From the IMG/VR virus record IMGVR_UViG_3300047470_000520: a stretch of DNA of 62,326 bases; one strand, given 5' to 3'. The translations under genes and the position numbers were made by a program. Below the pieces are notes generated by a model. That model ran no database searches. It had not been told where the DNA came from and worked only from the letters and a program-made list of their open reading frames with translations. Below are positions 1 to 62,326 of this stretch, piece by piece. Source of the DNA: a virus (taxonomy: Duplodnaviria > Heunggongvirae > Uroviricota > Caudoviricetes). Within the stretch, counting starts at the first letter, position 1; every line of letters starts with the position of its first letter.

Positions 1-867
1 CAAAATGTCGAAACTGTTGTCGAAGTTTCCAATTATCTGGAATTCGGCCTGAGCCAGGTATTTTCCTCGCTCTCGCAGGACTATGAGGTCGCAAAGCCCA
101 TCGCCACTGGCTTGTTCTGTGTAGACAGTCGCCTTGCCAACGGCCTGGATCATCGTCGGGGCTGAACCGAGGAGGAAGTGCCTTTTTGTGCCCTTATTAA
201 ACCCCTCAATCCGAAATTGTTTGTTCAGGACGTCTTCGCGCACCCACGCTTGTTGAAGCTCACTGTACTTGAAGGTCTCACCGTCGACGTCCTTGGACTG
301 GAATGTCTCCTGAAGCTGCTCAGGGAGGGGGAGATCAAGCGCCGGGATGTCCATCAGAGCGCTCAAGTTGCGGTTCTGGCACAGCGAGAAGTATTGGTGA
401 ATCGCTTCCTTCTGATCAGGCTCAGAAGCATTGTACAGCTCGGCCAGGGCGCCCCAATGGATGTCTTGTGTGGTTAGGGAGGAGGCCAGGATGTACGTTT
501 GGAGCTGGTCGATGGAAAAACCCGCTTCTTCATCAGAGTATCGGTGCAGGTTTTGGGCGGTAACGGTCTCCAGGTCTTGCCGGGAGAGGATCTTTGTTCC
601 GAACGCAGTGGGCTGCAGGATTTTGAACAGGCGAGCAAAGGTTTCGTCGGACAACGACTGAACTGCCGCCACCTGCTCTCTGAAAACACCAGACGGATGC
701 TCAAAATTATCGACATTGAAATCTTCGTCACTGCCGCCGTCAGGGAACCGATCCAGGCCAGGTATGTGGTGCTTGAATTCCACATTGTGATGAAAATGCA
801 ACGAGTTGATGAACGGAAAGGCGTCCAGGGTGGGTACTGTGAGGCTGTCCGGTCTAGTCGTTGTCAT
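1..867 (-). CDS. Family B paralog (about 350 aa family), 3' end runs off the window; absent from ORF track
   Basis: Manual translation from ATG at 867: MTTTRPDSLTVPTLDAFPFINS...IHWGALAELYNASEPDQKEAIHQYF...LGSAPTMIQAVGKA. It is open to position 1 and has all internal family B motifs. Confidence 0.85.
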   Translation of the reverse strand, partial: MTTTRPDSLTVPTLDAFPFINSLHFHHNVEFKHHIPGLDRFPDGGSDEDFNVDNFEHPSGVFREQVAAVQSLSDETFARLFKILQPTAFGTKILSRQDLETVTAQNLHRYSDEEAGFSIDQLQTYILASSLTTQDIHWGALAELYNASEPDQKEAIHQYFSLCQNRNLSALMDIPALDLPLPEQLQETFQSKDVDGETFKYSELQQAWVREDVLNKQFRIEGFNKGTKRHFLLGSAPTMIQAVGKATVYTEQASGDGLCDLIVLRERGKYLAQAEFQIIGNFDNSFDIL

Positions 868-993
868 GGTCGCGATCCTGGTCTTGGTTTTCTACATTAT
901 CGGTGGTGAGCCTAGGCCTGAACAAGCCGCGACACCACCGTTTGATGCGCCGGTTGCTCATAGGGGACAATAACTTATGGACTGGAGTGATTC

Positions 994-1383
994 ATGAGCT
1001 CAGAACCGAAGAAATTTTCATTCAACCTAAACTTCAAGGGCGATGTCGATCCCAGTCAGCTCTTCTATATTCGTGGGTTTGCAGAGGCAAGCACGCCTGA
1101 AGAAGCCATCTTGAATTTAGCGCAAATACTGGATGGTACTCGCCACTACAAGCAGTTAGGCGGCAAGGGCTACACGCTGGATTCATTAGCCCTGGTTAGC
1201 ACAGGTAGAAAGCGAGTCATCAGCTTTAAGGCCCACGTGGAAATGACAAAGGTGAGTGTGAACTGGGGTACTGCTCGTTATGATTTTGTCGAGACTGCGT
1301 TTTGGGATGCTCTCATGAAGACCTTCCCTGAGCAGACGCAAATTTTTAAAGGCAAGATTCTGGAAGAAGCAATGGGTCTTTGA
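994..1383 (+). CDS. Family A hypothetical protein with C-terminal LEEAMGL
   Basis: 129 aa; shares A.T.EEAI.NLA.IL and AL...FPEQ..IFKGK.LEE with five neighbours. Confidence 0.85.
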   Translation: MSSEPKKFSFNLNFKGDVDPSQLFYIRGFAEASTPEEAILNLAQILDGTRHYKQLGGKGYTLDSLALVSTGRKRVISFKAHVEMTKVSVNWGTARYDFVETAFWDALMKTFPEQTQIFKGKILEEAMGL

Positions 1384-1410
1384 CGCTGACATTACAATTG
1401 GGGATGCCGT

Positions 1411-1845
1411 ATGGCACATGAACAGAAGAGATTTGGTTACAACCTGGTCTTTTGCGAGCAGAGCAAAGGCCAGAATGCCGCATGGAAATATTTTGGAAGT
1501 TTTGCTGCTGCCGACACGGCTGAGGAAGCAATTGAAAATTTGGCCAAGATATTGAGCGGTTCGACGTCCTTAAAGCAGCAGTTCGAGGAAGGCTCCAATG
1601 CCATATTGACCAAGTTCGAACTGGAAAGTGATGGCAAAAAATTGCTTAGCTTTAATGTGGGACTTGGCGATCCGGGCAAGATGGCATGGTTATTCTTGGG
1701 TCATGGTGGAATGCTTGGTGATCCGTGGAAACGCATCGTTTTCGATAATGTAAATAGAGATCTTTTGGATGCGTTGGTGAAGAACTTTCCAGCGCAGAAG
1801 CAGTTTTTCAAAGGCAAGGCGCTAGAAGAATCTCTTGGGCTTTGA
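1411..1845 (+). CDS. Family A hypothetical protein (LEESLGL)
   Basis: 144 aa tandem paralog. Confidence 0.85.
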   Translation: MAHEQKRFGYNLVFCEQSKGQNAAWKYFGSFAAADTAEEAIENLAKILSGSTSLKQQFEEGSNAILTKFELESDGKKLLSFNVGLGDPGKMAWLFLGHGGMLGDPWKRIVFDNVNRDLLDALVKNFPAQKQFFKGKALEESLGL

Positions 1846-1869
1846 TAATTAAATAATAACGGGTGCATT

Positions 1870-2274
1870 ATGAAACAAGATGATGTGAACTTTTCATTCA
1901 AACTTATGTTCAAGCAGACGTATGAAGGAAACTCTACTCGGTTTGGCGCTATTTCAAAATTTGCTACTGCGAAAACAGTTGATGAAGCTATCGGTAATTT
2001 GGCGAAAATTTTGAATGGTTCAATTCCTTACCAAAGTGACAAGGATTACGTGGTAGGTGACAAATTGCTTTCGATTGATTTGTTTGGGCCGAGCAGGAGA
2101 ATAGTGCTCGGATTTGAGGGTGTTGATGAGACGAAAAATGGCGTAATCGTTAACTGGAGCAGGGCCAGATATAAAGACGTTAACAGGGAGATGTTCGCCG
2201 CGCTGATGGAACACTTTCCGGAACAGAAGCAATTTTTCAAAGGCAAGGAACTGGAAGACGCTATGGGCCTTTGA
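1870..2274 (+). CDS. Family A hypothetical protein (LEDAMGL)
   Basis: 134 aa tandem paralog. Confidence 0.85.
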   Translation: MKQDDVNFSFKLMFKQTYEGNSTRFGAISKFATAKTVDEAIGNLAKILNGSIPYQSDKDYVVGDKLLSIDLFGPSRRIVLGFEGVDETKNGVIVNWSRARYKDVNREMFAALMEHFPEQKQFFKGKELEDAMGL

Positions 2275-2303
2275 CCCAATAACATTCACTTAAGGCCACC
2301 GGC

Positions 2304-2738
2304 ATGAAAGAAGCGAAAAGGAGGTTTGGGTACAAAATAGTTTTCCATGATCGGAACAAAGACATGACGATCAACTGGTATAACTTTCCAGATTTTGCGC
2401 CTGCAGACACGGCGGAGGAGGCGATTGAGAACTTGGCAGGGATTCTCGATAAGTCGATACCCTTTGAGCAATTGATTGAGGAAGGCAGCAAGGCAAAATT
2501 AACCAGGATCGAGCTGTTCGAAGGCGATAAGAAGCTGTTCAGAATTAATGGTATTAATGATGCAGAAAGTATTAGGAAAACGCCAGGTTTTAACATCAAA
2601 GACAATGTGCATGTGATGTGGAGGTATATGGTGTTTGATGATGTAAGTCGGGATGTTCTAGACGCCTTGTTGGTGACCTTTCCAGAGCAGAAACAGATCT
2701 TCAAGGGTAAGTTCCTTGAAAATGCCATGGGGCTTTGA
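2304..2738 (+). CDS. Family A hypothetical protein (LENAMGL)
   Basis: 144 aa tandem paralog. Confidence 0.85.
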   Translation: MKEAKRRFGYKIVFHDRNKDMTINWYNFPDFAPADTAEEAIENLAGILDKSIPFEQLIEEGSKAKLTRIELFEGDKKLFRINGINDAESIRKTPGFNIKDNVHVMWRYMVFDDVSRDVLDALLVTFPEQKQIFKGKFLENAMGL

Positions 2739-2759
2739 GCATCAGAAGGAGTTACGGTT

Positions 2760-3188
2760 TTGGAGCAAGAGATGAAGTTTGGATACAAAATGAGCTTCTG
2801 CGAACAGGTCGACAAAACAAAGATGCAAATGCATCATTTCTCGGGTTTTGCTCCTGCGCAAACGGCTTCCGAAGCGGTGGCCCATTTGGCAAACCTGCTC
2901 AACGGCACTTTGCCATTCAAGCACCTTCTTGAAAAAGGTTGCGTGGCCAGATTGACCAAAATTGATTTATTCGGCGGGGACAGTCTGATTTTCAGACTTC
3001 ATGCGCTCGAGGGATCTGTAAATTTGGCGGGTATTCCATGGTGGAAGAAGAGTACGCTCGAAGTGCATTGGGGATGGATGGATTTCGACAATGTCGACAG
3101 GGAAATGCTGGACGCTTTGGTGGCGACCTTTCCAGAGCAGCAGCGGATTTTTAAGGGGAAATTTCTTGAAGAAGCACTGGGTCTTTGA
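2760..3188 (+). CDS. Family A hypothetical protein (LEEALGL)
   Basis: 142 aa tandem paralog, GGAG RBS upstream. Confidence 0.85.
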   Translation: MEQEMKFGYKMSFCEQVDKTKMQMHHFSGFAPAQTASEAVAHLANLLNGTLPFKHLLEKGCVARLTKIDLFGGDSLIFRLHALEGSVNLAGIPWWKKSTLEVHWGWMDFDNVDREMLDALVATFPEQQRIFKGKFLEEALGL

Positions 3189-3221
3189 CGGAAAGCCGGC
3201 TCAGCTATCGCGAGGAGTATC

Positions 3222-3584
3222 ATGCAGCAAGAAAAAAATCAGTTCGTGATCAGGGCATTGATCTTCAGGGAGCACTCTGGATATGAGGACGTTCTTTCCT
3301 CACCGACACTGGGTGATGTACTAGAAAAATTCTCGGACATGATCAAAAAACAGAGCACGTACCATTCGTTGGGTGCGGAGATATTTGGCTTTGAGCTGCA
3401 CGGAAATGGAAAGCACTTGATGGATTTTCATGCTTCTCATAAAGGTCGCAAGGTAGAGATCACCTGGAAAGATACGGAGTTTCACATCGTGGATCACCGG
3501 CTGCTCAATGCTCTAAGCACAACCTTTCCAGAGCAAGCAGGACTGCTGAAAAGTAAGGCGCTCGAGGAAAGCCTCGGTCTATGA
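3222..3584 (+). CDS. Family A divergent member (LEESLGL)
   Basis: 120 aa; retains LLNALSTTFPEQ...KSKALEESLGL; GAGGAG RBS. Confidence 0.8.
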   Translation: MQQEKNQFVIRALIFREHSGYEDVLSSPTLGDVLEKFSDMIKKQSTYHSLGAEIFGFELHGNGKHLMDFHASHKGRKVEITWKDTEFHIVDHRLLNALSTTFPEQAGLLKSKALEESLGL

Positions 3585-3608
3585 CCGCGCCAGTGGCCCT
3601 GTAATCGC

Positions 3609-4730
3609 CTACAGGCCCAAAGCATCCTCAAGGTCATGAACCTTAGACCATTGCAGCCCTAACGCCTTCTCAACCCTGTACAGCGCCTCACGGAAGTCTT
3701 TCTGTGACACGGGTGGCGGTGTGTCTATCAGCGATTCCAGCCTGGCTACGTTAGCGAGGATTTTGTCCTTTTCGGAATCGAACGTATTGATCGAGCGCAG
3801 GGCGTACTTCTTCATACCCTGAATGTATGTAGCATCCGCTCCCATTTGATCCAGGTTCCATTTGAGCTTGGTGGTCACGCCTTTGCTGGCGATCACTTCG
3901 GCATGCGCAACCGGGTCAGAAAACAGGTAGATGTCTACACGCCAATTTCCAGCTGCATATTCATCATCTTTGAAGCACAGCGAAGCCTTGGCGATGGCCT
4001 GGTCAAGCGTCGGCGCACCCCCAATAAGGTAACGAGCATTGAGTGCGGTGAGCACGATGTCGATGCGGTACTGCTGGTGAAACCGATCATCCCTCAGCCA
4101 TTTCTGCTTTACGTCACTGAAGTGGTAGGTATCACCGTTTTTTGACCGGGTTTGGAATTCCTCTCTGACGCTGTCCGGCAGGGTTATCGCCGGGCCGGTG
4201 GTTTCGAGCAGGTCTTGAAGGCAAGCATCGTGAACATTCAAGAAGTATTGAAGGAGGGCTTCCTGCTGGTCGGGGGCTGAATCGTTGTAGAGGGTGGCGA
4301 CTTTTGCCCACTGAATGTTCTTGGTCGTATAAGCATGGAACATCAGGTAGGTCTGCAGTTGGTCGCTGGTATAAGGCCCGCAGTCATTTTCCTCATCTAC
4401 GACAAAGCTTGATGCCTTTCGGAAGGCGAGCGCCTCAAGGTCGGCTTTTGTCCTGATGTCAGTGTCATAGAGGTTTGGCTTGAGCAGTGCGGTAATGCCC
4501 TCGAAGGTCTTATCACTCATGGCCAGGATTGGCGCCATATGCTCATTGCGGACACTCGCAGGAAAATCGAAGTAGTCACTGGCCATCTGGTTGTATGAGT
4601 CGACGTCAGGCGCCATGGCCTCGCCGGTAGCGTCAGTGAACCCGGCAAAGTCCTTGTGGAACATTACGTTGATAAAGGGGTAGTCATTGAGGCTGGGTGG
4701 CTTCAGGATGGCAGGGCGCAGGGCGGTCAT
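3609..4730 (-). CDS. Family B hypothetical protein (WSKVHDLEDALGL)
   Basis: 373 aa; PPSL..YPFI N-terminus and W..VATLYNDSAPDQQEA core. Confidence 0.9.
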   Translation of the reverse strand: MTALRPAILKPPSLNDYPFINVMFHKDFAGFTDATGEAMAPDVDSYNQMASDYFDFPASVRNEHMAPILAMSDKTFEGITALLKPNLYDTDIRTKADLEALAFRKASSFVVDEENDCGPYTSDQLQTYLMFHAYTTKNIQWAKVATLYNDSAPDQQEALLQYFLNVHDACLQDLLETTGPAITLPDSVREEFQTRSKNGDTYHFSDVKQKWLRDDRFHQQYRIDIVLTALNARYLIGGAPTLDQAIAKASLCFKDDEYAAGNWRVDIYLFSDPVAHAEVIASKGVTTKLKWNLDQMGADATYIQGMKKYALRSINTFDSEKDKILANVARLESLIDTPPPVSQKDFREALYRVEKALGLQWSKVHDLEDALGL

Positions 4731-4787
4731 TGAGTGTGTCCTTGTACTGGCATGCCTTCATTATCCAGGCTGAGCATCCGTACACAC

Positions 4788-4814
4788 AAGAAAGCCAGCC
4801 GGGGCTTTTCTTTT
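4788..4814 (-). terminator. Intrinsic terminator-like hairpin between two family B genes
   Basis: AAGAAAGCC-agccg-GGGCTTTTCTT inverted repeat with A/T flanks. Confidence 0.5.
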
Positions 4815-4903
4815 GAGGCCAAAGCGACTGAGCTTCTTTCTAAGTTATTGTTTTTAAACGACTATGGTGAATTATGGTAAATTATAGAGTGATTATAGAG
4901 CGA

Positions 4904-5935
4904 CTATAGACCCAGGGCATCCTCGAGCTTGCTGACCTTGCTCCAGGACACACCAAATTCCTTTTCTGCGGCGAACAGGGCTTTCTCCAAACGTTCTTTG
5001 AGGGCCGGCGAGCCGGTTTTTTCAGTGTTCCACTGAAGCTTGATAGGGAGCTCTGGCTTGAACTCGCCAATCATCGAGTTGTACCTGCCATTGACCTCCG
5101 CCGAGGCAAAGCCATTACCTTCATGCCCGATAGACACCGACTGAATGGTCTTAGCGTTAGGGTCAAGGGCAAAGCGTGTCGCGTAAGCAACGGCCTCTTC
5201 CATCGTTCTGGCGGTTGCAATGGGGTATTGAGCGCCGCCATTTTTCCGTTCGAAACCAGTCACAGTGAAATTCAGGATCATGTTCGAGTCCTTAACAAAC
5301 CTTCCCCTCAAATCATCGTAGGTGCACGGTTTGCCATCAATCATCTTGGATTCCAGTACGGGCACCAGGTTTGCGGGTAAAGGCTCTGGCCCCTTCATCT
5401 CCAGCAGGTCTTCAAGCGAACGATTCAGGCAGCGGATGAAGAATTGGTGGATGGCTTCTTGTTGGTCAGGAGCGGATTCGTTGTAAAGGTCAACGACATG
5501 CCTCCAATCAACGTAGATTTCTCCTTTGGCGTGGTACAGCAAGTACGCCTGTGTTTGTTCAAGGCTCGCGCCATCAATGGCCGGCTGCCAGTCATCCTCG
5601 TTTACATCTGGATCTTCAGTCGTAGCGGCGACGACGAGGTCATCCCTGGTTTTTATATCAACGCCATTAATCTCGTAGCCAAAGCTGCCAATGAGCGCTC
5701 CAAACGTCGCATCGCTCATCGCGGCCAGCGGGGCCGTGTGCTCTGGATTGATTGAAGATGCCGGGTAGAAATGCTGATCACCGTATACCTCGTCATCAAA
5801 GTTCCACTCTTCCTCGGACTTACCGTAAGGAATCTGCACGTCTCCTTCAAATTTTCGGGAGTCATACAGCATGTAATTGATGTATTGGTAAGCGCTCAAT
5901 AGCGGCGGGGTGAGCTTGGCAGGTCTAGGCATCAT
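4904..5935 (-). CDS. Family B hypothetical protein (WSKVSKLEDALGL)
   Basis: ORF track gives 4904..5989; start moved to MMPRPAKLTPP (5935) to match paralog N-termini. Confidence 0.9.
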   Translation of the reverse strand: MMPRPAKLTPPLLSAYQYINYMLYDSRKFEGDVQIPYGKSEEEWNFDDEVYGDQHFYPASSINPEHTAPLAAMSDATFGALIGSFGYEINGVDIKTRDDLVVAATTEDPDVNEDDWQPAIDGASLEQTQAYLLYHAKGEIYVDWRHVVDLYNESAPDQQEAIHQFFIRCLNRSLEDLLEMKGPEPLPANLVPVLESKMIDGKPCTYDDLRGRFVKDSNMILNFTVTGFERKNGGAQYPIATARTMEEAVAYATRFALDPNAKTIQSVSIGHEGNGFASAEVNGRYNSMIGEFKPELPIKLQWNTEKTGSPALKERLEKALFAAEKEFGVSWSKVSKLEDALGL

Positions 5936-6209
5936 GAAATCCTTGGTAGTGCATAGCCCATTATCCGTCTGGAGACGAAGTGGCGACAACGCTTCGCTAT
6001 GGCTTAATGCACAGAACCGCGCCCAGGTGCTGTGCCGCGATGAAGGAGGGATGTGTAGCGGACATTTGCCATCGCTTGGGATGGCTGATGGTTACCTGTA
6101 TGACAGCCGCCTGCTCGACAACCAGTAGGGCTTTAGCAGCAAGCCAGATTTCCATTTAAATCTACTCATTGCTACCATTTTTTGGATAAAAACAAGAATT
6201 GGTATTGAT

Positions 6210-6803
6210 ATGCAACATGTTTCGATTGGCCAGGCGAGCGAATTATTGGGCGTTGCGGTTTCCACACTGCGCCGGTGGGAACGGGAGGGTCGCTTGCGAC
6301 CCTCTTTTCGCACTTGCGGTGGTCATCGCCGCTACTCGATGATGGATCTGAATAAAGTCGCCGGCAAGGCGCTCTCCGATGAGCGAAAAGTCGTGGCCTA
6401 CGCCAGAGTCTCTTCTCACGGTCAAAAAGATGATCTGGAACGCCAGCGCGACCGCCTGGAACAGCACTGCAAGGCGGTTGGCTATGCCAACCTCGAGCTG
6501 CTGACCGACCTCGGCAGTGGCCTGAATTACCAGAAAAAGTCGTTCCGAAAGCTGCTTAAAATGATTGCGCTGGGTCAGGTCTCGACTTTGGTGCTGATGC
6601 ACAAAGACCGCTTGCTGCGCTTTGGCGCGGACATCATTTTCGACCTGTGTAAACTCAATCAAACCGAGGTGGTGATTCTCGAAGAACCCGCCTCAACAAC
6701 CATTGAAAATCGCCTGGTGGCCGATGTCATTGAATTAATGACCGTGTTTTCCGCACGATTATATGGCGCCCGCTCTCATAAGCACCGAAAACTCGCTGCA
6801 TAA
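6210..6803 (+). CDS. tnpA: IS607-family transposase TnpA (MerR-like HTH + serine recombinase)
   Basis: N-terminal SIGQASELLGVAVSTLRRWE...GGHRRY; catalytic YARVSS, DLGSGLN, DRLLRFG; C-terminal FSARLYG.RS. Confidence 0.95.
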   Translation: MQHVSIGQASELLGVAVSTLRRWEREGRLRPSFRTCGGHRRYSMMDLNKVAGKALSDERKVVAYARVSSHGQKDDLERQRDRLEQHCKAVGYANLELLTDLGSGLNYQKKSFRKLLKMIALGQVSTLVLMHKDRLLRFGADIIFDLCKLNQTEVVILEEPASTTIENRLVADVIELMTVFSARLYGARSHKHRKLAA

Positions 6804-6806
6804 TGC

Positions 6807-6837
6807 AATTGACATATAGTCAATTAAGCTCTATATA
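6807..6837 (+). promoter_or_regulatory. Sigma70-like promoter for tnpB overlapping a palindrome
   Basis: TTGACA (6809-6814), 17 nt, TATATA; AATTGAC-ATATA-GTCAATT inverted repeat over the -35. Confidence 0.5.
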
Positions 6838-6844
6838 TCAATGA

Positions 6845-8494
6845 ATGACAACAACCAATCCAACGCGCACAACGACCATTCAGACTCGCCTCCCGCGCAG
6901 TCCGGATCTGGCCGTCACCGCCGCGCTGGATGCCTATGCCGAACTCTATTCCAACCTTGAGAGGGTCGCGATAGCGACCCTCTGCAAGGGCGGAAAGCTC
7001 GACAAAAAAGCCTTTCTGAAAAACCACGGCATCACCGGACGTCAGTACAACGCGTTGACCCGCAGTGCCGAAGGGAAAATCGATTCGCAACTGAGCAATT
7101 TCGAAAACTACATCGCCGAATGCCGAGCCAAAAGCGCTGGCCAGAAATTGCGTATCGAGAAAAAACAGGCACTGATTAAAGATCCGAAAAACGCGGCAAA
7201 AGTTGGTCGCCTGCACCAAGCGATTCGCCAGCACAAGTCGCGAATCCAGCGGCTGGAGGCCCGCAAAGCGGACTTCGAGCGCCAGCTCGCTGCCAAGCGC
7301 CCGTCGATCTGCATGGGCAGCCGAAAGCTGTTTCTGCAGCAGTTCAACTTGGCCGAAAATAACTTGGAAAACCATGCTGAATGGCTTGAGTTATGGCGCC
7401 GCGAACGAAGCAGCCAATTCTTCGTTGTGGGATCAAAAGACGAAACCAGCGGCTGCCAGGGCTGCGTAATCCTGCCGCAGGCCGATGGCCTGTACACGTT
7501 GCGTGTTCGCCTGCCAGACGCGCTGGAGGCCGATCACGGCCAGTATTGCTACATCACGGACGTGGCGTTCAGTCACGACCGCCACTGGCTGGATCAGGCC
7601 ATCGCCTCGAACCAGGCCCGCAAGGTCATGCAGGCCGAGTACAACCAGCGAGCGAAGGATCCCGAATTTGTTGGGCCTCTGGACAAGTCCTCGCGCTTTC
7701 TCGAAGCCTTCGGCCAGGCCCTGAGCTACCGCTTTGTCCGCGATGAAAATCGCGGCTGGCGCGTGCTGGTGACCACCGAGCGCAGTGGCCAGGAGATCAG
7801 CACAGACCGAAAAAACGGCTCCATCGGTGTCGATCTGAATAACCATCACCTGTCCGTGACGGAGATCGACCGCCGAGGCATCAAGGTCGGCTGCGCCGAC
7901 CTGCACTTTCGTAACGACGAAGACATCACCAGTGCGAAGACTGCCACGGCCTTGCAGATGGCAGCGGTCAGGATCGTTGAACAGGCCAAAGTTGCCGGCA
8001 AGCCGATTGTGATCGAGGATCTTGACTTCACCCTCAAGAAGGCCAAGCTGCAGAAGCAGAAGCCGGGCGCAGCCCGGCTGAACAAGGTCGTCAGCGCCTT
8101 GGTTTACCGCAAATTTCGCTCGATCATCCAGACCCGCGCCTTCAAGGAAGGGGTCGAAGTGATCGTGGTAAACCCTGCCTACACCAGTCTGATTGGCCGG
8201 CTGAAATACCTGAATCAAACAGCCAACAGCGTTCACCAGGCCGCAGGCCTGGTGATTGCACGTCGCGGCATCGGTTTCAAAGACCATCTGCCTCGAGAAT
8301 GTTCAGTACCCGTTGTGCGCCGACTGTGTACTTTTCTGCCGCCAGTGGATGGCCGAAAAGATGAATCACAAAGTCTCAAAAAGTGCATGACTGTGTACGG
8401 TAATTGGTACACGTCAACGATGGAAGCCGCGAGGAAACGAGTCAAATTGTCCCGTCTCCGAAGGGCTCCCGAGCTCGAACAAATCCTGTTCTAG
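6845..8494 (+). CDS. tnpB: IS607-associated TnpB-like RuvC protein, long atypical form (549 aa)
   Basis: RuvC-I IGVDLN, RuvC-II IVIEDLDF and VNPAYTS are present. No CxxC zinc finger. RuvC-III region reads SVHQAAGLVIARR. Confidence 0.85.
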   Translation: MTTTNPTRTTTIQTRLPRSPDLAVTAALDAYAELYSNLERVAIATLCKGGKLDKKAFLKNHGITGRQYNALTRSAEGKIDSQLSNFENYIAECRAKSAGQKLRIEKKQALIKDPKNAAKVGRLHQAIRQHKSRIQRLEARKADFERQLAAKRPSICMGSRKLFLQQFNLAENNLENHAEWLELWRRERSSQFFVVGSKDETSGCQGCVILPQADGLYTLRVRLPDALEADHGQYCYITDVAFSHDRHWLDQAIASNQARKVMQAEYNQRAKDPEFVGPLDKSSRFLEAFGQALSYRFVRDENRGWRVLVTTERSGQEISTDRKNGSIGVDLNNHHLSVTEIDRRGIKVGCADLHFRNDEDITSAKTATALQMAAVRIVEQAKVAGKPIVIEDLDFTLKKAKLQKQKPGAARLNKVVSALVYRKFRSIIQTRAFKEGVEVIVVNPAYTSLIGRLKYLNQTANSVHQAAGLVIARRGIGFKDHLPRECSVPVVRRLCTFLPPVDGRKDESQSLKKCMTVYGNWYTSTMEAARKRVKLSRLRRAPELEQILF

Positions 8495-8601
8495 CTCGTA
8501 ACGTGCCTTAACCAATAGCTCCCAAAGCGCGTTCGGGGAGTGTCAAACCAACGATGAGTAGGTTTGATTAGCTAGTTAGGAACGGTATCGAGCAGATGTG
8601 G
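8488..8601 (+). ncRNA. Putative TnpB omega/reRNA scaffold 3' part plus flanking guide
   Basis: Nested stems in the IS right end (CTCCC/GGGAG, TCAAACC/GGTTTGA, CCTTAAC..TAGCT/AGCTAGTTAGG). The position matches known TnpB guide RNAs; the 5' end is not determinable. Confidence 0.45.
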
Positions 8602-8609
8602 TATCAGGA

Positions 8610-9134
8610 TCAGTAGGACAGGATCACTTCATTCATGAATCGAACCAAATCGCCACCGAGTTGCCGCTGCAAAATCTCTCGGGTTTTTGGGGTGTCCTGA
8701 GCTTTGTACGATGCGAAGCAGGGTTCGGTGAGCTTCTCTACAAATGTATGGGTTTTTGCTCTTCGCTTGAAGGATTTCAACTCGACAATCTCATCGCCCA
8801 TTTGGGGAATCGCAAACTCAAACCAGGACTCAACCGTATCGGGCTCTTCGAGCACGCTCTCTCCATAGTTCAGAGTGAGCGTATAACCAGCAGACTTAAG
8901 GGCATCCACGATCTGTTGTTGCTGGTCAACGCCGAGCTCGACCCGAGTCATTCCGCCATCGCCCATATTGCTGACCATGCCCAGCTTCTTGCCCTGGAAG
9001 TAGACCGTACACGACCATGCAATCCCACGATGCGTTTCGGTCTGGCTGAACGATTTGATCTGAACGTTGGCTTTTTTGGCAGCGTCAAGATTGTCGAATG
9101 GCTTCACGGGCAGTTCCTCATGGTTTCGCTTCAA
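8610..9134 (-). CDS. Hypothetical protein
   Basis: 174 aa ORF with protein-like composition; no motif recognised. Confidence 0.75.
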   Translation of the reverse strand: MKRNHEELPVKPFDNLDAAKKANVQIKSFSQTETHRGIAWSCTVYFQGKKLGMVSNMGDGGMTRVELGVDQQQQIVDALKSAGYTLTLNYGESVLEEPDTVESWFEFAIPQMGDEIVELKSFKRRAKTHTFVEKLTEPCFASYKAQDTPKTREILQRQLGGDLVRFMNEVILSY

Positions 9135-9185
9135 TGAGGGTTTATTCTATACTTAACTATGGAATCTAGCAACGTCTTTCCATAC

Positions 9186-9434
9186 TTATGTGTAGAATTT
9201 CAGAGCGCTGAGAATGAACGCATGCTTGTCATGAATGCCTTTGAGTCGGTTGTAGAACTGGCTCGTGGTCACGCCATGTTTCTCGGTTGCTTCTTTGGCG
9301 GTAAGGCCATGAACAAGGTGGTCGCGCAGGGCTGGAATGACCTTTTTGCCGCTGAATTTGGTGTCACTCAGCAGAAGTTCAAAATGTTCTTCGTCGACTT
9401 TCCCTGGTATCAAGGTCTGGGCCTCAGCAGCCAT
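9186..9434 (-). CDS. PapB/FocB/TrfB-like small HTH transcription regulator
   Basis: EEHFELLL...KVIPALRDHLVHG.TAKEA.EKHGV..SQFY matches the PapB-type pattern as recalled. Confidence 0.7.
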   Translation of the reverse strand: MAAEAQTLIPGKVDEEHFELLLSDTKFSGKKVIPALRDHLVHGLTAKEATEKHGVTTSQFYNRLKGIHDKHAFILSALKFYT

Positions 9435-9507
9435 CTGTAAAACTCCGAAAATGAATTAATATTCCACAGTTTACTATGGAATTTAGCGAGACAGCCACCG
9501 GTATTTG

Positions 9508-10527
9508 TTACAGACCCAACTCATCTTCAAGCTTCTGTGCCTTGTACCATTGCAGGCCAAGCTCTTTCTCTACGTCCAGAAGCGCTTCAGTAAACGCATC
9601 TTTGATCAGACCGCTATGCAGAGAGACTCTTTGGCTTTTGAGGCAGTATTCGCCGACGCTACTGATGCTCCAGACCAGCTTCATCGCAGATTGATGGCCT
9701 TTGATTTCGGCGATCTTGGCAAAGGCCAGGCGCTGACCGTTAACGGACATGCGGATGGCGATATGTTCTTTATTATGGCTGACGGTCTGAGCAAAGAGGG
9801 AGGCTTTCGCAATGGCAATGGCCAGGGTAGGGGCGCTGCCGACCAGACTGAGGCTTCCGTCCTGAAGAACACTTTTGATCACAAACTCCTGGTGGAACAG
9901 ATCATTACGCACCCAAGTCTGCTTAATGTCACTGAAGCAATAAGTCTGGCCATTCTCGACTCTGCTGAGGAATTTACTCTGGACGCTGTCTGGGATCGTG
10001 AAGCTGGGCGCCTGGATACTCAGCAGATTGACCAGGGAGCGATTCTTGAAGTGCTTGAAGTAGTCGCTGATCGATTGCTGCTGGCCAGGCGTGGAGGCGT
10101 TGTAGAGATCAGCCACTTGTCCCCAGTGGATGTTTTCGTCCACGTTTAGGCTGTGCAGCAGATAGGCTTCGAGCTGATCGGCCCGAAATTTCTCGCCGGT
10201 GTACAGGTCATAGTCCCTGGCGGCCAGTTTAGATAAATCGGATTTGCCGGTGACGGCGGTGAAGTTGTGATAGCTCAGCTTAAGGATACTGAAAAGGTCG
10301 ACGAAGGTGCTGTCATGCATCCCGGCCAGCGTTCCTGATTGAGCGATCTTGATTTTGCCAGGTGATGGGAAGTGTTTTGCCTCGAAGCCGGCGTCATCCG
10401 TTTCGTCGGGCCACTCTCTATCGCTGATGTGCTCAATGGCGATGTTGGTAGCGAGAAACTTGGCCGTGATGAACGGGTACGCGTCCAGGCTCGGCGGGGC
10501 GATGTGAGTTGGCAGCGTATCGGTCAT
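9508..10527 (-). CDS. Family B hypothetical protein (WYKAQKLEDELGL)
   Basis: 339 aa; closest by eye to 11733..12764. Confidence 0.9.
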   Translation of the reverse strand: MTDTLPTHIAPPSLDAYPFITAKFLATNIAIEHISDREWPDETDDAGFEAKHFPSPGKIKIAQSGTLAGMHDSTFVDLFSILKLSYHNFTAVTGKSDLSKLAARDYDLYTGEKFRADQLEAYLLHSLNVDENIHWGQVADLYNASTPGQQQSISDYFKHFKNRSLVNLLSIQAPSFTIPDSVQSKFLSRVENGQTYCFSDIKQTWVRNDLFHQEFVIKSVLQDGSLSLVGSAPTLAIAIAKASLFAQTVSHNKEHIAIRMSVNGQRLAFAKIAEIKGHQSAMKLVWSISSVGEYCLKSQRVSLHSGLIKDAFTEALLDVEKELGLQWYKAQKLEDELGL

Positions 10528-10584
10528 GCGGGATCCTTTGTTAAGTCGAAATATTAGTTAAATTGACGCACAGCCGGGCGGAGC

Positions 10585-11721
10585 CTACAAGCCAAGCTCA
10601 TCCTCAAGCTTGAATGCCTTACTCCACTGCAGGCCCATGGCCTTCTCGGTGGCAAACAGTGTTTTGATGAACTCGTTCCTTGAGATGCACGAGGGGGAAC
10701 GTGGGTTGAAATCCACCAGAGGCTTAAAACTCGTGGGATAACGAAGCGGTTTAGCCTGCTGATCTTGTGCCGAGGTTGTTTTATTCGGTTCCCAGGCCGA
10801 GTCATCCAGGTTCCAGCGAATCTTGCCTGGAGCCTTTATGTCTGAGGCAGAGGTCGGGGCTCTCAAGCGAGGCCCCGTATGAAACTCCCCGCCAGCCACG
10901 TAGTTACCACCTAGGAGCACGTCGAACGCATTCATGTTAATGGTCATGTTGAAGCCTTGCGCGAAGATCGATATTTTCGCGATGGCCTGGGCCAGCGTGG
11001 CTGCGGTAGCGATTAAGGAAGGTCTTTTGAAGAGGTGGTGAAATCCTTCAATTCGATATTGGTGATGAAAAATATCTTCACGCAGCCACTCCTGTTGCGG
11101 CTCGCTGAACAGCAGCACCTCGCCATGTTCGACCTTGCTATCGAACGTTTGTGTCAGGCTGGTCGGCAATTCGAACGTTGGCCCAGGGATTTTCATCAAC
11201 CTTTCCAGTGTGCGGTTTCTAACCTTGGAAAAATAACCGCAAATAGCTTCTTGCTGGTAAGGCGTTGATTCGTTGTAAAGGCTCGCCAGTAGTCCCCAAT
11301 GAATGTTTTTCGCCAGCGTCGAGTGATGCAGAAACGTGGTTTGTCTGGAAGCATTCTGGTGCCTTACTTTGTCATACCACCTGTCTTTTTCACCTGCGAG
11401 GGCAACCAGATCAGCCTTGGTGCGATAGGTTTCACCGGTCGAGAGCTCGGGCTTTAAGATGACGAACAACCGCTCAAACGTCTTATCGTTCATCGAGAGC
11501 AATGGCGCAATCCGATCTCTACGGATAATAACCGGCTCAGTGAAATAATGGGCAGTGAAAGCCTTATCTGAATACGGCTGTTCTAAATCCGTCTCGTTCC
11601 ACAAATGCCTGATGCCGATGTCATAGCGATGAAACAGGATGTCGATGAAGGGGTACGCCTCGAGCGACGGCGGAGCAAAGTAGTTGGGTATTTCGGTAGT
11701 CATCAGCAATTCCGAGTTCAT
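10585..11721 (-). CDS. Family B hypothetical protein (WSKAFKLEDELGL)
   Basis: 378 aa; closest by eye to 12806..13879. Confidence 0.9.
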   Translation of the reverse strand: MNSELLMTTEIPNYFAPPSLEAYPFIDILFHRYDIGIRHLWNETDLEQPYSDKAFTAHYFTEPVIIRRDRIAPLLSMNDKTFERLFVILKPELSTGETYRTKADLVALAGEKDRWYDKVRHQNASRQTTFLHHSTLAKNIHWGLLASLYNESTPYQQEAICGYFSKVRNRTLERLMKIPGPTFELPTSLTQTFDSKVEHGEVLLFSEPQQEWLREDIFHHQYRIEGFHHLFKRPSLIATAATLAQAIAKISIFAQGFNMTINMNAFDVLLGGNYVAGGEFHTGPRLRAPTSASDIKAPGKIRWNLDDSAWEPNKTTSAQDQQAKPLRYPTSFKPLVDFNPRSPSCISRNEFIKTLFATEKAMGLQWSKAFKLEDELGL

Positions 11722-11732
11722 TTCATCGAAGG

Positions 11733-12764
11733 TTAAAGGCCCAGCTCATCCTCAAGCTTTTGCACCTTACTCCACTGCACGCCAAGTTTTCTCTCTACGG
11801 CCAACAGGGTGTCGGTGAAGATCTCATTCAGGTTGCCATACTGGGCGGATATTTTTTTGAAATCAAAATCAGCGCCGACTTTATCGGTTCTCCAGGTCAG
11901 CTTTTGGGCGAACTGATGGCCTTTGGTGTTGTAGATATTGGCGCCGGCCAAGCGTTGCTTGTTCAACAGTAACCGAATGGCGATGTAATCACTGGAGTGC
12001 TCTAACGTCTGTACGAAAAGTGTGGCCTTTCCCAGCGCCAAAGGCAGCGTCGGTGCGCAGGCAACCAGTTCATAGGTCAGATCATGCTTGACGGCCTCAA
12101 TTGTAAACTGACGGTGAAGCTCGTCGTCTCGCCGCCAGGCGTTTTTAATGTCACTGAACAGGAAGGTCTGGCCATTTTCAGTCTTGCTGAGAAACGGCTC
12201 GTCAAAGCTAGCGGGGAGGTTAAAGCTCGGGGTCAGTACGCTCAACAATCGCACCAGAGACCGGTTCTTGAAATGCTCAAAGTAGTCGCTGATCACACGC
12301 TGCTGGTCGGGGCTTGACTCGTTGTACAGCGCAGCCAAATCGCCCCAGTGAGCATGATCATCAGTCTTGAGGTCTGCGAGGAGGTAGGCATCGAGCTGAT
12401 CCGGCCTGAAATGCTTACCGACGTAGAGGTCAGCGTTTCTAAGCGCTAATCTCGAAAGCTCTGCCTTTGTCGGAATAACTGTGAAGTTGTGGAAGCAAAG
12501 CTTGAGAATACCGAACAGGCGCTCAAAGGTTGAGTCGGTCATCCGGGTCAGGATTGAGCTACGGTCTACATCCACGGTAGAGGGTGATCCAAAGTGATCA
12601 GCCTCAAAGCCTGCATCGTTGTACTCATCAGGCCAGGGCTCTTTATCGCCAAAAGTATCGATGTTGTGGTTCGTGTAGATCATTTTTGCGGTGATGAACG
12701 GGTACGCGTCCAAGCTCGGCGGTGTGATGTAAATGGGTAGCTTGCCGCTCATGTGCAGATCCAT
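11733..12764 (-). CDS. Family B hypothetical protein (WSKVQKLEDELGL)
   Basis: 343 aa paralog. Confidence 0.9.
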   Translation of the reverse strand: MDLHMSGKLPIYITPPSLDAYPFITAKMIYTNHNIDTFGDKEPWPDEYNDAGFEADHFGSPSTVDVDRSSILTRMTDSTFERLFGILKLCFHNFTVIPTKAELSRLALRNADLYVGKHFRPDQLDAYLLADLKTDDHAHWGDLAALYNESSPDQQRVISDYFEHFKNRSLVRLLSVLTPSFNLPASFDEPFLSKTENGQTFLFSDIKNAWRRDDELHRQFTIEAVKHDLTYELVACAPTLPLALGKATLFVQTLEHSSDYIAIRLLLNKQRLAGANIYNTKGHQFAQKLTWRTDKVGADFDFKKISAQYGNLNEIFTDTLLAVERKLGVQWSKVQKLEDELGL

Positions 12765-12805
12765 TTAATTCATTGTAAGTGGTTGAATTGACGCACCGCC
12801 AGGCT

Positions 12806-13879
12806 CTATAGGCCCAACTCATCCTCAAGCTTTCTCACCTTGCTCCACTGCAGGCCCAGGGCTTTCTCCGTGGCGAACAAGATCTTGGTGAAATCGGTTC
12901 TGGAGATCCTTGGGCTTCCTGGCTCATCATCCCAAACATCATCGTTCAGGTTCCATTGTGTTTTGACCGGCGTTTTCAATGCAGTCAGGAATGCCTGTGG
13001 CTTTTTTCCGAAATCTCTCTTGAATAAACCATCGGCGACATATTCGCCATCAAGGACGACACAGAACTCACTCATGGAATGGGTAGGGGCATGAATGTGC
13101 TGAGTGAAGAGGGTGAGCTTGGCAATGGCCTGGGTCAGCGTCGGGGCAGTGGCCAGCAGAAATATCTGGTTCTTTCCGCTATGAAATCCTTCCACTCGGT
13201 AACGGTTGTGAAACAGATCTTCGCGTAGCCATTTTTGGCTAGTTTCGCTGTAGATCAGGCGATCACCCTGTTCAACCTTGCTTGCGAACTCCTCATGAAG
13301 GCTGGCTGGCAGTTCGAAAGTGGGCCCAGGGACTTTCATTAGGTCTTCTAGGCAGCGGTTTCTGACCCTCAAAAAAAAGCCTGAAATAGCCTCTTGCTGG
13401 TCAGGGGTTGATTCATTGTAGAGATTCGCCAGCCTGCCCCAGTGAATGTTGCTGCTCACTGTGGAGTGATGAAGCACAGCGGTTTGCAGCATCGCCGCGT
13501 GATGGCCGTCAGTGTCATCAGGATGTTCGATCCCGGCAATCGAGCCTGCAAGCTCAGCCTTTGTCCGGTAGGCCTGGCCGTCAGAGTCAATGGGCTCCAG
13601 GATGTCGCAGAGTCGCTCAAACGTCTGATCGGTCATGGCCAATAGCGGCTCAATTCGGAAGGGAATATCCTTTAAAGGCGATGTGTAGTAGAGGTTGGCA
13701 AAGGATTGGTCAGAGTAAGCCTGCTCAAAGTCCTTCTCGTTGTACTCATGCTTGATATGGATATCCAGGCGATGAAACAGGATATCGATGAAGGGGTATG
13801 CCTCCAGCGACGGCGGTGCCAGGTAGGTCGGTCGTGTGGCGGTCATCGGGGTGTCATCTTCCTGTAGAGTCATGTTCAT
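12806..13879 (-). CDS. Family B hypothetical protein (WSKVRKLEDELGL)
   Basis: 357 aa; 4 nt overlap with the upstream paralog. Confidence 0.9.
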   Translation of the reverse strand: MNMTLQEDDTPMTATRPTYLAPPSLEAYPFIDILFHRLDIHIKHEYNEKDFEQAYSDQSFANLYYTSPLKDIPFRIEPLLAMTDQTFERLCDILEPIDSDGQAYRTKAELAGSIAGIEHPDDTDGHHAAMLQTAVLHHSTVSSNIHWGRLANLYNESTPDQQEAISGFFLRVRNRCLEDLMKVPGPTFELPASLHEEFASKVEQGDRLIYSETSQKWLREDLFHNRYRVEGFHSGKNQIFLLATAPTLTQAIAKLTLFTQHIHAPTHSMSEFCVVLDGEYVADGLFKRDFGKKPQAFLTALKTPVKTQWNLNDDVWDDEPGSPRISRTDFTKILFATEKALGLQWSKVRKLEDELGL

Positions 13880-15060
13880 AGGCCTAAGGCATCTTCAAGC
13901 AAGCGCGCTTTGCTCCATTGCAGGCCAAGGGTGCGCTCAACCGACAGCACCGCCTTGGTGAAGCTCTCAGGTGTGTCGCAAGAGCAGGATGCAATCAGCC
14001 GGCAGATATCTCGGTGCTCCTGTTCAAGCCCTTCGCGCATGCTTTCGTTGCAGTTATCGATTAGTGTCACTAAGTTGTCGCGAACGTCTTTAAAGTGATC
14101 GGTTCTGATCCCGACTTTCGAGAAGTCCCATGACAGCTTTTTATGATCGTTTTCAGAAAGATCATTGTTCAGGGTTCGAGCGCCAGACGCCTCTATTTCA
14201 GCAATGGCAACATCGTAGCTGAGGTGGTGAATGGTCATTCTGTTGCCAGGGCATGATGCATCAGCCGCCTGAGCAAAAAGGCTGGCCAATGCTATTGCCT
14301 GTTCCACAGTGGGGCTCGTGCCAACGAGTAGGTCAGGGTCAGAGCCTCCCTTGTAGTTGATCGTGACTCGATAGACCTGCTGGAACGCAGCTTGATTCAA
14401 CCATTGCTGTTCAACATCGCTGTAAAAAAGAGTCTCACCGTTCTCAATTTTGGTCTCGAATTTCTTTGATAATGCTTCCGGCAGCTTCACCTGAGGAGCA
14501 GGGGCCCCAAATATTTCTACCAGTTGACGGTTCAAGTTATTCACAAAAAACTGGTGAATGGCTTCCTGCTGATCGGTGCTTGATTCGTTGTAAAGATCCG
14601 CCATCAGACCCCAATGAACGGGCTCTGTGAAAAAAGCTTTGCTGACCAGATAGCTGGTCATTTGCTCAAGACTGCAAGGATCATAAATACTCAGGTGGTG
14701 GTTATGCCGGTCGTAAGCGTCGACAACTACCTGATCAAAGCTGACTTTGGTAGAAATGATAGAACCAGCTATTTTTGGTCTCAAAATATAAAGCAGGCGG
14801 TCAAGCGTATTACCTGACATGGCCTGAAGCGGGGCAGTAATCTCTTGATTGATGGTGTCTACTGATCTGAACCAGGTGTCATTGAAGACGTTATCTAGAT
14901 AGCGCTTATGGCTTACGCCATAGGGTTGATGAGCAATGTCGACCATGTGGTGACGAAACATCAGGTCGATGAACGGGTACGCCTCCAGCAAAGGTGGCGT
15001 CAGGGAGTTTGGTCGAGTTGAGCTCCTCTTCGTATGACCTTCCGGTTCAGAAATGTTCAT
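13876..15060 (-). CDS. Family B hypothetical protein (WSKARLLEDALGL)
   Basis: 394 aa; 4 nt overlaps at both ends. Confidence 0.9.
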   Translation of the reverse strand: MNISEPEGHTKRSSTRPNSLTPPLLEAYPFIDLMFRHHMVDIAHQPYGVSHKRYLDNVFNDTWFRSVDTINQEITAPLQAMSGNTLDRLLYILRPKIAGSIISTKVSFDQVVVDAYDRHNHHLSIYDPCSLEQMTSYLVSKAFFTEPVHWGLMADLYNESSTDQQEAIHQFFVNNLNRQLVEIFGAPAPQVKLPEALSKKFETKIENGETLFYSDVEQQWLNQAAFQQVYRVTINYKGGSDPDLLVGTSPTVEQAIALASLFAQAADASCPGNRMTIHHLSYDVAIAEIEASGARTLNNDLSENDHKKLSWDFSKVGIRTDHFKDVRDNLVTLIDNCNESMREGLEQEHRDICRLIASCSCDTPESFTKAVLSVERTLGLQWSKARLLEDALGL

Positions 15061-16211
15061 AAGCCCAAAGCGTCCTCAAGCATGTGCACCTTGCTCCACT
15101 GCAGGCCAAGGGTGCGCTCGACCGACAAAACCGTCTTGATGAAGTTGTCTTTCGAGTCGTGCGAGGCCGCTGCGATCTTTCTGCACATTTCGCGATGTTC
15201 CTGCTCAAGCGGCTCGCTGGAAATTTGATTTCCATATTTTATCGTACCGGCCAGGTGGTCACGGAGATCTATCAGATTTGCGCTATCAATGCCGGCTTTC
15301 TGAAAATCCCATACCAGCTTTTTGTGGTCGTTTTCAGAGAAGTCTTTGTTGTAGGTTCGAACCCCGGAGTCCTCTACGTCAGCGATGGCGACTGTTTCAT
15401 CGAGATGGTGAATCAAGATCATGTTGCCAGGGCACAAGGCATTTGATGCCTCGGCGAAAAGGCTGGTCAAGGCAATCACCTGCTTGAGCGTGGGTGCTGT
15501 CGTGACCAGAAGGCCGGGCTCGGTACTGCCTTTGTTCGTGATGGTGGCGCGATAAATTTGGTGGAATTTCGCTTCTTTGAGCCACTGCTGCTCAACGTCG
15601 CTGTAAAGCAACGTCTCGCCATTTTCAATCTTGGCGTCGACGGGCTCACGCAAAGAATGAGGTAACTCCATGGCCGGGGCCCGCGTGGCAAGCATCGATT
15701 CCAGTTGGCGGTTCAAACAATTGAGGAAGAACTGATTCAGAGCCTCTTGTTGGTCGGCAGGCACCTGGTTGTACAGATTCACCAGGTCTCCCCAATGGAT
15801 AGGCTCTGGATAACTGGCTTTGCTCAGCTGAAAACTGGCCATTTGTTCGAGGCTGCAAGGGGCCCACTTGGACTTTTCGTTGCGATTGTTGGATTCGTAA
15901 ACATCAACCACGAGAAGCTCGAAGTCAGTCTTTGAAGTGATGAATGCTCCAAACAATTTTGGTCGCAAAATATGGAGCAATCGATCCAATGTGAAAGCAT
16001 TCATGGCCTGAAGTGGCGCCATCTGCGAAGTATGAACGGTGCCAGGGGTTTTGAAGCAAGTGTCCTTGAAGACTCTGTCGAGGTTGTGCTTGTTGCTTGT
16101 ACCGTACGGGATATGTGCAATGCCGAATAATTGATGGCGAAACATCACGTCGATGAACGGGTAGGCCTCCAATGGTGGAGGGGTCAGCAGGGCAGGTCGT
16201 GTGGATGTCAT
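15057..16211 (-). CDS. Family B hypothetical protein (WSKVHMLEDALGL)
   Basis: 384 aa paralog. Confidence 0.9.
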   Translation of the reverse strand: MTSTRPALLTPPPLEAYPFIDVMFRHQLFGIAHIPYGTSNKHNLDRVFKDTCFKTPGTVHTSQMAPLQAMNAFTLDRLLHILRPKLFGAFITSKTDFELLVVDVYESNNRNEKSKWAPCSLEQMASFQLSKASYPEPIHWGDLVNLYNQVPADQQEALNQFFLNCLNRQLESMLATRAPAMELPHSLREPVDAKIENGETLLYSDVEQQWLKEAKFHQIYRATITNKGSTEPGLLVTTAPTLKQVIALTSLFAEASNALCPGNMILIHHLDETVAIADVEDSGVRTYNKDFSENDHKKLVWDFQKAGIDSANLIDLRDHLAGTIKYGNQISSEPLEQEHREMCRKIAAASHDSKDNFIKTVLSVERTLGLQWSKVHMLEDALGL

Positions 16212-16235
16212 CGATGGCTCCGTTTCTCGTAATTC

Positions 16236-17354
16236 TTAAAGGCCCAGGGCATCTTCGAGCATGAGTACCTTGCTCCACTGAACGCCGAGAGCCCGCTCCA
16301 CTGACAGCACCGCCTTGGTAAAGGTCTCGGGCGTATCGCTTGAGCGGGAATGGATGCGTCTGCAGAGTTCTCGGTGTTGCTGCTGAAGGCCTTCACGAAG
16401 CTTTGGACTGCAATTCTCGATCTGCGTCACCAGGTTGTCACGTATGGTTTCCTCATGCCCGGTGTGCGCCCCTACATCCTTAAAATCCCACACAAGCTTG
16501 TATTGGTCGTTTGCGGGAACAATGTCTGAGTAGGCAATATCATCGGTATTATGGCGAATGGTGATGCGATTTACAGTAGATTCCGAACGCACTCCCTGGG
16601 TAAAAAGCGTTGCGAAAGCAATCGCTTGATCAACAGTCGGTGCGGTTGCCACCAGTAGCTCGGGGTTGGCGCTCCCCCTGTTTTTGACAGTGACGCTGTA
16701 AACCTGTTGCAGTGCTGCCTCGTTAAGCCATTGCTGCTCAACCTCGCTGTAAAAGAAGGTTTCACCATTATCGATCTTTGTGTCGAATGTCTTACGCAGT
16801 GACTCAGGCAGCGTGAGGTCATGGGCCGGAGTGGCAAGAATTACATCCAGCTGACGGTTAAAGTTTTTCAGAAAAAACTGGTGAAGGGCTTCCTGCTGAT
16901 CGGGCGCGGAGTTGTTGTACAAATCCACCATCTGACCCCAGTGAACAGGCTCGGTAAGAACGGCCTTGTACATCTGATAGCTGACCATTTGTTCGAGGCT
17001 GGAGGCATCTATCCTGTCGCCGATGCTGTCTATGTGGCTGTCGTAGGCCTGAAGCGCTTTCTGATCCAGGGCCGCTTTAGTATCAATGATCTCGCTCCAT
17101 ATTTTTGGTTTCAAAACATAGAGCAAACGATCTAACGTGGCTTCGGTCATGGCCTGGAGCGGGGCCATTTGCTCGACGCTAATGCCCTCAAGAGGGAAAT
17201 AGTTTTGGCTGTAAACGTTGTCGAGGTAGCAGCGGTTGCTCACGTCAAAAGGTGTGTGAGCGATGCCGAGCAGCAGACTGCGGAACATCACATCGATAAA
17301 CGGGTAGGCCTCCAGGCTCGGTGGATTGAGGCGTGCAGGTCTACTGGAAGTCAT
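16236..17354 (-). CDS. Family B hypothetical protein (WSKVLMLEDALGL)
   Basis: 372 aa paralog. Confidence 0.9.
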   Translation of the reverse strand: MTSSRPARLNPPSLEAYPFIDVMFRSLLLGIAHTPFDVSNRCYLDNVYSQNYFPLEGISVEQMAPLQAMTEATLDRLLYVLKPKIWSEIIDTKAALDQKALQAYDSHIDSIGDRIDASSLEQMVSYQMYKAVLTEPVHWGQMVDLYNNSAPDQQEALHQFFLKNFNRQLDVILATPAHDLTLPESLRKTFDTKIDNGETFFYSEVEQQWLNEAALQQVYSVTVKNRGSANPELLVATAPTVDQAIAFATLFTQGVRSESTVNRITIRHNTDDIAYSDIVPANDQYKLVWDFKDVGAHTGHEETIRDNLVTQIENCSPKLREGLQQQHRELCRRIHSRSSDTPETFTKAVLSVERALGVQWSKVLMLEDALGL

Positions 17355-17468
17355 CGGGGCGATCCTTGTGCGAGTGTCTTATGAGTATGGGGAATGAGCC
17401 AGGTTTCGAGCAAGGTAGCCGCTGCGCTGGGCGCAGCAAAGAGGCGATCATCTCGGAATGCGGCCCGA

Positions 17469-18494
17469 CTAGAGCCCAAGCTCATCCTCAAGCTTTTGCA
17501 CCTTGCTCCATTGCAGGCCCAGCAGCTTTTCGGTCTCAAGAAGTGTTTTAAAGAACTGCTGATTGGTGATTTCGTCGGTTCCGGCTTTTTCGCGATCCCA
17601 ATTCAGCTTCGCCGGAAGCTCGATGTGAGGGATTGGCTTTGACCACATATCCTTGCTCTGAATCCCTGCGACGGCCAGTACCTTGCCCATGTACTTGATT
17701 TCAATCTTGCGGATGACGTCATTGGAGTCGATGTTCTGGACGTACAGCGAAGCCCTGGCTACCGCTTCTTTGAGCGTTGAGGCGGTAGCAATGCGCAGTC
17801 GACGGTCTACGGCGAGGAACTGTGAAATACCAGTGATCTGGAATTTATCGTTCAAGTCCGCATCTCGAAACCAGTGCTGGTCGATCTCGCAGAAGGCGTA
17901 ATGCTTGCCATCTTGCGCATGTATTTCTAGATCCTGGGTAATAACAGTGGGTAATTCATGCTGAGGGCCAGGCACCGCGAGCAGCACATCAAGCGGCCTA
18001 TTCAGGCAGTGGGTGAAAAACTGGTTGACGGCGTGTTGCTGGTCTTGAGCGAGGCCGTTGAAGAACTCGGCCAGCTCGATCCAGTGCGGGTTCATATCCT
18101 GTTTTGCGTGATGAAGCAGGAAACTCTGTAGCTGATCAAGGCTGGAGTCTTCAGTGCTGTAATCATCATCGGGATCTTCCATCTCTTGGATGGCGACGTT
18201 GATCAGGTCAGTTTTTGACTCGATCAGCGTTTCGCGGATGATCACGCCCAGGATCGAGAATAGACCGGCACCAGTTTCATCAGACATCGCCGCCAGCGGT
18301 GCCATCTGCGCCGGGCCAACATCCTTGGCGCAGTAGAAGTGATTGTGAGAGAAATCAAAGTCCTCAAATCGATAGGGATTATCTCGCTGCTGATGGGCGA
18401 TCCCGGATGCATAGCCCGGTGATTCACGAAAGACCATGCTGATGAAGTGAAAAGAGGAAAGGCTCGGCGGTTCTATGCGGTCAGGCTTTGGCAT
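17469..18494 (-). CDS. Family B hypothetical protein (WSKVQKLEDELGL)
   Basis: 341 aa paralog. Confidence 0.9.
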   Translation of the reverse strand: MPKPDRIEPPSLSSFHFISMVFRESPGYASGIAHQQRDNPYRFEDFDFSHNHFYCAKDVGPAQMAPLAAMSDETGAGLFSILGVIIRETLIESKTDLINVAIQEMEDPDDDYSTEDSSLDQLQSFLLHHAKQDMNPHWIELAEFFNGLAQDQQHAVNQFFTHCLNRPLDVLLAVPGPQHELPTVITQDLEIHAQDGKHYAFCEIDQHWFRDADLNDKFQITGISQFLAVDRRLRIATASTLKEAVARASLYVQNIDSNDVIRKIEIKYMGKVLAVAGIQSKDMWSKPIPHIELPAKLNWDREKAGTDEITNQQFFKTLLETEKLLGLQWSKVQKLEDELGL

Positions 18495-18558
18495 GGCAGG
18501 TATCCAGGTGGTCTCTCTAAATTATCTGGCTTGAGCACCACCTGGCGCAACGCAGGGC

Positions 18559-19599
18559 TTACAGACCTAGCGATTCTTCAAGATACCTCCCCTTGGAGCT
18601 CGTCAGGCCAAGGGCCGCTTCCGCTCGAAAGAGCGAGGCTTCAAAGGTGCGGATGGACATACGGTGAGGTTCCTGGTCTGCTCGCGCCGTAAGCTCACGG
18701 CTCCAGGTGATTTTGGCCACCTCAGGGGTGTGGTGGTAAACCGGTTCGCCACCCCTTCTTGGGATTGGAGTGTACTCAATCTCACCTAGCATGAATGGCG
18801 ACCCATCAAGCATCAGCATGACTTTGCTCATGAAGGGGTACTGCAGCCGCCTGGACATATCAAAGCCTTGCGGAAATGGAAAGCGCTTGCTCGGAAGCTT
18901 CAGGAACGCCCAGGCTTTTGCAATGGCAATCTCGGGAGTGCCAGCGCTGCCTACAAAGTGGTTGATCTGATTCTTGTCGCGGCGAATGACGATGCTGAAC
19001 TGTCGGCAGAAATCAGTTTCAGGCACAGGGGCTTTGGCCAGGTCGCAGTTGACCATGCGCCGGCCATCAAGCTCGAAAGACGCTGTTTTTGACCGCAAAT
19101 CCTCCGGCACTGCGAGATCAGGGGCCTTGTTGTCCATCAGCTTGCGTAGATTGAAGCCAAGGCAATACTTGAAAAAACCTTTGACGGCCTTTCTCGATTC
19201 AGGATCCATCTCGTTGTACATCTCGGCCAGTGAACGCCAATCGATGTTTTTGGATCTCTCTGCCATTTTCAGATGGAATGAGCTGCGCTGGTCACGGGTG
19301 TGTGCGTCGAACTGGGAGATATCCATGACCGAAGCATCATCCGCCAGCGCGTCCAGGTCTTCTGGGGTACGAATGTGCACGCCGCGATGGAAGGGCTTGA
19401 GGATCGCGAACAATGGAATGAACACCTCACGGGGCAACCGGCAGCCGTACATCTCCTCGGCAAAGCTGATGTTGGACGGATCGAGGTTTTTCTGGATTAT
19501 TGCTGAGCTGCTCGATCCAAAGAATACGGCGTAGATCCTGTCGATGTGGCAGTAATCATCAGGATGCGGTGTGCGGATGTGGCCTTGTGGCAAACTCAT
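18559..19599 (-). CDS. Divergent family B protein (SSKGRYLEESLGL)
   Basis: ORF track start is 19668; ATG 19599 (MSLPQG) has an AAGGA RBS. Retains IDWRSLAEMYN and the terminal motif. Confidence 0.85.
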   Translation of the reverse strand: MSLPQGHIRTPHPDDYCHIDRIYAVFFGSSSSAIIQKNLDPSNISFAEEMYGCRLPREVFIPLFAILKPFHRGVHIRTPEDLDALADDASVMDISQFDAHTRDQRSSFHLKMAERSKNIDWRSLAEMYNEMDPESRKAVKGFFKYCLGFNLRKLMDNKAPDLAVPEDLRSKTASFELDGRRMVNCDLAKAPVPETDFCRQFSIVIRRDKNQINHFVGSAGTPEIAIAKAWAFLKLPSKRFPFPQGFDMSRRLQYPFMSKVMLMLDGSPFMLGEIEYTPIPRRGGEPVYHHTPEVAKITWSRELTARADQEPHRMSIRTFEASLFRAEAALGLTSSKGRYLEESLGL

Positions 19600-19645
19600 C
19601 TTTGATCCTTTTCCTTCAATTGTCGTCAAACCGCCTGCGGTGCCT

Positions 19646-20719
19646 TTAGAGGCCGAGTGCATCCTCAAGATGGAATGCCTTGCTCCAGCTCACGCCGAGC
19701 AGCTTCTCGGTGGCGAACAGGGCCTTGCGAAAGCCTTGGTCGGTGAAGGGCTCCAATGTCTTCGCTGGGCCCCATTCCAGCCGGCAGTCACTTTCCGTGA
19801 TCGAGTCAGGCAGGGTCTTCAGATGTCGGCGAAGGTTGGCAATGGCCACCACCCTCGACGAGGTGTCGGTCTCGAAGTAGATGCACACCGCGCCGGATGT
19901 TTGCTTTTGGGGTTTGTCGATCACCTTCGGTTTACCGTCAGCGTCAAGAATAACGCCATTCTTACCGAGGGTGTAGGCGGTTGCCCTGGCGATAGCTTGT
20001 TCGAGAGTGCCGGCGTAGGCGATCACCGTGGGCTCTTGGGAAAATGACAGGGTCATGGTGACTTTGAACTGACGATGAAACCGGTCGTCACGCACCCAGT
20101 CCTTGGCGATGTCGCAGTGCACATACACGTCGCCATCGATTTCTTTGGTCTTGGTCGACAGCAGTGCCTCTGGCACCTTCATGTCGGGGGCTGCGCTCAT
20201 GAGCTCTTCCAGGCCAAAAAGCCGGAGGTTCACAAAGAACTCGCTCATGGCATTTTTCTGGTCATCCGGGGCGGCGTTGTACAGCCTGGCAATCTTGCGC
20301 CAGTCGGCATGCTGTTCGAAATTGGCGCCGATCAGCAAGAAGACCTTGAGTTGATCGTCAGTGAAATTATCGTGATCCTCATCAATCACGAAATACTCAC
20401 GAAATCCCTTGCTGGATTGTCGAGTGATCTTGTCCAGGTCATTGGTATTCAGGATGGTGCTTCCGGAAATATTGGGCCGGATGACCGAAAGAATAGCCTC
20501 GAAGTTTTCTTGGCTGAGTGCAGCAATGGTGTATAGGACGTCATCGCCCACCATGCCTGGCCATTTTGGAAGGTTCTTGCCAGGTTCTTCATCGGTGCAC
20601 AGTAAGCCGCCGCTGCGCTTCCAGGTTACCGTAGAGATTTGTTTGGATTCACTGAATTTGCTGTCGATGAAAGGCAGCTGTTCTGGTAGTGGGACGGTAA
20701 TGAGCCGTGGTACAGACAT
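19646..20719 (-). CDS. Family B hypothetical protein (WSKAFHLEDALGL)
   Basis: 357 aa; P.PE.LPFID subgroup. Confidence 0.9.
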   Translation of the reverse strand: MSVPRLITVPLPEQLPFIDSKFSESKQISTVTWKRSGGLLCTDEEPGKNLPKWPGMVGDDVLYTIAALSQENFEAILSVIRPNISGSTILNTNDLDKITRQSSKGFREYFVIDEDHDNFTDDQLKVFLLIGANFEQHADWRKIARLYNAAPDDQKNAMSEFFVNLRLFGLEELMSAAPDMKVPEALLSTKTKEIDGDVYVHCDIAKDWVRDDRFHRQFKVTMTLSFSQEPTVIAYAGTLEQAIARATAYTLGKNGVILDADGKPKVIDKPQKQTSGAVCIYFETDTSSRVVAIANLRRHLKTLPDSITESDCRLEWGPAKTLEPFTDQGFRKALFATEKLLGVSWSKAFHLEDALGL

Positions 20720-20799
20720 GGAGGCAAGATCCTTATGGCGATTTAAATGATGGCGACTGACCGCCAGTCCCTACAAGTACAGCCGGCGCAATCTGCAGG

Positions 20800-21828
20800 C
20801 TACATGCCCAGACCATCCTCAAGATGATGGACTTTACTCCACTGCTGGCCATACAGCTTTTCCACCGAGTACAGGGCAGAGCGAAATTCACGTTCTTTGA
20901 ACAGGGTGGACTTGTTGGGCCCCCACAGGAGCTTACAGTCTTTCTCCATCGTGGAGTCTGGCATCACCTTGATGCCACGGTGCAACTTTGCAGAAGCGAC
21001 CAGTTCAGAGGTAGCCCCGATTTCGGAATGAATCGACATCGTCAGCTTGTATTGATCTAGTTTGAGCTGCGACAACTTCATGCATTTGCCCATCGCGTCG
21101 ATCTCCGGGCCGTTACGAGAGATCGCGGATTGGGTGGCTTTGGCGATGGCTTGCTCAAGAGTGCCGGCATAGGCGAAGACGTGAGGCTCTTTGGCATAGG
21201 GGTCAACGTAAGACACGACAAATTGCCGGTGGAACAGATAGTCTTGCACCCATCGCTGACCGATGGGGCAGCGCACGAATGTCTGGCCATCGACTTCCTG
21301 GGTCTCCAGCGCCAGCAACGGATCTGGAAGTTTCCAGTCATAAGCACCGGTCTCCATCAAGTCATCCAGGTCATCAAGGTGTCGCCTGAACTCGTCAAAG
21401 AACTCGACCAGCGCCTCCTTCTGATCATCGGGGGATTCGTTGTACAGATGGGCGATCTTGCGCCAGTCCACCGCTTTCTCGCATTGGGCGCCGACCAGGA
21501 AGAAGGACTTGAGCTGCTCAAAATTGAAAAAATCGTACTCCGCAAGATGCTCGTGCTCGCGGGTGATCCGGTTTAATTCTTCGTGAGAGGTGATGGCCTG
21601 GCCAAGTACCGTTGGTTTAAAGAAGGTCAGCAAGGACTGGAAGGTCTCGCTACTCAGTCGTTCCAATATGCCCGGCATGTCGTCACTCGCGAAGTCCACC
21701 CCAAGCCAGGCACACGCAAGCACACCTTGTTCATCCGCCATAATGTGTTGATGTTTCTCGAAGGCGAAGTCTATGAACGGAAGGTTTTCTGGCACCGGGA
21801 CGGTGATGATGGGCGGAAAGTCAGCCAT
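20800..21828 (-). CDS. Family B hypothetical protein (WSKVHHLEDGLGM)
   Basis: 342 aa paralog. Confidence 0.9.
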   Translation of the reverse strand: MADFPPIITVPVPENLPFIDFAFEKHQHIMADEQGVLACAWLGVDFASDDMPGILERLSSETFQSLLTFFKPTVLGQAITSHEELNRITREHEHLAEYDFFNFEQLKSFFLVGAQCEKAVDWRKIAHLYNESPDDQKEALVEFFDEFRRHLDDLDDLMETGAYDWKLPDPLLALETQEVDGQTFVRCPIGQRWVQDYLFHRQFVVSYVDPYAKEPHVFAYAGTLEQAIAKATQSAISRNGPEIDAMGKCMKLSQLKLDQYKLTMSIHSEIGATSELVASAKLHRGIKVMPDSTMEKDCKLLWGPNKSTLFKEREFRSALYSVEKLYGQQWSKVHHLEDGLGM

Positions 21829-21917
21829 GCGCGTAGCTCCTTAAGGCATGCATCCAGTATCGAGTATGAGCATTCGGCCCGGCAAATTGAAGTGCTCGGC
21901 GGGCGTGCTGCAACGGC

Positions 21918-22895
21918 CTACAGGCCCAGTGCATCCTCAAGGTGGTACACCTTGCTCCAGCTCACGCCGAGCAGCTTCTCGGTGGCATAGAGCGCCTTCT
22001 TGAACTCCCTGTCAGTGATTCTATTGCTGATGCAGTCGCTCCACTGCAATGAGTTGCTCAGAGACTTATGGTCAGCCTGGGCGATGAGTTGACCGTCCAG
22101 ATGAATCTTCACCCCGGTAGGGCGACCGCCAACAATCGTAAAGTTACCCAGTGCGTCGATACCCCTATTGAGCGGGTCGCCTTGGCTAATGGTGTAGAGA
22201 CTTACTTTGGCAATGGCTTCTTCAAGTGAGCCGGCATAGCCAACGGTGGTTTGATAGTCGCCCACTATTTCGGTTGATGAGACACGAAACTGTCGTTGAA
22301 ACGCATCATCTCTCAGCCAGGCACTGGCCATGCGGCAGTAAATGAAGGTCTCGTCGCCGTCCTTTCGGAGCTCATTTTTTGCAATCAAATCAGCCGGAAC
22401 CGGCAGATCAAATCCTTTTTGCATGAATAGTTTTTCAACGCTGGTGCGATGAAATTCCCAGAAAAACCAGTCGATGTGATTTTGCTCAGTCGACTTGCTC
22501 TCATTGAACAGGCGGGCCATGGAGCGCCAGTCAATGTGTTTTGGGAAAGTGGCCTGGTGCAGAAACAACGCCTGCAGATGCTCGTCGGTGTAACCCTCAA
22601 TATTCTCCTCTTCGAACTCCTCGACGAACGCGGCCTTATTGTTCTGGGTGCAGAGCACCAGCGCTTCCACGTCTTTGACGACAACCCCCTTGATCTCGGG
22701 CAGCAAGATCCCCAGAAGCTTCGACATCACCGTCGTGTCGACCGCATCGAATGCCTCAATCAGATCGTCACCAATCATCCCCGGCCAGTCTTCGACATCC
22801 CATTCTTCATCGACGACCTTGGTGGCGGCAAAGGCGCTGTCGATAAACGGCAGGTTCTCTGGCAGAGGAATTTCGAGAGCATTGGGTACGGGCAT
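21918..22895 (-). CDS. Family B hypothetical protein (WSKVYHLEDALGL)
   Basis: ORF track start 23072 overlaps the next gene; MPVPNALEIPLPENLPFID at 22895 matches paralogs. Confidence 0.9.
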   Translation of the reverse strand: MPVPNALEIPLPENLPFIDSAFAATKVVDEEWDVEDWPGMIGDDLIEAFDAVDTTVMSKLLGILLPEIKGVVVKDVEALVLCTQNNKAAFVEEFEEENIEGYTDEHLQALFLHQATFPKHIDWRSMARLFNESKSTEQNHIDWFFWEFHRTSVEKLFMQKGFDLPVPADLIAKNELRKDGDETFIYCRMASAWLRDDAFQRQFRVSSTEIVGDYQTTVGYAGSLEEAIAKVSLYTISQGDPLNRGIDALGNFTIVGGRPTGVKIHLDGQLIAQADHKSLSNSLQWSDCISNRITDREFKKALYATEKLLGVSWSKVYHLEDALGL

Positions 22896-22962
22896 GGGAT
22901 TGTCTTCGATCAATGAAAGATTTTTTACATTATTGACAATGAGTGCAGGAGGCCACAAACAG

Positions 22963-23967
22963 TCAAAGGCCCAGGGCGCCTTCCAGATCACGCACCTTGC
23001 TCCACTGAACACCCAGCAGCTTCTCGGTGGAATACAGCGCTGCCCGCAGCACCTTCTCGTCGATGGCCCCATTTTTAATGAGACTCCACTCCAGGCGGCG
23101 AGGCGTCGAGGTGTTCATGTGATTGATTTCAGCGCTGCCCAGCAGCGAATGTCTTCTGCGTAGAGTAAGTGTAAAAGGCCGGCCTCCAGCAGTATTCACC
23201 ATGCCAAAGGGGTCGACCTGGTTAGGCGCAGGATTGTTTTTGCTCATGGCATACAGGGTGGCCTTGGCAAACGCTTGCTCAAGCGTTCCTGAGAACCCGA
23301 GGAACGCATCCCCCTCGGTGGTGTAATGATCGCGGACACGCACCACAAACTGGCGATAGAACGCCTCCTCGCGCATCCAGGCATTGGCAATGTTGCAGTA
23401 AACAAAGCGCTCATCCCCGTCCTGGAGAACCTCGTCTTTTGAGTACAAAACAGACGGGACGGGCAGATCCATGGATTTTGTATTGAGAAGGTATACGACA
23501 CCTTTTTCACAGAATTCCCAGAAAAACCGGTCTATGGCGCTTTTTTGGTCGACTAAGGCCTCATTGAAGACATCGGCGACTTGGCGCCAGTCAATGTGCT
23601 CTGGAAAAGTGGCTCGCTGAAGGAGGTAGAGCTGAAGGTGCTTACTGTCGAGGCTGGCCAGGCTGTCGAGCTCGGATTCGCCTAGATAATCTTCCAGGCT
23701 CTCCCGGTCAATCCTGTCCAAGTCCTCAGCGCTTTGGATCAACTTTCCGCCTATTATCGGCTGCATGGCCTTAAACAGGCCCGATACCACCGATGAGGAA
23801 AGGCATGCGAAGGCAATGTCCAGATCAACTGCCACACCGGTGACCCATGCGTCCAGCCGCCAGTCATCATGCCGAACTGCTTTCGCAAAGGCACGGTCGA
23901 TCATCGGCAGGTTTTCAAGCGTTGGGGTTTCGATCTGACTAAGAACTGACATAGGCGAAATCCGCAT
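22963..23967 (-). CDS. Family B hypothetical protein (WSKVRDLEGALGL)
   Basis: 334 aa; first gene of the array in transcription order. Confidence 0.9.
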   Translation of the reverse strand: MRISPMSVLSQIETPTLENLPMIDRAFAKAVRHDDWRLDAWVTGVAVDLDIAFACLSSSVVSGLFKAMQPIIGGKLIQSAEDLDRIDRESLEDYLGESELDSLASLDSKHLQLYLLQRATFPEHIDWRQVADVFNEALVDQKSAIDRFFWEFCEKGVVYLLNTKSMDLPVPSVLYSKDEVLQDGDERFVYCNIANAWMREEAFYRQFVVRVRDHYTTEGDAFLGFSGTLEQAFAKATLYAMSKNNPAPNQVDPFGMVNTAGGRPFTLTLRRRHSLLGSAEINHMNTSTPRRLEWSLIKNGAIDEKVLRAALYSTEKLLGVQWSKVRDLEGALGL

Positions 23968-23991
23968 TTGTTTTTCGCATTATTGACTTAA

Positions 23992-24031
23992 AGCGTCAGC
24001 ACCGACAATTGAAAGACTGGGTGCTGACGCT
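23992..24031. repeat. Perfect 12 bp inverted repeat, 16 nt spacer (possible terminator)
   Basis: AGCGTCAGCACC (23992-24003) / GGTGCTGACGCT (24020-24031), just downstream of the 24051 stop. Confidence 0.7.
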
Positions 24032-24050
24032 CGAAGTTCAGTGACCGCTC

Positions 24051-24242
24051 TTAGTGAAGGCGGGCCACTGGGGTGTATGGCTGAGTTGTTAATTGTGCAA
24101 TCAACGGCTGTTCAACTTTTGGAGCGTAGATTGGGGACAGTCTCATGACGTCGGCGCCCACGCTGATCTGGCTGAACACGAAGCACTGGAGAAAGATGCC
24201 GACAGCGAGGAGGAGAGTCAGGTTTTTCAGGTTGATGGACAT
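24051..24242 (-). CDS. Small protein with N-terminal hydrophobic segment
   Basis: 63 aa, MSINLKNLTLLLAVGIFLQCFVF. Confidence 0.55.
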   Translation of the reverse strand: MSINLKNLTLLLAVGIFLQCFVFSQISVGADVMRLSPIYAPKVEQPLIAQLTTQPYTPVARLH

Positions 24243-24421
24243 TGCAAACTCAGTTGGCGTAATTCGGTTTTTATATGAAAAACACCCCCGTCATGGAGGT
24301 GTTTTGGGATCTTGTTTGAGCGCGTGAATATTGATGCTAAATTGACAAAAAGTCAATCTTGAAAACGTGAGATTTCAGGTGTTTTCCGATGTGCGGTAGG
24401 AACTTACGACTGACCAAATGG

Positions 24422-24790
24422 TCAGATCCGACCATTTCGAATGCTGGCTTGATAGTCAAGCTCGGAAAACGAGTTGGGCTTTGGAATGTAGCCACAACGC
24501 GCCCGGAGAATGCCGATGTCGTGAGCGCGTTCGCGGAAGATCTCACGCTCATCTTCATTAAACTTATGGCCCTCGTTGAGCAGCAGCGTGTCTGCGGCGT
24601 ATTGAGCCTCCAGTGAAGCCAGGCGGATGCGGTCGAGGGATTTTTGAGAGTGCACAGAGAGGGCTTCAAGGCCGATGATTGCAGCAGCCAAAAGCATGCC
24701 GGCAGCCAAAAACGGGGAACTGCCTGCTGGAGCAAGGAGCTGGAACAAGCCCATAACGGTAAGAAAGACGCAGAGCATGAAGCTAATCAT
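24422..24790 (-). CDS. Small membrane protein (two TM segments)
   Basis: 122 aa; coupled by 4 nt overlap. Confidence 0.7.
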   Translation of the reverse strand: MISFMLCVFLTVMGLFQLLAPAGSSPFLAAGMLLAAAIIGLEALSVHSQKSLDRIRLASLEAQYAADTLLLNEGHKFNEDEREIFRERAHDIGILRARCGYIPKPNSFSELDYQASIRNGRI

Positions 24791-24963
24791 TGATCATTCT
24801 CGCTGATAGGGGTGGCATCCATGGCGGCGTCGTCCGGATCAGCCATCGTGGCCATAAGATCCAGGCGCGCAGGGGGCGCTGATTCAATCACGATCACCGT
24901 GATCAAGGCAAGGACGGCGACGAGGCTGAGGATGTAGGTCGTGAAAGAGGCGACCATTTTCAT
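24787..24963 (-). CDS. Small single-TM protein
   Basis: Start moved to MKMVASF (24963), giving 4 nt overlaps on both sides. Confidence 0.6.
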   Translation of the reverse strand: MKMVASFTTYILSLVAVLALITVIVIESAPPARLDLMATMADPDDAAMDATPISENDQ

Positions 24964-25364
24964 GAAGTTGACTCCACGGGGGTGAAACGAATGCCTGAAA
25001 CGTACAGACCGATCACTGCTGCCAGACCTGTGAGCGTAAAGAGTATCGACAGCGCCGTCAGTGTATTCTCGATCAGGCCGACAAACAGAATGAGGCCACA
25101 ACCGATCAAGGCGCCAGTCAGTAATGCCATTAGCATCGACGCAAGGCCAATCTTGGGTTCATTTGACAGAGAGAGTCGGACTTTCTTAAGCAGTCGCGTG
25201 GCGCCGATCAGCAAGAAAGCAAGCGCCGCTATCATCAGCCCAAGGCATCCGCCAATTGCAACAGCGAAACCCTCTGATAAGGGGCCCTGTGCGGCAAATA
25301 GCTGCTCACCAAGATGATCCAGGGCAAAGTTGAAAAACTCCAAGCCCACCGTTTCACTCGGCAT
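24960..25364 (-). CDS. Membrane protein (about 3 TM)
   Basis: 134 aa with hydrophobic segments. Confidence 0.75.
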   Translation of the reverse strand: MPSETVGLEFFNFALDHLGEQLFAAQGPLSEGFAVAIGGCLGLMIAALAFLLIGATRLLKKVRLSLSNEPKIGLASMLMALLTGALIGCGLILFVGLIENTLTALSILFTLTGLAAVIGLYVSGIRFTPVESTS

Positions 25365-25376
25365 GATTAATTTCCT

Positions 25377-25643
25377 TCAATTGTCATGTTCATTTAATAC
25401 TAGATCAGATTCCTCGGGATGCATCCGGTCAAACGCAGCTTTTGGATTGTCTGCTGCCAATTGCGCAAGATCAGGCGCCAGAATGTTGAGGACATCCCAT
25501 GCCTGCGCCTTGGCTTTGCGAGACTCATCGAAATACTGGATTGAGACCAGACCTTGAAGCGCGAGCTTAAGGCGTTCATCGGTCAGCTCGGGGATCTCGG
25601 CGAGCGGCACGTAGGCGATGCCGTCAACGGTAACTGCGGGCAT
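25377..25643 (-). CDS. Hypothetical protein
   Basis: 88 aa in an operon-like run. Confidence 0.7.
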   Translation of the reverse strand: MPAVTVDGIAYVPLAEIPELTDERLKLALQGLVSIQYFDESRKAKAQAWDVLNILAPDLAQLAADNPKAAFDRMHPEESDLVLNEHDN

Positions 25644-25657
25644 GTGAGTAACTCAGA

Positions 25658-26005
25658 TTAAGACTTTTGCTCAGCCACGACAGCCGGCGCCGGTTGTGCT
25701 TCAGTATTTTCAGGTTTATTGCCAATCGCACAGGTTTTGCCGATGTCTTTGATGATGATCCGGCTCGGTCTCACCGCGATTGTCTCGTAGCTAGACGTGC
25801 ACTTCACTGTGCGCCCATCGGCGTAGACGGTATCGAACTCAACGTCGACCTTACCATCGGCGTGGTAGATCGTTTGCGTGATCGTCTCCTTGGGCGCCGG
25901 ATCCGCCAGCCAGGCAGTGATGAAGCACCCGCCGATGATGGCCAAGAGGCAGGCTGCGCGAATTTTAAGAACTGTGCCGTTACTCACAGCGTCGATGTGA
26001 AGCAT
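25658..26005 (-). CDS. Exported/anchored protein, paralog 1 of 3
   Basis: TM, then PKET..Q..Y..DG...V...DG....C and a second Cys. Confidence 0.75.
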   Translation of the reverse strand: MLHIDAVSNGTVLKIRAACLLAIIGGCFITAWLADPAPKETITQTIYHADGKVDVEFDTVYADGRTVKCTSSYETIAVRPSRIIIKDIGKTCAIGNKPENTEAQPAPAVVAEQKS

Positions 26006-26021
26006 GGTGTATTTTTCTCCG

Positions 26022-26333
26022 TCAGTTAATTTGTGATGAATTCTGCCTGGCCACAGGGGTGCAGGACGTTATGTCCGGCCTCATGTGAACACGGTACGAG
26101 TTTGCAAGGGTGGTCTTGAAAAACGATGAGCACCGCTCTACTTCGCCATCATGGTGAGTAACCACGTAGTCAGCCTTTGCGGTGCCATCGCTATTGTAAA
26201 CGATTTGGAAGGCTGACTCCTGCGGCAAAAGCGCACTGCTCCAGACGGATAAACCTAGGGCCAGGGATACGCCGGCAATAGGTGCAGAGACCGCCTTAAT
26301 GGTGCTCCACGTGATTTCAGAAATCCCGGCCAT
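26022..26333 (-). CDS. Exported/anchored protein, paralog 2 of 3
   Basis: PQESAFQIVYNSDG...DGEVERCSSF...TSC. Confidence 0.75.
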   Translation of the reverse strand: MAGISEITWSTIKAVSAPIAGVSLALGLSVWSSALLPQESAFQIVYNSDGTAKADYVVTHHDGEVERCSSFFKTTLANSYRVHMRPDITSCTPVARQNSSQIN

Positions 26334-26357
26334 TCAAGTAATCCTTTACTGATTTTG

Positions 26358-26729
26358 TTATTCAGCATGTGCCTGAATGGTTTTATCGAGCATTGCGGGT
26401 GTATTGTCATATTCGCAGTTCTTGCTGACGGCCACCAGGCGAACGCTGTCGGTACTGTCGGCAATCGCGCTAAAGCGAGCCGAGCATTTCTCCACCACGC
26501 CAGTTCGAGGGTGAAGGACTTCTGAATCGATTGTCACGCTGCCATCACTGCCGTAGGTGGTTTGGATAACAGTTTCCTTCGGCATGATCGAGAACACCCA
26601 GGTAGCACCTGTTGCTCCAGCGGCACCAAGGATGAGGAGGGCAAGTACGATCTTGGCGACCCTGAAATCAATCATGGGGTCGATTATTGGCATATTCCGC
26701 ATACGTATTCCTTTGTGTGGTGAGATCAC
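26358..26729 (-). CDS. Exported/anchored protein, paralog 3 of 3
   Basis: PKETVIQTTYGSDG...VVEKCSARF...KNC. Confidence 0.75.
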   Translation of the reverse strand: MISPHKGIRMRNMPIIDPMIDFRVAKIVLALLILGAAGATGATWVFSIMPKETVIQTTYGSDGSVTIDSEVLHPRTGVVEKCSARFSAIADSTDSVRLVAVSKNCEYDNTPAMLDKTIQAHAE

Positions 26730-27046
26730 ATGGCCTGGAGTTTACTGCAGAGCGATCTGACGCCTTCAATCTCGGCGTAAATGCCTTTTTTGCCTTGGTA
26801 TAGCACCTCGACAAACAACCATCGGCTTCCGATGCGTAGCTTTCCCCATGAACTGCAGCGCTTTGAAACGTAGAGCATTGGATACTCGTTACCGGCGTCA
26901 TCGCGCAAGCTCACCTTGAAGCGTTTAGGTTGCTTGACCTCGGTGACCTCATACCATTTCTCTGTTTTGGATATCACAGGGTCTTTTTCACAACCGCTTA
27001 GCAGTAGGCCGGCGATCAGTGCAAAAGCTACGCTTGTCTTTTTCAT
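26726..27046 (-). CDS. Lipoprotein
   Basis: MKK + hydrophobic stretch + LLSGC lipobox. Confidence 0.75.
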   Translation of the reverse strand: MKKTSVAFALIAGLLLSGCEKDPVISKTEKWYEVTEVKQPKRFKVSLRDDAGNEYPMLYVSKRCSSWGKLRIGSRWLFVEVLYQGKKGIYAEIEGVRSLCSKLQAM

Positions 27047-27065
27047 CGCAGAAATTCCTGGTTGA

Positions 27066-27314
27066 TCAATGGTAAAACTTCGAGATTACGGTTGCACCCA
27101 CCATCATCAACATGGGCACGAGGAGGCCAGCACCCAGGCAGATGACAGCGGTACGGTAAAAACTGTCGGATTGGCGTTGGCGCTCTGGCGCGGTTGCGTC
27201 GTAATGCGCAAGCCATTCCCTTCTCTCCTCGGGGGAGCATTGGTCTGCTGGCTTGTCAGGCATTTTCCACGGATCAATCACGGGTTTTCCTTTGAATTGA
27301 TTGAGCTGGCTCAT
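27066..27314 (-). CDS. Small protein with C-terminal TM
   Basis: 82 aa, 4 nt overlap with the upstream gene. Confidence 0.65.
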   Translation of the reverse strand: MSQLNQFKGKPVIDPWKMPDKPADQCSPEERREWLAHYDATAPERQRQSDSFYRTAVICLGAGLLVPMLMMVGATVISKFYH

Positions 27315-27709
27315 TGATGCGCCGACTTGGATTTGTTGTTTTTGACGATGTACTGATCCATGCCTTCGATGGTCAGCTCAACGAAATAACGCAGTTTGCG
27401 CTTGGCCTCGGTGTCCACCAGCATCCGGCGAGCAATGCAGGTCAGCATGTCCCATGTCTTCATCAGGCTTTTCTGCAGGGCCGCGAGCGCTTCATGCTCC
27501 GGCTTGTTCAGGCAGGTCGAGCGCAACTGACCGGACTTCTTGGCCACGGCCAGTGCGTCCTGCTGGATCTTCGTAAGCTTCTTGCTGCCTTCAACGTCCA
27601 GCGCATTCGCCGCGCCGACCAGCACCTTGCTGGCATTCAGAAGGCAGTCGCTGAGTTCTTGTAGGGCCGGGTTTTTGATCACAAACGGCTGCGCTTTTTC
27701 TTCCATCAC
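27311..27709 (-). CDS. Helical hypothetical protein, paralog of C-terminal half of 28013..28630
   Basis: PALQELSDCLLNASKVL..AANALDV versus PALKNLSDCLKEACQVI..AAKALDI. Confidence 0.75.
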   Translation of the reverse strand: MMEEKAQPFVIKNPALQELSDCLLNASKVLVGAANALDVEGSKKLTKIQQDALAVAKKSGQLRSTCLNKPEHEALAALQKSLMKTWDMLTCIARRMLVDTEAKRKLRYFVELTIEGMDQYIVKNNKSKSAHQ

Positions 27710-28041
27710 GATTCGTGTCCTTTGTTGATTTCTTTCATTTTTTTAGTCAGGTCTCGATTCATTTTTACGGCGATGATCGAGAGGAATAACGCGAACAAGG
27801 AAAACAGCAACAGCAGGACATTCAGACGTGACTGCGCTGCCTGGAACCCTTCGCTATAGCAAATGGTGGCGAAGCTCAAGGTCGGAGGCAGCAGGCCGAA
27901 GAGCGAGAATCGCAAAGCCCAGCGGCTGAGCGTATCGCCCATGAAAGTAGGGCGTTTCTTGGCCCTGCGGGCTTTGAGGCGTTCACGCAGTTTAGAAAAG
28001 GCTTTGATCATGTTATTCCTGCTCATCTTTCTGAAAGGCAT
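27706..28041 (-). CDS. Two-TM membrane protein
   Basis: Basic N-terminus and two hydrophobic helices. Confidence 0.65.
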   Translation of the reverse strand: MPFRKMSRNNMIKAFSKLRERLKARRAKKRPTFMGDTLSRWALRFSLFGLLPPTLSFATICYSEGFQAAQSRLNVLLLLFSLFALFLSIIAVKMNRDLTKKMKEINKGHES

Positions 28042-28630
28042 CCCTCATCCCCTTGTTTAGCAGTTTTAGAACGCGGAACATCTTGTCACGCAGATCCTTG
28101 TCACTGCTGGTCAAATTGGGGAGATGACGGTCAATCTGGGTCATGACAGGCCATACAAGAATAAGCTGCACTTTAAGCAGGGCCTTGGCTTCACTTTCCT
28201 GGACTTCATTGCAGTTGGCCTGCGTCTCGGCCAACTGTCGGATCATTTTAAGCGCAGCACCCTTAGCTTGGTAAGCCTCCTTGCTGACGGTAATGTCCAG
28301 AGCTTTCGCGGCTTCAGTGATGACTTGGCACGCTTCCTTGAGGCAGTCGCTCAGATTTTTCAGTGCTGGGTATTTAAGCAAGAATGGCTCAACCGTCAAT
28401 GGCAGGTTTTCTCCATCAGTGGCACAGTGGTGCACATCCAGAGCTGACTCGGTCATGGTGTGACCTTCTGCATACACCATGGTGCCATCCGTGAAGAACA
28501 AGCTGAGTTTGTATTCGTCGGCCACGATGCGGGCAATGGTTTTACCAATCAATTGCTCAGCGCGTAATGGGTGCAGGTTCGACAGGCCGCTGACGGTGCA
28601 TGTGGGTGATTTGTAATCGCTGCGGTTCAT
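28013..28630 (-). CDS. Two-domain hypothetical protein
   Basis: 205 aa; C-terminal half homologous to 27311..27709. Confidence 0.75.
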   Translation of the reverse strand: MNRSDYKSPTCTVSGLSNLHPLRAEQLIGKTIARIVADEYKLSLFFTDGTMVYAEGHTMTESALDVHHCATDGENLPLTVEPFLLKYPALKNLSDCLKEACQVITEAAKALDITVSKEAYQAKGAALKMIRQLAETQANCNEVQESEAKALLKVQLILVWPVMTQIDRHLPNLTSSDKDLRDKMFRVLKLLNKGMRDAFQKDEQE

Positions 28631-28914
28631 ATCTTGTCGGCTCCTTGCGCGTTAAGGTCTAGGGTAACGAAAAACTCGCGGCCCTTGCTCAGTGCGGTCA
28701 CGGGATCAATGACCCAGGCTGGATCGTCAACTACTTGAATGCCAAGCTGGCAAGCCATATGGGGCAGTGTGTTTTTATTAACCACGCGACCCAGTGGCCG
28801 GATACCGTTGTTGATGGCTATTTGTCCAAAACCCGATGGCTCCCAATTCCACTGAACGAGCGTGCCTGCGGTGAATTCTTCCACGTCTTTAAGCTTGGTT
28901 GTATTCGCCGGCAT
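28627..28914 (-). CDS. Hypothetical protein
   Basis: 95 aa, coupled to the downstream gene. Confidence 0.65.
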   Translation of the reverse strand: MPANTTKLKDVEEFTAGTLVQWNWEPSGFGQIAINNGIRPLGRVVNKNTLPHMACQLGIQVVDDPAWVIDPVTALSKGREFFVTLDLNAQGADKI

Positions 28915-29224
28915 GTTGGGTCACTCCATTGCGGGTTCTGGTGGGTAATTCGCGTTCAAAGTCCCAACCCAGGCGGTACATGGGGCCATCACCAATACCT
29001 TCACTGCGGGTGCTTCCATTGAGCACTGAGTCACGGAGGTCTTCGCATTCTTTACAGCGAACCATCCGCGATTCTGGAACGCCCTGAGACAGCTTGCGGT
29101 ACTGGGTATGACCGCACTCAGCCAGCACCAGCAAAATTGAGCCACCGACCGCACGGCTCTTGTGAGAGCCAGGGTTCATGCGTGTTCGCTCGCTGACAAT
29201 TTCACGTTTAATGGTCTTGGCCAT
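28889..29224 (-). CDS. Hypothetical protein with possible Zn site
   Basis: Start MAKTIKRE (29224); ECGH...CKEC. Confidence 0.65.
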   Translation of the reverse strand: MAKTIKREIVSERTRMNPGSHKSRAVGGSILLVLAECGHTQYRKLSQGVPESRMVRCKECEDLRDSVLNGSTRSEGIGDGPMYRLGWDFERELPTRTRNGVTQHAGEYNQA

Positions 29225-29261
29225 GGGGTTATCCCTTCCTGGGTCTAGGCTGTTGAACTTA

Positions 29262-29669
29262 TTACCGGATGTCGCCGGAAACCGTGTGGGTTTTGCCAGT
29301 ATGTTGCTTGCAGGCCACATCGCCGGACATGGTGTTGATGTCACCATTGATGTCGGCGCCTTTTACGTCACCGGACATGGTGTGCACACTACCCACGTTG
29401 CCAGCCACGGACACGTTCCCGGAAGCCGTCTCTACCGACTCGACATTGCCGGTCACCGTCACGGTGATTGGGCCAACCAGGGGTTCGCCTTTTTGCTCAA
29501 CACCGTCGATAACGACCTTGTTGCCGCTCACCGAGACGACGTTACCGGTGTAGGTCTTGCCATTGATTGTCACGGTTGAGCCGCCTGATGCAATCATCAG
29601 GTCGCTGGACGTAGCGGCCAGTGCATCAAAAGAAACCAAGGCGAGTAGGGCGATAAACAGGGCTTTCAC
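29262..29669 (-). CDS. Secreted protein with short beta-strand SGDV/SGNV repeats (DUF4097-like)
   Basis: Signal peptide; repeated T.SG[DN]V units. Confidence 0.7.
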   Translation of the reverse strand: MKALFIALLALVSFDALAATSSDLMIASGGSTVTINGKTYTGNVVSVSGNKVVIDGVEQKGEPLVGPITVTVTGNVESVETASGNVSVAGNVGSVHTMSGDVKGADINGDINTMSGDVACKQHTGKTHTVSGDIR

Positions 29670-29695
29670 AATGAGTCATCCTTGTGCGTGTTCGT

Positions 29696-30034
29696 TTAAA
29701 GGAGATCTGATTTGCTGAGATTTATAACCAGGGGCAAACCTTCATTGACTAGATTGCAGTCCGCTTCGAGCGAATAGCCACAGCGCATCAGCATGTCCAG
29801 CATTTTGTCGATGGAAAACTTGTCGAGGTGCCCATTGTACAGGTTGCTGATCCTGGGCTGGCTCACCTGGAACGCTTCAGCGACCTGAGTCTGATTCCAG
29901 CCTTTCTTGCGAATGATCTCGATCAACACAGTGCAAAGCTGTTTTTTCATCACATTGAGGTTTCGTTCCACCAAGTCGTTGGTATACGAATCGTAAAAAT
30001 TTTGTCTCATATCATGAATTTCCCAGGTTGACAC
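29696..30034 (-). CDS. XRE-family HTH protein (HigA-like)
   Basis: IRKKGWNQTQVAEAFQVSQPRISNLYNGHLDKFSIDKM; start uncertain. Confidence 0.85.
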   Translation of the reverse strand: MSTWEIHDMRQNFYDSYTNDLVERNLNVMKKQLCTVLIEIIRKKGWNQTQVAEAFQVSQPRISNLYNGHLDKFSIDKMLDMLMRCGYSLEADCNLVNEGLPLVINLSKSDLL

Positions 30035-30083
30035 TGTGAGGTCAGGGGCAAACGTTTCTTGCTTACTCTTGGTATATCCGCGA

Positions 30084-30440
30084 TTAAATCAGCGCTTTTT
30101 TCAGGCTCACAATCAGCGGCAGGCTTTTGTTGGTCGGGTCGAAGTCAGCATCGAGCTTGTAGCCGCTGCGAACCAGCATTTCCAGCAAGGAATCGATGGA
30201 AAACTTATCAAGGTAGCCTTTGAACAGATTGCTCATGCGTGGCCGGCTGACTTTCAGTTCTTCGGCGGCTTTGGCCTGCGTCCAGCCTTTTTCGCGAATG
30301 AGGGTGATGAGTACCATCAAGAGCTGGGTCTTGAGGTGCTTCATGTTGTATTCGACGGGATCGTCGGTGAACAGCTCGAAAAGATTCTGGCTCAATTGGC
30401 GGCCTCCTGAACGTTTGGCTAAATGCATCCATGAACACAT
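30084..30440 (-). CDS. XRE-family HTH protein (HigA-like), paralog
   Basis: IREKGWTQAKAAEELKVSRPRMSNLFKGYLDKFSIDSL; start uncertain. Confidence 0.85.
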   Translation of the reverse strand: MCSWMHLAKRSGGRQLSQNLFELFTDDPVEYNMKHLKTQLLMVLITLIREKGWTQAKAAEELKVSRPRMSNLFKGYLDKFSIDSLLEMLVRSGYKLDADFDPTNKSLPLIVSLKKALI

Positions 30441-30596
30441 GTTATCAGTTTGGATAACTCTTGCAAGCAGTATTTTCCTGTTTGTACTGTCCGTAGGCGT
30501 TTTTTGTTATCCGTAGTTGTAATTTTGAGTGCGTGTTTTTTCTGGAGGAATGAAAAAGACCCGCAGAGCGGGCCTTTGGTGTACATCAGATCACGA

Positions 30597-31907
30597 TTAC
30601 TTGGCCTGCACCTTTTTAGGTGTTGAGGCTGAGGCCGGGCTTACGTCTTCGATCTTGACGGAAGGTGCAGGTACTAATGGATGTTGCTCTACAACGACGG
30701 ATGTTTCTTCCTGGACTAGAACGGGTTCTGGTTCTGCCGGGGCTTCTGGGGCGGTCTCTTGAACGACTTCTGGCGCTGGTGCTACTTCTGGTGCTGCTGG
30801 CGCTGGAACAGGTGCTGGCTCTAGAGCAGGAACAGGAGCCGGGACAACCGCTGGTGCAGCGACCACTTCTTTGGCTTCTGGCTCGGACTGCATGTCGGAA
30901 GGCAGTTCAATAGGGTCGATGACCGGTTCTTCCTCCGGGAGAGTAGGTGAATCGTTGTTTTCTTCAGGAAGCGAGCTGACTGGCTTCGGGGCCTCATCAG
31001 GGGACTCCGGCTGTATCACTACAGCTGGCTGAGCCGCTGTCTCAGAGGATTTCTCGGTGCTGCCATCCACGACACCCAGTTCCAGGTTAACGGCGGTCAG
31101 CTCAGAGTTGAGGCCGTCCAGAGCAATCTGATCGTCAGGCGAGAACTGGGCCATCGAGAACAACGGCTTGTTGGCAATATTCATCAATTCATCGGTACTC
31201 AGGAGCAGAGCACTGTTGGCAGGCACCTCCACTGATCGCCATTCGCTGGCAAGCGACGGGACGAAACTGAGGCTGCGGGTCTCTCCAGGCTGTAACCCGT
31301 TCTCGAAATCGACATCCAGCACGCCTGACGTCCGAGAGGTATCTTCGCCGACCACACTAAGGTTCGCCTTGAAGAACGCCCGGTAAATTTCCTGAGAGGA
31401 TCCATTGGTGACGGTCAGCTTGATGACGTTGATGCGCTCGCCGCTGGCCTGCTTCTCGGACAAGAAGATGCCAACTTCCTGAATCTGGAACTTGGCGCGA
31501 TCCAGGCTTTGGTTTTTGCTGTCTTCCAGCGGCTTGATAGCCTCCAGCAGGCTGGCTTTTTTATCAGCGAGCTCAACCAGGTAAGCCTTCTTCATCTCTT
31601 CGACGGCCAGCTTTTCTTCCTCCAGCTTGAGCTGGTCGCGAAGGTTGTTGGCTTCGGCAGTGATCTCGGCGGCGTTTTTGCCGTTCAGATTGATCAGCAG
31701 CTGTTCGGGGCTCTGCTTGACGTAATACGCTTTCACAAACTCCAGGTCAGCGCCAAACTGTGGGCGCTGTTCATCCGGTAGTTTGTTGGCCACCTTGGCA
31801 ACCGAGGCATCCAACGCGTCCGGTGTGGTTCCATCCAGCACAGCAGGGCCACAGCCAGCCAAGGAGGCCAGGATCAGCATGGGGAGAATCGCTTTCTTGA
31901 ACAGCAT
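30597..31907 (-). CDS. Lipoprotein with Pro/Ala/Glu-rich disordered C-terminal tail
   Basis: LASLAGC lipobox; coiled-coil segment; PAPVPALEPAPVPAPAAPE tail. Confidence 0.85.
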   Translation of the reverse strand: MLFKKAILPMLILASLAGCGPAVLDGTTPDALDASVAKVANKLPDEQRPQFGADLEFVKAYYVKQSPEQLLINLNGKNAAEITAEANNLRDQLKLEEEKLAVEEMKKAYLVELADKKASLLEAIKPLEDSKNQSLDRAKFQIQEVGIFLSEKQASGERINVIKLTVTNGSSQEIYRAFFKANLSVVGEDTSRTSGVLDVDFENGLQPGETRSLSFVPSLASEWRSVEVPANSALLLSTDELMNIANKPLFSMAQFSPDDQIALDGLNSELTAVNLELGVVDGSTEKSSETAAQPAVVIQPESPDEAPKPVSSLPEENNDSPTLPEEEPVIDPIELPSDMQSEPEAKEVVAAPAVVPAPVPALEPAPVPAPAAPEVAPAPEVVQETAPEAPAEPEPVLVQEETSVVVEQHPLVPAPSVKIEDVSPASASTPKKVQAK

Positions 31908-32031
31908 TAAAATGCCCTCTTATATTTATTACTTGTGGCAATAATACAAGTAATCCGAACTAATGGAAGATGAAGAAAGTTGTTTATTTGTCTTTAATTG
32001 TTTGCTGCTTCACAGTTAAAATGAGGCATAT

Positions 32032-32607
32032 ATGCAAAAGGAGATTGAAATGGCCGAAAAATTAGTCCTTGATCCCGCGACGGATGGCACGACCCATATC
32101 AACATCTACAGCCAAGGCAAAACCTGGCTGGGCCGGGAGACCTCCAACTTTTCGCACCGCGAATTCACCCACCATGAGCATGGCGCTTTCGCCTCGGTGG
32201 AAGGATACTGGTACTGGCTGGGTCGTCAAGATGAACGCCTGCGTCACCTCTACGGCTTCAAGGCCAAGGAGTTGGGTCGTTCGCTACCAGTCCTGAAAAA
32301 ATGGCACCCGGACAAGTTCCAGAGTCTGATCTGTGAAGCACTGACCGCCAAGCTTGAGGGGCATCCTGACATCATGCAGGCTTTGGTTCAATCCACATTG
32401 CCGTTGACCCATTATTATTCCAAGTACTACGGGACGAAGCTCGTCGTCACAGAGCCTGCCGGCAGCGACTTCATCCTGGCGCATTTCGAATCCATTCGAC
32501 ATGCCCACAACCCGCAGGCCGATTGTTCAACCATGAACAAGCTGGCTCAGCGTAAAGAGCAGGCCCAGGCTTCTGAGTCCGAAGGGTCTCAACTGGGCCT
32601 GTTTTAA
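32032..32607 (+). CDS. NADAR-like protein (T4 gp30.3-type)
   Basis: HINIYS.G...GR..SNF...F....G.FASVEGYWY resembles the phage NADAR SNF...F...EG motif; ends QLGLF. Confidence 0.65.
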   Translation: MQKEIEMAEKLVLDPATDGTTHINIYSQGKTWLGRETSNFSHREFTHHEHGAFASVEGYWYWLGRQDERLRHLYGFKAKELGRSLPVLKKWHPDKFQSLICEALTAKLEGHPDIMQALVQSTLPLTHYYSKYYGTKLVVTEPAGSDFILAHFESIRHAHNPQADCSTMNKLAQRKEQAQASESEGSQLGLF

Positions 32608-32696
32608 CCGCTCTCCCTACCGGTGACGCCTGGCCGGCACCGCTCCTTCACGGGGGCCTGCTCTGCCAGGCCACCGGCTCCTGCTTTTGATCTCGA

Positions 32697-32863
32697 GCAA
32701 TAGGATAAAGGCTTTTGCTTTTAAAAATCCTATTGCGTTTTTTTTGATCTGGCTCGGTGCTTTAGGCGATAAGGTCGGGCTTTTGCTTCTAAACCTTATC
32801 GCTTTGGTCTTTTGATTTTGCTTGGGGCAATAGGGTGATGCTTTTGCTTTTAAACCCTATTGC
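32697..32863. repeat. Three tandem 10 bp stem-loops sharing loop GCTTTTGCTT(T/C)TAA
   Basis: GCAATAGGAT/ATCCTATTGC (32697-32736), GCGATAAGGT/ACCTTATCGC (32766-32802), GCAATAGGGT/ACCCTATTGC (32827-32863). Confidence 0.85.
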
Positions 32864-33231
32864 TGTGGGTCTTGATCTGCCATGGGGTAAAAGCCCATGT
32901 ATTGCATTTTCACTGATACTCATCGACGTCAGGGCCGCGCAGACAGAAGAATTCCTGGCAGTGCCTGGCTACGGCCAGCAAGCCAAACGACAAAATCTGG
33001 CTAAAAGGCCGATCAAGAGCTGACTGGTGGGGTATGGGGTAGACGGTCGGTGTAGGGGCGGTGATAGGGGAGTGGAGGTGTTTAATAGCCTCTGTAACTG
33101 ATTGAAATCATGAATGAATTCCGAACAACACGCGATTAAATCGGCAAATGAACGACGAACAACGTGCTTATTTGCCTATTTTTAGGTAAATTGCCAGCCT
33201 TCCAGAGGGTAAGACACCAGGAGCGGCAGAC

Positions 33232-34329
33232 ATGTTGGATTTGTACTTGATCAATCTGCCGCAGAGCGGCAAGGGGACTGTTATTCGAAACAGTGGCCTG
33301 GAGGATCTCGCCATCAACGTCGACGCGTTGCGGTCGATGTACGCCAGCCCGTCATTGCTGCCGTCTGGTGAAGTCGGCTATTCGAGTTCGCTGGATGACC
33401 TGGTGAAGTCCAAGGTCTTTGATATTCTCGACCACCGCATGTCCCTGGGCGAAACCACCTTTCTTGAGGTCGCGTTCACCGAGACTGACCTGCAGCGTTA
33501 CAAGGCGCTGGCCAAGAGGTGGGGTTACCAAGTCCATGTGGTTCAGGAAGGGGCGAGCCCCGCGCCAGCCGGCGTCAACCTCTTAAGCCGCACTGGCTTG
33601 GCCAACCATGTGTTTCAGGAAACGCCGGACTATTCCAACCAGTACCGCGAGATCGTGTTCATCGGTGATGTGCATGGCTGCGCGGTTCCGCTGCGCAAGT
33701 TCTTGAACAAGCAGTTCGACGACCAGAAGCTGTTCGTGTTTGTCGGCGATCTGTTTGATCGCGGCCCGGACAATGCCACGGTGCTGAAGCTGATCATGGG
33801 GTTGCTGAAAAAGCCGAACGTGAAGCTGCTGTGCGGCAATCACGAGCGCCATATCCTCAGCTGGCTCAACAAGCGCGAGCAGCCAAGCGAGTTTCGCAAC
33901 AAGACCCTGCCACAACTGCTGCGCCAGGGGTTCAACCGCGAAACAGCCGAGTCCCTGATGGCTCGCACCGAAACCATGCTTCAGTTCGTGTTCAAGGGGG
34001 CTCAGTTCCAGGTCTCCCATGGCGCCCTGTCAGACGTTGTACGATGGCCCCAGCTCTTTCCCGCGCATCAATGCTGGCGTGGCGTAGGCAAGCGTCAGGA
34101 TGACATTGACGCCGCCTTTGAGAAGAACGCACCCCATGGCTGGTATCAGGTGCATGGCCATAGCAATGCTCATGGCCGGGTGATTACGCCGGGGCAGCGC
34201 AGCTTCAACCTGGAATCTTCGGTGGAGTTCGGCGGCAAGCTCAGCGCCCTGTCCTTTGACGGGGTGACGTTTAAGGACGTAAGCGTCAAGAACAACCTGG
34301 ACGGCAAGGGTAAGAAAAAGGCTGCGTAG
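33232..34329 (+). CDS. Metallophosphoesterase with degenerate N-terminal kinase domain (Pnkp-like, no ligase)
   Basis: GDVHG, GDLFDRG, GNHE, SHG, HGH motifs; altered P-loop LPQSGKGT; paralog of 35960..38302. Confidence 0.85.
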   Translation: MLDLYLINLPQSGKGTVIRNSGLEDLAINVDALRSMYASPSLLPSGEVGYSSSLDDLVKSKVFDILDHRMSLGETTFLEVAFTETDLQRYKALAKRWGYQVHVVQEGASPAPAGVNLLSRTGLANHVFQETPDYSNQYREIVFIGDVHGCAVPLRKFLNKQFDDQKLFVFVGDLFDRGPDNATVLKLIMGLLKKPNVKLLCGNHERHILSWLNKREQPSEFRNKTLPQLLRQGFNRETAESLMARTETMLQFVFKGAQFQVSHGALSDVVRWPQLFPAHQCWRGVGKRQDDIDAAFEKNAPHGWYQVHGHSNAHGRVITPGQRSFNLESSVEFGGKLSALSFDGVTFKDVSVKNNLDGKGKKKAA

Positions 34330-34371
34330 GGCAGTCCTTTAAGTATCACGAACTAAAATTAAGGATTAGCC

Positions 34372-34671
34372 ATGAACGCTCTGATTGGAATAGCCATTTA
34401 CGCAGTTCTCGCCTTAGGGCCATTCCTGATCTTCGCAGTTCGCGATGGTCGTCGTGTGAATAATAATCTTCAGCGATTCCTCAACGATCCCTCGCAGATT
34501 CAAGCGGTATGTCGAGAGAATCCGGATGGCGACGGTTACATCCATCTGTGTGTGCGGACTGTGAGCGGAGAATCCGTTTTGGTTGCTTATCACACGGATG
34601 CGGCTAAGGCCGAGAGACAGCTGTTTCTGGCCATGAAGGCCTGGGACTCTGGCCAAATGGCCGCAGCCTGA
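34372..34671 (+). CDS. Small N-terminal TM protein, paralog 1 of 2
   Basis: RENPDGDGYIHL.V.T..G....VAY. Confidence 0.75.
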   Translation: MNALIGIAIYAVLALGPFLIFAVRDGRRVNNNLQRFLNDPSQIQAVCRENPDGDGYIHLCVRTVSGESVLVAYHTDAAKAERQLFLAMKAWDSGQMAAA

Positions 34672-34729
34672 CCGCGTCCTGCCTTGTGCTAAATGATCGA
34701 TTAACACAAAAATTGAGCGGGGCCTTCTT

Positions 34730-35029
34730 GTGAATATGCTTTGGGGAATTGCGCTGTTCGGCGTGGTCAGCATGGCCGGCTTGGCGGTGGCCATGTGGTT
34801 GGATTATCGCCGGATCAAGAGAGACGTTAAGCGGTTGCTCGAAAATCCGGAACTGATCAAGAGCATTGACCGCGAAGGCCCGGACGGCGACGGATACACA
34901 AGATTGTATGTGCACACCAATGAAGGGAAAAAGCTGCACGTTGCGTACGATTCTGGCGTCGATGCCGTCGAGCAGCGACTCAAGCTGGCAGTGGCCAGGC
35001 GAGATGGCAAGCCAGACTCAGTAATCTGA
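34730..35029 (+). CDS. Small N-terminal TM protein, paralog 2 of 2
   Basis: REGPDGDGYTRL.V.T..G....VAY. Confidence 0.75.
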   Translation: MNMLWGIALFGVVSMAGLAVAMWLDYRRIKRDVKRLLENPELIKSIDREGPDGDGYTRLYVHTNEGKKLHVAYDSGVDAVEQRLKLAVARRDGKPDSVI

Positions 35030-35077
35030 GGCACGTGTATTTTTGGATAAAGCCCTGCATTTTCAGGGCTTTAATTG

Positions 35078-35830
35078 TTACTGCGCCAGCTTCTTCCTGA
35101 CCGCTTCCAATTCTTTTAGCAGCTCATGCTCACGCGCTGACAGCGCTTCCTTGTCGATTTCAGCTGCAGGCTTTGCCGTGCTAGCCGCTTTTGCTTTGGT
35201 CGGGTCGTACAGAGCAAAACCGTATCCGACCAGGTGGTCGATGCAGGCGTCTGGCGTTTCGGTGTTGTGGGTGATCACGATGCTGTAGTCGACATCGCGC
35301 CCACGGCCTTTGGAGTAGACCTGAACGCTGTAGCCCATTGGGCCAAGCTCTGCTCGATAAAACTCCTCAAGCTTCAGCATGGCGGCCTTTTCATGGCAGG
35401 AGTGAACGTGGGACTTCAAGGTGGTTGCGAAACTGCCTGAGGCAAACTCGATGTCTGGGTTGTTGCTTTGAAGATCCCACAACTGCGACGACTCAAGAGG
35501 CGAATTCATCGGAGTGTTGGCGATCAGTGTTTCGTACTGGTTCTTGAAGCCTTTCAAAGGTTCGCTGATGTAGAGGTAGCGACCATCGATCAATAACTCG
35601 TACTGCGAGCCAAGCTGGATGCGCTTGATGGCTTCGTAGTCACGGATCATCTGACGCGTTTTACCGTAGTAGCTGGCCCGCCAGAAATCATAGACATCGT
35701 TGTACTCGAACCGGTGTGCGTCCGGAAACGAAGGGCATACCGAGCGAAGCCGCCCTTCAAGCCACTCATTTTTTGAACGCAAACGCTCACGTCTTTGTTC
35801 GTTGTCGACTCGCATGCCAGGCCTTGTCAA
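35078..35830 (-). CDS. Hypothetical protein
   Basis: 250 aa with C-terminal coiled coil. Confidence 0.75.
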   Translation of the reverse strand: MTRPGMRVDNEQRRERLRSKNEWLEGRLRSVCPSFPDAHRFEYNDVYDFWRASYYGKTRQMIRDYEAIKRIQLGSQYELLIDGRYLYISEPLKGFKNQYETLIANTPMNSPLESSQLWDLQSNNPDIEFASGSFATTLKSHVHSCHEKAAMLKLEEFYRAELGPMGYSVQVYSKGRGRDVDYSIVITHNTETPDACIDHLVGYGFALYDPTKAKAASTAKPAAEIDKEALSAREHELLKELEAVRKKLAQ

Positions 35831-35959
35831 TTTATTATGAATATATAAATAGTAGACCGTTTAAATTCACAAAGCAAACCAGTTGGTTTAGGATGGCGGG
35901 CCAATTAAATTGAATAGAAGTGATCGCCTGGGTCATCCTAGGAGAAAAGAGAGAAGATC

Positions 35960-38302
35960 ATGTTAAATCTGTACGTCATGCGCGGGCCTCAAGGTTCGGG
36001 GAAGTCTACGTTTTTGTCCAAGGCGGGCTTGCTGCCGTGGACAGTCTCACCAGATCAGCTGCGCCAGATGTATGGCTCTTTTGCGATGAGCAGCAATGGC
36101 GCCGTTGGCTTGTCTCATCAGCACGAAGACTACGTGTTTGCCAAGCTGACGGAGATCCTTGAACAGCGCATGCGTTATGGCGAAACGACCATTGTCGACG
36201 CCACTCATTCCAATGCCGACTACAAGCGTTATCTGCAGCTCGCGGATAAGTGGGGTTACTCGCTCAAGTGCATCTCCATGGGCGAAGGCATGGCCCTTGA
36301 TGACTTGATGAGCAACGTCCAGAAGCGAGCAGTGAACGACCCTGGGTCTTTGGTGCCGAAGGAGAACATCGCTCGGGCTATGAAGGATTTGGCCGAGAAA
36401 CAGGTGCCTAAGCAGTTCACCATGCTGACGCCGCAGGAGGCGCTCTCAGAGATCAACGCCGGGCCCATTGACCTGACAGGTCAGTACAAAAACATCGTGT
36501 TCGTAGGCGACGTACAGGGCTGTGCGACCCCATTGCGCCGGCTGCTGGACAAGCATTACAGCGACGACACGCTGTTTATATTCGTGGGTGATCTGTTTGA
36601 CCGTGGCCCCGAAAATGGTGAGGTCTTCCAGATCATGCAGGAGTTGCTGAAAAAGCCCAACGTGCGATTGATGTGCGGCAACCATGAGCGCCACATCCAA
36701 ACCTGGATTAACGGCCTGGAAACACCGAACGAGTTTCGGCTCAATACGCTGCCTCAATTGTTCAAGTTCGGCTTCGACCGAGAGTCAGCGCTGGCGCTGC
36801 GTGATCGCTGGGAGCATTTGCTCCAGTTCCAGTTCAATGAATCATTGATCCAGGTCACCCACGGCGGCGCACCGGCTGTCATTGAGCGACCAGGGTTGTT
36901 CGGTGCCCACCAGTGCTGGAAAGGTGTGGGTGAGTACAACGATGACATCGACTCTGTTTTTGACAAGACAGCACCGGCACCATGGTTCCAGGTTCACGGT
37001 CACCGTAACTCGCACCAGCGCGACCTGAAGCCAAGTCAGCGCAGCTTTAACCTGGAGTCCTCCGTAGAGTTCGGCGGTGAGCTGCGGGCATTGTCATTCA
37101 ACGGAGAGCGTTTCGCTCCAATCCACGTTCCAAATAAGGTGTTCATTCCAATGGCAAATCGCAACCTCGCTTATGACAAGCTGGTTCCAGCGTGGATCAA
37201 GGACGTACAAGCCAACGTGGCGTCGATTGAGAACCCGGAAACCGAAGGCACCTTAGTGGCGCCACAAGCCCTGGACGATCTTCGCAACCACAAGCTGGTG
37301 CGCGAGATGATTCAGAAGGATTTGCCGCACGTGTCGAGTTTCAATTTCACGCGTGATGCGTTCTATCAGCAGAGCTACGACTCCTGTAACACCTCGGCCC
37401 GTGGTCTGTACATCAACACAGAAACCCGTGAGGTGGTCATTCGTGGGTACGACAAGTACTTCAACATCAATGAGCGCAACATTGCGTCTGCCAAGCTCAG
37501 CGAAGTTTTGAAGAACACCAGTCCGCCATACACCACGTCGATCAAGGAGAACGGCTATCTTGGCCTGGTGGGTTACGACCGCACCACAGATGAGCTGGTC
37601 TGCGCTTCGAAGTCGACGATCTCAGGTGATCACGCAGTATGGGTCAAAGAGCGCTTGTACGAGCAACTGTCGCCGACCCAGGTGATGAACCTCAAGATCA
37701 TGCTGCGAGACTGCCAGATGTCGCTCGCGTTTGAGGTTATCGAGCCTGAGCGTGATCCGCACATCATTGAGTACAGCAAGCCTGGGCTGGTGCTACTCGA
37801 TGGTATTCGCCGCAGTCTGGCATTCGAGAAGCTGAGCCGGGCGCAACTGCAAGTAGTGGCTGACCAGTTCGGTTTCCAGTGCCGTGCCGATGGCCCACGC
37901 TTTCCAAACAAGACCACCATGGCGCAGTTTCTGGTGGGCGTATCCAAAAATGGCTTCAGGCACAATCTGAAGGAAATTGAGGGTCTGGTGGTCGAGGATG
38001 CCAATGGCCACATGGTTAAGCTTAAGCTGCCGTACTACTCGCTGTGGAAGGCTTGCCGGTCAGGCATGGAAGCGGTGGTGCGCCAGCGCGAGACTGGTCG
38101 GGACATCAAGGCTCACCACCTGGTGGATCCGACCGTGGCAGCCTTCATAGGCTGGCTGCAGGGTAAAGAATCAGCGCTCGCCGAAGGCGACATCATCACA
38201 GCGCGTAAAGCGTTTCTGATCGATCACCCTGAGTACGAGAATGCCTCGTTTGATCGGTTCGTGATTAAGCATGAAGCCGAAGAGTGTTCGGTGAGTCTTT
38301 AA
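35960..38302 (+). CDS. Polynucleotide kinase / metallophosphoesterase / Rnl1-type ligase fusion (RNA end-healing and sealing)
   Basis: P-loop GPQGSGKST and IVDATH; phosphoesterase GDVQG, GDLFDRG, GNHE, HGH; ligase ARGL, RGYDKYFN, KENG, EGLV, KLK. Confidence 0.9.
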   Translation: MLNLYVMRGPQGSGKSTFLSKAGLLPWTVSPDQLRQMYGSFAMSSNGAVGLSHQHEDYVFAKLTEILEQRMRYGETTIVDATHSNADYKRYLQLADKWGYSLKCISMGEGMALDDLMSNVQKRAVNDPGSLVPKENIARAMKDLAEKQVPKQFTMLTPQEALSEINAGPIDLTGQYKNIVFVGDVQGCATPLRRLLDKHYSDDTLFIFVGDLFDRGPENGEVFQIMQELLKKPNVRLMCGNHERHIQTWINGLETPNEFRLNTLPQLFKFGFDRESALALRDRWEHLLQFQFNESLIQVTHGGAPAVIERPGLFGAHQCWKGVGEYNDDIDSVFDKTAPAPWFQVHGHRNSHQRDLKPSQRSFNLESSVEFGGELRALSFNGERFAPIHVPNKVFIPMANRNLAYDKLVPAWIKDVQANVASIENPETEGTLVAPQALDDLRNHKLVREMIQKDLPHVSSFNFTRDAFYQQSYDSCNTSARGLYINTETREVVIRGYDKYFNINERNIASAKLSEVLKNTSPPYTTSIKENGYLGLVGYDRTTDELVCASKSTISGDHAVWVKERLYEQLSPTQVMNLKIMLRDCQMSLAFEVIEPERDPHIIEYSKPGLVLLDGIRRSLAFEKLSRAQLQVVADQFGFQCRADGPRFPNKTTMAQFLVGVSKNGFRHNLKEIEGLVVEDANGHMVKLKLPYYSLWKACRSGMEAVVRQRETGRDIKAHHLVDPTVAAFIGWLQGKESALAEGDIITARKAFLIDHPEYENASFDRFVIKHEAEECSVSL

Positions 38303-38312
38303 CCCAGACGAG

Positions 38313-38349
38313 AAAAAGCCACGCTCAGTTAAATGGGCGTGGCTTTTTT
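38313..38349. terminator. Bidirectional intrinsic terminator
   Basis: AAAAAGCCACGC-loop-GCGTGGCTTTTTT between convergent genes. Confidence 0.85.
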
Positions 38350-38375
38350 GTGTATAGAGCGACTGCAGTTGTGAC

Positions 38376-38768
38376 TCAGCCCAATACCTGTTGGAGTCCA
38401 GCGGTCAGGCTGGCCAGGTCTTTGATCTCTTCCGGAGTAGTCGCACTTTCGAAGATTTTGACGTAATCGGCGCGGCCAGGCCAAGACATGAAGTCTACAG
38501 ACAAGGTCACACTGCCTTCGTCCAGGTCATAGTGGTGAATGAATCGAAATCTTTGAAGGCGGGGTTCATTCGTGATGGTGATGAAGGAGTTGGCGATTTC
38601 ATTCACCAGCGCGAAGTTTCCAGGCAAGCCTTCTTTTTCAGCGGCTTCTTCCTGTTCCTGACTGCAATCCAGTGCAACAGCAGTCGGGTACGAGGGTGAT
38701 TCCTTGACCATCTTGCCGAGAAGATGGCAGGCGTAAATCGAAAGTTTTGGCTGGGCGGTAACGGTCAT
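38376..38768 (-). CDS. Hypothetical protein
   Basis: Start MTVTAQ (38768); the ORF track extends to 38828. Confidence 0.65.
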   Translation of the reverse strand: MTVTAQPKLSIYACHLLGKMVKESPSYPTAVALDCSQEQEEAAEKEGLPGNFALVNEIANSFITITNEPRLQRFRFIHHYDLDEGSVTLSVDFMSWPGRADYVKIFESATTPEEIKDLASLTAGLQQVLG

Positions 38769-38860
38769 CTGAAAACCCTCGTGGTTTATGACGAAATCAT
38801 GCCTGAAGAATTGGCAGCTCGTCGACATGTGCTGCTACAAGTCTTGCGTTTTGCTCAGGA

Positions 38861-39139
38861 TCAGCTGTGTTTCCCGACCATGGCCTTTGCTTTGGTCGTC
38901 ATCATTTCCAGAGAATACTTGCCAGTGCCTTCCAGGGTCGCGACCATCTGGCTCAAGAGTTTGTACATTTCCGGCGCGTCTTCGATTAAGGCCACGTTGG
39001 CCTCGAACTCCTCACGGGGAATCTCAGAGGCCGATTGTAGAGGCCGGCAGATGGGCTGAGTCCGCTCTGCCGCGTAGATGTAACGGTTGGCGTTGCCGCC
39101 TTGCTGGAGCTTCCAGCGTCCTTTGGAAAATCGGCTCAT
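38861..39139 (-). CDS. Hypothetical protein (phage-like small gene)
   Basis: 92 aa; GPW-type N-terminus and ANVALIEDAPEMYKLL pattern. Confidence 0.65.
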   Translation of the reverse strand: MSRFSKGRWKLQQGGNANRYIYAAERTQPICRPLQSASEIPREEFEANVALIEDAPEMYKLLSQMVATLEGTGKYSLEMMTTKAKAMVGKHS

Positions 39140-39163
39140 GAGTATCCCCTTGAAGGTTCGGCT

Positions 39164-39409
39164 TTAAGTCAGCAGGCGCTTGGCGTACAGATGAGAGCGA
39201 ACGCGACCCAGGGCCCGGCCACGGTCGTGGTGGATCTTGCCGTACGAACGGAAGTCCAGAGGATCGGTTCCGTACCAGTAGCCACTGAAGACGTACAGGC
39301 CGGGGCGCATCACCTGCACGTTGGTGGTCTTGATGTCTTTGAGGGTTACGCGCAGCACAACACCTTTACGGCTGTAGCCTGGCAGTGATACCAATTGTCC
39401 GTGGTGCAT
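39164..39409 (-). CDS. Hypothetical protein
   Basis: 81 aa in operon-like run. Confidence 0.6.
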   Translation of the reverse strand: MHHGQLVSLPGYSRKGVVLRVTLKDIKTTNVQVMRPGLYVFSGYWYGTDPLDFRSYGKIHHDRGRALGRVRSHLYAKRLLT

Positions 39410-39445
39410 TTTTAACTCCTTGACCCTAACGGTCGGTGTAAACGG

Positions 39446-39724
39446 CTACTTCCATTCGCCTCTGCGCGCCTGGATGTCATTCAGCACGGCCAGAAAGCAC
39501 TTCTTGGCCTCTGCGGTATTTTTCGTGTCGATCTCTTCGACAAAGAAGTCCTCGCAGAACAGTGCAAAGACGCCATTTGGCTGAGCTTCGGCCAGTAGGT
39601 ACTTCGCAACGACCTTGGTGTCCTTCTCGGCGAAGAACTGATCAAAGCCGTAGTAGGGTTCTCCTTCCTGAGCGGCGATCAGATGCTTCCAGGCGGCGTC
39701 AAAGTCAAACTTGGCTTTCGGCAT
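39446..39724 (-). CDS. Hypothetical protein
   Basis: 92 aa. Confidence 0.7.
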   Translation of the reverse strand: MPKAKFDFDAAWKHLIAAQEGEPYYGFDQFFAEKDTKVVAKYLLAEAQPNGVFALFCEDFFVEEIDTKNTAEAKKCFLAVLNDIQARRGEWK

Positions 39725-39739
39725 TGCAGGGAGTCTCTA

Positions 39740-40312
39740 TTATTTTTGCAGCCAGTAGGACAGCTTTGGATACACCGGAAGGTTGCGGCGCGGATTGGCT
39801 CTGGTCACACAAAACCCAGCGTGCATGAGGCCGTGGATGCCAAGGTATTGCCTCATCATCAACATGACGCGCATATCTGCACCATCGCCTTCGTATTCTG
39901 AATCAAGAATGATGACTTCCGGTGGAATTTCCAGGTACTCGCCAACAGCCCAGGCCCAGGCAGTCGCCTCGGACTCTGAAGCCTGCATGGCGGCTCTGGA
40001 CAACGGATCATCGGGCTCAAGGCCCAGCTTCTTTATCTCGGCGAACATCCGCTCGGTGCCTTCATCCAGGTCGCCGGTCATAAAGTGACGAAACTGCGTC
40101 GGCACAATGGCAAGGTGCCCGGCTTCATGCAGGATGTTCGACACTGGGCACGACGGATCAATTTCCAGTCGACCATCCACCACGCGGATCTGCTCAAGGA
40201 ACGCAGTAGCGCCAGGGACAACGGAGATGGGCAGGCCAATACCGTTCAAAAAGTCCATGGTCTTCGCCACGTAGGGCATAAGCGTATCGCTGTGGGTGAT
40301 TGGCTGAGTCAT
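39740..40312 (-). CDS. HExxH motif protein (possible zinc metallopeptidase fold)
   Basis: NILHEAGHLA with downstream ESEATAWA. Confidence 0.65.
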   Translation of the reverse strand: MTQPITHSDTLMPYVAKTMDFLNGIGLPISVVPGATAFLEQIRVVDGRLEIDPSCPVSNILHEAGHLAIVPTQFRHFMTGDLDEGTERMFAEIKKLGLEPDDPLSRAAMQASESEATAWAWAVGEYLEIPPEVIILDSEYEGDGADMRVMLMMRQYLGIHGLMHAGFCVTRANPRRNLPVYPKLSYWLQK

Positions 40313-40620
40313 GCGGGGAACGCATGCTTGCGATCCAACCAGGATCGGGTTTCCATTTGTCCGGAGTTGTCGATGTCGAAAGGCTTCGGCTCTTTGAAGC
40401 CGCGAGGCAGGCGGTTCTTTTCCGAGAGGCTGCGAATTTTCTTCGACCAGAACTCTTTCCAGGTGCCGCGAGGTGTTCTCGCCTCTTTTGCAACCATGCC
40501 GGACACGAACGTCTTGCCAGCACCGCCTTTACCAAAGACAAATTCCGGATTGAACAGAAGGCCAGTACGCTGAGGAGCACTGGTTTTACGGCGGTTCGAT
40601 TTGGCTTTGGTTCCACGCAT
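40309..40620 (-). CDS. Small basic protein with ParA-like Walker A fragment
   Basis: FGKGGAGKTFVSG in a 103 aa ORF coupled to the downstream gene. Confidence 0.55.
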   Translation of the reverse strand: MRGTKAKSNRRKTSAPQRTGLLFNPEFVFGKGGAGKTFVSGMVAKEARTPRGTWKEFWSKKIRSLSEKNRLPRGFKEPKPFDIDNSGQMETRSWLDRKHAFPA

Positions 40621-40720
40621 GGTTGTTGCTCCTGAAAATCCGTTTTAAGCAGAGTGCTTACTCAATGATGTAACGGTATCTTATTTGAATACCGTTTTCA
40701 ACCATTAACGTCAAAAGCGC

Positions 40721-41236
40721 CTAGCTCATGCCGCCATTGAGCAGAGGTGAGTTCTGGTTGGCTTCCTTCGCAGCAAGCGCGAAGTGCTCACGAATCTTCT
40801 CGAAATCAATGCTGGTGTTCTGGATGCCATGGCTGTTCTGCACGGTTCGATCCCATGGAGTGCCAATCGCATGCGCCATCGACGACAATTGGCGGGTGGT
40901 GTATTCCCGATAGGCGTTCCACACATTACTCAGGAAGGCCTGAACCTCTTTCGAATCGGGTGGGGCGACCAGAATGATGCTGTGGCCTTCCACCTCGATT
41001 GCCCGGCTCGTGATCGGATCAAGGCCAAAATTTATGAAGGCGTGATACACCGAAGCAATGATCGGCCCAGACGGCCATGCCTTAATTTCCTCGTCGATGA
41101 GCCGTTCGCCTGTGTAGCCGGCATACCAGCCTACGGCGTAGTAGATCAGTTTTTGCAGCTTGATGGGGTCAAGGCGTTCGCCAGAGGCTGTGGCCAGATC
41201 CAGGAAGTAGTTTGCAATCGATTCTGCACTGTACAT
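40721..41236 (-). CDS. Panacea-domain antitoxin (DUF4065/SocA/GepA)
   Basis: IANYFL...KLQKLIYY...AW..GP...VY...L....H..GTPW family pattern. Confidence 0.85.
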   Translation of the reverse strand: MYSAESIANYFLDLATASGERLDPIKLQKLIYYAVGWYAGYTGERLIDEEIKAWPSGPIIASVYHAFINFGLDPITSRAIEVEGHSIILVAPPDSKEVQAFLSNVWNAYREYTTRQLSSMAHAIGTPWDRTVQNSHGIQNTSIDFEKIREHFALAAKEANQNSPLLNGGMS

Positions 41237-41313
41237 GACCGCACCTCAGCAAACCGCAATTCGGTATGCTGTGACAATACTCAATAATCAGTGAAATCGC
41301 AAGTCGTTACCGC

Positions 41314-42363
41314 CTAGCCAAGATCACCGTTGCGCTTGGCCACGCTCTGGCTTTGCTGCGGCTCCAGTTCGTAGCTTAGATCTCCATTTTCGCGATCAAT
41401 GCGCTCCTGCTTTCGCGCCAGCGCCTTGGACTCCAGCACCTGATCAACCTCATGCTTTTTAAGAATCATCTGCAGGGAGAGGCCTCGCATGCGCCAGCGC
41501 AGGGCCTTTTGCATGTCAGGGGTGGTGTAGACCTTGGTTTTCAGGATCTCGATGGAGGGATCACCTTCCAGGGCTTCGAGCAGGGCAGGGAGCTTCATGT
41601 TTGAATACGTGTCTCGCCCGCAGCGCAGTTTGACCAGGTCATCGAAGGTTGCGGCATCGCCCAGTGCGTTCATTTTCCTAACGCGCTGGGTAACCACCCG
41701 CTGGTGATCGTTCAAGGCACGCTGGTTTACCGGGGGAAGCTCTGGAATCATCGGGGTGGCCACTCGATCCGTTCGGTAGCGCTTGGCGCTGAGGTCGAGC
41801 ATGCTGAATAGCCAGTCATCCAGAATAATGAAGAACATCTGTCGAAAGACCTGATTGAAGCCATGGCAGCCGATAGGGCATACGCTTCGATCCAGGTTTA
41901 CCCAGCCCAATGCCGTCCAGACCGTCTCAAGCTCTGCAGGCATCAGATCGACAAAGGTAATGTTCGGCACCCGGCCCATGGGGTGGTGATCGCCTTCGCA
42001 ACTGGAGGTGGTGGGAAAGCCTTTGTCGTTAAGTGCCTGGACGAAGGTCTGCAGGCCCAGGTCGACACGCCCCACAGAGCCATCGGCATAACGCAGCGCG
42101 GTGGTTGCATGCGGCTTGGTGAAAACCCTGAAGTGTTCACGCCACGTCGGGTTGAAGCGAAAAGCACTGATTAGTTTGGACACAAAAGCAGGGCTGTTTT
42201 GCTCCTCGCTCATGTGGATGACGAACAGATCTCCAGAATCCGCTTCGATGCGAAGGTCACAAGCGCCGACACGGTAGCGAGTTTCATCGCGTTCAATAAC
42301 AGTCAGCAGGCCGGAAAACTCGCCCACACCCTGGATTCGACGACTGCTCTCTACGTTCATCAC
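41314..42363 (-). CDS. Hypothetical protein
   Basis: 349 aa; central ALNDKGFPTTSSCEGDH motif. Confidence 0.75.
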   Translation of the reverse strand: MMNVESSRRIQGVGEFSGLLTVIERDETRYRVGACDLRIEADSGDLFVIHMSEEQNSPAFVSKLISAFRFNPTWREHFRVFTKPHATTALRYADGSVGRVDLGLQTFVQALNDKGFPTTSSCEGDHHPMGRVPNITFVDLMPAELETVWTALGWVNLDRSVCPIGCHGFNQVFRQMFFIILDDWLFSMLDLSAKRYRTDRVATPMIPELPPVNQRALNDHQRVVTQRVRKMNALGDAATFDDLVKLRCGRDTYSNMKLPALLEALEGDPSIEILKTKVYTTPDMQKALRWRMRGLSLQMILKKHEVDQVLESKALARKQERIDRENGDLSYELEPQQSQSVAKRNGDLG

Positions 42364-42532
42364 GGCTCTCGAAAAGATTTTCCCAATAATACAACAAGCA
42401 GGTGGTTTCAGGCGCCTGTCAATATTGTATTAAATATCGGTCAGGTATAGAGTGGCGCATCCTTTAAAACGTTGTGCCGGCCCTAAAATAAAGGGCTGCA
42501 GACGATTCAACACAGACATCAAGGCATCCATC

Positions 42533-43450
42533 ATGAGTCGAGGGCTGTTTGCGACATTGTTTCTGACCGACTTGGACAACACCCTTTTTCAAAGCAAGTG
42601 GCAGGACAAATCCGGCTTGCACCCCATGAGCAAAACCGCCACAGGCGAACATCATGGCTTTGCCAGCGAGTCCCAGGCCGAACTGTGGGACGCCATGCGT
42701 TACGAGGCTTATTGCCTTGGGGTGACGGCCAGGAGCATGGAACAGGTTAGTCGGGTCGGGGGCTGGAACCCGATTCACGAGCATCAACTCATGCTGGTCG
42801 ATCATGGTCTGACGCTGCTGTACCGCGACATCAGTAAGAGTGACGTGTGGGAGCCGATTGAAGGCTGGAGCGCGCCTTATATTGAGCAGGCCAGGGTCAA
42901 TAACCGCAAGCTGGACAAAGAGGGTGCCAAGCTCTATTTCACCTTGAAGCAGTCAATGCCGGATCTGATCACCGAGCACGAATCAACGCTCCACTACACG
43001 ACTATTCCAGGCAGCGAGAGCGTAAAGGTGTTCTATTCGCTCAGGGCCAATAGCTTCTATGGTCATGAGATCACTCAAAACCGCCAAGACCGTCTCAATC
43101 AGCTGCGCCGGTTGCTGCACACACACATCGCCACCAGCGAGCTGCCAATGAGCTACTTCGAGGTGGATGGCACGTTCTCCTTGCTGCCGGGCTGGTTCAG
43201 CAAAAAGGATGCGGTCAAGCGCCTGCTGGGGCTGTTGAAGGCAACGGAGCCTGGCCTGGATGATCCACGCTTGAATGACGCCATCCGTGCCATTGGCCGT
43301 CCGAAGCTGGTGCTGACGGCGGGCGACGGCCTGGATGACGTGGGGTTCATGGGCCTTGGGCATTTCATGATCACGCCAACCAAGTCGGCGATTGCGAACA
43401 CCCTGACCGAGATCACCAGCGACATTCCGCTGTTGACCGACGTGGCGTAA
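42533..43450 (+). CDS. HAD-superfamily hydrolase
   Basis: Motif I TDLDNTLF, motif III SKKDAV, motif IV AGDGLDD; start at ATG 42533. Confidence 0.8.
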   Translation: MSRGLFATLFLTDLDNTLFQSKWQDKSGLHPMSKTATGEHHGFASESQAELWDAMRYEAYCLGVTARSMEQVSRVGGWNPIHEHQLMLVDHGLTLLYRDISKSDVWEPIEGWSAPYIEQARVNNRKLDKEGAKLYFTLKQSMPDLITEHESTLHYTTIPGSESVKVFYSLRANSFYGHEITQNRQDRLNQLRRLLHTHIATSELPMSYFEVDGTFSLLPGWFSKKDAVKRLLGLLKATEPGLDDPRLNDAIRAIGRPKLVLTAGDGLDDVGFMGLGHFMITPTKSAIANTLTEITSDIPLLTDVA

Positions 43451-43453
43451 CGG

Positions 43454-43480
43454 TTGACATCGGTATTCTGTCAATATACT
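43454..43480 (+). promoter_or_regulatory. Possible promoter with TTGACA/TGTCAA inverted repeat
   Basis: TTGACA, 15 nt, TATACT; spacer shorter than canonical. Confidence 0.3.
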
Positions 43481-43566
43481 GTTATTGAATCGATGTGAAA
43501 TCGCTCGGCGCGAGACCTTCTCCCGAGCGATAATCGAACCAAACAACAGAAGACGGAGTTTTCGCC

Positions 43567-44487
43567 ATGACAGACCAATTGATTACCCTCACCAGTCAGC
43601 TCGACCAGTCTGTCAACTTCATCACCCCGGCCAATGGCGTAGGGTTCTTCGAAGCACGGCATGTCCGTCGCGACCCGGCACCGGGCCAGCTTGTTGATTA
43701 CGTGATCTTCTACCTGTCTTCCCAGTCCGGCTGCAGTCAGGCGTGCCGATTTTGCCACCTGACGGCCACCGGTCAGAACAAGTTCGTCAATGCCGAGTAC
43801 CAGGATTTCATGGATCAGGCGGACACGTTCTTCGCCTTCTATGACAGCCATAAACCAGCGCAGCTGGTGCATTTCAACTTCATGGCCCGTGGCGAAGCGC
43901 TCTGCAACCCGCTGATCATCGGCGACAGCGCCAAGCTGCTCAATGGCCTCAAGGCTTATACCGACCAGCGCGGCCTGGACAGCAAGTTCCTGATCTCGAC
44001 GATCATGCCGACCGAGATGGGTGGCGCGAAACTCACCGACATCTTCCCTGAAGTGCATCCTGAGATTTACTACTCGTTGTACAGCATGAATCCGAAATTC
44101 CGTAAGCGCTGGCTGCCTCGGGCACACACCGCTGAACATGGCCTGGATCTGCTCAAAGAGTGGCAGGACAGCACCGGCAAGGTGCCAAAGATTCACTTCG
44201 CTTTCATCGAAGGCCAGAACGACAGCGAAGACGACATGCTGGAGATCGCGCAAGCCATCAACGAGCGTGAACTGAACGTGAACCTCAACATCGTTCGCTA
44301 CAACCCGCATTCCGAGCGCCATGGCCGCGAGCCGCAAGAGTGCGTGATTCAGCGCAACACCGACCTGCTGGCCGGCTTGATCAAGGCAGAAAGCGTACGC
44401 ATCGTGCCAAAAGTCGGGTTCGATGTGGCGGCAAGCTGCGGCATGTTCGTCGACAAGGATCTTTTTGTGGTCGGTGGCGGTGCATGA
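43567..44487 (+). CDS. RlmN/Cfr-like radical SAM protein (divergent)
   Basis: SSQSGCSQACRFC cluster motif, MARGE (compare MGMGE), C-terminal DVAASCGMF (compare DIDAACGQL). Confidence 0.8.
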   Translation: MTDQLITLTSQLDQSVNFITPANGVGFFEARHVRRDPAPGQLVDYVIFYLSSQSGCSQACRFCHLTATGQNKFVNAEYQDFMDQADTFFAFYDSHKPAQLVHFNFMARGEALCNPLIIGDSAKLLNGLKAYTDQRGLDSKFLISTIMPTEMGGAKLTDIFPEVHPEIYYSLYSMNPKFRKRWLPRAHTAEHGLDLLKEWQDSTGKVPKIHFAFIEGQNDSEDDMLEIAQAINERELNVNLNIVRYNPHSERHGREPQECVIQRNTDLLAGLIKAESVRIVPKVGFDVAASCGMFVDKDLFVVGGGA

Positions 44488-44681
44488 AGATCACCAAAAA
44501 GCCCTCACGAAAGGACTTGCTTAAGGTCATTGCCGAGCTTCAGCGCCTTGTAGGGGCCGCGCACGGCCTGCATGGCAACGACCGCAACCGGATGGGTTTT
44601 GAGGACGGTCAAAAGAGGCTGGAGGAGGCGCATGAGTTGTGCATCCAGGCCCGCGCCTTCGATCCGCCCACCGACCAGTAA
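44484..44681 (+). CDS. Small hypothetical protein
   Basis: MKITKKPSRKDLL..., ATGA overlap with the radical SAM stop. Confidence 0.6.
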   Translation: MKITKKPSRKDLLKVIAELQRLVGAAHGLHGNDRNRMGFEDGQKRLEEAHELCIQARAFDPPTDQ

Positions 44682-44732
44682 AAGCTGGCGGCAAAGGCCG
44701 TCAAACCCTTCATTTTTTTGAGAGTCGCTTCA

Positions 44733-45293
44733 ATGTCCGGATCACAAATTGATTGCCAATTCAGCGGCGAGATCCCTGAATACTGGTACGTCAGACACCT
44801 GCGCAGTCTGCTGCCAATCCTGCCTCAATACCGCCGTCTGTTCAAAGGTGCGCAAGCCGAGCTTGTGTTCATCAAATGCGAAGTGGAAGAGTGCGGTAAT
44901 TTCCGCAGTGGCGGTTCTTACACAAAATTTGATGATGTATGGGAACTTGCGTGGAAATTCAAAGGGGATGTTGACTCATGGTGGGCCAGCCAGAAACAGG
45001 AAGGCTACTTCCTGCGTATCCGCTACACCTACGAACTGCGTGTGTCTGATCCAGCGCTCCAAGGCGATGTAGACGGTGTGTACACATCCACCTCGGTCAA
45101 TAAAAACGACGTCATTCGCCGGATCAAACGCATGATAGGGCCTGGTCTGGTTGTTCGTAGCGAATGCTCTACCAGCCGTAGCGCCATCTTCAAAGCCTGG
45201 AAGCGCTTCAAGTACGCAGGCGCCAAGCAGGCAGCGATGGATCACTGGGAGCGTAAGGCTCGCAAGGACGCCGAAGCATTATCAGCCGCTTAA
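44733..45293 (+). CDS. Hypothetical protein, paralog 1 of 2
   Basis: RRLFKGAQAELVF...YELRVSDPALQGDVDGVY. Confidence 0.75.
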   Translation: MSGSQIDCQFSGEIPEYWYVRHLRSLLPILPQYRRLFKGAQAELVFIKCEVEECGNFRSGGSYTKFDDVWELAWKFKGDVDSWWASQKQEGYFLRIRYTYELRVSDPALQGDVDGVYTSTSVNKNDVIRRIKRMIGPGLVVRSECSTSRSAIFKAWKRFKYAGAKQAAMDHWERKARKDAEALSAA

Positions 45294-45391
45294 CAACAAA
45301 GCCACCCTTAATTGAGTGGCTCATTTCATGTTGATTACGGTATTCAAATAGGATACTGTTTGAGCACTTATTCAAGAAGAGCACACCACAC

Positions 45392-45928
45392 ATGCCTGGC
45401 ATCGAAAAAATCTGTGAAATGAGCGGGGAAGGCGGCAGCTATGAGATGTACGCGATCAAGCGTAGCCACATCCAAATCCTGCCTGAACATCGCAAGCGTT
45501 TCCGTGGTGCAAAAGCGGAGTTGGTATTCACCGGAATCGAGGTCAATACCTGCTACTGGAGCCCAAGCGGTAGCTTGTGCACCGTTTGGGATGGTGTGTG
45601 GGATCTGGCTCATGAGTACAATCTCGACGTGCAGGCCTGGTGGAGAGACCGTCAGTACTACGATGATCAGTTCCTGGGCATCGAATACCAGTACGAATTG
45701 CGGGTAAGCGATCAGGCGCTGCAAGGCAAGGTGAAGGGTGTTTACAAAAATTGGTCGATGGACAAAGGAGCGGTGGTTCGCCGTCTCAAACGCATGATTG
45801 GCAGCGGCCTGGTGGTGCGTAACGAGTGCCCGACGAGTCGGGCAGCGATCATCAAAAGCTGGAAAACTGGCAAGGTGGAAGAAGCCAAAGCGCTACTCAA
45901 ACGCTTAGCGGAAAAGGATGCGGAATGA
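45392..45928 (+). CDS. Hypothetical protein, paralog 2 of 2
   Basis: RKRFRGAKAELVF...YELRVSDQALQGKVKGVY. Confidence 0.75.
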   Translation: MPGIEKICEMSGEGGSYEMYAIKRSHIQILPEHRKRFRGAKAELVFTGIEVNTCYWSPSGSLCTVWDGVWDLAHEYNLDVQAWWRDRQYYDDQFLGIEYQYELRVSDQALQGKVKGVYKNWSMDKGAVVRRLKRMIGSGLVVRNECPTSRAAIIKSWKTGKVEEAKALLKRLAEKDAE

Positions 45929-46311
45929 AACATCTGTCTGGATTGATCATCGCGGTGGTAATGGCTGTAAACTTGGCCGGCTGTGCCGATCAAGAGAAAA
46001 AGCCAATGGGGTTCAAATTTTCCAAGGAAGCCACATTGGTGGCAATGGAGCCGATCTCTATTGAGAAGTCGGTAGGCGGCGACTATGTACGTTTCCGTGA
46101 AGTGGATGGCAGTTGCCAATATTCGGGAAAACTCGAAAAAAATGCTGACTCATGGGCCGCTGAGATCGACGAGTCGCAATGCTTTTCTGGGCTCTATGAG
46201 TCTCGCGCACATCGGGTCAAAGCTTTTATTGGGTTGGGGAAATTGAAGGCGGATGTTGCGAAAAACTCGCAAGTGAACGTAGCGTTCGTTCTTTTTGACG
46301 GCTCTTATTGA
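45925..46311 (+). CDS. Lipoprotein, paralog 1 of 2
   Basis: Start MKHLSG (45925), LAGC lipobox, VRFREVDGSCQYSGKL. Confidence 0.8.
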   Translation: MKHLSGLIIAVVMAVNLAGCADQEKKPMGFKFSKEATLVAMEPISIEKSVGGDYVRFREVDGSCQYSGKLEKNADSWAAEIDESQCFSGLYESRAHRVKAFIGLGKLKADVAKNSQVNVAFVLFDGSY

Positions 46312-46375
46312 CCCGGATTTGTCGGGGTCAAAGAGTCCTTGAACCTGTTAAAACACTAGCGGAAAGGGAAAGCGC

Positions 46376-46738
46376 ATGAACCGTGCAGCAGGCTTGATGC
46401 TGGCCTTGATCGTGTCCGGTTGTACCGGCCAGAATAGCCAGCCGCAGTACATCTACAGCAGGGATACTACCTTGGTGGTGATGCATCCCCTCTCGATTAC
46501 CGAAGATAGCAAAGACAGCCGTGTCCGCTTTCGTGATGTCGATGGTCGTTGTCAATATTCTGGAAAATTGGGCACTGACGGTCATGGCGTCTGGTGGGCT
46601 GATATCGACACCGAGTTTTGCTATCCAGACTCCAATAACCCTGGCGTACGCCCCTTCCACGCCATCATTTCCATGGGTCTGTTAAAAGAGGGCGTAGAGC
46701 AAAACACCCAGATCAACGTCCGTTTCAGCACACTCTGA
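46376..46738 (+). CDS. Lipoprotein, paralog 2 of 2
   Basis: VSGC lipobox, VRFRDVDGRCQYSGKL. Confidence 0.8.
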   Translation: MNRAAGLMLALIVSGCTGQNSQPQYIYSRDTTLVVMHPLSITEDSKDSRVRFRDVDGRCQYSGKLGTDGHGVWWADIDTEFCYPDSNNPGVRPFHAIISMGLLKEGVEQNTQINVRFSTL

Positions 46739-46789
46739 TCAAGATCGTTGTGCGTGATCGCCGGCCAATAAACCGGAATCCAGAAAGAC

Positions 46790-46838
46790 AAAAACCCCGC
46801 TGCAGCTGAGTTTGGGGCTCAAGTGCAGCGAGGTTTTT
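46790..46838 (+). terminator. Long hairpin / terminator
   Basis: AAAAACCCCGCTGCAGCTGAG ... CTCAAGTGCAGCGAGGTTTTT imperfect inverted repeat of about 21 bp. Confidence 0.65.
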
Positions 46839-46982
46839 GAACTTTAAACCCACCTGCCAACGTTATCTTCGGAAAAATAAAGAGTCAAGGCATATGTCGT
46901 ATCGCCGTTCATAATGGTTGCAATATACGACAATTAGGATACTCTGAAAGAATACCCTTTAGACAGCACCGAGAGCGCCCTC

Positions 46983-47537
46983 ATGCAAAAAATCCAGACC
47001 CAGTGCCCAGTTGTCGAAGTGACCAGTGAAAAATTTGTCGAGTTCGTCAACGTCGGCGGCGAGCGCCAGGTCATGGAATTCACGCGTGAGGTGTCCTGGG
47101 TGCAGGAGTCGAGCACCGAACTGTTGTTCGTTCATGGGAACCTGGTCATCAAAAAAGGCCCTGAGTACTCCGACTATTACGGCTATATGAAGTCGCTCCA
47201 GCTGGAAGACGCCCGAAGATTTGCTGATGAATACAGCATCACCGACCAAAGCTCGCTGAAGCTGATCGCCAAAACAAAAATCATCAAACGCGCCTATCTG
47301 GAGACCGAAGAGGACAAAGCGGTCAATCTCGGGAGGGGCGTGCGCTCGGCGTTCACCTACAGTTCGATTCCAGAAAAGTGGTTTCAGCGGGGGCCTGAGA
47401 TTGATGAGATTCCCTCATTAATCCATGGCAGAGAGCTCAATCAAGTGCTGGTTTACGAGGATGTCTGGTCGAGCCACAATAGCGACGAAGAAAACCAGAA
47501 GATCATCGAAGCCTTTAAGCAGCACTGGGCCCGCTGA
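46983..47537 (+). CDS. Hypothetical protein
   Basis: 184 aa. Confidence 0.75.
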   Translation: MQKIQTQCPVVEVTSEKFVEFVNVGGERQVMEFTREVSWVQESSTELLFVHGNLVIKKGPEYSDYYGYMKSLQLEDARRFADEYSITDQSSLKLIAKTKIIKRAYLETEEDKAVNLGRGVRSAFTYSSIPEKWFQRGPEIDEIPSLIHGRELNQVLVYEDVWSSHNSDEENQKIIEAFKQHWAR

Positions 47538-47587
47538 ATAAAACTTATACTGCGGCATCAACCATCCAATTCTAGGTAGGGAGTTTC

Positions 47588-47854
47588 ATGTCGGACAGAT
47601 CAAAATCAGGCCTTGCTTTTATGTTCATCGCAATGGTGGCCTGGGTGTTGGGTTATTGGGTGATGAGGGATATCACTGATCAACTTCATTCGGTGATCAA
47701 GGCGCTTCCAGAAGCAGATCCGTCAGTGATTGTCCTTAAACAAGTGATCAAAGAATGCGGGTGGGCAAGGTCTATTATTTTGATGCTTACCACTTTTGTA
47801 TTCGGCGCTGGAGTAGGTTATTACCTGACGGGAAGGAAGCCAGCCCAGGGATAA
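47588..47854 (+). CDS. Small two-TM protein
   Basis: 88 aa, GGGAG RBS. Confidence 0.7.
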   Translation: MSDRSKSGLAFMFIAMVAWVLGYWVMRDITDQLHSVIKALPEADPSVIVLKQVIKECGWARSIILMLTTFVFGAGVGYYLTGRKPAQG

Positions 47855-47871
47855 TTATTACTTCTTGACGA

Positions 47872-47896
47872 AGAGGGCGCTACGGCGCCCTTTTTA
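47872..47896 (+). terminator. Intrinsic terminator
   Basis: AGGGCGC-tacg-GCGCCCT followed by a T run. Confidence 0.8.
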
Positions 47897-48329
47897 TATG
47901 CTTCAGCGCAACACGACGCGCCTCACCCTTCATATATGAATCAAAATTTCAGGAGCAAAGAGCCTATTTGGTTTGGGGCCAAACAAAAGCAGGATCTCGC
48001 AACCTCTCATAATCCTCTTGGCTAACGCACACAACTTTTGCGCCATCATATGGCCAGTGTAAAAGCCTTCCCGGAAAAGCTTTTGATCGAAGCTTTAAAC
48101 CTAAATGTGGACAGATTCTGGGTGTCCATCCATCCATTGTAAGTCGCCACCACCGATATCACTGTGCCGGTATCCATTGATTCCGTCCACAAGGCTTGAA
48201 GTATCCACTCCACTGATCACTCGCTCTTGATCTTCGCTCTACCTGCGATTGGTTTTAGTTTTACCTTTCAAATTTCCGTTTCCATTTGATCGGGCTGCAG
48301 GCCAGACGGATCAAGGGCTCGAGATTGCA

Positions 48330-48920
48330 AATGTGGACACTTACAGGGTCATCTCTGGACACATTGGCGTAGCCGCCATGGACGGCTGTGCGAATTGATC
48401 TGGACGGCCTTGCGAGGAGATCTGGACATATAGAAGGTGCAAATCTGGACAGATTTCGGGTGGATAACTCGTTATCCCTAGACGACTGTGCGATTTGATG
48501 TGGACATCTACCGGTAAATCATCAGCTTAGGGGCGAATGCTAGAAGATTACTCATAACCGAGTTGGCGCTGTTCGTTCGCTAAGAACGGGCCGGCGAGGC
48601 ATTAAAATTGGAAAGCGATCTGCGCCGCCCCTCACCCTGGTCAACCTGCTGTTGATTCTGCTGTGGCGCGCAGCGTGCTGGGGTTTAGATTTCATCTTTA
48701 AAAACCTTTCTATTTGACATGCTCTGCAGGCCACGTTTTATAAGGCTCTCAGGCTTTTCAGGTGGACATCTGTGCGGTCTTAACTGGACACCTGTGCGAG
48801 GCAGTCTGGACGGCTGTGCGAGGAAAGGTGGACAGATACCCGGCGTAAATGTGGACGGATTCCGTGTGGATAACTCAAAACCAATAGACGGCTGTGCGAT
48901 TTGATCTGGACAGATACCTG
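48330..48920 (+). repeat. Replication origin: two iteron clusters (TGGAC core, 22-23 bp period)
   Basis: TGGAC at 48334, 48356, 48379, 48401, 48423, 48446, 48501 and at 48763, 48785, 48807, 48829, 48852, 48907. Many are TGGAC..CTGTGCG; upstream of the Rep gene. Confidence 0.9.
48865..48873 (-). promoter_or_regulatory. DnaA box
   Basis: TGTGGATAA is the reverse complement of TTATCCACA; a one-mismatch copy lies at 48459-48467. Confidence 0.8.
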
Positions 48921-48952
48921 AGCTTCAGACCCTTAGTGCCTGTTTTTCCAGC

Positions 48953-49656
48953 AAATATGGACAGATTCAGGGTGTCTGCGAGGGTGAGTGACCACAAAAC
49001 GCCCAAATCTGGACAGATTCAGGGTGCCTGGTGGGGGTAGCTGGCCCAGAACAGGGCGGTCGAGCTGTAAATGTGGACAGATTCAGGACGGTTTTCTCAC
49101 ACTCGGGCGGGTGGAGTGACCGGTCTGATTGCCAAAAAACCCCGTATTCATTGGGCCAAACGGCAAATATGGACAGATTCAGACCATGCAGTCTGATTTC
49201 CGCCTGGGTCAGTGAGTGAACTAAATACTGATTAGAAACAGTGTCTTAGCCATTAATCCTGATGTTTGGAGTGCGCTAAGTGGTCAAAAAACCACCAAAC
49301 ATGGACAGATTCAGGCCTCAACGCATGGCAAATGTGGACAGATGGGTGACTTCCCGGCGCTTGATTGCTCAAAAAACGCTCAAACATGGACAGAATCAGG
49401 GCTTCAATCGAGTGGTTTGATCACTTATTGAGCAAATATGGACAGATCCAGGGCAAAAAGCGTTTCAGCTAAGGGCAAAGCCCAGCAAATGCTGAGCCTT
49501 GCGGCTCTTTCGCGTGTAAACGGGCTACAAAAACCCGGCTTCGACCCTGTTCCGGCCAAATGTGGACAGATTCCAGTACTCCACTCATCAGTTGGTCGGC
49601 TCCAGAAACCCCGCTGGATCAGCTGTTTGCTCAAAAAACACGCAAATGTGGACGTT
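48953..49656 (+). repeat. Ten dispersed direct repeats AAA(T/C)NTGGACAGATTCAG
   Basis: TGGAC cores at 48958, 49010, 49074, 49170, 49302, 49335, 49387, 49439, 49563, 49649. Confidence 0.9.
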
Positions 49657-49772
49657 TTATGCGACCCATTTGTCGGTTTTCCAGTGACATTCGCCAAATC
49701 CAGTGCTGGTTGCGATTCTTTCGCCTACGATGCCCAGAATTAGAACGGACACACGTTGCAAGGATCACGAAC

Positions 49773-50681
49773 ATGAGCGACTTACAGGTTTACAAATCGA
49801 ATGACCTGATGATGGCCGGCTACAAGCTGAGCGTGGCCGAAAATCGGGTGATTTTGACCTGCATCGCCAAGATCAATCGCAACCCTGAAGCCCAGGTCAC
49901 CGACCAGATCATGTACAACGTGACGGCTAGGGAGTTTGCCGAGCTGTGCGGCATCACCATGAAGGTGGCTTACGCTGAGCTAAAGCAGGCGGTCGACTCG
50001 CTCTTCAAGCGAGAAATCAGCTTCAGCAACGCGGTGCGCAAGCGCAAGACACGCTGGGTGCAGACCGCCGACTACCTCAAGAACGAAGGGCGTATTGAAC
50101 TGCGTTTTGCCACGGACATCCTGCCCTACCTGGTGGCGATCCAGTCCAGCTACACCAAATACAACCTGCGGGCGGTGGTGCGTCTGTCGACGTTCAACTC
50201 CGCCAGGCTCTATGAGCTGATCGTCAAAAGCCGCTTCATGTGCAAAGGCACCGTGTTGTTGACCCTGGATGACATTCGCTTTGCGATGGACATCCCCGAT
50301 GATCAGTACCCAGCCTATGCAGACTTCCGTAAGCGGGTGATTGAGCAAGCCATCAAAGAGGTCAATCGCGCCAGCGACATCAATGTGATCTCTTTTCGCC
50401 CCAAGCGCGACGGCAAGCGGATTGTGGCCATCGAGCTGCGCTACGAAGAGAAACCGAACTTCGGCCTGGATCAAGTGCAGGAAGATCTGCTGCTGGAGCC
50501 AAGCGCGCCAGAGCAAAAACCAAAGCCGAAGGCGCCAGCCAAGCCCCGTGCTGCCGGCAAGCGCACCCCAGCGATCAGCGAAGCGGAGATCGTGGCCCAC
50601 GCCAAGCCAGGAGAGAGCCGCGAACAGGTAATCGCCAGGATCAAAGCCAACTGGAAAGTGATCGAAGCTGAAGTGGCCTGA
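49773..50681 (+). CDS. Plasmid replication initiator, Rep_3 (RepB/RepA) family
   Basis: KSNDL..A.Y.LS..E.R.IL, A...LF.R.I, TRWV....Y...EG.IEL.F, YT.Y.L..V..L...S.RLYEL, Y.DFRKRVI..AI.E.N. Start at ATG 49773 with an AAGGA RBS. Confidence 0.95.
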   Translation: MSDLQVYKSNDLMMAGYKLSVAENRVILTCIAKINRNPEAQVTDQIMYNVTAREFAELCGITMKVAYAELKQAVDSLFKREISFSNAVRKRKTRWVQTADYLKNEGRIELRFATDILPYLVAIQSSYTKYNLRAVVRLSTFNSARLYELIVKSRFMCKGTVLLTLDDIRFAMDIPDDQYPAYADFRKRVIEQAIKEVNRASDINVISFRPKRDGKRIVAIELRYEEKPNFGLDQVQEDLLLEPSAPEQKPKPKAPAKPRAAGKRTPAISEAEIVAHAKPGESREQVIARIKANWKVIEAEVA

Positions 50682-50700
50682 GTGCTGTTAGCCTGACAAG

Positions 50701-50725
50701 AATCCCGCCCGGTGCGGGATTTTTT
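50701..50725 (+). terminator. Intrinsic terminator after rep
   Basis: AATCCCGC-ccggt-GCGGGATT + TTTT. Confidence 0.85.
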
Positions 50726-50868
50726 GTGTCTGGAGAATCAGCTCTTTGGGTGAGTATGAATATTATGTCATTCGCATATTAGCCAATATTTGTTATATCT
50801 TTTATCCATATATTGCTTTATTATTGATTGACATTTTTGCATTACTCCGTTTCTGGTATTTAACTTTC

Positions 50869-51858
50869 ATGACTTTAGATATTGCCGTCCTACTCGTGGC
50901 GGCACTTGTGTATGTATCATTTTCTGCATTGCTGGCGTGTATAGACAGTTCCGTAATGATGGCCGATGAAATTAGACTGGCCATCATGCTTGATATGCCA
51001 CACATCAAAGACAAGACGCGCAAGCGCTTGATCAAGATCGTGGCAAAACGCGATCAGCACATGGCAGCCATGATGGTTTTTTCAGCCATTACCTTTGGGC
51101 TGAGCAACTCCATGCTCGGTGCAATGGCGTATGGGAAAATGGCCGGCCATTGGGTCATGGTCTTTCTCATGGGCCTTACTTACTGCAATCTGGTGTTTGG
51201 CCGTACGCTGCCCAAGCTCTTTGCCCGTGCGCACTATGACAAGGTGTTGATGCACTTTGATTGGTTGGCGCGAGGCATTTACCTGTTGATGACGCCGTTG
51301 GTTTACCTGACCCTGATGTGGGTTGACCTGTTCCACATGAACAACAAGCGCCAGATGACGCTGTCGGAGCTCAAGAGCACGATCAACTACTACCGCAAGG
51401 AAGGGCTGATCGAAACCGCTGAGTCCGAGATGCTGCATAACGTGTTCAGGATCAAGAAATTCACCCTCAGCGACCTGGTGCGCGCCTGCAACATGCCGAC
51501 TGTTGAAAGGGACTCGGATGTCGAAGCCTGCCGGGAGCTCGCATCCAAGTACTTCGGCAAGCAAGTGCTGGTCAAGGAGGCGCAGGAGATTGTCGGCGTG
51601 ATGTACTACCACGACATGGCCGCCAGGCTGATCTCTGGCAAGGGCGGTAAGGTGTCTGAGGTGTGCCGTGCGGTAATCGTGGGTGGCGCTCAGGACAACT
51701 TGCTGGACATCCTGTCACGCATGAAAGAAGAAAAGGTGTCCAAGGTGGTGGTCTTGTCCGAAGACGGCAAGCCATTGGACGTGGTGTCGGCCAAGAGCAT
51801 TTACACCCACATCCTGACCTCTCGCAGTGACTCGCCCAGCCCGAAAGTCTACAGCTGA
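50869..51858 (+). CDS. CNNM (DUF21) + CBS-pair membrane protein (CorB/hemolysin-like)
   Basis: TM region with LVFGRTLPKLFA, EGLIETAESEMLHNVF, C-terminal CBS-like repeats; start at ATG 50869. Confidence 0.8.
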   Translation: MTLDIAVLLVAALVYVSFSALLACIDSSVMMADEIRLAIMLDMPHIKDKTRKRLIKIVAKRDQHMAAMMVFSAITFGLSNSMLGAMAYGKMAGHWVMVFLMGLTYCNLVFGRTLPKLFARAHYDKVLMHFDWLARGIYLLMTPLVYLTLMWVDLFHMNNKRQMTLSELKSTINYYRKEGLIETAESEMLHNVFRIKKFTLSDLVRACNMPTVERDSDVEACRELASKYFGKQVLVKEAQEIVGVMYYHDMAARLISGKGGKVSEVCRAVIVGGAQDNLLDILSRMKEEKVSKVVVLSEDGKPLDVVSAKSIYTHILTSRSDSPSPKVYS

Positions 51859-51873
51859 TCGATCAGCAGGTAC

Positions 51874-51911
51874 AAAAAAGCCACAGGCCGGTCAAGGTGC
51901 TGTGGCTTTTT
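51874..51911. terminator. Bidirectional intrinsic terminator
   Basis: AAAAAAGCCACAG...CTGTGGCTTTTT between convergent genes. Confidence 0.8.
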
Positions 51912-51927
51912 GCTGTACGCACGCGAC

Positions 51928-52119
51928 TTAAGAAACGCGGTTCTGCCAGTCGGCGTCAGTGGCTTTGCCGGTGAGCTGTTGGCCCATGCTGTGGGCTTGC
52001 TCAGGGGTCAGGTAGAGGGGCTTTTCTTGACCCATTACGTTGATCAGCACCATGCCAAGGCCGTTGGTTTCAACGGAAAAGCCATTTTTCGAGCAAGCGT
52101 TGTTTTGGTCAGTCATCAT
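51928..52119 (-). CDS. Small hypothetical protein
   Basis: 63 aa. Confidence 0.5.
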   Translation of the reverse strand: MMTDQNNACSKNGFSVETNGLGMVLINVMGQEKPLYLTPEQAHSMGQQLTGKATDADWQNRVS

Positions 52120-52267
52120 GTCGTCTCATATTTATAGGAATATTGGCTGTAAACCTAAAAATCACACTGTAAACCTGAGTGGTTAACAGCGTGAAAAAGT
52201 GGTTAACAGACGGGCACCACTTCAGTTGCAAAACGGGCCGCATCAAGCAGCCCGTTGTGGTTCATCG

Positions 52268-54223
52268 TTACCGTGCCGGGTGGGTGGCGCAGTTGACCGA
52301 ACGGCTGGCCACGTCGACGAATTCGATCAGCACGTCCAGCTCTTCACCCACAGCAATCAACGGGTGACCGTTGCGCATCAGGGTAAAGCCTTCCGGGGTG
52401 ACGTCATAAACATCGCCGCGACGACCCAGGCTACGGGTAGAGATAAAGCACGATGCACCGGTATCCAGCATCTCTACGCGAGCGCCAGCGGGTAGCACCG
52501 CCACCACCTTGGCCTTGTGAACGCTGCCGACCTTGGTTTCGTACAGGCGCACATACAGGGCTTGCTGAACGTCCTTGGCGGCGCGGTCGGTCGAGACCAT
52601 CCGGTCGTCCAGGTGAGCAATGATGCCATCCGGCATCTCCATGTGTTGGCCGTCGTTGAGCAGCGCTGATTTCAGCGAACGGTGGTTAAGCAGGTCAGAA
52701 GCCTTGCGGATCGGCGAGGTGAACGTCGCGTAACCCTCAAAGCCCAGGGAGAAGTGCGCCCCGTAATGCAAGGAGTGGCACCCACGGGCTTGAAAGCCGC
52801 GCAGCACCAATAACAGCTCTGGGCTCTGCTTGGCTTCGACTTCGCGCATCAGGGCTCGGTAGCCATCGAGCGTGACGATGGCGGTGCTTTCAGCGTGAAT
52901 GCCGTGATGCTTGAGCAATTCGACCAGCTCATCAGCCTTGTCGGCCTTGATGCCGTCATGCCGGCGATAGATGCACGGCAACTGGCGCTCATGCATGTAC
53001 GAGGCGAAGGCGACGTTGGCAGCGACCATGCACTCTTCAACCAGCTTTTGCGAGCGGATCGATTCCGTGCGGCTGACGCTCTTGAGTTCGAACTCTTCCA
53101 CAACAAAGCGGTAGTCAGAATACCCGGAGGAGGTCAGGGCATGCTTGTCACGCCACAGGCCTCGACGGGTGCAGAGCTCGTCAAGCGCTTTGATCGAGTG
53201 GTGATGAACCAGCGCCACGGCGTCCTGATTACCATCCAGAAACTCCTGAACGGCCTCGTAGGTCAATTTGGCGTGCGAGGTCATGATGCCCAGCGAGAAC
53301 GTCGACTCGACGACCTCACCTTCGTTGTTGATGTCCATCACGCAGAACACCGCGTGACGCTCCTGGCCTTCCATCAGTGAAGCGCCTTGTTCGGACAGCA
53401 CCTTGGGTATCATTGGAATGCTGTGGCCAGGCATGTAGGTGGTAAAGCCACGCGCCAGCGCATCCGCTTCGGTTTTGGAGCCTGGAATCAAGAAGCGCTC
53501 AGCGTCAGCGATGGCCACCGTCACACGAATACGACCGTCTTTGAGCATCACTGCGTGCAAGGCATCGTCGATATCGCGGGTGTATTCACCGTCGATGGTC
53601 ACGAAAGGCACGCGGCGATGATCCAGCATCGTTGGATGGTCAGCGTCTTTACTGGTCGTTGGCAGCACGTCATTCATGTCGAAGACCGGAGGCTCAAACG
53701 ACACGTGATGACGGGCGCAGGCGGCACGCCACGGTGCAGAGCGCTCACGCTCGTTAGTCACGATCTCAAGGATCTCGGCATGGGCCGCGCCATCTTCAAA
53801 CGGGTGTTTGATGATGTTGGCGATCACGATATCGCCGTCACGTTCACGGTCACGCTTGATCAGCGGGATGCGAAACCAGATCTTCATGTTCGGGTTTTCG
53901 GGCTCGATGAACGGGTGAGCGCCGCGAAACCGTACGGTGCCCAGGAAGGTGCCGGTCAGTGGGGTAATGATCGATTGAATGATCGCTTCGGTCTTGCCGT
54001 CTTCCTGCTCGAGAATGGACGCGCTCACGCGGTCGCCGGGCAGGCACTTGGACATCTGGGGTGGCGAGATAAAGTACGACTGGCCGTCATCGGCCTGCAG
54101 GAAGCCGTAAGCCTGTCGGGTGCCTCGGGCCAAGCCCTCTACCAGCACGGTTTTGTTGCTGCTGCTGACAGAAGCGGTCATGCCACTTTTGAGCTGCAAC
54201 AAAGCTGGGTTGTTTTTGAACAT
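52268..54223 (-). CDS. rnb: Exoribonuclease II (RNB family)
   Basis: MFKNNPALLQLK N-terminus like enterobacterial RNase II; catalytic TIDGEYTRDIDDAL; HFSLG...YATFTSPIRK; C-terminal S1; 651 aa. Confidence 0.9.
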   Translation of the reverse strand: MFKNNPALLQLKSGMTASVSSSNKTVLVEGLARGTRQAYGFLQADDGQSYFISPPQMSKCLPGDRVSASILEQEDGKTEAIIQSIITPLTGTFLGTVRFRGAHPFIEPENPNMKIWFRIPLIKRDRERDGDIVIANIIKHPFEDGAAHAEILEIVTNERERSAPWRAACARHHVSFEPPVFDMNDVLPTTSKDADHPTMLDHRRVPFVTIDGEYTRDIDDALHAVMLKDGRIRVTVAIADAERFLIPGSKTEADALARGFTTYMPGHSIPMIPKVLSEQGASLMEGQERHAVFCVMDINNEGEVVESTFSLGIMTSHAKLTYEAVQEFLDGNQDAVALVHHHSIKALDELCTRRGLWRDKHALTSSGYSDYRFVVEEFELKSVSRTESIRSQKLVEECMVAANVAFASYMHERQLPCIYRRHDGIKADKADELVELLKHHGIHAESTAIVTLDGYRALMREVEAKQSPELLLVLRGFQARGCHSLHYGAHFSLGFEGYATFTSPIRKASDLLNHRSLKSALLNDGQHMEMPDGIIAHLDDRMVSTDRAAKDVQQALYVRLYETKVGSVHKAKVVAVLPAGARVEMLDTGASCFISTRSLGRRGDVYDVTPEGFTLMRNGHPLIAVGEELDVLIEFVDVASRSVNCATHPAR

Positions 54224-54373
54224 GGAGTCCTCATCTGCCAGCCTTCACCGGCAATTTTAAATTGAGGCTCCATAATTGCGTCAATTCGCAATAAAATCAA
54301 TTCTTGACATGGCAATTAAGCGATAAATATTTTCGCCAAATGCAAGGATCAACCAGGCCAAGCGATTTTGTTC

Positions 54374-54688
54374 TTAAGCGGCCTGCTGCGCAGTCTTGAG
54401 GATCTTGTTCAGTGCCCGGTTGAAGTAAGGCAGTGAGGCCTGAATGGTCGCCAGCGCACGCTGTGCATCGGGGGTTGTGCCGGCCATGCCCTCACTCACC
54501 AGATTCATCAGCTGGCTGAAAATGCCACAGCCTTTCTTGTCCAGTCCGTCGAGATCGACCTGATGGCTCCAGCTCGTAATGTCTTCAGCGATAACGCAGA
54601 TTGTCTGAAGAGGGATGAAGCCCTTCTGCTCGATCCGGTTCTCGATGGTGTCCAGCAGCGTCATGAGCGCTTGTGTAGCCTGTGCCAT
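54374..54688 (-). CDS. Hypothetical helical protein
   Basis: 104 aa, AAGGA RBS. Confidence 0.7.
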   Translation of the reverse strand: MAQATQALMTLLDTIENRIEQKGFIPLQTICVIAEDITSWSHQVDLDGLDKKGCGIFSQLMNLVSEGMAGTTPDAQRALATIQASLPYFNRALNKILKTAQQAA

Positions 54689-54901
54689 GTCTTGATTCCT
54701 TGCGTTAATAATCCAATATTCCTGGCCGTCTTTATATCAAGTCCCATATCCATCGGCAATTGAACAATATTAATAAGTCAGCCAATTGACGTATAGGCAA
54801 GGCTATTGACCTTCTATATCGATGATTGGGTTCGACTCCCGATTATGTCCCAGCACCAAGCGAAAGCAGAGCGCTGTATTTTGAAGCCAAACCCACAGGG
54901 C

Positions 54902-54960
54902 GCTTTTCCAGATCTTCGCTCATCCCGTACAGTGGGGATATGACGAGAAGGGGTGGGGCG
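54902..54960 (+). promoter_or_regulatory. Leader duplicated upstream of both family C genes
   Basis: GCTTTTCC..TCTTCGCTCATCCCGTACAGT..ATGAC..AAGGGGTGG.GCG-ATG is also at about 56568-56624. TTTCC[AC], 17 nt, TACAGT is promoter-like. Confidence 0.65.
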
Positions 54961-56547
54961 ATGAGTATTCTTCAGTACGACAATTTCAATGACTGGGATG
55001 GGTTTAGAGAGCTCAACCTGGCCTGCATGCGCCTTAAGGATGACGACAGCAAGCTCAGGGCTCTGGTGGCGGAGGTGCCAGAAGATCTTCGTCAGGAGGC
55101 TTCGCTCTACCTGCTGGACTACTCGATGACCCAGCAATCAGCCATCCTGCTCAAGCTCGCGACCGAGCTGGGCGTTTTTGATATTCCAGGGGTGAAGAAC
55201 AACCTGGAAATCGCGATGACCCTGCGCGACCGCATGTTCACCACCACTGAAGAGCCCAGTGCCGGGCACCTTGAGATTCTTCGTCAGTCAGCTGAACTCT
55301 TTGGTGAGGGGTTTGCCATCGATTCCATCTCAGCGGTCTATAACGACGAGTTTGCCAGGCAGCGGGCGGGCGCGAGATCGTTTGCTAACGGAAAGGAGAA
55401 GCTGGACGCCTATTCGGCGAATTTGAAGCTGTTCGTCAGTTTCACTGCTCCAAAAATTCTGGCAAATCCCGATATCGGTAACATCGGTATTCGACATATC
55501 CGCTCACAGATTATGAATTTTAGGGAAGGCGACCCTATTGGCAACCACCTCAAGCAGTTGGGTGAAACGCTGCACTTTGATGATTTCGTGGCGATAGCCA
55601 ATGTCATGACAGAGCAGCCGTTCAATTTTGGACAACACATGCTGCGTCAGATCGATGCCGGTGTTTGCCAGGGCCTGCCAAGGCTGTCGCTCGATTACCT
55701 GCAAAACCTTCCGCTTGCCCTTAAGGTCAGGCCGATGAATACATTGATGAGCCTGGTCACCATGAAAGAATCGGAGTTCAGCCGATTTGTGTCAGGTGAC
55801 GGCCTTTTTCATTACCTGACGTCCAGCTGGATCACGAAAAACAACGCAGAGATTCTGAAGGATCAGAATTTCCTGGATCTTCATGATTTGTTCAACCAGC
55901 GGCTGCTCGCCAGCGCCTATCTGCCAGGTGCCTTAGTGCGTCACGAAGGTCTTGAGCGGCCTAGAACTGTGTCGGTGACGCTGGCGATGATGCTCCCACA
56001 GCTCAAGGAAAAGGGTGTGCGGATCGACCTCAGCAATGAATACGGGATGTTGACGTTTGCACAAAGCCTGGCCCTGATGAAAGGTGATCCAAAGCATGCC
56101 GAGGTGGTTCGATACAGTCATGAGGCCATTGCCGACACATTGGTACGTGATGCCGTCTCGCTCTATGCGCGGATGCTCAATGCTGACCATTTGAAAAAGC
56201 ACATGAAGCCGCTTGAGCTGACGGACAAGGATGAGCGCTTCAAGCTGGTCGCTGTGCGCCTTTGTGCCGAGCTTCACCAGCCACGTGCTGCCCATACAAG
56301 GGCGGAGTTGGACAGGCTTAAGCCTATCAGTCAGCTTTATGGAGAGACCATCAAAGGCCTGAACCACAAGGACGCTTTGCTGGCGTTGGTTGAAACCTAC
56401 GATGAAGCCACCATCTTGGGCGCCCTGAAGGGTTACAAGCCCGGCATCAAGCCGCTGATCGAGCTGGGCGTTCTGGATAGAAAGCATATGGCCCTGCTGC
56501 CGGCGAAGGATCGCGGTGACATGCTTGAGAGCGCCATGGGTCTTTAA
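54961..56547 (+). CDS. Family C hypothetical protein (RGDMLESAMGL)
   Basis: Start MSILQYDNF (54961) matches paralog MSIFKYDNF. Confidence 0.9.
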   Translation: MSILQYDNFNDWDGFRELNLACMRLKDDDSKLRALVAEVPEDLRQEASLYLLDYSMTQQSAILLKLATELGVFDIPGVKNNLEIAMTLRDRMFTTTEEPSAGHLEILRQSAELFGEGFAIDSISAVYNDEFARQRAGARSFANGKEKLDAYSANLKLFVSFTAPKILANPDIGNIGIRHIRSQIMNFREGDPIGNHLKQLGETLHFDDFVAIANVMTEQPFNFGQHMLRQIDAGVCQGLPRLSLDYLQNLPLALKVRPMNTLMSLVTMKESEFSRFVSGDGLFHYLTSSWITKNNAEILKDQNFLDLHDLFNQRLLASAYLPGALVRHEGLERPRTVSVTLAMMLPQLKEKGVRIDLSNEYGMLTFAQSLALMKGDPKHAEVVRYSHEAIADTLVRDAVSLYARMLNADHLKKHMKPLELTDKDERFKLVAVRLCAELHQPRAAHTRAELDRLKPISQLYGETIKGLNHKDALLALVETYDEATILGALKGYKPGIKPLIELGVLDRKHMALLPAKDRGDMLESAMGL

Positions 56548-56624
56548 TCGCGCCGCGTGCCCGAGATGCTTTTCCCGCTCTTCGCTCATCCCGTACAGTA
56601 GAGGTATGACTGAAGGGGTGGGCG

Positions 56625-58250
56625 ATGAGTATTTTCAAGTACGATAATTTCAAGCAGTGGGAACGGTTCTCTGAGATGCCAAAAGGCATCAACCGTTACT
56701 GTGGCGCGACGAAAGATGACACCTTCATCCGAGCGACCATGGCCGAGCTGCCTGAACACCTGGCCGATGAGGCTGGTGTCTATCTGCTTGCGTTTGCCAT
56801 TGGCCGCCTGTCCAAGCCATTACTCGCCTTTGTCACTGAACTGGGTGTTATGGATCGCCCTTCGGTGAAGAACAGCCTGGACGTGGCGCTTTTGATCCGT
56901 GACACGATGTTCTCAAAGCAATCAAAATCTGAGTTTGCTGATAGCCCGTACCTCGAGATCCTAAAACAGACGGCTGAAATCTATGGGGCGGCCTTTGCCG
57001 TCGATTCCATGGAGGCGGTCTACAATGATGAATTCGCCATGGAGCGTACTGGCGCCAGCTTTTTTGCCAATGGCGCGCAAAAACTCGAGTCCTACAGTGC
57101 GAACCTCAAGCTGTTCATGAGCTTTACGCCTCCCCAATTTTTGGCAAGCCCTGACATTGGCAACATCGGCATAAGAAACATCAGTCACCAGATTGTAAAC
57201 TTCGACAGGAAAGACCCTCTTGTGGAGCACCTTGAGATACTCGGCCAGCTGAGTTTCGATGATCTCTCGTCGATTACAAAAGTGATCAAAGACGATTCGC
57301 TCGGCAGGAGTGCCTTCATTGGGCGTCAGATCGACGCGGCAGTCTGCAAAGACCTGCCAGATATGAAATCAGGGTTTGTCTACAACCTGCCCTTTGCCCT
57401 TGAGGCCAGGCCGATGAACACCCTCATGACGTTGATCGCCATGAACGAGTTAGAGCTCAGCCGGTTTATCTCATCAGGCTCAATGGAGAGCTACCTGACC
57501 AGTAAGTGGATTCATGCGGGCAACGCGCACACTATGGAGGATCAAAACTTCCTCATTCTGCATGACCTGTTCAATCAGCGGCTATTAGCCAATCCATTTT
57601 TCGAGAGGGTGTTTCAGCGCACGGAGTCCTTGTACAAACCCAGTTTCGTCTCCGTCACGATGGCCTTCCTGTCTCAGGCGATCAAAGAGAAGGGGTTGGC
57701 GGTCGAAATGGTCAAAGCCCCCGGTGGCTCCAAGAACGTTTCATCCGGTGTACTCAAGAGCTTTGCAGAGGGTCTTGGATTGATAGCCAAGCATGCCAGG
57801 GAGCCGGAGGTTGTTCAGGCCGGGCATGCCATGGTGACGTCTCAGCTGCGCATTAACCTGATCAACCTCTATGTGTCCATGGCCAATGATGAGGACGTCG
57901 GTAAAAAGCTGAAGAAGCCGGACGCCGTAGATGTTGACTATCAGTTCAAGTTCATGGCGGTTCGCTTATGTGCTGAGTTGCACCAGCCCAACCAGAACTA
58001 CACCAGCTCAGCGCTGGCTAAGATCAAGCCAATTGGTAATTTTGTCAGCGACATGGCTGGCCTGAACCACAGAGAAGCCTTGCTTATGCTGGTCTCGACC
58101 TACGATGAGGAGACCATCCTTGATGCATTGAAGGACTACAAGCCAGGCATTAAGCCGATGATTGAGCTGGGCGTGTTGAGTCAGAAACACATAAAGCTGT
58201 TGCCGGCGAAAGAGCGCGGCGAGATGCTTGAAACGGCGATGGGGCTTTGA
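56625..58250 (+). CDS. Family C hypothetical protein (RGEMLETAMGL)
   Basis: 541 aa, collinear with 54961..56547 throughout. Confidence 0.9.
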   Translation: MSIFKYDNFKQWERFSEMPKGINRYCGATKDDTFIRATMAELPEHLADEAGVYLLAFAIGRLSKPLLAFVTELGVMDRPSVKNSLDVALLIRDTMFSKQSKSEFADSPYLEILKQTAEIYGAAFAVDSMEAVYNDEFAMERTGASFFANGAQKLESYSANLKLFMSFTPPQFLASPDIGNIGIRNISHQIVNFDRKDPLVEHLEILGQLSFDDLSSITKVIKDDSLGRSAFIGRQIDAAVCKDLPDMKSGFVYNLPFALEARPMNTLMTLIAMNELELSRFISSGSMESYLTSKWIHAGNAHTMEDQNFLILHDLFNQRLLANPFFERVFQRTESLYKPSFVSVTMAFLSQAIKEKGLAVEMVKAPGGSKNVSSGVLKSFAEGLGLIAKHAREPEVVQAGHAMVTSQLRINLINLYVSMANDEDVGKKLKKPDAVDVDYQFKFMAVRLCAELHQPNQNYTSSALAKIKPIGNFVSDMAGLNHREALLMLVSTYDEETILDALKDYKPGIKPMIELGVLSQKHIKLLPAKERGEMLETAMGL

Positions 58251-59167
58251 TCATGACGCTTGATGAACTGGTTGCGAAGCTGAAATACAACGCTTCGGGA
58301 TTCGAATTTGCCAAGAATATAGAGCCGGTGATGTTTTCGGACATTGCGCCTGAGTATCGTAGTAGCAGGGTTATCCAGTTATGGTTGGAGACCCCCGGGT
58401 CTTCGATAGGCGATATCCCCAAAGACCTTTTGAACGACGACATTCGCCGGTTCGCGGTAAGCCAGTCGCTCCAGGGAAAAACAACCAATCAATTTCCCAT
58501 GGCCTTTATCAAAAAAGAAGACACCGATCACTACGAAGAGATTGCGCTGTTGGCGATCAAAAACTCGGGGTACAACATGGTTTTCGTTGACCAGTCCCTT
58601 CATGGCGAAGCTTTTTTCCTCAAGGCGCTCGAGGCCAACTCCAAGGCATTGGTTCAGTTTGTGGACGGCTACAAGGGCCAGGTCGGTAAAATAGACTGGA
58701 CGGAGGCGCTTATCGACTCGGCAGTGTCCAAAGATGTGACTTACCTGATGGTGATGGACAGCTCGTTGATAAAAATGGAATGCGTAGAAAAGATGATTCA
58801 GGGGTACACCACTCCGTTGAGTCAGCTGGTCAATATTGGCTTGCTTCCCGTCATGTCAACGATGATTGGTAACGGTCTATGGTGGTCTTCGAGTGTGCCA
58901 AAGCCTTCCTCCCTTGCGGATTGCCTGGATACCTTGGCAACCTCGCTATACGTGCCGGCCTTGCAAGATCAAAGCATCCTGCTCAAGGCCTATGCCGGTA
59001 GCTTCCCGGCAGAGACAGTAATGCCATTGCTGAACCAGCCTGGCCGCGAAGGTCTGATCTTTGAGTTGTACACCTATGATGAGCTAATGGCTCAGCTAAA
59101 AGGTGGGCTGCTCAATGAGCACCAGCAGATCAAAGGGCGGCTGCTTGAAGAGGAGATGGGGCTATGA
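58247..59167 (+). CDS. Family D helical hypothetical protein (KGRLLEEEMGL)
   Basis: 306 aa; IKKEDT..YEEIAL motif; ATGA overlap. Confidence 0.9.
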   Translation: MIMTLDELVAKLKYNASGFEFAKNIEPVMFSDIAPEYRSSRVIQLWLETPGSSIGDIPKDLLNDDIRRFAVSQSLQGKTTNQFPMAFIKKEDTDHYEEIALLAIKNSGYNMVFVDQSLHGEAFFLKALEANSKALVQFVDGYKGQVGKIDWTEALIDSAVSKDVTYLMVMDSSLIKMECVEKMIQGYTTPLSQLVNIGLLPVMSTMIGNGLWWSSSVPKPSSLADCLDTLATSLYVPALQDQSILLKAYAGSFPAETVMPLLNQPGREGLIFELYTYDELMAQLKGGLLNEHQQIKGRLLEEEMGL

Positions 59168-60054
59168 TGACTCGAGATCGCTTGCTCCAGCGGATAGCTT
59201 TGGGCAAATACCAAAATTTCTCTGAAATCGGTAAAAAGCATCTTGATTCAGAGGTGGCCTTGGCCTGGCTTAAAACAGGTTTAGGCAGTCTCCGAGAGAT
59301 CCCTTTGCACCTGGTCACTGATGAGTTGCGAATAGAAGCCATGACCGGCAAAAGCACCACCGGGGCTCATGGTGGACTGTCACCGCACTCCCTGAGCAGC
59401 ATCAAGCCCTCGCACACAGAGCGCTACGAAGAAATCGCGTTGCTTGGCATTAAGACCAGTGAGCGCAACATATTCGTTGTGGATCATGACGTTCTCAACA
59501 ACGATTTCATGAAAAAAGCCCTGCAGGTGAACGGCAATGCCTTGCTGCCACTGCTGGATGAAGACGCCAACCCAGAAGCAATGGGCATGGCGATCACACA
59601 GGAACTGATTGAACTGGCCGTTTCCCGCAGCGCCAGCTACTTCGGCCACCTCAAAAAGGATCAGTACAGCCAGCAAGCGGTGCGTGAGTGCATTCAGAAC
59701 GTCAAAATGGTTCCGAAGGATTTTCAAAGCCTGACGGATGCCGGCCACTTTGATGTCTTGGTCGAAGTGATAAAAACTGGCTGGTGGGGCGATCATCTTC
59801 CTGAAAAACCTTCCAACCTTTCGGATTGCGCCGTCAAGTTGCTGGTCAGCCCCGAAGATAAGTTCGTGTACCGCGCCTACGCCATGACTTACCCGATAAG
59901 GGATGTGATTGCCTTCTTTGCAGGGCCTACGCTCAGGCAGGAGCTGTTGCAGATGTATTCCAGGGCAGAGCTTGCGCCGCATCTGAAGGAAGGCCCCCTG
60001 AGCGAAGACAGGGCCTTTAAGGGGCGGTTACTGGAAAGCGAGCTCGGTCTATGA
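59164..60054 (+). CDS. Family D protein (KGRLLESELGL)
   Basis: 296 aa; ATGA overlap. Confidence 0.9.
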   Translation: MMTRDRLLQRIALGKYQNFSEIGKKHLDSEVALAWLKTGLGSLREIPLHLVTDELRIEAMTGKSTTGAHGGLSPHSLSSIKPSHTERYEEIALLGIKTSERNIFVVDHDVLNNDFMKKALQVNGNALLPLLDEDANPEAMGMAITQELIELAVSRSASYFGHLKKDQYSQQAVRECIQNVKMVPKDFQSLTDAGHFDVLVEVIKTGWWGDHLPEKPSNLSDCAVKLLVSPEDKFVYRAYAMTYPIRDVIAFFAGPTLRQELLQMYSRAELAPHLKEGPLSEDRAFKGRLLESELGL

Positions 60055-60938
60055 ACAATTTCGATGAAATGACACGCGATCAATTTCTAGTAGCGTTAAG
60101 AGCAGACGACGCCTGTAAATTCATTGAGATCCCAACGACCTACCTGGACAGTGAGGTCATTGCAACCTGGCTTGAGTTCCATGGGGAGCTCCATCAAGTT
60201 CCGAAGCAATACGTCGACGATGAGCATCGAAGGTTCGCAGTGGGCCGAAGTCATGACCACCAACTGGTCAGGGATTACCCGCTCGCGGTCATCAAAAAAG
60301 AAGACACTGAATGCTACGAGGAATTGGTGCTCATTGCCCTTGCCCAGTGTTATCTGAACATGACGCACGTCGACCGGCGCCTGTATAGCGAAGCATTCTT
60401 CCTGAAAGCGCTGGAAGTGAATCGCATGGCGTTGATCATGTTCCTGACCGGATCGCCAGACAAACCGAGAATCGACTGGACGCAGGCCATGATCGATTCA
60501 GCCGTCATCAAGGATTTTCGGTACTTGCCGTATTTCCCGAAAGAACAGATCAGGAAGGAATGCCTGGAGCGACTGATCACCGGTGGCGAACACTCTGCGG
60601 CAGATCTTGAAAAGTATGGGCTACTCGACCTCATGAGTGACCTGATGCGCGGCGGCTACTGGCCTTATGGGATGAACAAACCGTCCTCTCTGGTCGAAGC
60701 CATTGACCTTCTGCGTCAAAATCACCCTTCAGCGGAAAATCTGGAGGTTTATTACAGGGCCTTCATACGCTCACAGCCGATGGAGACCGTGCTGCCGTTG
60801 ATGACATCGCCTGATCTTCAATCTCTGATGCTCCAGGTGTACTCAACCGAAGAACTGACGCCGCACCTGCGCACTGGCCTGCTCAAAGTTGCATCCAAAG
60901 TAAGAGGGCATCTGCTTGAGGAAGGACTTGGGCTATGA
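60051..60938 (+). CDS. Family D protein (RGHLLEEGLGL)
   Basis: 295 aa; ATGA overlap. Confidence 0.9.
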   Translation: MNNFDEMTRDQFLVALRADDACKFIEIPTTYLDSEVIATWLEFHGELHQVPKQYVDDEHRRFAVGRSHDHQLVRDYPLAVIKKEDTECYEELVLIALAQCYLNMTHVDRRLYSEAFFLKALEVNRMALIMFLTGSPDKPRIDWTQAMIDSAVIKDFRYLPYFPKEQIRKECLERLITGGEHSAADLEKYGLLDLMSDLMRGGYWPYGMNKPSSLVEAIDLLRQNHPSAENLEVYYRAFIRSQPMETVLPLMTSPDLQSLMLQVYSTEELTPHLRTGLLKVASKVRGHLLEEGLGL

Positions 60939-61846
60939 CGTTTGAAGAAGTCACGAACGGCATTCGAATTGGGAAAATCACAAAATTCTCGGATATCCCC
61001 GAGCACCGTTTGAGCGCGAATGTAGCGCATCTATGGGTGGATCACGGTAGGGGTACGTTGGGGGAAATACCGCTTAAATTTATTGATGATGGTGTTCGGT
61101 TCGCGGCGATGTCGCCGATGGCGAATCATGTCCACATGAGAAACTTCATCACTGCGTCTTTCGCCGCAATTGATCCGCGCCACACAGCTCGCTATGAAGA
61201 GCTTGCATTGCGTGGTATCGGGCGGACACAGAGTGTGATGCAGGAGGTCAATGAAGCCTTCTTGACAAAATCCTTCTTGATGAAGGCCATTAGTGAAAAT
61301 TCCTCAGTGCTATTTCCGTTTCTTCATGAATCACCAAGGTCAAAAAAAGGTGAAATTGTCAACGGATTGATCGACCAGGAAGTTGTTGATTTTGCACTCT
61401 CGCGAGAAAGAGTGTACTTAAACTCTTTTGATAATCAACAATTTACAGATGATTCAATCAGGACTTGCATACGCAGCCACAATTCTCTCGATTATCAAGA
61501 TCTGGTCGGCCTCGGTCGCTACCACGTCTTGATTGATATGGTCAGGGAGGGCTTTTGGCCTACTGGAAGATCTCTAAGACCTGAGAGTCTGGAAATTGGA
61601 ATTCAGAATCTCACGCCGATAAAAAATAACCTTCTTCTGCCAGCACAAGACCACCTTCTTCATCGTGCGTACGTTCTCCAGCACACAATCCAAGAGGTGA
61701 TTGCGCAGATGAATACACCTGACCGGAAGAAAATGCTCTTGGATCTGTATTCAGCAGATGAGCTGACGCCTTATCTGAAAACAACACACCTTGGTCATGA
61801 CAGGGCTTTTAAAGGACATCTGCTTGAAGAGGGACTTGGGTTATGA
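60935..61846 (+). CDS. Family D protein (KGHLLEEGLGL)
   Basis: 303 aa; ATGA overlap. Confidence 0.9.
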   Translation: MTFEEVTNGIRIGKITKFSDIPEHRLSANVAHLWVDHGRGTLGEIPLKFIDDGVRFAAMSPMANHVHMRNFITASFAAIDPRHTARYEELALRGIGRTQSVMQEVNEAFLTKSFLMKAISENSSVLFPFLHESPRSKKGEIVNGLIDQEVVDFALSRERVYLNSFDNQQFTDDSIRTCIRSHNSLDYQDLVGLGRYHVLIDMVREGFWPTGRSLRPESLEIGIQNLTPIKNNLLLPAQDHLLHRAYVLQHTIQEVIAQMNTPDRKKMLLDLYSADELTPYLKTTHLGHDRAFKGHLLEEGLGL

Positions 61847-61911
61847 CGTTTGGTGGCGCTTTTAAAAAGCCTGTTTGTTTGAAGGCAAAACCAAGGGGGT
61901 TCAAGCGATGA
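61843..61911 (+). other. 22-codon bridging mini-ORF
   Basis: MTFGGAFKKPVCLKAKPRGFKR overlaps both flanking genes by ATGA. Confidence 0.4.
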
Positions 61912-62326
61912 CGCGGGATGAGCTAATCGCCGGGATCAAGCTTGGGTACGAAGGGGATACCTTTAAGGATTTACCCAAAGAATACCTGGACAAAGAAATC
62001 ATCAGCCTTTGGCTGAATGGAACCTACGGCGAGTTTGTCCAGATCCCGAAGCGCTTCGTGGATGATGATCTGCGCCGGCAGGCTGTGAGCATGAGCCACG
62101 ATTCCCTGGCTGTCAGGGATTACCCGCTCGGTGTGATCGAGCCAGAGGACACTCAAATATATGAGGAACTGGCTCTTCTAGCGCTTGAGCAATGCTACAT
62201 GAACATGAAGCACGTCGATTGCGCACTGTACAGCGAGGCGTTTTTCTTGAAGGCGCTTGAGCTCAATTCAATGGCCATGATTGTGTTCTTTACAGGATCA
62301 CCCGACAGGGCCGGAATTGAATGGAC
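61908..62326 (+). CDS. Family D protein, truncated by window edge; absent from ORF track
   Basis: Manual translation: MTRDELIAGIKLG...DYPLGVIEPEDTQIYEELALLALEQCYMNM...YSEAFFLKALE, nearly collinear with 60051..60938. Confidence 0.9.
   Translation, partial: MTRDELIAGIKLGYEGDTFKDLPKEYLDKEIISLWLNGTYGEFVQIPKRFVDDDLRRQAVSMSHDSLAVRDYPLGVIEPEDTQIYEELALLALEQCYMNMKHVDCALYSEAFFLKALELNSMAMIVFFTGSPDRAGIEW

Follow-up and report, generated by a model that had tools for sequence, protein, structure and literature searches.

A dialect-forming C-terminal tag on numerous orphan proteins of Pseudomonas-type megaplasmids is a candidate docking signal for a plasmid-encoded machine

Introduction

Why would dozens of proteins encoded on one piece of DNA, with bodies that differ in size and sequence, end in nearly the same residues? 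The question is raised by a stretch of 62,326 nucleotides (hereafter the window) that belongs, with pMPPla107, to a clade of Pseudomonas-type megaplasmids ~1 Mb in size. A first inspection of its letters, the sequence-only reading, had picked out 27 genes of four families (A to D) with a common C-terminal motif and had suggested that a plasmid-encoded machine or partner recognises it. Here we examine how far the motif extends, what carries it and what may read it.

Results

Twenty-seven genes of the window encode the same C-terminal tail

In a six-frame census the window yielded 291 ORFs with a length of 60 aa or more, and L-E-x-x-[LM]-G-[LM]-stop closes exactly 27 of these. The census confirmed the 27 genes of the sequence-only reading at the coordinates given below and found the motif on none of the other ORFs, as that reading had stated. 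The residues that it had described were correct but the length of seven was not: the shared motif spans 11 residues with a basic residue fixed at -11, giving the consensus [KR](-11)-x3-L(-7)-E-[DE]-x-[LM](-3)-G-[LM](-1)-COOH. All 27 tails have K/R at -11, L at -7, E at -6, G at -2 and L/M at both -3 and -1, and 22 of the 27 have D/E at -5. Back-translated into DNA, L-E-[DE]-x-L-G-L-stop gave a pattern that matched 18 times in the window versus 0 times in 100 dinucleotide-preserving shuffles. The 15 B and four D genes reported earlier are all present but do not complete their families, since tblastn revealed two additional members cut by the window edges, a 16th B gene and a fifth D gene. The genes are as follows.

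Family A
994..1383, plus strand: gene 1, 129 aa, tail KGKILEEAMGL
1411..1845, plus strand: gene 2, 144 aa, tail KGKALEESLGL
1870..2274, plus strand: gene 3, 134 aa, tail KGKELEDAMGL
2304..2738, plus strand: gene 4, 144 aa, tail KGKFLENAMGL
2760..3188, plus strand: gene 5, 142 aa, tail KGKFLEEALGL
3222..3584, plus strand: gene 6, 120 aa, most diverged A member, tail KSKALEESLGL

Family B
1..867, minus strand: 16th gene, cut by the left edge, C-terminus outside the window (tblastn with B1, E 7e-46)
3609..4730, minus strand: 373 aa, tail KVHDLEDALGL
4904..5989, minus strand: 361 aa, tail KVSKLEDALGL
9508..10527, minus strand: 339 aa, tail KAQKLEDELGL
10585..11721, minus strand: 378 aa, tail KAFKLEDELGL
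11733..12764, minus strand: 343 aa, tail KVQKLEDELGL; B member used for the structure model
12806..13879, minus strand: 357 aa, tail KVRKLEDELGL
13876..15060, minus strand: 394 aa, tail KARLLEDALGL; 4-nt overlap with the next gene
15057..16211, minus strand: 384 aa, tail KVHMLEDALGL
16236..17354, minus strand: 372 aa, tail KVLMLEDALGL
17469..18494, minus strand: 341 aa, tail KVQKLEDELGL
18559..19668, minus strand: diverged member, 369 aa, tail KGRYLEESLGL, the KG form as in A and D
19646..20719, minus strand: 357 aa, tail KAFHLEDALGL
20800..21828, minus strand: 342 aa, tail KVHHLEDGLGM
21918..23072, minus strand: mechanical ORF of 384 aa, tail KVYHLEDALGL; its N-terminal ~50 aa overlap the next gene, so the true start is probably further downstream
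22963..23967, minus strand: 334 aa, tail KVRDLEGALGL

Families C and D
54961..56547, plus strand: C gene 1, 528 aa when started at M46 in the ORF opening at 54826, tail RGDMLESAMGL
56625..58250, plus strand: C gene 2, 541 aa, tail RGEMLETAMGL; its model is an all-alpha solenoid
58247..59167, plus strand: D gene 1, 306 aa, tail KGRLLEEEMGL; weak DUF4116 match
59164..60054, plus strand: D gene 2, 296 aa, tail KGRLLESELGL; 4-nt overlaps with its neighbours
60051..60938, plus strand: D gene 3, 295 aa, tail RGHLLEEGLGL
60935..61846, plus strand: D gene 4, 303 aa, tail KGHLLEEGLGL
61875..62324, plus strand: fifth D gene, cut by the right edge (tblastn with D1, E 1.5e-27)

For C gene 1 the earlier choice of 54961 as start, instead of 54826 where the mechanical ORF begins, is most likely right.

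The tail is carried on diverged bodies of differing fold

The tagged proteins are soluble and acidic, and neither a signal peptide nor a transmembrane segment was found in the 27. Paralogues share only 22-54% identity, and the tag is far better conserved than the bodies. Family C comprises just 18 clusters among 1.84 billion representatives, and the tail is kept in every full-length cluster, down to ~20% body identity. The possibility that all the families are one homologous fold, raised by the sequence-only reading itself, was examined with AlphaFold. The family B model combines helices with a beta-sheet domain (mixed alpha/beta, pLDDT 85) and the family C model consists of 34 helices and zero strands (pLDDT 88), so more than one fold is present among the bodies. 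The solenoids of families C and D are ARM/HEAT- or DUF4116-like, and peptide binding is typical of this class. The modelled tail is an amphipathic helix at the very end of the protein that closes with G-L, with the basic -11 and the hydrophobic -7 and -3 residues on the same helical face. The confidence of this helix is fairly high (pLDDT 81-88 in B, 85 in C), which suggests that the tail may pack against the body and not be free.

Profile comparison of D, C and B found only the last ~14 columns in common, and among body-only profiles of 13 multi-member clusters 2 of 78 pairs reached 90% hhalign probability. Some BLAST-level clusters do merge by profile (cl0/cl2/cl3, cl5/cl11 and possibly A with B). 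With tails included, hhalign matched family A to the final ~100 residues of B (90% probability), a value that fell to 5.7% after removal of the last 15 residues. Judged by these profiles, A and B are perhaps not independent. A could be the B C-terminal domain standing by itself, so that the earlier description of "four unrelated families" was slightly overstated. A modular tag under its own constraint, on bodies of differing fold, is supported.

The tag has lineage-specific dialects

The tag is widespread on pMPPla107: among the 1851 ORFs there that reach 100 aa, LGL closes 152 and [DENQ][LIM]G[LIM] closes 166. These 166 fall into ~98 BLAST clusters, the tag consensus is R(-11) D(-10) xx F/L/M(-7) G/A/S(-6) x D L G L, and the DLGL-stop DNA pattern has 154 matches versus 6 in the control. 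On such megaplasmids the tag stands at the end of about one protein in six. The window's LE[DE]xLGL form was absent on pMPPla107, pPL1 and the FeN3W plasmid and is retained on related metagenome contigs of 0.95-1.28 Mb. The FeN3W plasmid has a looser form, K-[KR]-xx-[IVL]-S-x-[DE]-[FLM]-x-[LI]. Homologues of family B on pMPPla107 end in ...GVDLGL and ...GADLGL, the pPL1 homologue of family D ends in FGQDLGL, and family C members have LE..MGL, ..DLGL or ..EELGI tails. In nine BLAST pairs of tagged proteins between pMPPla107 and the FeN3W plasmid, most exchange DLGL for the D-F/L-x-L/I form. By these comparisons each megaplasmid lineage has its own tail dialect, with orthologous bodies changing dialect with the plasmid. 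That orthologous B, C and D bodies take the dialect of their plasmid favours a plasmid-encoded reader evolving together with the tag and speaks against a host partner that is conserved, which strengthens the earlier idea of such a reader. We found no published description of the tag in the literature, and LE[DE]xLGL is the local dialect of this wider, apparently unpublished tag.

The tagged bodies are orphan and fast-evolving. None of 20 sampled pMPPla107 tail proteins had a Pfam match, and a plasmid with a 64%-identical DotM carried homologues of only 9 of the 166 tagged ORFs. Such very fast turnover is the pattern expected of an arms-race arsenal. Many tagged proteins of pMPPla107-type megaplasmids are alpha-solenoids in tandem, often translationally coupled arrays.

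The tagged lineage encodes a type IVB system

The sequence-only reading had also suggested looking for a T4SS, above all a Dot/Icm-like type IVB system, alongside the tag, and a clear DotL and DotM were indeed found in the lineage. pMPPla107 encodes DotL (phmmer against PDB 6SZ9 IcmO/DotL, E 4.7e-151), with DotM directly upstream (PF23127, E 2e-34), together with DotA, B, C, D, G, H, I and O-like genes and a type IVb pilus. The same DotM is present on >1 Mb contigs of the LE-dialect lineage. The tag is absent from backbone and conjugation-machinery proteins, and a RecD-like helicase, perhaps a relaxosome component, has another, SSB-like tip. Homologues of IcmS, IcmW and LvgA were not identified on the plasmids. 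Tag and T4BSS occur together in the pMPPla107 clade but not everywhere: Vibrio plasmids of ~0.9 Mb have 141 backbone genes in common with pMPPla107, including the ParM-DotM-DotL synteny and the T4BSS, yet they have neither a common C-terminal motif nor homologues of any of the tagged proteins. The tag is therefore no requirement of the machine, and the co-occurrence, confined to one plasmid clade, is not phylogenetically independent. Effector secretion by this T4SS was called unknown in 2011 (PMC3136466).

Discussion

What reads the tail, if anything does? Conservation at the level of nucleic acid, whether as a Shine-Dalgarno or coupling element for translation of the following array gene, as a terminator or for recombination, could be imagined from the 4-nt overlaps (ATGA) of several array genes and the GAGGA often spelled by the L-E-D codons. 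However, in the 27 tails Leu at -1 is written with six different codons, Gly at -2 with three, and each of the three stops is used, and such synonymous variation at invariant positions indicates that selection acts on the protein; the tag is also found on singleton genes and before spacers of 20-170 nt, and GAGGA is absent from the sister dialects. The codon data refute this reading for practical purposes. A degron or ligand of a conserved host hub (ClpXP/ClpAP, Lon, Prc via PDZ, the beta clamp), which would hold ~100 costly plasmid proteins at low level or tether them, is very unlikely. The last three residues do fit the class II PDZ ligand pattern, hydrophobic-x-hydrophobic-COOH, Prc/Tsp reads non-polar C-termini, and E. 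coli Pol IV ends in QLVLGL. Yet host hubs such as the clamp and ClpX are highly conserved within Pseudomonas and the tail differs systematically by plasmid lineage, so that the host degron proposed earlier as an alternative fits the dialect shifts poorly; moreover, the tails lack the ssrA-type LAA end. No PDZ_2 domain, S41 protease, ClpP or encapsulin shell was found on the three Pseudomonas megaplasmids. pMPPla107 is reported to function in several Pseudomonas species (PMC4105467, PMC8544880). The beta clamp, another earlier alternative, fails by sequence. Pol IV and ssrA degrons resemble the tag in lying at the extreme C-terminus and ending in L-G-L or small hydrophobic residues, respectively, but the clamp-binding motif QL[SD]LF needs Q followed by an invariant Leu, where the tails have E followed by D/E.

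Two further readings were considered. As a C-terminal capping helix of one ancient, hyper-diverged superfamily, serving folding or self-association with no reader, the tail would lie in a confident terminal helix, as AlphaFold places it; the profile-level merging of clusters, the orphan status of all tagged proteins and their similar size classes would also suit it. We regard this as improbable, given that B is alpha/beta and C all-alpha, that a structural helix would not shift jointly across ~100 families between lineages and uniformly per plasmid, and that the motif ends strictly at the stop codon, which points to recognition of the free carboxy terminus. Docking to another plasmid-encoded partner unrelated to type IV secretion is possible, if on balance unlikely. 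The partner could be a scaffold or hub protein, an AAA+ motor, the plasmid SecA paralogue or the solenoids themselves, in which case tails would bind neighbouring solenoids and so form an assembly peculiar to the plasmid. A reader that is plasmid-encoded and co-evolving is needed to account for the dialect co-shifts, which do not specify which one it is; the C and D solenoids are of a class that usually binds peptides; and ~300 ORFs, most of them uncharacterised, are common to pMPPla107 and the FeN3W plasmid and missing from the Vibrio plasmid that lacks the tag. On all three Pseudomonas megaplasmids dotL has a complete SecA paralogue within a few kb (PF07517, E 1e-81 to 1e-87), and the paralogue is likewise on the LE-dialect contigs, but it is also on the tag-less Vibrio plasmid (36% identity), and SecA is not known to recognise signals at the C-terminus.

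Modules of comparable use are known. Many proteins plug into one receptor by a common C-terminal element in dockerin-cohesin pairs and class II PDZ ligands, but the plasmids yielded no cohesin-like or PDZ reader and the tagged proteins are cytoplasmic. In type IVA systems XVIPCD (Xanthomonadales X-Tfe) and BID (Bartonella Beps) are, like the tag, single conserved C-terminal modules on many unrelated proteins and address one T4SS coupling protein; they are folded domains of about 100-120 residues, whereas the tag is an 11-residue peptide. The adaptors IcmS, IcmW and LvgA, which sit on the DotL tail, read helical motifs of Dot/Icm effectors (PMC7251119). Such motifs may take the form F-x3-L-x3-K and, like the tag with K(-11), L(-7) and L(-3), would be short and helical, one basic and two hydrophobic residues being placed at i, i+4 and i+8, but the tag has the reverse residue order and must end at a free C-terminus.

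The effector signals of Legionella and Coxiella Dot/Icm likewise lie within the terminal ~20 residues of soluble proteins that are otherwise unrelated, with hydrophobic residues at -7, -3 and -1 and acidic residues close by (PMC5802825). Their computed optimum ends ...SSLLSSLKL, with Leu at -7, -6, -3 and -1; the terminal Leu of the synthetic signal is essential, its change to Glu abolishing transport, and DotM, which reads these signals in part, has been proposed to co-evolve its binding surface with differing tails in other species (PMC5802825). In both cases the proteins number in the hundreds (10-15% of coding capacity) and the replicon lineage also encodes the DotL-DotM coupling complex. 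Unlike these signals, the tag lacks the Glu-rich E-block at -10 to -17, positions that are basic or neutral in the window tails, and it is a rigid 11-residue consensus instead of a statistical bias. No described T4SS signal comes close to the rigidity of the window motif. The tag is on a conjugative megaplasmid of environmental and plant-associated Pseudomonas, whereas Dot/Icm effectors are encoded on the chromosome of an intracellular pathogen. The tagged proteins also have no eukaryote-like or recognisable enzymatic domains, unlike known effector sets.

Taken as an address or docking tag, which we consider likely, the tail would be read by a plasmid-encoded receptor that probably co-evolves with it. 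The type IVB coupling complex DotL-DotM, or an adaptor bound to it, is our tentative candidate for that reader. The lack of a signal peptide or transmembrane segment, the orphan bodies and the rapid turnover support reading the tagged proteins as substrates. The short modular tag would dock them to one plasmid-encoded machine, most plausibly the DotL-DotM complex within the type IVB (Dot/Icm, I-type) system that the plasmid carries, or an adaptor of this complex, which would hand them to the channel for delivery into recipient or target cells, either together with conjugating DNA or independently of it.

A shared C-terminal tag ends 27 proteins of the window

A six-frame census of the window found that L-E-x-x-[LM]-G-[LM]-stop ends exactly 27 of the 291 ORFs of at least 60 aa, and the 27 tagged ORFs listed by the sequence-only reading were all recovered where it had placed them. 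They fall into four families, A to D, two of which also have a gene cut by the window edge:

994-3584, + strand: family A, six tag-ended genes
3609-23967, - strand: family B, 15 tag-ended genes
54961-61846, + strand: families C (two tag-ended genes) and D (four tag-ended genes)
1-867: a 16th family B gene, cut by the window edge
61875-62324: a fifth family D gene, cut by the window edge

The motif as first described exists on these ORFs but is too short, because an invariant K/R at -11 extends the element, so that the conserved motif spans residues -11 to -1 in 27/27 proteins. All 27 tails have K/R at -11, L at -7, E at -6 and G at -2, with either L or M at -3 and at -1. K/R, G/V, W/F and S occupy positions -9 to -13, and acidic residues are found only at -6, at -5 and sometimes at -4. 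The back-translated tail pattern matched the window DNA 18 times, against 0 matches in 100 shuffles. These positions are written with varying codons: Leu at -1 with six, Gly with three, and the stop with all three. This synonymous freedom indicates that the constraint acts on the peptide and not on DNA or RNA, and rules out a Shine-Dalgarno or other DNA-level signal as the cause of the conservation. All 27 proteins are acidic and soluble-looking, and none of them has a signal peptide or a membrane segment.

Every family B gene has, 13 residues upstream of its tail and within its C-terminal ~25 aa (e.g. 11733-11810), a second element resembling the tail, E-K/R-x-L-G-L/V followed by QWSKV; the B end therefore looks like the LGL motif duplicated in tandem. 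The family B array is split between its second and third complete genes by an IS607-type pair (6210-8494, +), made up of a MerR-HTH serine recombinase (Resolvase E 6.6e-21) and then a 549-aa TnpB-like ORF with a weak Cas12f1-like TNB match. Elsewhere the window encodes an RNA-repair module (33232-38302, +), in which a 365-aa metallophosphoesterase paralogue precedes a 780-aa kinase-phosphoesterase-T4 RNA ligase fusion (RNA_lig_T4_1 E 1.2e-35); a 0.95 Mb relative also has a metallophosphoesterase of this kind, together with a DUF6694 gene, flanking its family B array. A SocA/Panacea antitoxin-domain protein is encoded at 40721-41236 (-) (E 5e-16).

Predicted folds of the tagged proteins

BLAST similarity across families A to D was limited to the last 11-14 residues. 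In profile comparisons the alignment of D with B was confined to the last 14 columns, and C had no aligned region with either B or D. Family A aligned to the C-terminal ~100 residues of B with 90% probability when the tails were included, and with 5.7% probability once the last 15 residues were removed. From these alignments family A may be a stand-alone copy of the C-terminal domain of B, an assignment that is not firm. In the AlphaFold model of family B (pLDDT 85) the N-terminal half is helical and a beta-sheet domain precedes a helical hairpin, and the model of family C (pLDDT 88) has 34 helices and no strand. Judged by these models the window families are not one fold; a single homologous fold with a structurally required last helix is what the sequence-only reading had set against its own proposal. 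Its division into four separate families is slightly overstated in that A is possibly derived from B. The tail forms the final helix of either model (B 331-340, C 528-538), ahead of the G-L end, at pLDDT 81-88.

Fold searches returned no structural neighbour of family B in the PDB, and its AFDB matches were only three uncharacterised clusters, probably relatives. Family C matched, besides its own relatives, only weak ARM/HEAT-like rows. No Pfam family matched A to D except for one sub-threshold DUF4116 (PF13475) match of D1 (17.2 bits against a cut-off of 24.9, E 0.0039), which we treated as a resemblance only and not as an assignment of family D. None of 20 sampled tail proteins of pMPPla107, a related megaplasmid, had a Pfam match. 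When 13 multi-member clusters were compared by hhalign on their bodies only, 2 of the 78 pairs reached 90% probability.

Related megaplasmids carry the tag in their own dialects

The window encodes a Rep3/RepB initiator (49560-50681), whose best matches, at 47-54% identity, are on three ~1 Mb Pseudomonas plasmids:

pMPPla107: 972 kb, MPF type I
pPL1 of P. silesiensis: 1.17 Mb
the plasmid of Pseudomonas sp. FeN3W: 910 kb

The replication neighbourhood (49560-54223) also holds a CNNM/CBS membrane protein and an RNase II/R homologue (RNB E 3.8e-75). The window DNA is of rhizosphere metagenome origin. Megablast found no near-identical record in plasmid and phage collections. Eight metagenome runs, most of them from rhizosphere, match part or all of the window, two of them covering half or more; none of the eight is an RNA run that could give evidence of expression. 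Family B is represented by only 16 clusters among 5.8 billion proteins and family C by only 18 clusters among 1.84 billion representatives. Relatives with the same arrays and the same tail were found on metagenome contigs of 0.95-1.28 Mb. Among GTDB species genomes the family B tail pattern had no match, and the KG..LE..LGL pattern gave six single, chance-level matches in unrelated taxa.

None of pMPPla107, pPL1 and the FeN3W plasmid has the strict motif of the window. On pMPPla107, LGL ends 152 of the 1851 ORFs of at least 100 aa, against 10 for the runner-up tripeptide, and 166 ORFs have a [DENQ][LIM]G[LIM] ending. The tail consensus there is R(-11) D/E(-10) x x F/L/M(-7) G/A/S(-6) x D(-4) L G L. 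These tailed ORFs form about 98 BLAST-level clusters and all lie within 174-939 kb, outside the replication, type IVB secretion (T4BSS) and pilus backbone. As a DNA pattern, DLGL-stop has 154 matches on pMPPla107 against 6 in the control, 61 against 5 on pPL1, and 7 against 9 on the FeN3W plasmid; pBASL58 has an LGL excess too. An ELG[LIM] dialect was ruled out on the three plasmids, where it showed no excess over control. Read over its whole sequence, the FeN3W plasmid has about 59 ORFs with a third and less strict dialect, K-[KR]-x-x-[IVL]-S-x-[DE]-[FLM]-x-[LI]-COOH. The architecture is the same in every dialect: the residue at -11 is basic, those at -7, -3 and -1 are hydrophobic, and one or two acidic residues stand among them.

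Homologous bodies carry different ends on different plasmids. A body-only HMM of family B retrieved two pMPPla107 proteins that end in ...GVDLGL and ...GADLGL, and a pPL1 homologue of family D ends in FGQDLGL. The ends of the 17 full-length family C relatives include MLETAMGL, ILESDMGM, EFSKDLGL, QFGQDLGL and VFREELGI among other forms. In most of nine pMPPla107/FeN3W BLAST pairs a D-F/L-x-L/I form replaces DLGL at the same position. Only 9 of the 166 tagged pMPPla107 ORFs have a BLAST homologue on the FeN3W plasmid (435 for all pMPPla107 ORFs), which points to very fast turnover of the tagged proteins; the DotM proteins of the two plasmids are 64% identical. The tail shifts in concert over ~100 families between plasmids and is uniform within each, as a co-evolving plasmid-encoded receptor predicts, and as neither a conserved host partner (clamp, ClpX, Prc) nor a purely structural helix does. 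The plasmid-encoded reader proposed from the sequence alone gains strength from these orthologous bodies, each bearing the dialect of its own plasmid. We found no published description of the tag in the literature on pMPPla107, DLGL and C-terminal motifs.

The type IVB system and its Vibrio cousins

pMPPla107 encodes a type IVb pilus and a complete type IVB system (DotA/TraY, DotB-like, DotC/TraI, DotD, a DotO-like ATPase, DotG, DotH and DotI), and DotC/TraI is present on all three Pseudomonas megaplasmids. With the Pfam TrwB model, the search for the coupling protein led to RecD-like helicases. DotL and DotM were located by a scan for Walker A and transmembrane segments followed by phmmer against the PDB. 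DotL is an 848-aa ORF (959870-962416; E 4.7e-151 with Legionella IcmO/DotL, PDB 6SZ9), and DotM is the 455-aa ORF upstream of it (PF23127 2e-34; PDB DotM 1.5e-20). Pfam, NCBIfam and the PDB gave no match for ten ORFs neighbouring the T4BSS of pMPPla107. Next to dotM-dotL there are also conserved neighbours of 148/163 aa and 423/431 aa. DotM of the pMPPla107 type forms about 39 clusters, of which P0050 is found with DotL on contigs of more than 1 Mb from the lineage with the dialect of the window, in the order ParM, 148-aa ORF, DotM, DotL. The coupling complex is therefore present in the lineage of the window, and is known from that lineage, not from the window's own replicon.

A few kb away from dotM-dotL, a complete SecA paralogue forms a conserved part of the backbone on all three Pseudomonas megaplasmids, on L135 and on one Vibrio megaplasmid:

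L135 (metagenome contig), 14082-14359
pMPPla107, 954703-957249 (PGAP annotation: DEAD/DEAH helicase)
W02, 397020
W03, 1100017
NZ_CP097357.1, 385723-388389

On a contig with the dialect of the window, an FtsZ/tubulin homologue and an acyl-carrier protein lie between the SecA paralogue and dotL. No backbone protein carries the tag. A RecD-like helicase, possibly relaxosome-associated, ends in an SSB-like ...DDISVPF tip instead. Such helicases are ~790 aa long with an uncharacterised 360-aa N-terminal part (pMPPla107 26614-28992 (-), L079:373-2754, L080:385-2757), the other acidic SSB-like tips being ...EDIEPPF and ...EDIEITF. Another backbone protein (pMPPla107 42839-44332) has a ...DDDLPF end, and the Vibrio plasmid has three DIPF ends.

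Plasmids of 0.88-0.94 Mb from Vibrio parahaemolyticus and V. vulnificus (NZ_CP097357.1, NZ_CP015514.1, CP099927.1) are distant cousins of pMPPla107. One of them (GC 37%), compared whole, has homologues of 141 pMPPla107 ORFs in largely the same order, including the T4BSS, the pilus, a radical-SAM cluster, DNA metabolism genes, ParM-DotM-DotL and the SecA paralogue. Its proteins share no C-terminal motif, none of the tagged proteins has a homologue on it, and neither of the two Vibrio plasmids tested has an LGL-stop excess. About 300 ORFs are common to pMPPla107 and the FeN3W plasmid and missing from the Vibrio plasmids. Every tag-bearing replicon seen has DotL and DotM, but the converse fails, since the Vibrio plasmids have the T4BSS without the tag.

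What reads the tag?

Taken together, the tag is probably an address or docking tag with a plasmid-encoded reader. The sequence-only reading favoured export through the type IV secretion system, and this is still the best single candidate, possible but unproven; correspondingly, we name the type IVB coupling complex as reader only tentatively. The Dot/Icm C-terminal signal occupies the last ~20-35 residues of a substrate, and the window motif lies within this range. Hydrophobic residues at -1 and -3 mark that signal, and by sequence the window tails have L/M at both and L at -7 in 27/27. The computed optimal signal ends in ...SSLLSSLKL, and changing the last Leu to Glu abolishes transport (PMC5802825); its Leu residues at -7, -3 and -1 agree with those of the tag. 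The Glu-rich E-block at about -10 to -17, which defines the Dot/Icm signal, is absent from the window tails. DotM binds acidic C-terminal signals and may co-evolve with different tails in other species (PMC5802825). [quoted passage not shown] Whether the Dot/Icm-like system of pMPPla107 exports proteins was explicitly left open in 2011 (PMC3136466).

Docking on the beta clamp, which had been offered as an alternative on account of the Pol IV end QLVLGL, does not fit the tails. The clamp motif (QL[SD]LF / QLxLxL) needs Gln at position 1 and Leu at position 2, and when aligned on the L-G-L end the tails have E (27/27) at the Gln position and D/E/S/N/G/T at the Leu position. An ssrA-type ClpX degron ends in ...LAA-COOH or Ala-Ala, and all 27 tails end in G-[LM]. 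The tails do show the hydrophobic-x-hydrophobic-COOH pattern of class II PDZ ligands. Among readers encoded on the three Pseudomonas megaplasmids themselves, PDZ_2 (PF13180), S41 peptidase (PF03572) and ClpP were sought and not found. An encapsulin cargo-loading peptide was rejected, as PF04454 has no match on the three megaplasmids and does match control genomes. A reading that we consider unlikely is that tag and reader make up a new system for sorting or assembling proteins, private to the plasmid and separate from type IV secretion. On each megaplasmid the 11-residue C-terminal peptide would then bring over 100 rapidly evolving proteins, solenoids and orphans, to a single hub encoded by the plasmid, which might be a scaffold, an AAA+ motor or a compartment, and every lineage would have its own dialect, read only by its own hub.

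Megaplasmids of the pMPPla107 type have ~1000 genes each, about three quarters of them hypothetical, and a searchable 11-residue tag on roughly one sixth of the genes is a first organising principle for them. The lineage dialects are a natural co-evolution data set for a computational search for the reader. If the reader is the type IVB coupling complex, the tag would be the first defined consensus signal for I-type/Dot-Icm systems outside Legionellales, and the tagged proteins would be an arsenal, over 100 strong, that a conjugative plasmid delivers. With any other reader, the tag would belong to a new protein-sorting system.

Follow-up and report, generated by a model that had tools for sequence, protein, structure and literature searches.

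Organisation of the Array

The window analysed here, a stretch of DNA of 62,326 nucleotides from a giant Pseudomonas-type plasmid, carries between positions 3609 and 23967 a run of 15 intact open reading frames (ORFs) on the minus strand which all encode members of one protein family, termed family B. A sixteenth copy, encoding the N-terminal 289 aa and cut by the window edge, lies at positions 1-867. The first-pass annotation had counted at least 16 paralogs, and ORF listing and translation bear this out; moreover, a related contig carries further copies past the point that corresponds to window base 1, so that 16 is a minimum. The run is interrupted twice: copies 13 and 14 are separated by an IS607-type insertion of about 2.6 kb (5996-8583) together with two conserved non-family genes, and copies 15 and 16 by six genes of a second family, family A, on the opposite strand (994-3584). 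The array is syntenic with that of the related 1.28 Mb contig, denoted L001, and its elements are listed below in the order in which the minus strand is read.

22963-23967, minus strand: copy 1, 334 aa, heading the run; nearest L001 relative at 4469-5461, 46% identical
21918-22895, minus strand: copy 2, about 325 aa, likely ATG at 22895; old duplicate branching outside the pair of copy 1 and its L001 ortholog
20800-21828, minus strand: copy 3, 342 aa; old duplicate of the copy 4 lineage
19646-20719, minus strand: copy 4, 357 aa; ortholog L001 5488-6549, 45% identical
18559-19599, minus strand: copy 5, about 346 aa, likely ATG at 19599; ortholog L001 6596-7624, 59% identical
17469-18494, minus strand: copy 6, 341 aa; ortholog L001 7633-8736, 64% identical, dN/dS 0.14
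16236-17354, minus strand: copy 7, 372 aa; ortholog L001 8856-10004, 75% identical, dN/dS 0.16
15057-16211, minus strand: copy 8, 384 aa; old duplicate of the copy 7 lineage, its stop overlapping the copy 9 start
13876-15060, minus strand: copy 9, 394 aa; shares 57% identity with copy 8 (dS about 3); ATGA overlap with copy 10
12806-13879, minus strand: copy 10, 357 aa; ortholog L001 10001-11056, 68% identical
11733-12764, minus strand: copy 11, 343 aa; forms with copy 10 a two-gene unit duplicated as copies 12 and 13
10585-11721, minus strand: copy 12, 378 aa; 52% identical to copy 10
9508-10527, minus strand: copy 13, 339 aa; ortholog L001 11114-12133, 84% identical, dN/dS 0.17
9186-9434, minus strand: small transcription regulator of the PapB family, 82 aa (PF03333, E 3e-16)
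8610-9134, minus strand: conserved ORF of 174 aa, function unassigned, adjoining the regulator; 90% identical to L001 12506-13030
5996-8583, plus strand: IS607-type insertion, specific to the window, taking the place of 63 nt of L001
4904-5935, minus strand: copy 14, about 343 aa, likely ATG at 5935; ortholog L001 13162-14217, 49% identical
3609-4730, minus strand: copy 15, 373 aa, the member modelled structurally; orthologs in L001 (77%) and L003 (72%)
994-3584, plus strand: six family A genes (about 130 aa) at 994-1383, 1411-1845, 1870-2274, 2304-2738, 2760-3188 and 3222-3584
1-867, minus strand: copy 16, N-terminal 289 aa; orthologs L001 17416-18600 and L003 4616-5800, 61% identical

For three family B ORFs (4904-5935, 18559-19599 and 21918-22895) an internal ATG is the probable start and, when these starts are adopted, the apparent ORF overlaps vanish. 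Intergenic gaps within the family range from 11 to 115 nt, with ATGA overlaps at two junctions, and most of the starts are preceded, 8-14 nt upstream, by AAGGA-type Shine-Dalgarno sites. A pairing of toxin and immunity genes was considered and is ruled out by these gaps or overlaps, there being no small immunity genes between the copies. Scans for promoters and terminators yielded sites no richer than those of shuffled sequence; a promoter-like site at 24008-23979 precedes copy 1, and such sites occur at chance frequency. The stretch is present in DNA metagenome runs from rhizosphere and digester, and no RNA run is included among those listed.

Among the non-family elements, the PapB-family regulator shows 98.8% identity to its L001 copy with a dS of 0.25, and the adjoining 174-aa ORF has no Pfam match. 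The IS607-type insertion encodes a serine recombinase, TnpA (6210-6803), with resolvase and MerR HTH domains, and a TnpB-like ORF of 549 aa (6845-8494) with a weak match to the Cas12f TNB domain.

An Orphan Family of Megaplasmids

All four sequence blocks described earlier for these proteins were reproduced in a 16-way alignment, namely PPxLxxYPFI, HWxxLAxLYNESxPDQQEAIxxFF, AxAPTLxQAIAKA and EKxLGLQWSKVxxLEDxLGL, the last of which constitutes the extreme C-terminus. Pairwise identities are 23-38% relative to the first member and reach a maximum of 57% between window copies, and copy 5, with a pI of 8.8 and the tail LEESLGL, is the most divergent. In 89 sequences the residues P12, W141, N149, F163, P185, A245 and W291 are near-invariant; conservation falls on residues of a structural kind (P, W, N, F, A), and the earlier observation that no catalytic motif could be recognised was upheld.

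Searches of Pfam, NCBIfam, PADLOC, PHROGs and PDB sequences yielded nothing at or near the family threshold for family B. A search of 1.84 billion proteins recovered no more than 91 clusters, and those that were traced are located on contigs of about 1 Mb, the size of Pseudomonas megaplasmids. The GTDB representative genomes gave zero matches both with the family peptide patterns and with the back-translated tail pattern, and megablast of the stretch against plasmids gave no match. Family B is an orphan family and, as far as its members were traced, specific to megaplasmids. A HicB-like antitoxin domain, suspected from an A.A.T..EAI motif, received no Pfam support in either family A or family B.

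Evolution of the Array

The array had been described as an accordion of divergent paralogs, and it is not a fast-changing one. All of the duplications are older than the divergence of the window's plasmid from that of the 1.28 Mb contig, and the copies are old and individually conserved. Ortholog dN/dS values lie between 0.14 and 0.28, with the segments labelled variable included. Pairwise Nei-Gojobori estimates indicated purifying selection everywhere, with dS near saturation for several pairs. The first-pass annotation was partly supported: the family, its blocks and the lack of a recognisable catalytic motif stand. The family B copies are old, conserved and specialised, and they are neither junk nor fast-evolving.

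Predicted Domain Architecture

The structural model of copy 15 has a pLDDT of 85 over its full length and of 95 for residues 1-294, and it consists of a helical N-terminal domain of about 180 aa followed by a small alpha/beta domain of about 110 aa, the latter with weak similarity to the anti-CRISPR AcrIF9 (PDB 7c78, 7bb5, 7chr). The C-terminal tail of family B is modelled as two helices with pLDDT values of 78-93. Foldseek searches of whole models against PDB, AFDB-SwissProt and BFVD, and shape- or feature-based searches of the ESM Atlas, produced no significant match, and the search of the models for a characterised relative, proposed earlier as a check, gave no confident match to any such family. 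Judged from these whole-model searches, the predicted helical N-terminal domain has no detectable structural relative, and it is private to family B. Matches to the family B model among AFDB clusters were uncharacterised proteins, and the first VIA structure search was dominated by a member-specific helical-hairpin insert.

The remainder of the protein is shared. Comparison of family A with the family B alpha/beta domain and tail gave an hhalign probability of 79% (E 1.6e-5) and, when deeper alignments were used for this C-terminal module, 91% (E 9.5e-7 over 100 columns). A new result, based on these profile comparisons, is that the predicted alpha/beta domain and tail of family B are homologous to the neighbouring family A, so that family B combines a front domain of its own with a module, tail included, that the two families share. 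Stand-alone matches to this module also exist (P0085, P0086, P0088 and P0090).

A C-Terminal Tail Shared between Families

The tail extends well beyond family B. It terminates 27 window ORFs, which belong to four families, and in addition to families A and B these lie in two regions:

58247-61846: tail-tagged helical family of about 300 aa
54826-58250: tail-tagged pair of 541 and 573 aa

Its consensus is K..LE[DE]xLGL, with leucine at positions -7, -3 and -1 and an acidic residue (E/D) at -6 and -5, and it is among the best-conserved segments, with identities of 0.6-0.9 and a dN/dS of 0.14. Nearly all of the 91 clusters keep an [LF]xxDLG[LM] C-terminus, even where the subfamily is very distant and its N-terminus differs. 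The other tail-tagged families share with family B the LE[DE]xLGL end, an arrangement in tandem arrays and a restriction to megaplasmids of this kind; beyond the tail, only family A bears any likeness to family B, and the N-terminal domain is family B's alone. The family of about 300 aa, for example, has only the last 14 residues in common with family B.

On the plasmid pPL1 of P. silesiensis, where family B is only about 30% identical, at least 11 unrelated ORFs lacking Pfam matches end in [FL]x[ED]DLG[LMI]. The pPL1 members of family B, however, terminate in DDGL[AS][FL], a motif that differs from that of the remaining tagged pPL1 proteins, which counts against the reading favoured below. 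A tail common to so many unrelated orphan families is most likely read by one plasmid-encoded receptor. More broadly, giant Pseudomonas plasmids may possess a private addressing system in which a C-terminal peptide, sometimes carried on an adaptor module of about 110 aa, tags a large share of the orphan genes, with more families in relatives than the four of the window, for a dedicated receptor, a proposal that we put forward with distinct caution.

Possible Functions

The best explanation at present, held tentatively and with a little less than even confidence, is that family B proteins are non-enzymatic substrates of the plasmid's Dot/Icm-like system. They would be soluble, acidic and probably non-enzymatic binding proteins made up of three parts, the N-terminal domain, the alpha/beta module and the tail. 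The N-terminal domain of about 180 aa, of which each paralog keeps its own version, is taken as the working end and may bind a target. The two-helix LE[DE]xLGL-COOH tail would act as a portable recognition tag, for which the likeliest receptor would be the DotL/DotM coupling complex of an I-type/Dot-Icm-like type IVB system. Family B proteins could then be delivered as passengers into the plasmid-receiving cell, or another target cell, where each paralog would bind a different partner. The tight gene spacing, with no room for paired immunity genes, argues for passengers that are non-toxic.

Dot/Icm-like type IVB genes were seen in related plasmids only. Plasmid pPL1 carries DotH, DotI, TraI/DotC, a DotB-like ATPase, a DotL-like coupling protein and DotM, and a DotM ortholog, P0138, is recorded on a contig of 1,282,131 bp, equal in size to the contig of the L001 array. 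For pMPPla107-type megaplasmids the Dot/Icm-like system is reported to be required for transfer and to have no known effectors (PMC3136466, PMC4105467). The co-occurrence weighs little, since the known plasmids with family B are all megaplasmids of the self-transmissible type. Moreover, the known Dot/Icm signals are degenerate in sequence and presumably flexible, whereas the tail is near-fixed and predicted to be helical, and this counts against its being a type IVB signal. The tail contains just two adjacent acidic residues and lacks the Glu-rich E-block of the DotM-binding effector subclass. A complex prediction that paired the family B tail with the cytoplasmic domain of DotM (P0138 residues 125-452) scored 0.00, with both chains poorly folded (pLDDT about 30-37), and bears on binding in neither direction.

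The same properties of the tail could be accommodated without secretion if it docks the tagged families onto a plasmid-encoded cytoplasmic hub, such as an AAA+ unfoldase or chaperone, a protease adaptor or a scaffold. In that case the tagged proteins would work inside the plasmid-bearing cell, for example in tuning host physiology for a 1 Mb replicon. A nearly invariant tail, confidently predicted to be helical, is more readily reconciled with recognition by a specific peptide-binding domain than with a loose secretion signal, and a hydrophobic-x-hydrophobic-COOH end is a pattern read by C-terminus-binding domains. Old paralogs under purifying selection would also be expected of housekeeping-like plasmid functions. 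However, the window contains nothing resembling a peptide-binding receptor, and we regard such docking as possible but rather unlikely.

The reading of the first-pass annotation, anti-defence or decoy proteins in an arms race in which each paralog neutralises or mimics a different host immune component, whether injected or not, appears improbable. Least credible, and very improbable, is that the family B proteins serve as contact-dependent toxins for a type IV system that kills bacteria, by analogy with the Xanthomonas X-Tfe effectors: a conserved C-terminal element is indeed common to unrelated families, with the module of about 110 aa present in families A and B, and this logic parallels that of the XVIPCD domain of X-Tfe effectors, but enzymatic or toxin motifs and Pfam matches were lacking in family B and the relatives possess a type IVB system, which has a thin pilus of the IncI kind, rather than the Xanthomonas-type IVA.

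Significance

About three quarters of the genes of pMPPla107-type megaplasmids are hypothetical. A large block of these now has a defined architecture, and a shared module and tag connect it with numerous further orphan families. If the receptor is the conjugation machine, then family B would form part of an effector repertoire, the first to be described for conjugative type IVB systems, and its proteins could be sent before, or with, the 1 Mb plasmid to ready the recipient cell. If the tag is a secretion or sorting signal, the full cargo set would be readable from the sequence of any related plasmid, and it could provide a compact tag for protein delivery between bacteria.

Comparison with Known Systems

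The XVIPCD-bearing X-Tfe effectors also carry a C-terminal element of about 100 residues on otherwise unrelated proteins, and the coupling protein is the presumed reader of this element. No homology to them was detected for family B (no Pfam match), which is without toxin domains or immunity partners. Moreover, their systems are type IVA in contrast to the type IVB system of the related plasmids, and the other tagged families have only the last 14 or so residues in common.

Family B also differs in several respects from the Dot/Icm effectors of Legionella and Coxiella. The machine in this case is a conjugation system carried by a plasmid of pseudomonads from soil and plants, no sequence or fold similarity to known effectors was found, and the tail has a fixed consensus with predicted helices and without an E-block, in contrast to the loose Dot/Icm signals (PMC9302130). 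Nevertheless, both comprise many orphan and often paralogous proteins which occupy a considerable part of the coding capacity, both are associated with a replicon carrying genes of the DotL, DotM, DotH and DotI type, as seen for family B in related plasmids, and in both the signal, or putative signal, lies at the extreme C-terminus and combines acidic with hydrophobic residues (PMC9302130).

Distribution of the family B array

The window was found nearly complete in one rhizosphere metagenome run and partially in others, and its relatives point to Pseudomonas megaplasmids of about 1 Mb, of the pMPPla107 type. It carries a Rep3 initiator and has a GC content near 52–53%, that of pMPPla107 being 52.84% (PMC6482414, Table 1). 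For family B, the minus-strand paralogs of the window, the nearest other members come from a metagenome contig of 1.28 Mb (L001), and remoter members occur on contigs of 0.9–1.08 Mb, two of which bear the names Pseudomonas serbica and Pseudomonas sp. PLMAX, and on pPL1, a 1.17 Mb plasmid of P. silesiensis. Only 91 clusters were matched when 1.84 billion representative proteins were searched with a profile, and no match was detected in GTDB representative genomes. Family B emerges here as extremely rare and restricted to plasmids.

Gene content and layout

ORF listing and translation of the window yielded 15 complete minus-strand family B ORFs (3609–23967) and a sixteenth copy present only as an N-terminal piece (1–867), in agreement with the first-pass annotation. 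The four conserved blocks described there were all seen in alignment A1: an N-terminal PPxLxxYPFI, a core HWxxLAxLYNESxPDQQEAIxxFF, a helix block AxAPTLxQAIAKA and the C-terminal end EKxLGLQWSKVxxLEDxLGL. Any two copies share no more than 57% identity, and identity to the first copy is 23–38%. The true starts of three long ORFs are almost certainly internal ATGs at 5935, 19599 and 22895 and, when these are used, the genes are spaced by 11–115 nt or overlap at ATGA. An AAGGA ribosome-binding site precedes most of them, none is broken, and the products are soluble and mostly acidic (pI 4.7–6.9, one at 8.8). Long antisense plus-strand ORFs (e.g. 9505–10149, 18974–19534 and 22449–22916) were rejected as genes; their "conservation" in L001 only mirrors the sense family B genes.

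The run is broken twice, at 5996–9507 by an IS607-type element, a 174-aa ORF and a PapB-family regulator, and at 994–3584 by six opposite-strand genes of about 130 aa (family A). Embedded and more distant features of the window are as follows.

5996–8583, IS607-type element, absent from the related contig, which has 63 nt there
6210–6803, serine-recombinase TnpA with a MerR HTH domain, part of the IS607-type element
6845–8494, 549-aa TnpB-like ORF, part of the IS607-type element
8610–9134, minus strand, conserved orphan ORF of 174 aa, 90% identical to the 1.28 Mb contig copy
9186–9434, minus strand, PapB-family regulator of 82 aa, 98.8% identical to the 1.28 Mb contig copy
49560–50681, Rep3 initiator
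50746–51858, CNNM/CBS protein
52268–54223, minus strand, RNase II/R homolog

The IS607-type element parts copies 14 and 15 from the remaining run and may cut an operon. The PapB-family regulator and the 174-aa ORF are far better conserved relative to L001 than the flanking family B genes (45–84%) and are candidate regulators of the array. Upstream of the array, a minus-strand run of small ORFs (60–150 aa; 24051–29669), lacking the C-terminal tail of family B and any Pfam match, is syntenic with L001 1–4370 at 28–80% identity. The plus strand at 33232–38302 encodes a Pnkp-like kinase/phosphoesterase/RNA-ligase protein (780 aa) and a shorter phosphoesterase paralog (365 aa).

Modular architecture

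The product of 3609–4730 was modelled with AlphaFold, both at full length (pLDDT 85, pTM 0.81; 16 sequences) and as residues 1–294 (pLDDT 95, pTM 0.91; 89 sequences). The model comprises a helical domain (roughly residues 14–175), an alpha/beta domain (strands 194–239, helix 242–252, strands 263–291), a variable insert of 0–60 residues, which forms a helical hairpin in this member, and two C-terminal helices bearing the tail. Among the 89 sequences, P12, W141, N149, F163, P185, A245 and W291 are near-invariant, and a WxRxD motif is also kept by distant subfamilies. The earlier remark that no catalytic motif is recognisable holds, and nothing in these conserved positions resembles a catalytic set. 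Nor was a curated family matched in Pfam, NCBIfam, PADLOC, PHROGs or PDB sequences, and Foldseek returned nothing significant from PDB, Swiss-Prot models, BFVD or Atlas. The sole AFDB cluster matches were uncharacterised proteins, one auto-named "GTP-binding protein", which may be distant family B members.

Family A aligns to roughly the last 110 columns of the family B profile; the aligned stretch begins with the A.A.T..EAI helix, takes in the strands that end at the invariant Trp and reaches the tail (hhalign probability 79%, E 1.6e-5, with window sequences alone; 91%, E 9.5e-7, when 17 sequences of family A and 101 of family B were used). The family B profile also detected short proteins matching this part only (P0085, P0086, P0088 and P0090). 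Family B therefore joins an N-domain of its own to a module that bears the tail and is common to family A, a modular anatomy newly seen here; the module also circulates by itself.

Age of the paralogs and selection

The array had been considered an accordion, an interpretation that is not upheld, because it is collinear with L001 and with a second related contig (L003), the collinearity extending to flanking small ORFs, the PapB-like gene and the 174-aa ORF. In a maximum-likelihood tree each copy in L001 forms a pair with a single copy of the window (support near 100), and six "extra" window copies (21918, 20800, 15057, 13876, 11733 and 10585) branch outside these pairs, so that the duplications, one of which copied a two-gene unit, are older than the split of the two plasmids. 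For the difference in copy number, copies lost or relocated in the L001 lineage are a better explanation than copies newly gained in that of the window. Thus the tree reveals old paralogs conserved one-to-one, a new observation, rather than fast gain.

Positive selection, examined by pairwise Nei-Gojobori estimates, found no support, the ortholog dN/dS being only 0.14–0.28. Loops and insert do differ most between paralogs, as had been noted, but they are kept within orthologs: dN/dS is 0.14–0.30 in every segment, and each paralog therefore retains its own "variable" regions. This pattern is the signature of old specialisation and not of a current arms race. The role first proposed is partly supported: what we infer for family B is a diversified, non-enzymatic set of effector-like proteins, which agrees with the evidence, whereas an accordion driven by an arms race does not.

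Relative to L001, ortholog dS varies about seven-fold along 3609–19602, from 0.23–0.25 in both embedded non-family genes to 0.5 in copy 13 (9508) and 1.3–1.8 in copies 10 (12806) and 6 (17469), with high-dS genes only a few kilobases from low-dS embedded genes. Suggested causes are a mosaic ancestry, recombination among diverged plasmids or widely differing codon constraint.

The C-terminal tail and its candidate partner

The ending LE[DE]x[LM]GL occurs on 27 ORFs of the window, which belong to four families, and a family of about 300 aa (58247–61846) has only its last 14 residues in common with family B. Within family B the tail ranks among the best-conserved segments, and even very remote members whose N-terminus differs retain it, as FSEDLGL, LEDDLNL, LGRDLGL and similar variants. 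Searching pPL1 with a degenerate DNA pattern yielded a dozen ORFs ending [ED]DLG[LMI], a form shown by none of the 10 matches to the same pattern read backwards; the 11 that were recovered have no relationship to family B, mostly none to one another, and no Pfam domain. The two or three family B members there end DDGL[AS][FL] (L004 19899–22530 and L019, both pPL1 pieces), which differs from the [ED]DLGL tail of at least 11 other orphan proteins on that plasmid; one carries a C-terminal extension of about 150 aa. That many unrelated proteins, on plasmids that have diverged deeply, retain this peptide at the very C-terminus is best accounted for by a tag function, with one conserved partner as its reader.

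Distant relatives encoding DotL and DotM have kept the tag, which had not been recognised earlier. pPL1 carries an IncI/Dot-Icm-type system with DotH, DotI, TraI/DotC, a DotB-like ATPase, thin-pilus genes and a DotL-like coupling protein directly preceded by DotM, and a DotM ortholog lies on a 1,282,131-bp contig, equal in size to that with the syntenic array. Beside the DotM/DotL-like pair (pPL1 1100000–1118000) are housekeeping-type paralogs: a SecA paralog (784 aa), an FtsZ/tubulin homolog (449 aa), a ParM-like actin, RecJ, a class I ribonucleotide reductase large subunit and a guanylate-kinase-like protein. It is conceivable that the SecA encoded on the plasmid also handles cargo, untagged or tagged.

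On the leading reading, the tail would be a secretion tag handled by the plasmid's Dot/Icm-like T4BSS. We favour this only tentatively, given the loose fit of the tail to known signals and a co-occurrence with the T4BSS that is uninformative because all family B carriers are the same kind of plasmid. A single conserved reader could also be a cytoplasmic hub, which is possible but somewhat doubtful; an anti-defence role for the family is improbable and a toxin role very improbable.

As regards secretion, transfer of pMPPla107 is reported to depend on its Dot/Icm-like system, for which no effectors have been identified (PMC3136466, PMC4105467). The signals recognised by Dot/Icm systems are described as lying at the C-terminus, where small polar, hydrophobic or acidic residues abound, the Glu-rich ones being read by DotM (PMC9302130). 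The family B tail appears to fit this description only loosely: it is likewise C-terminal and has leucines at −7, −3 and −1 besides two acidic residues, whereas it is a fixed sequence, probably helical, without an E-block.
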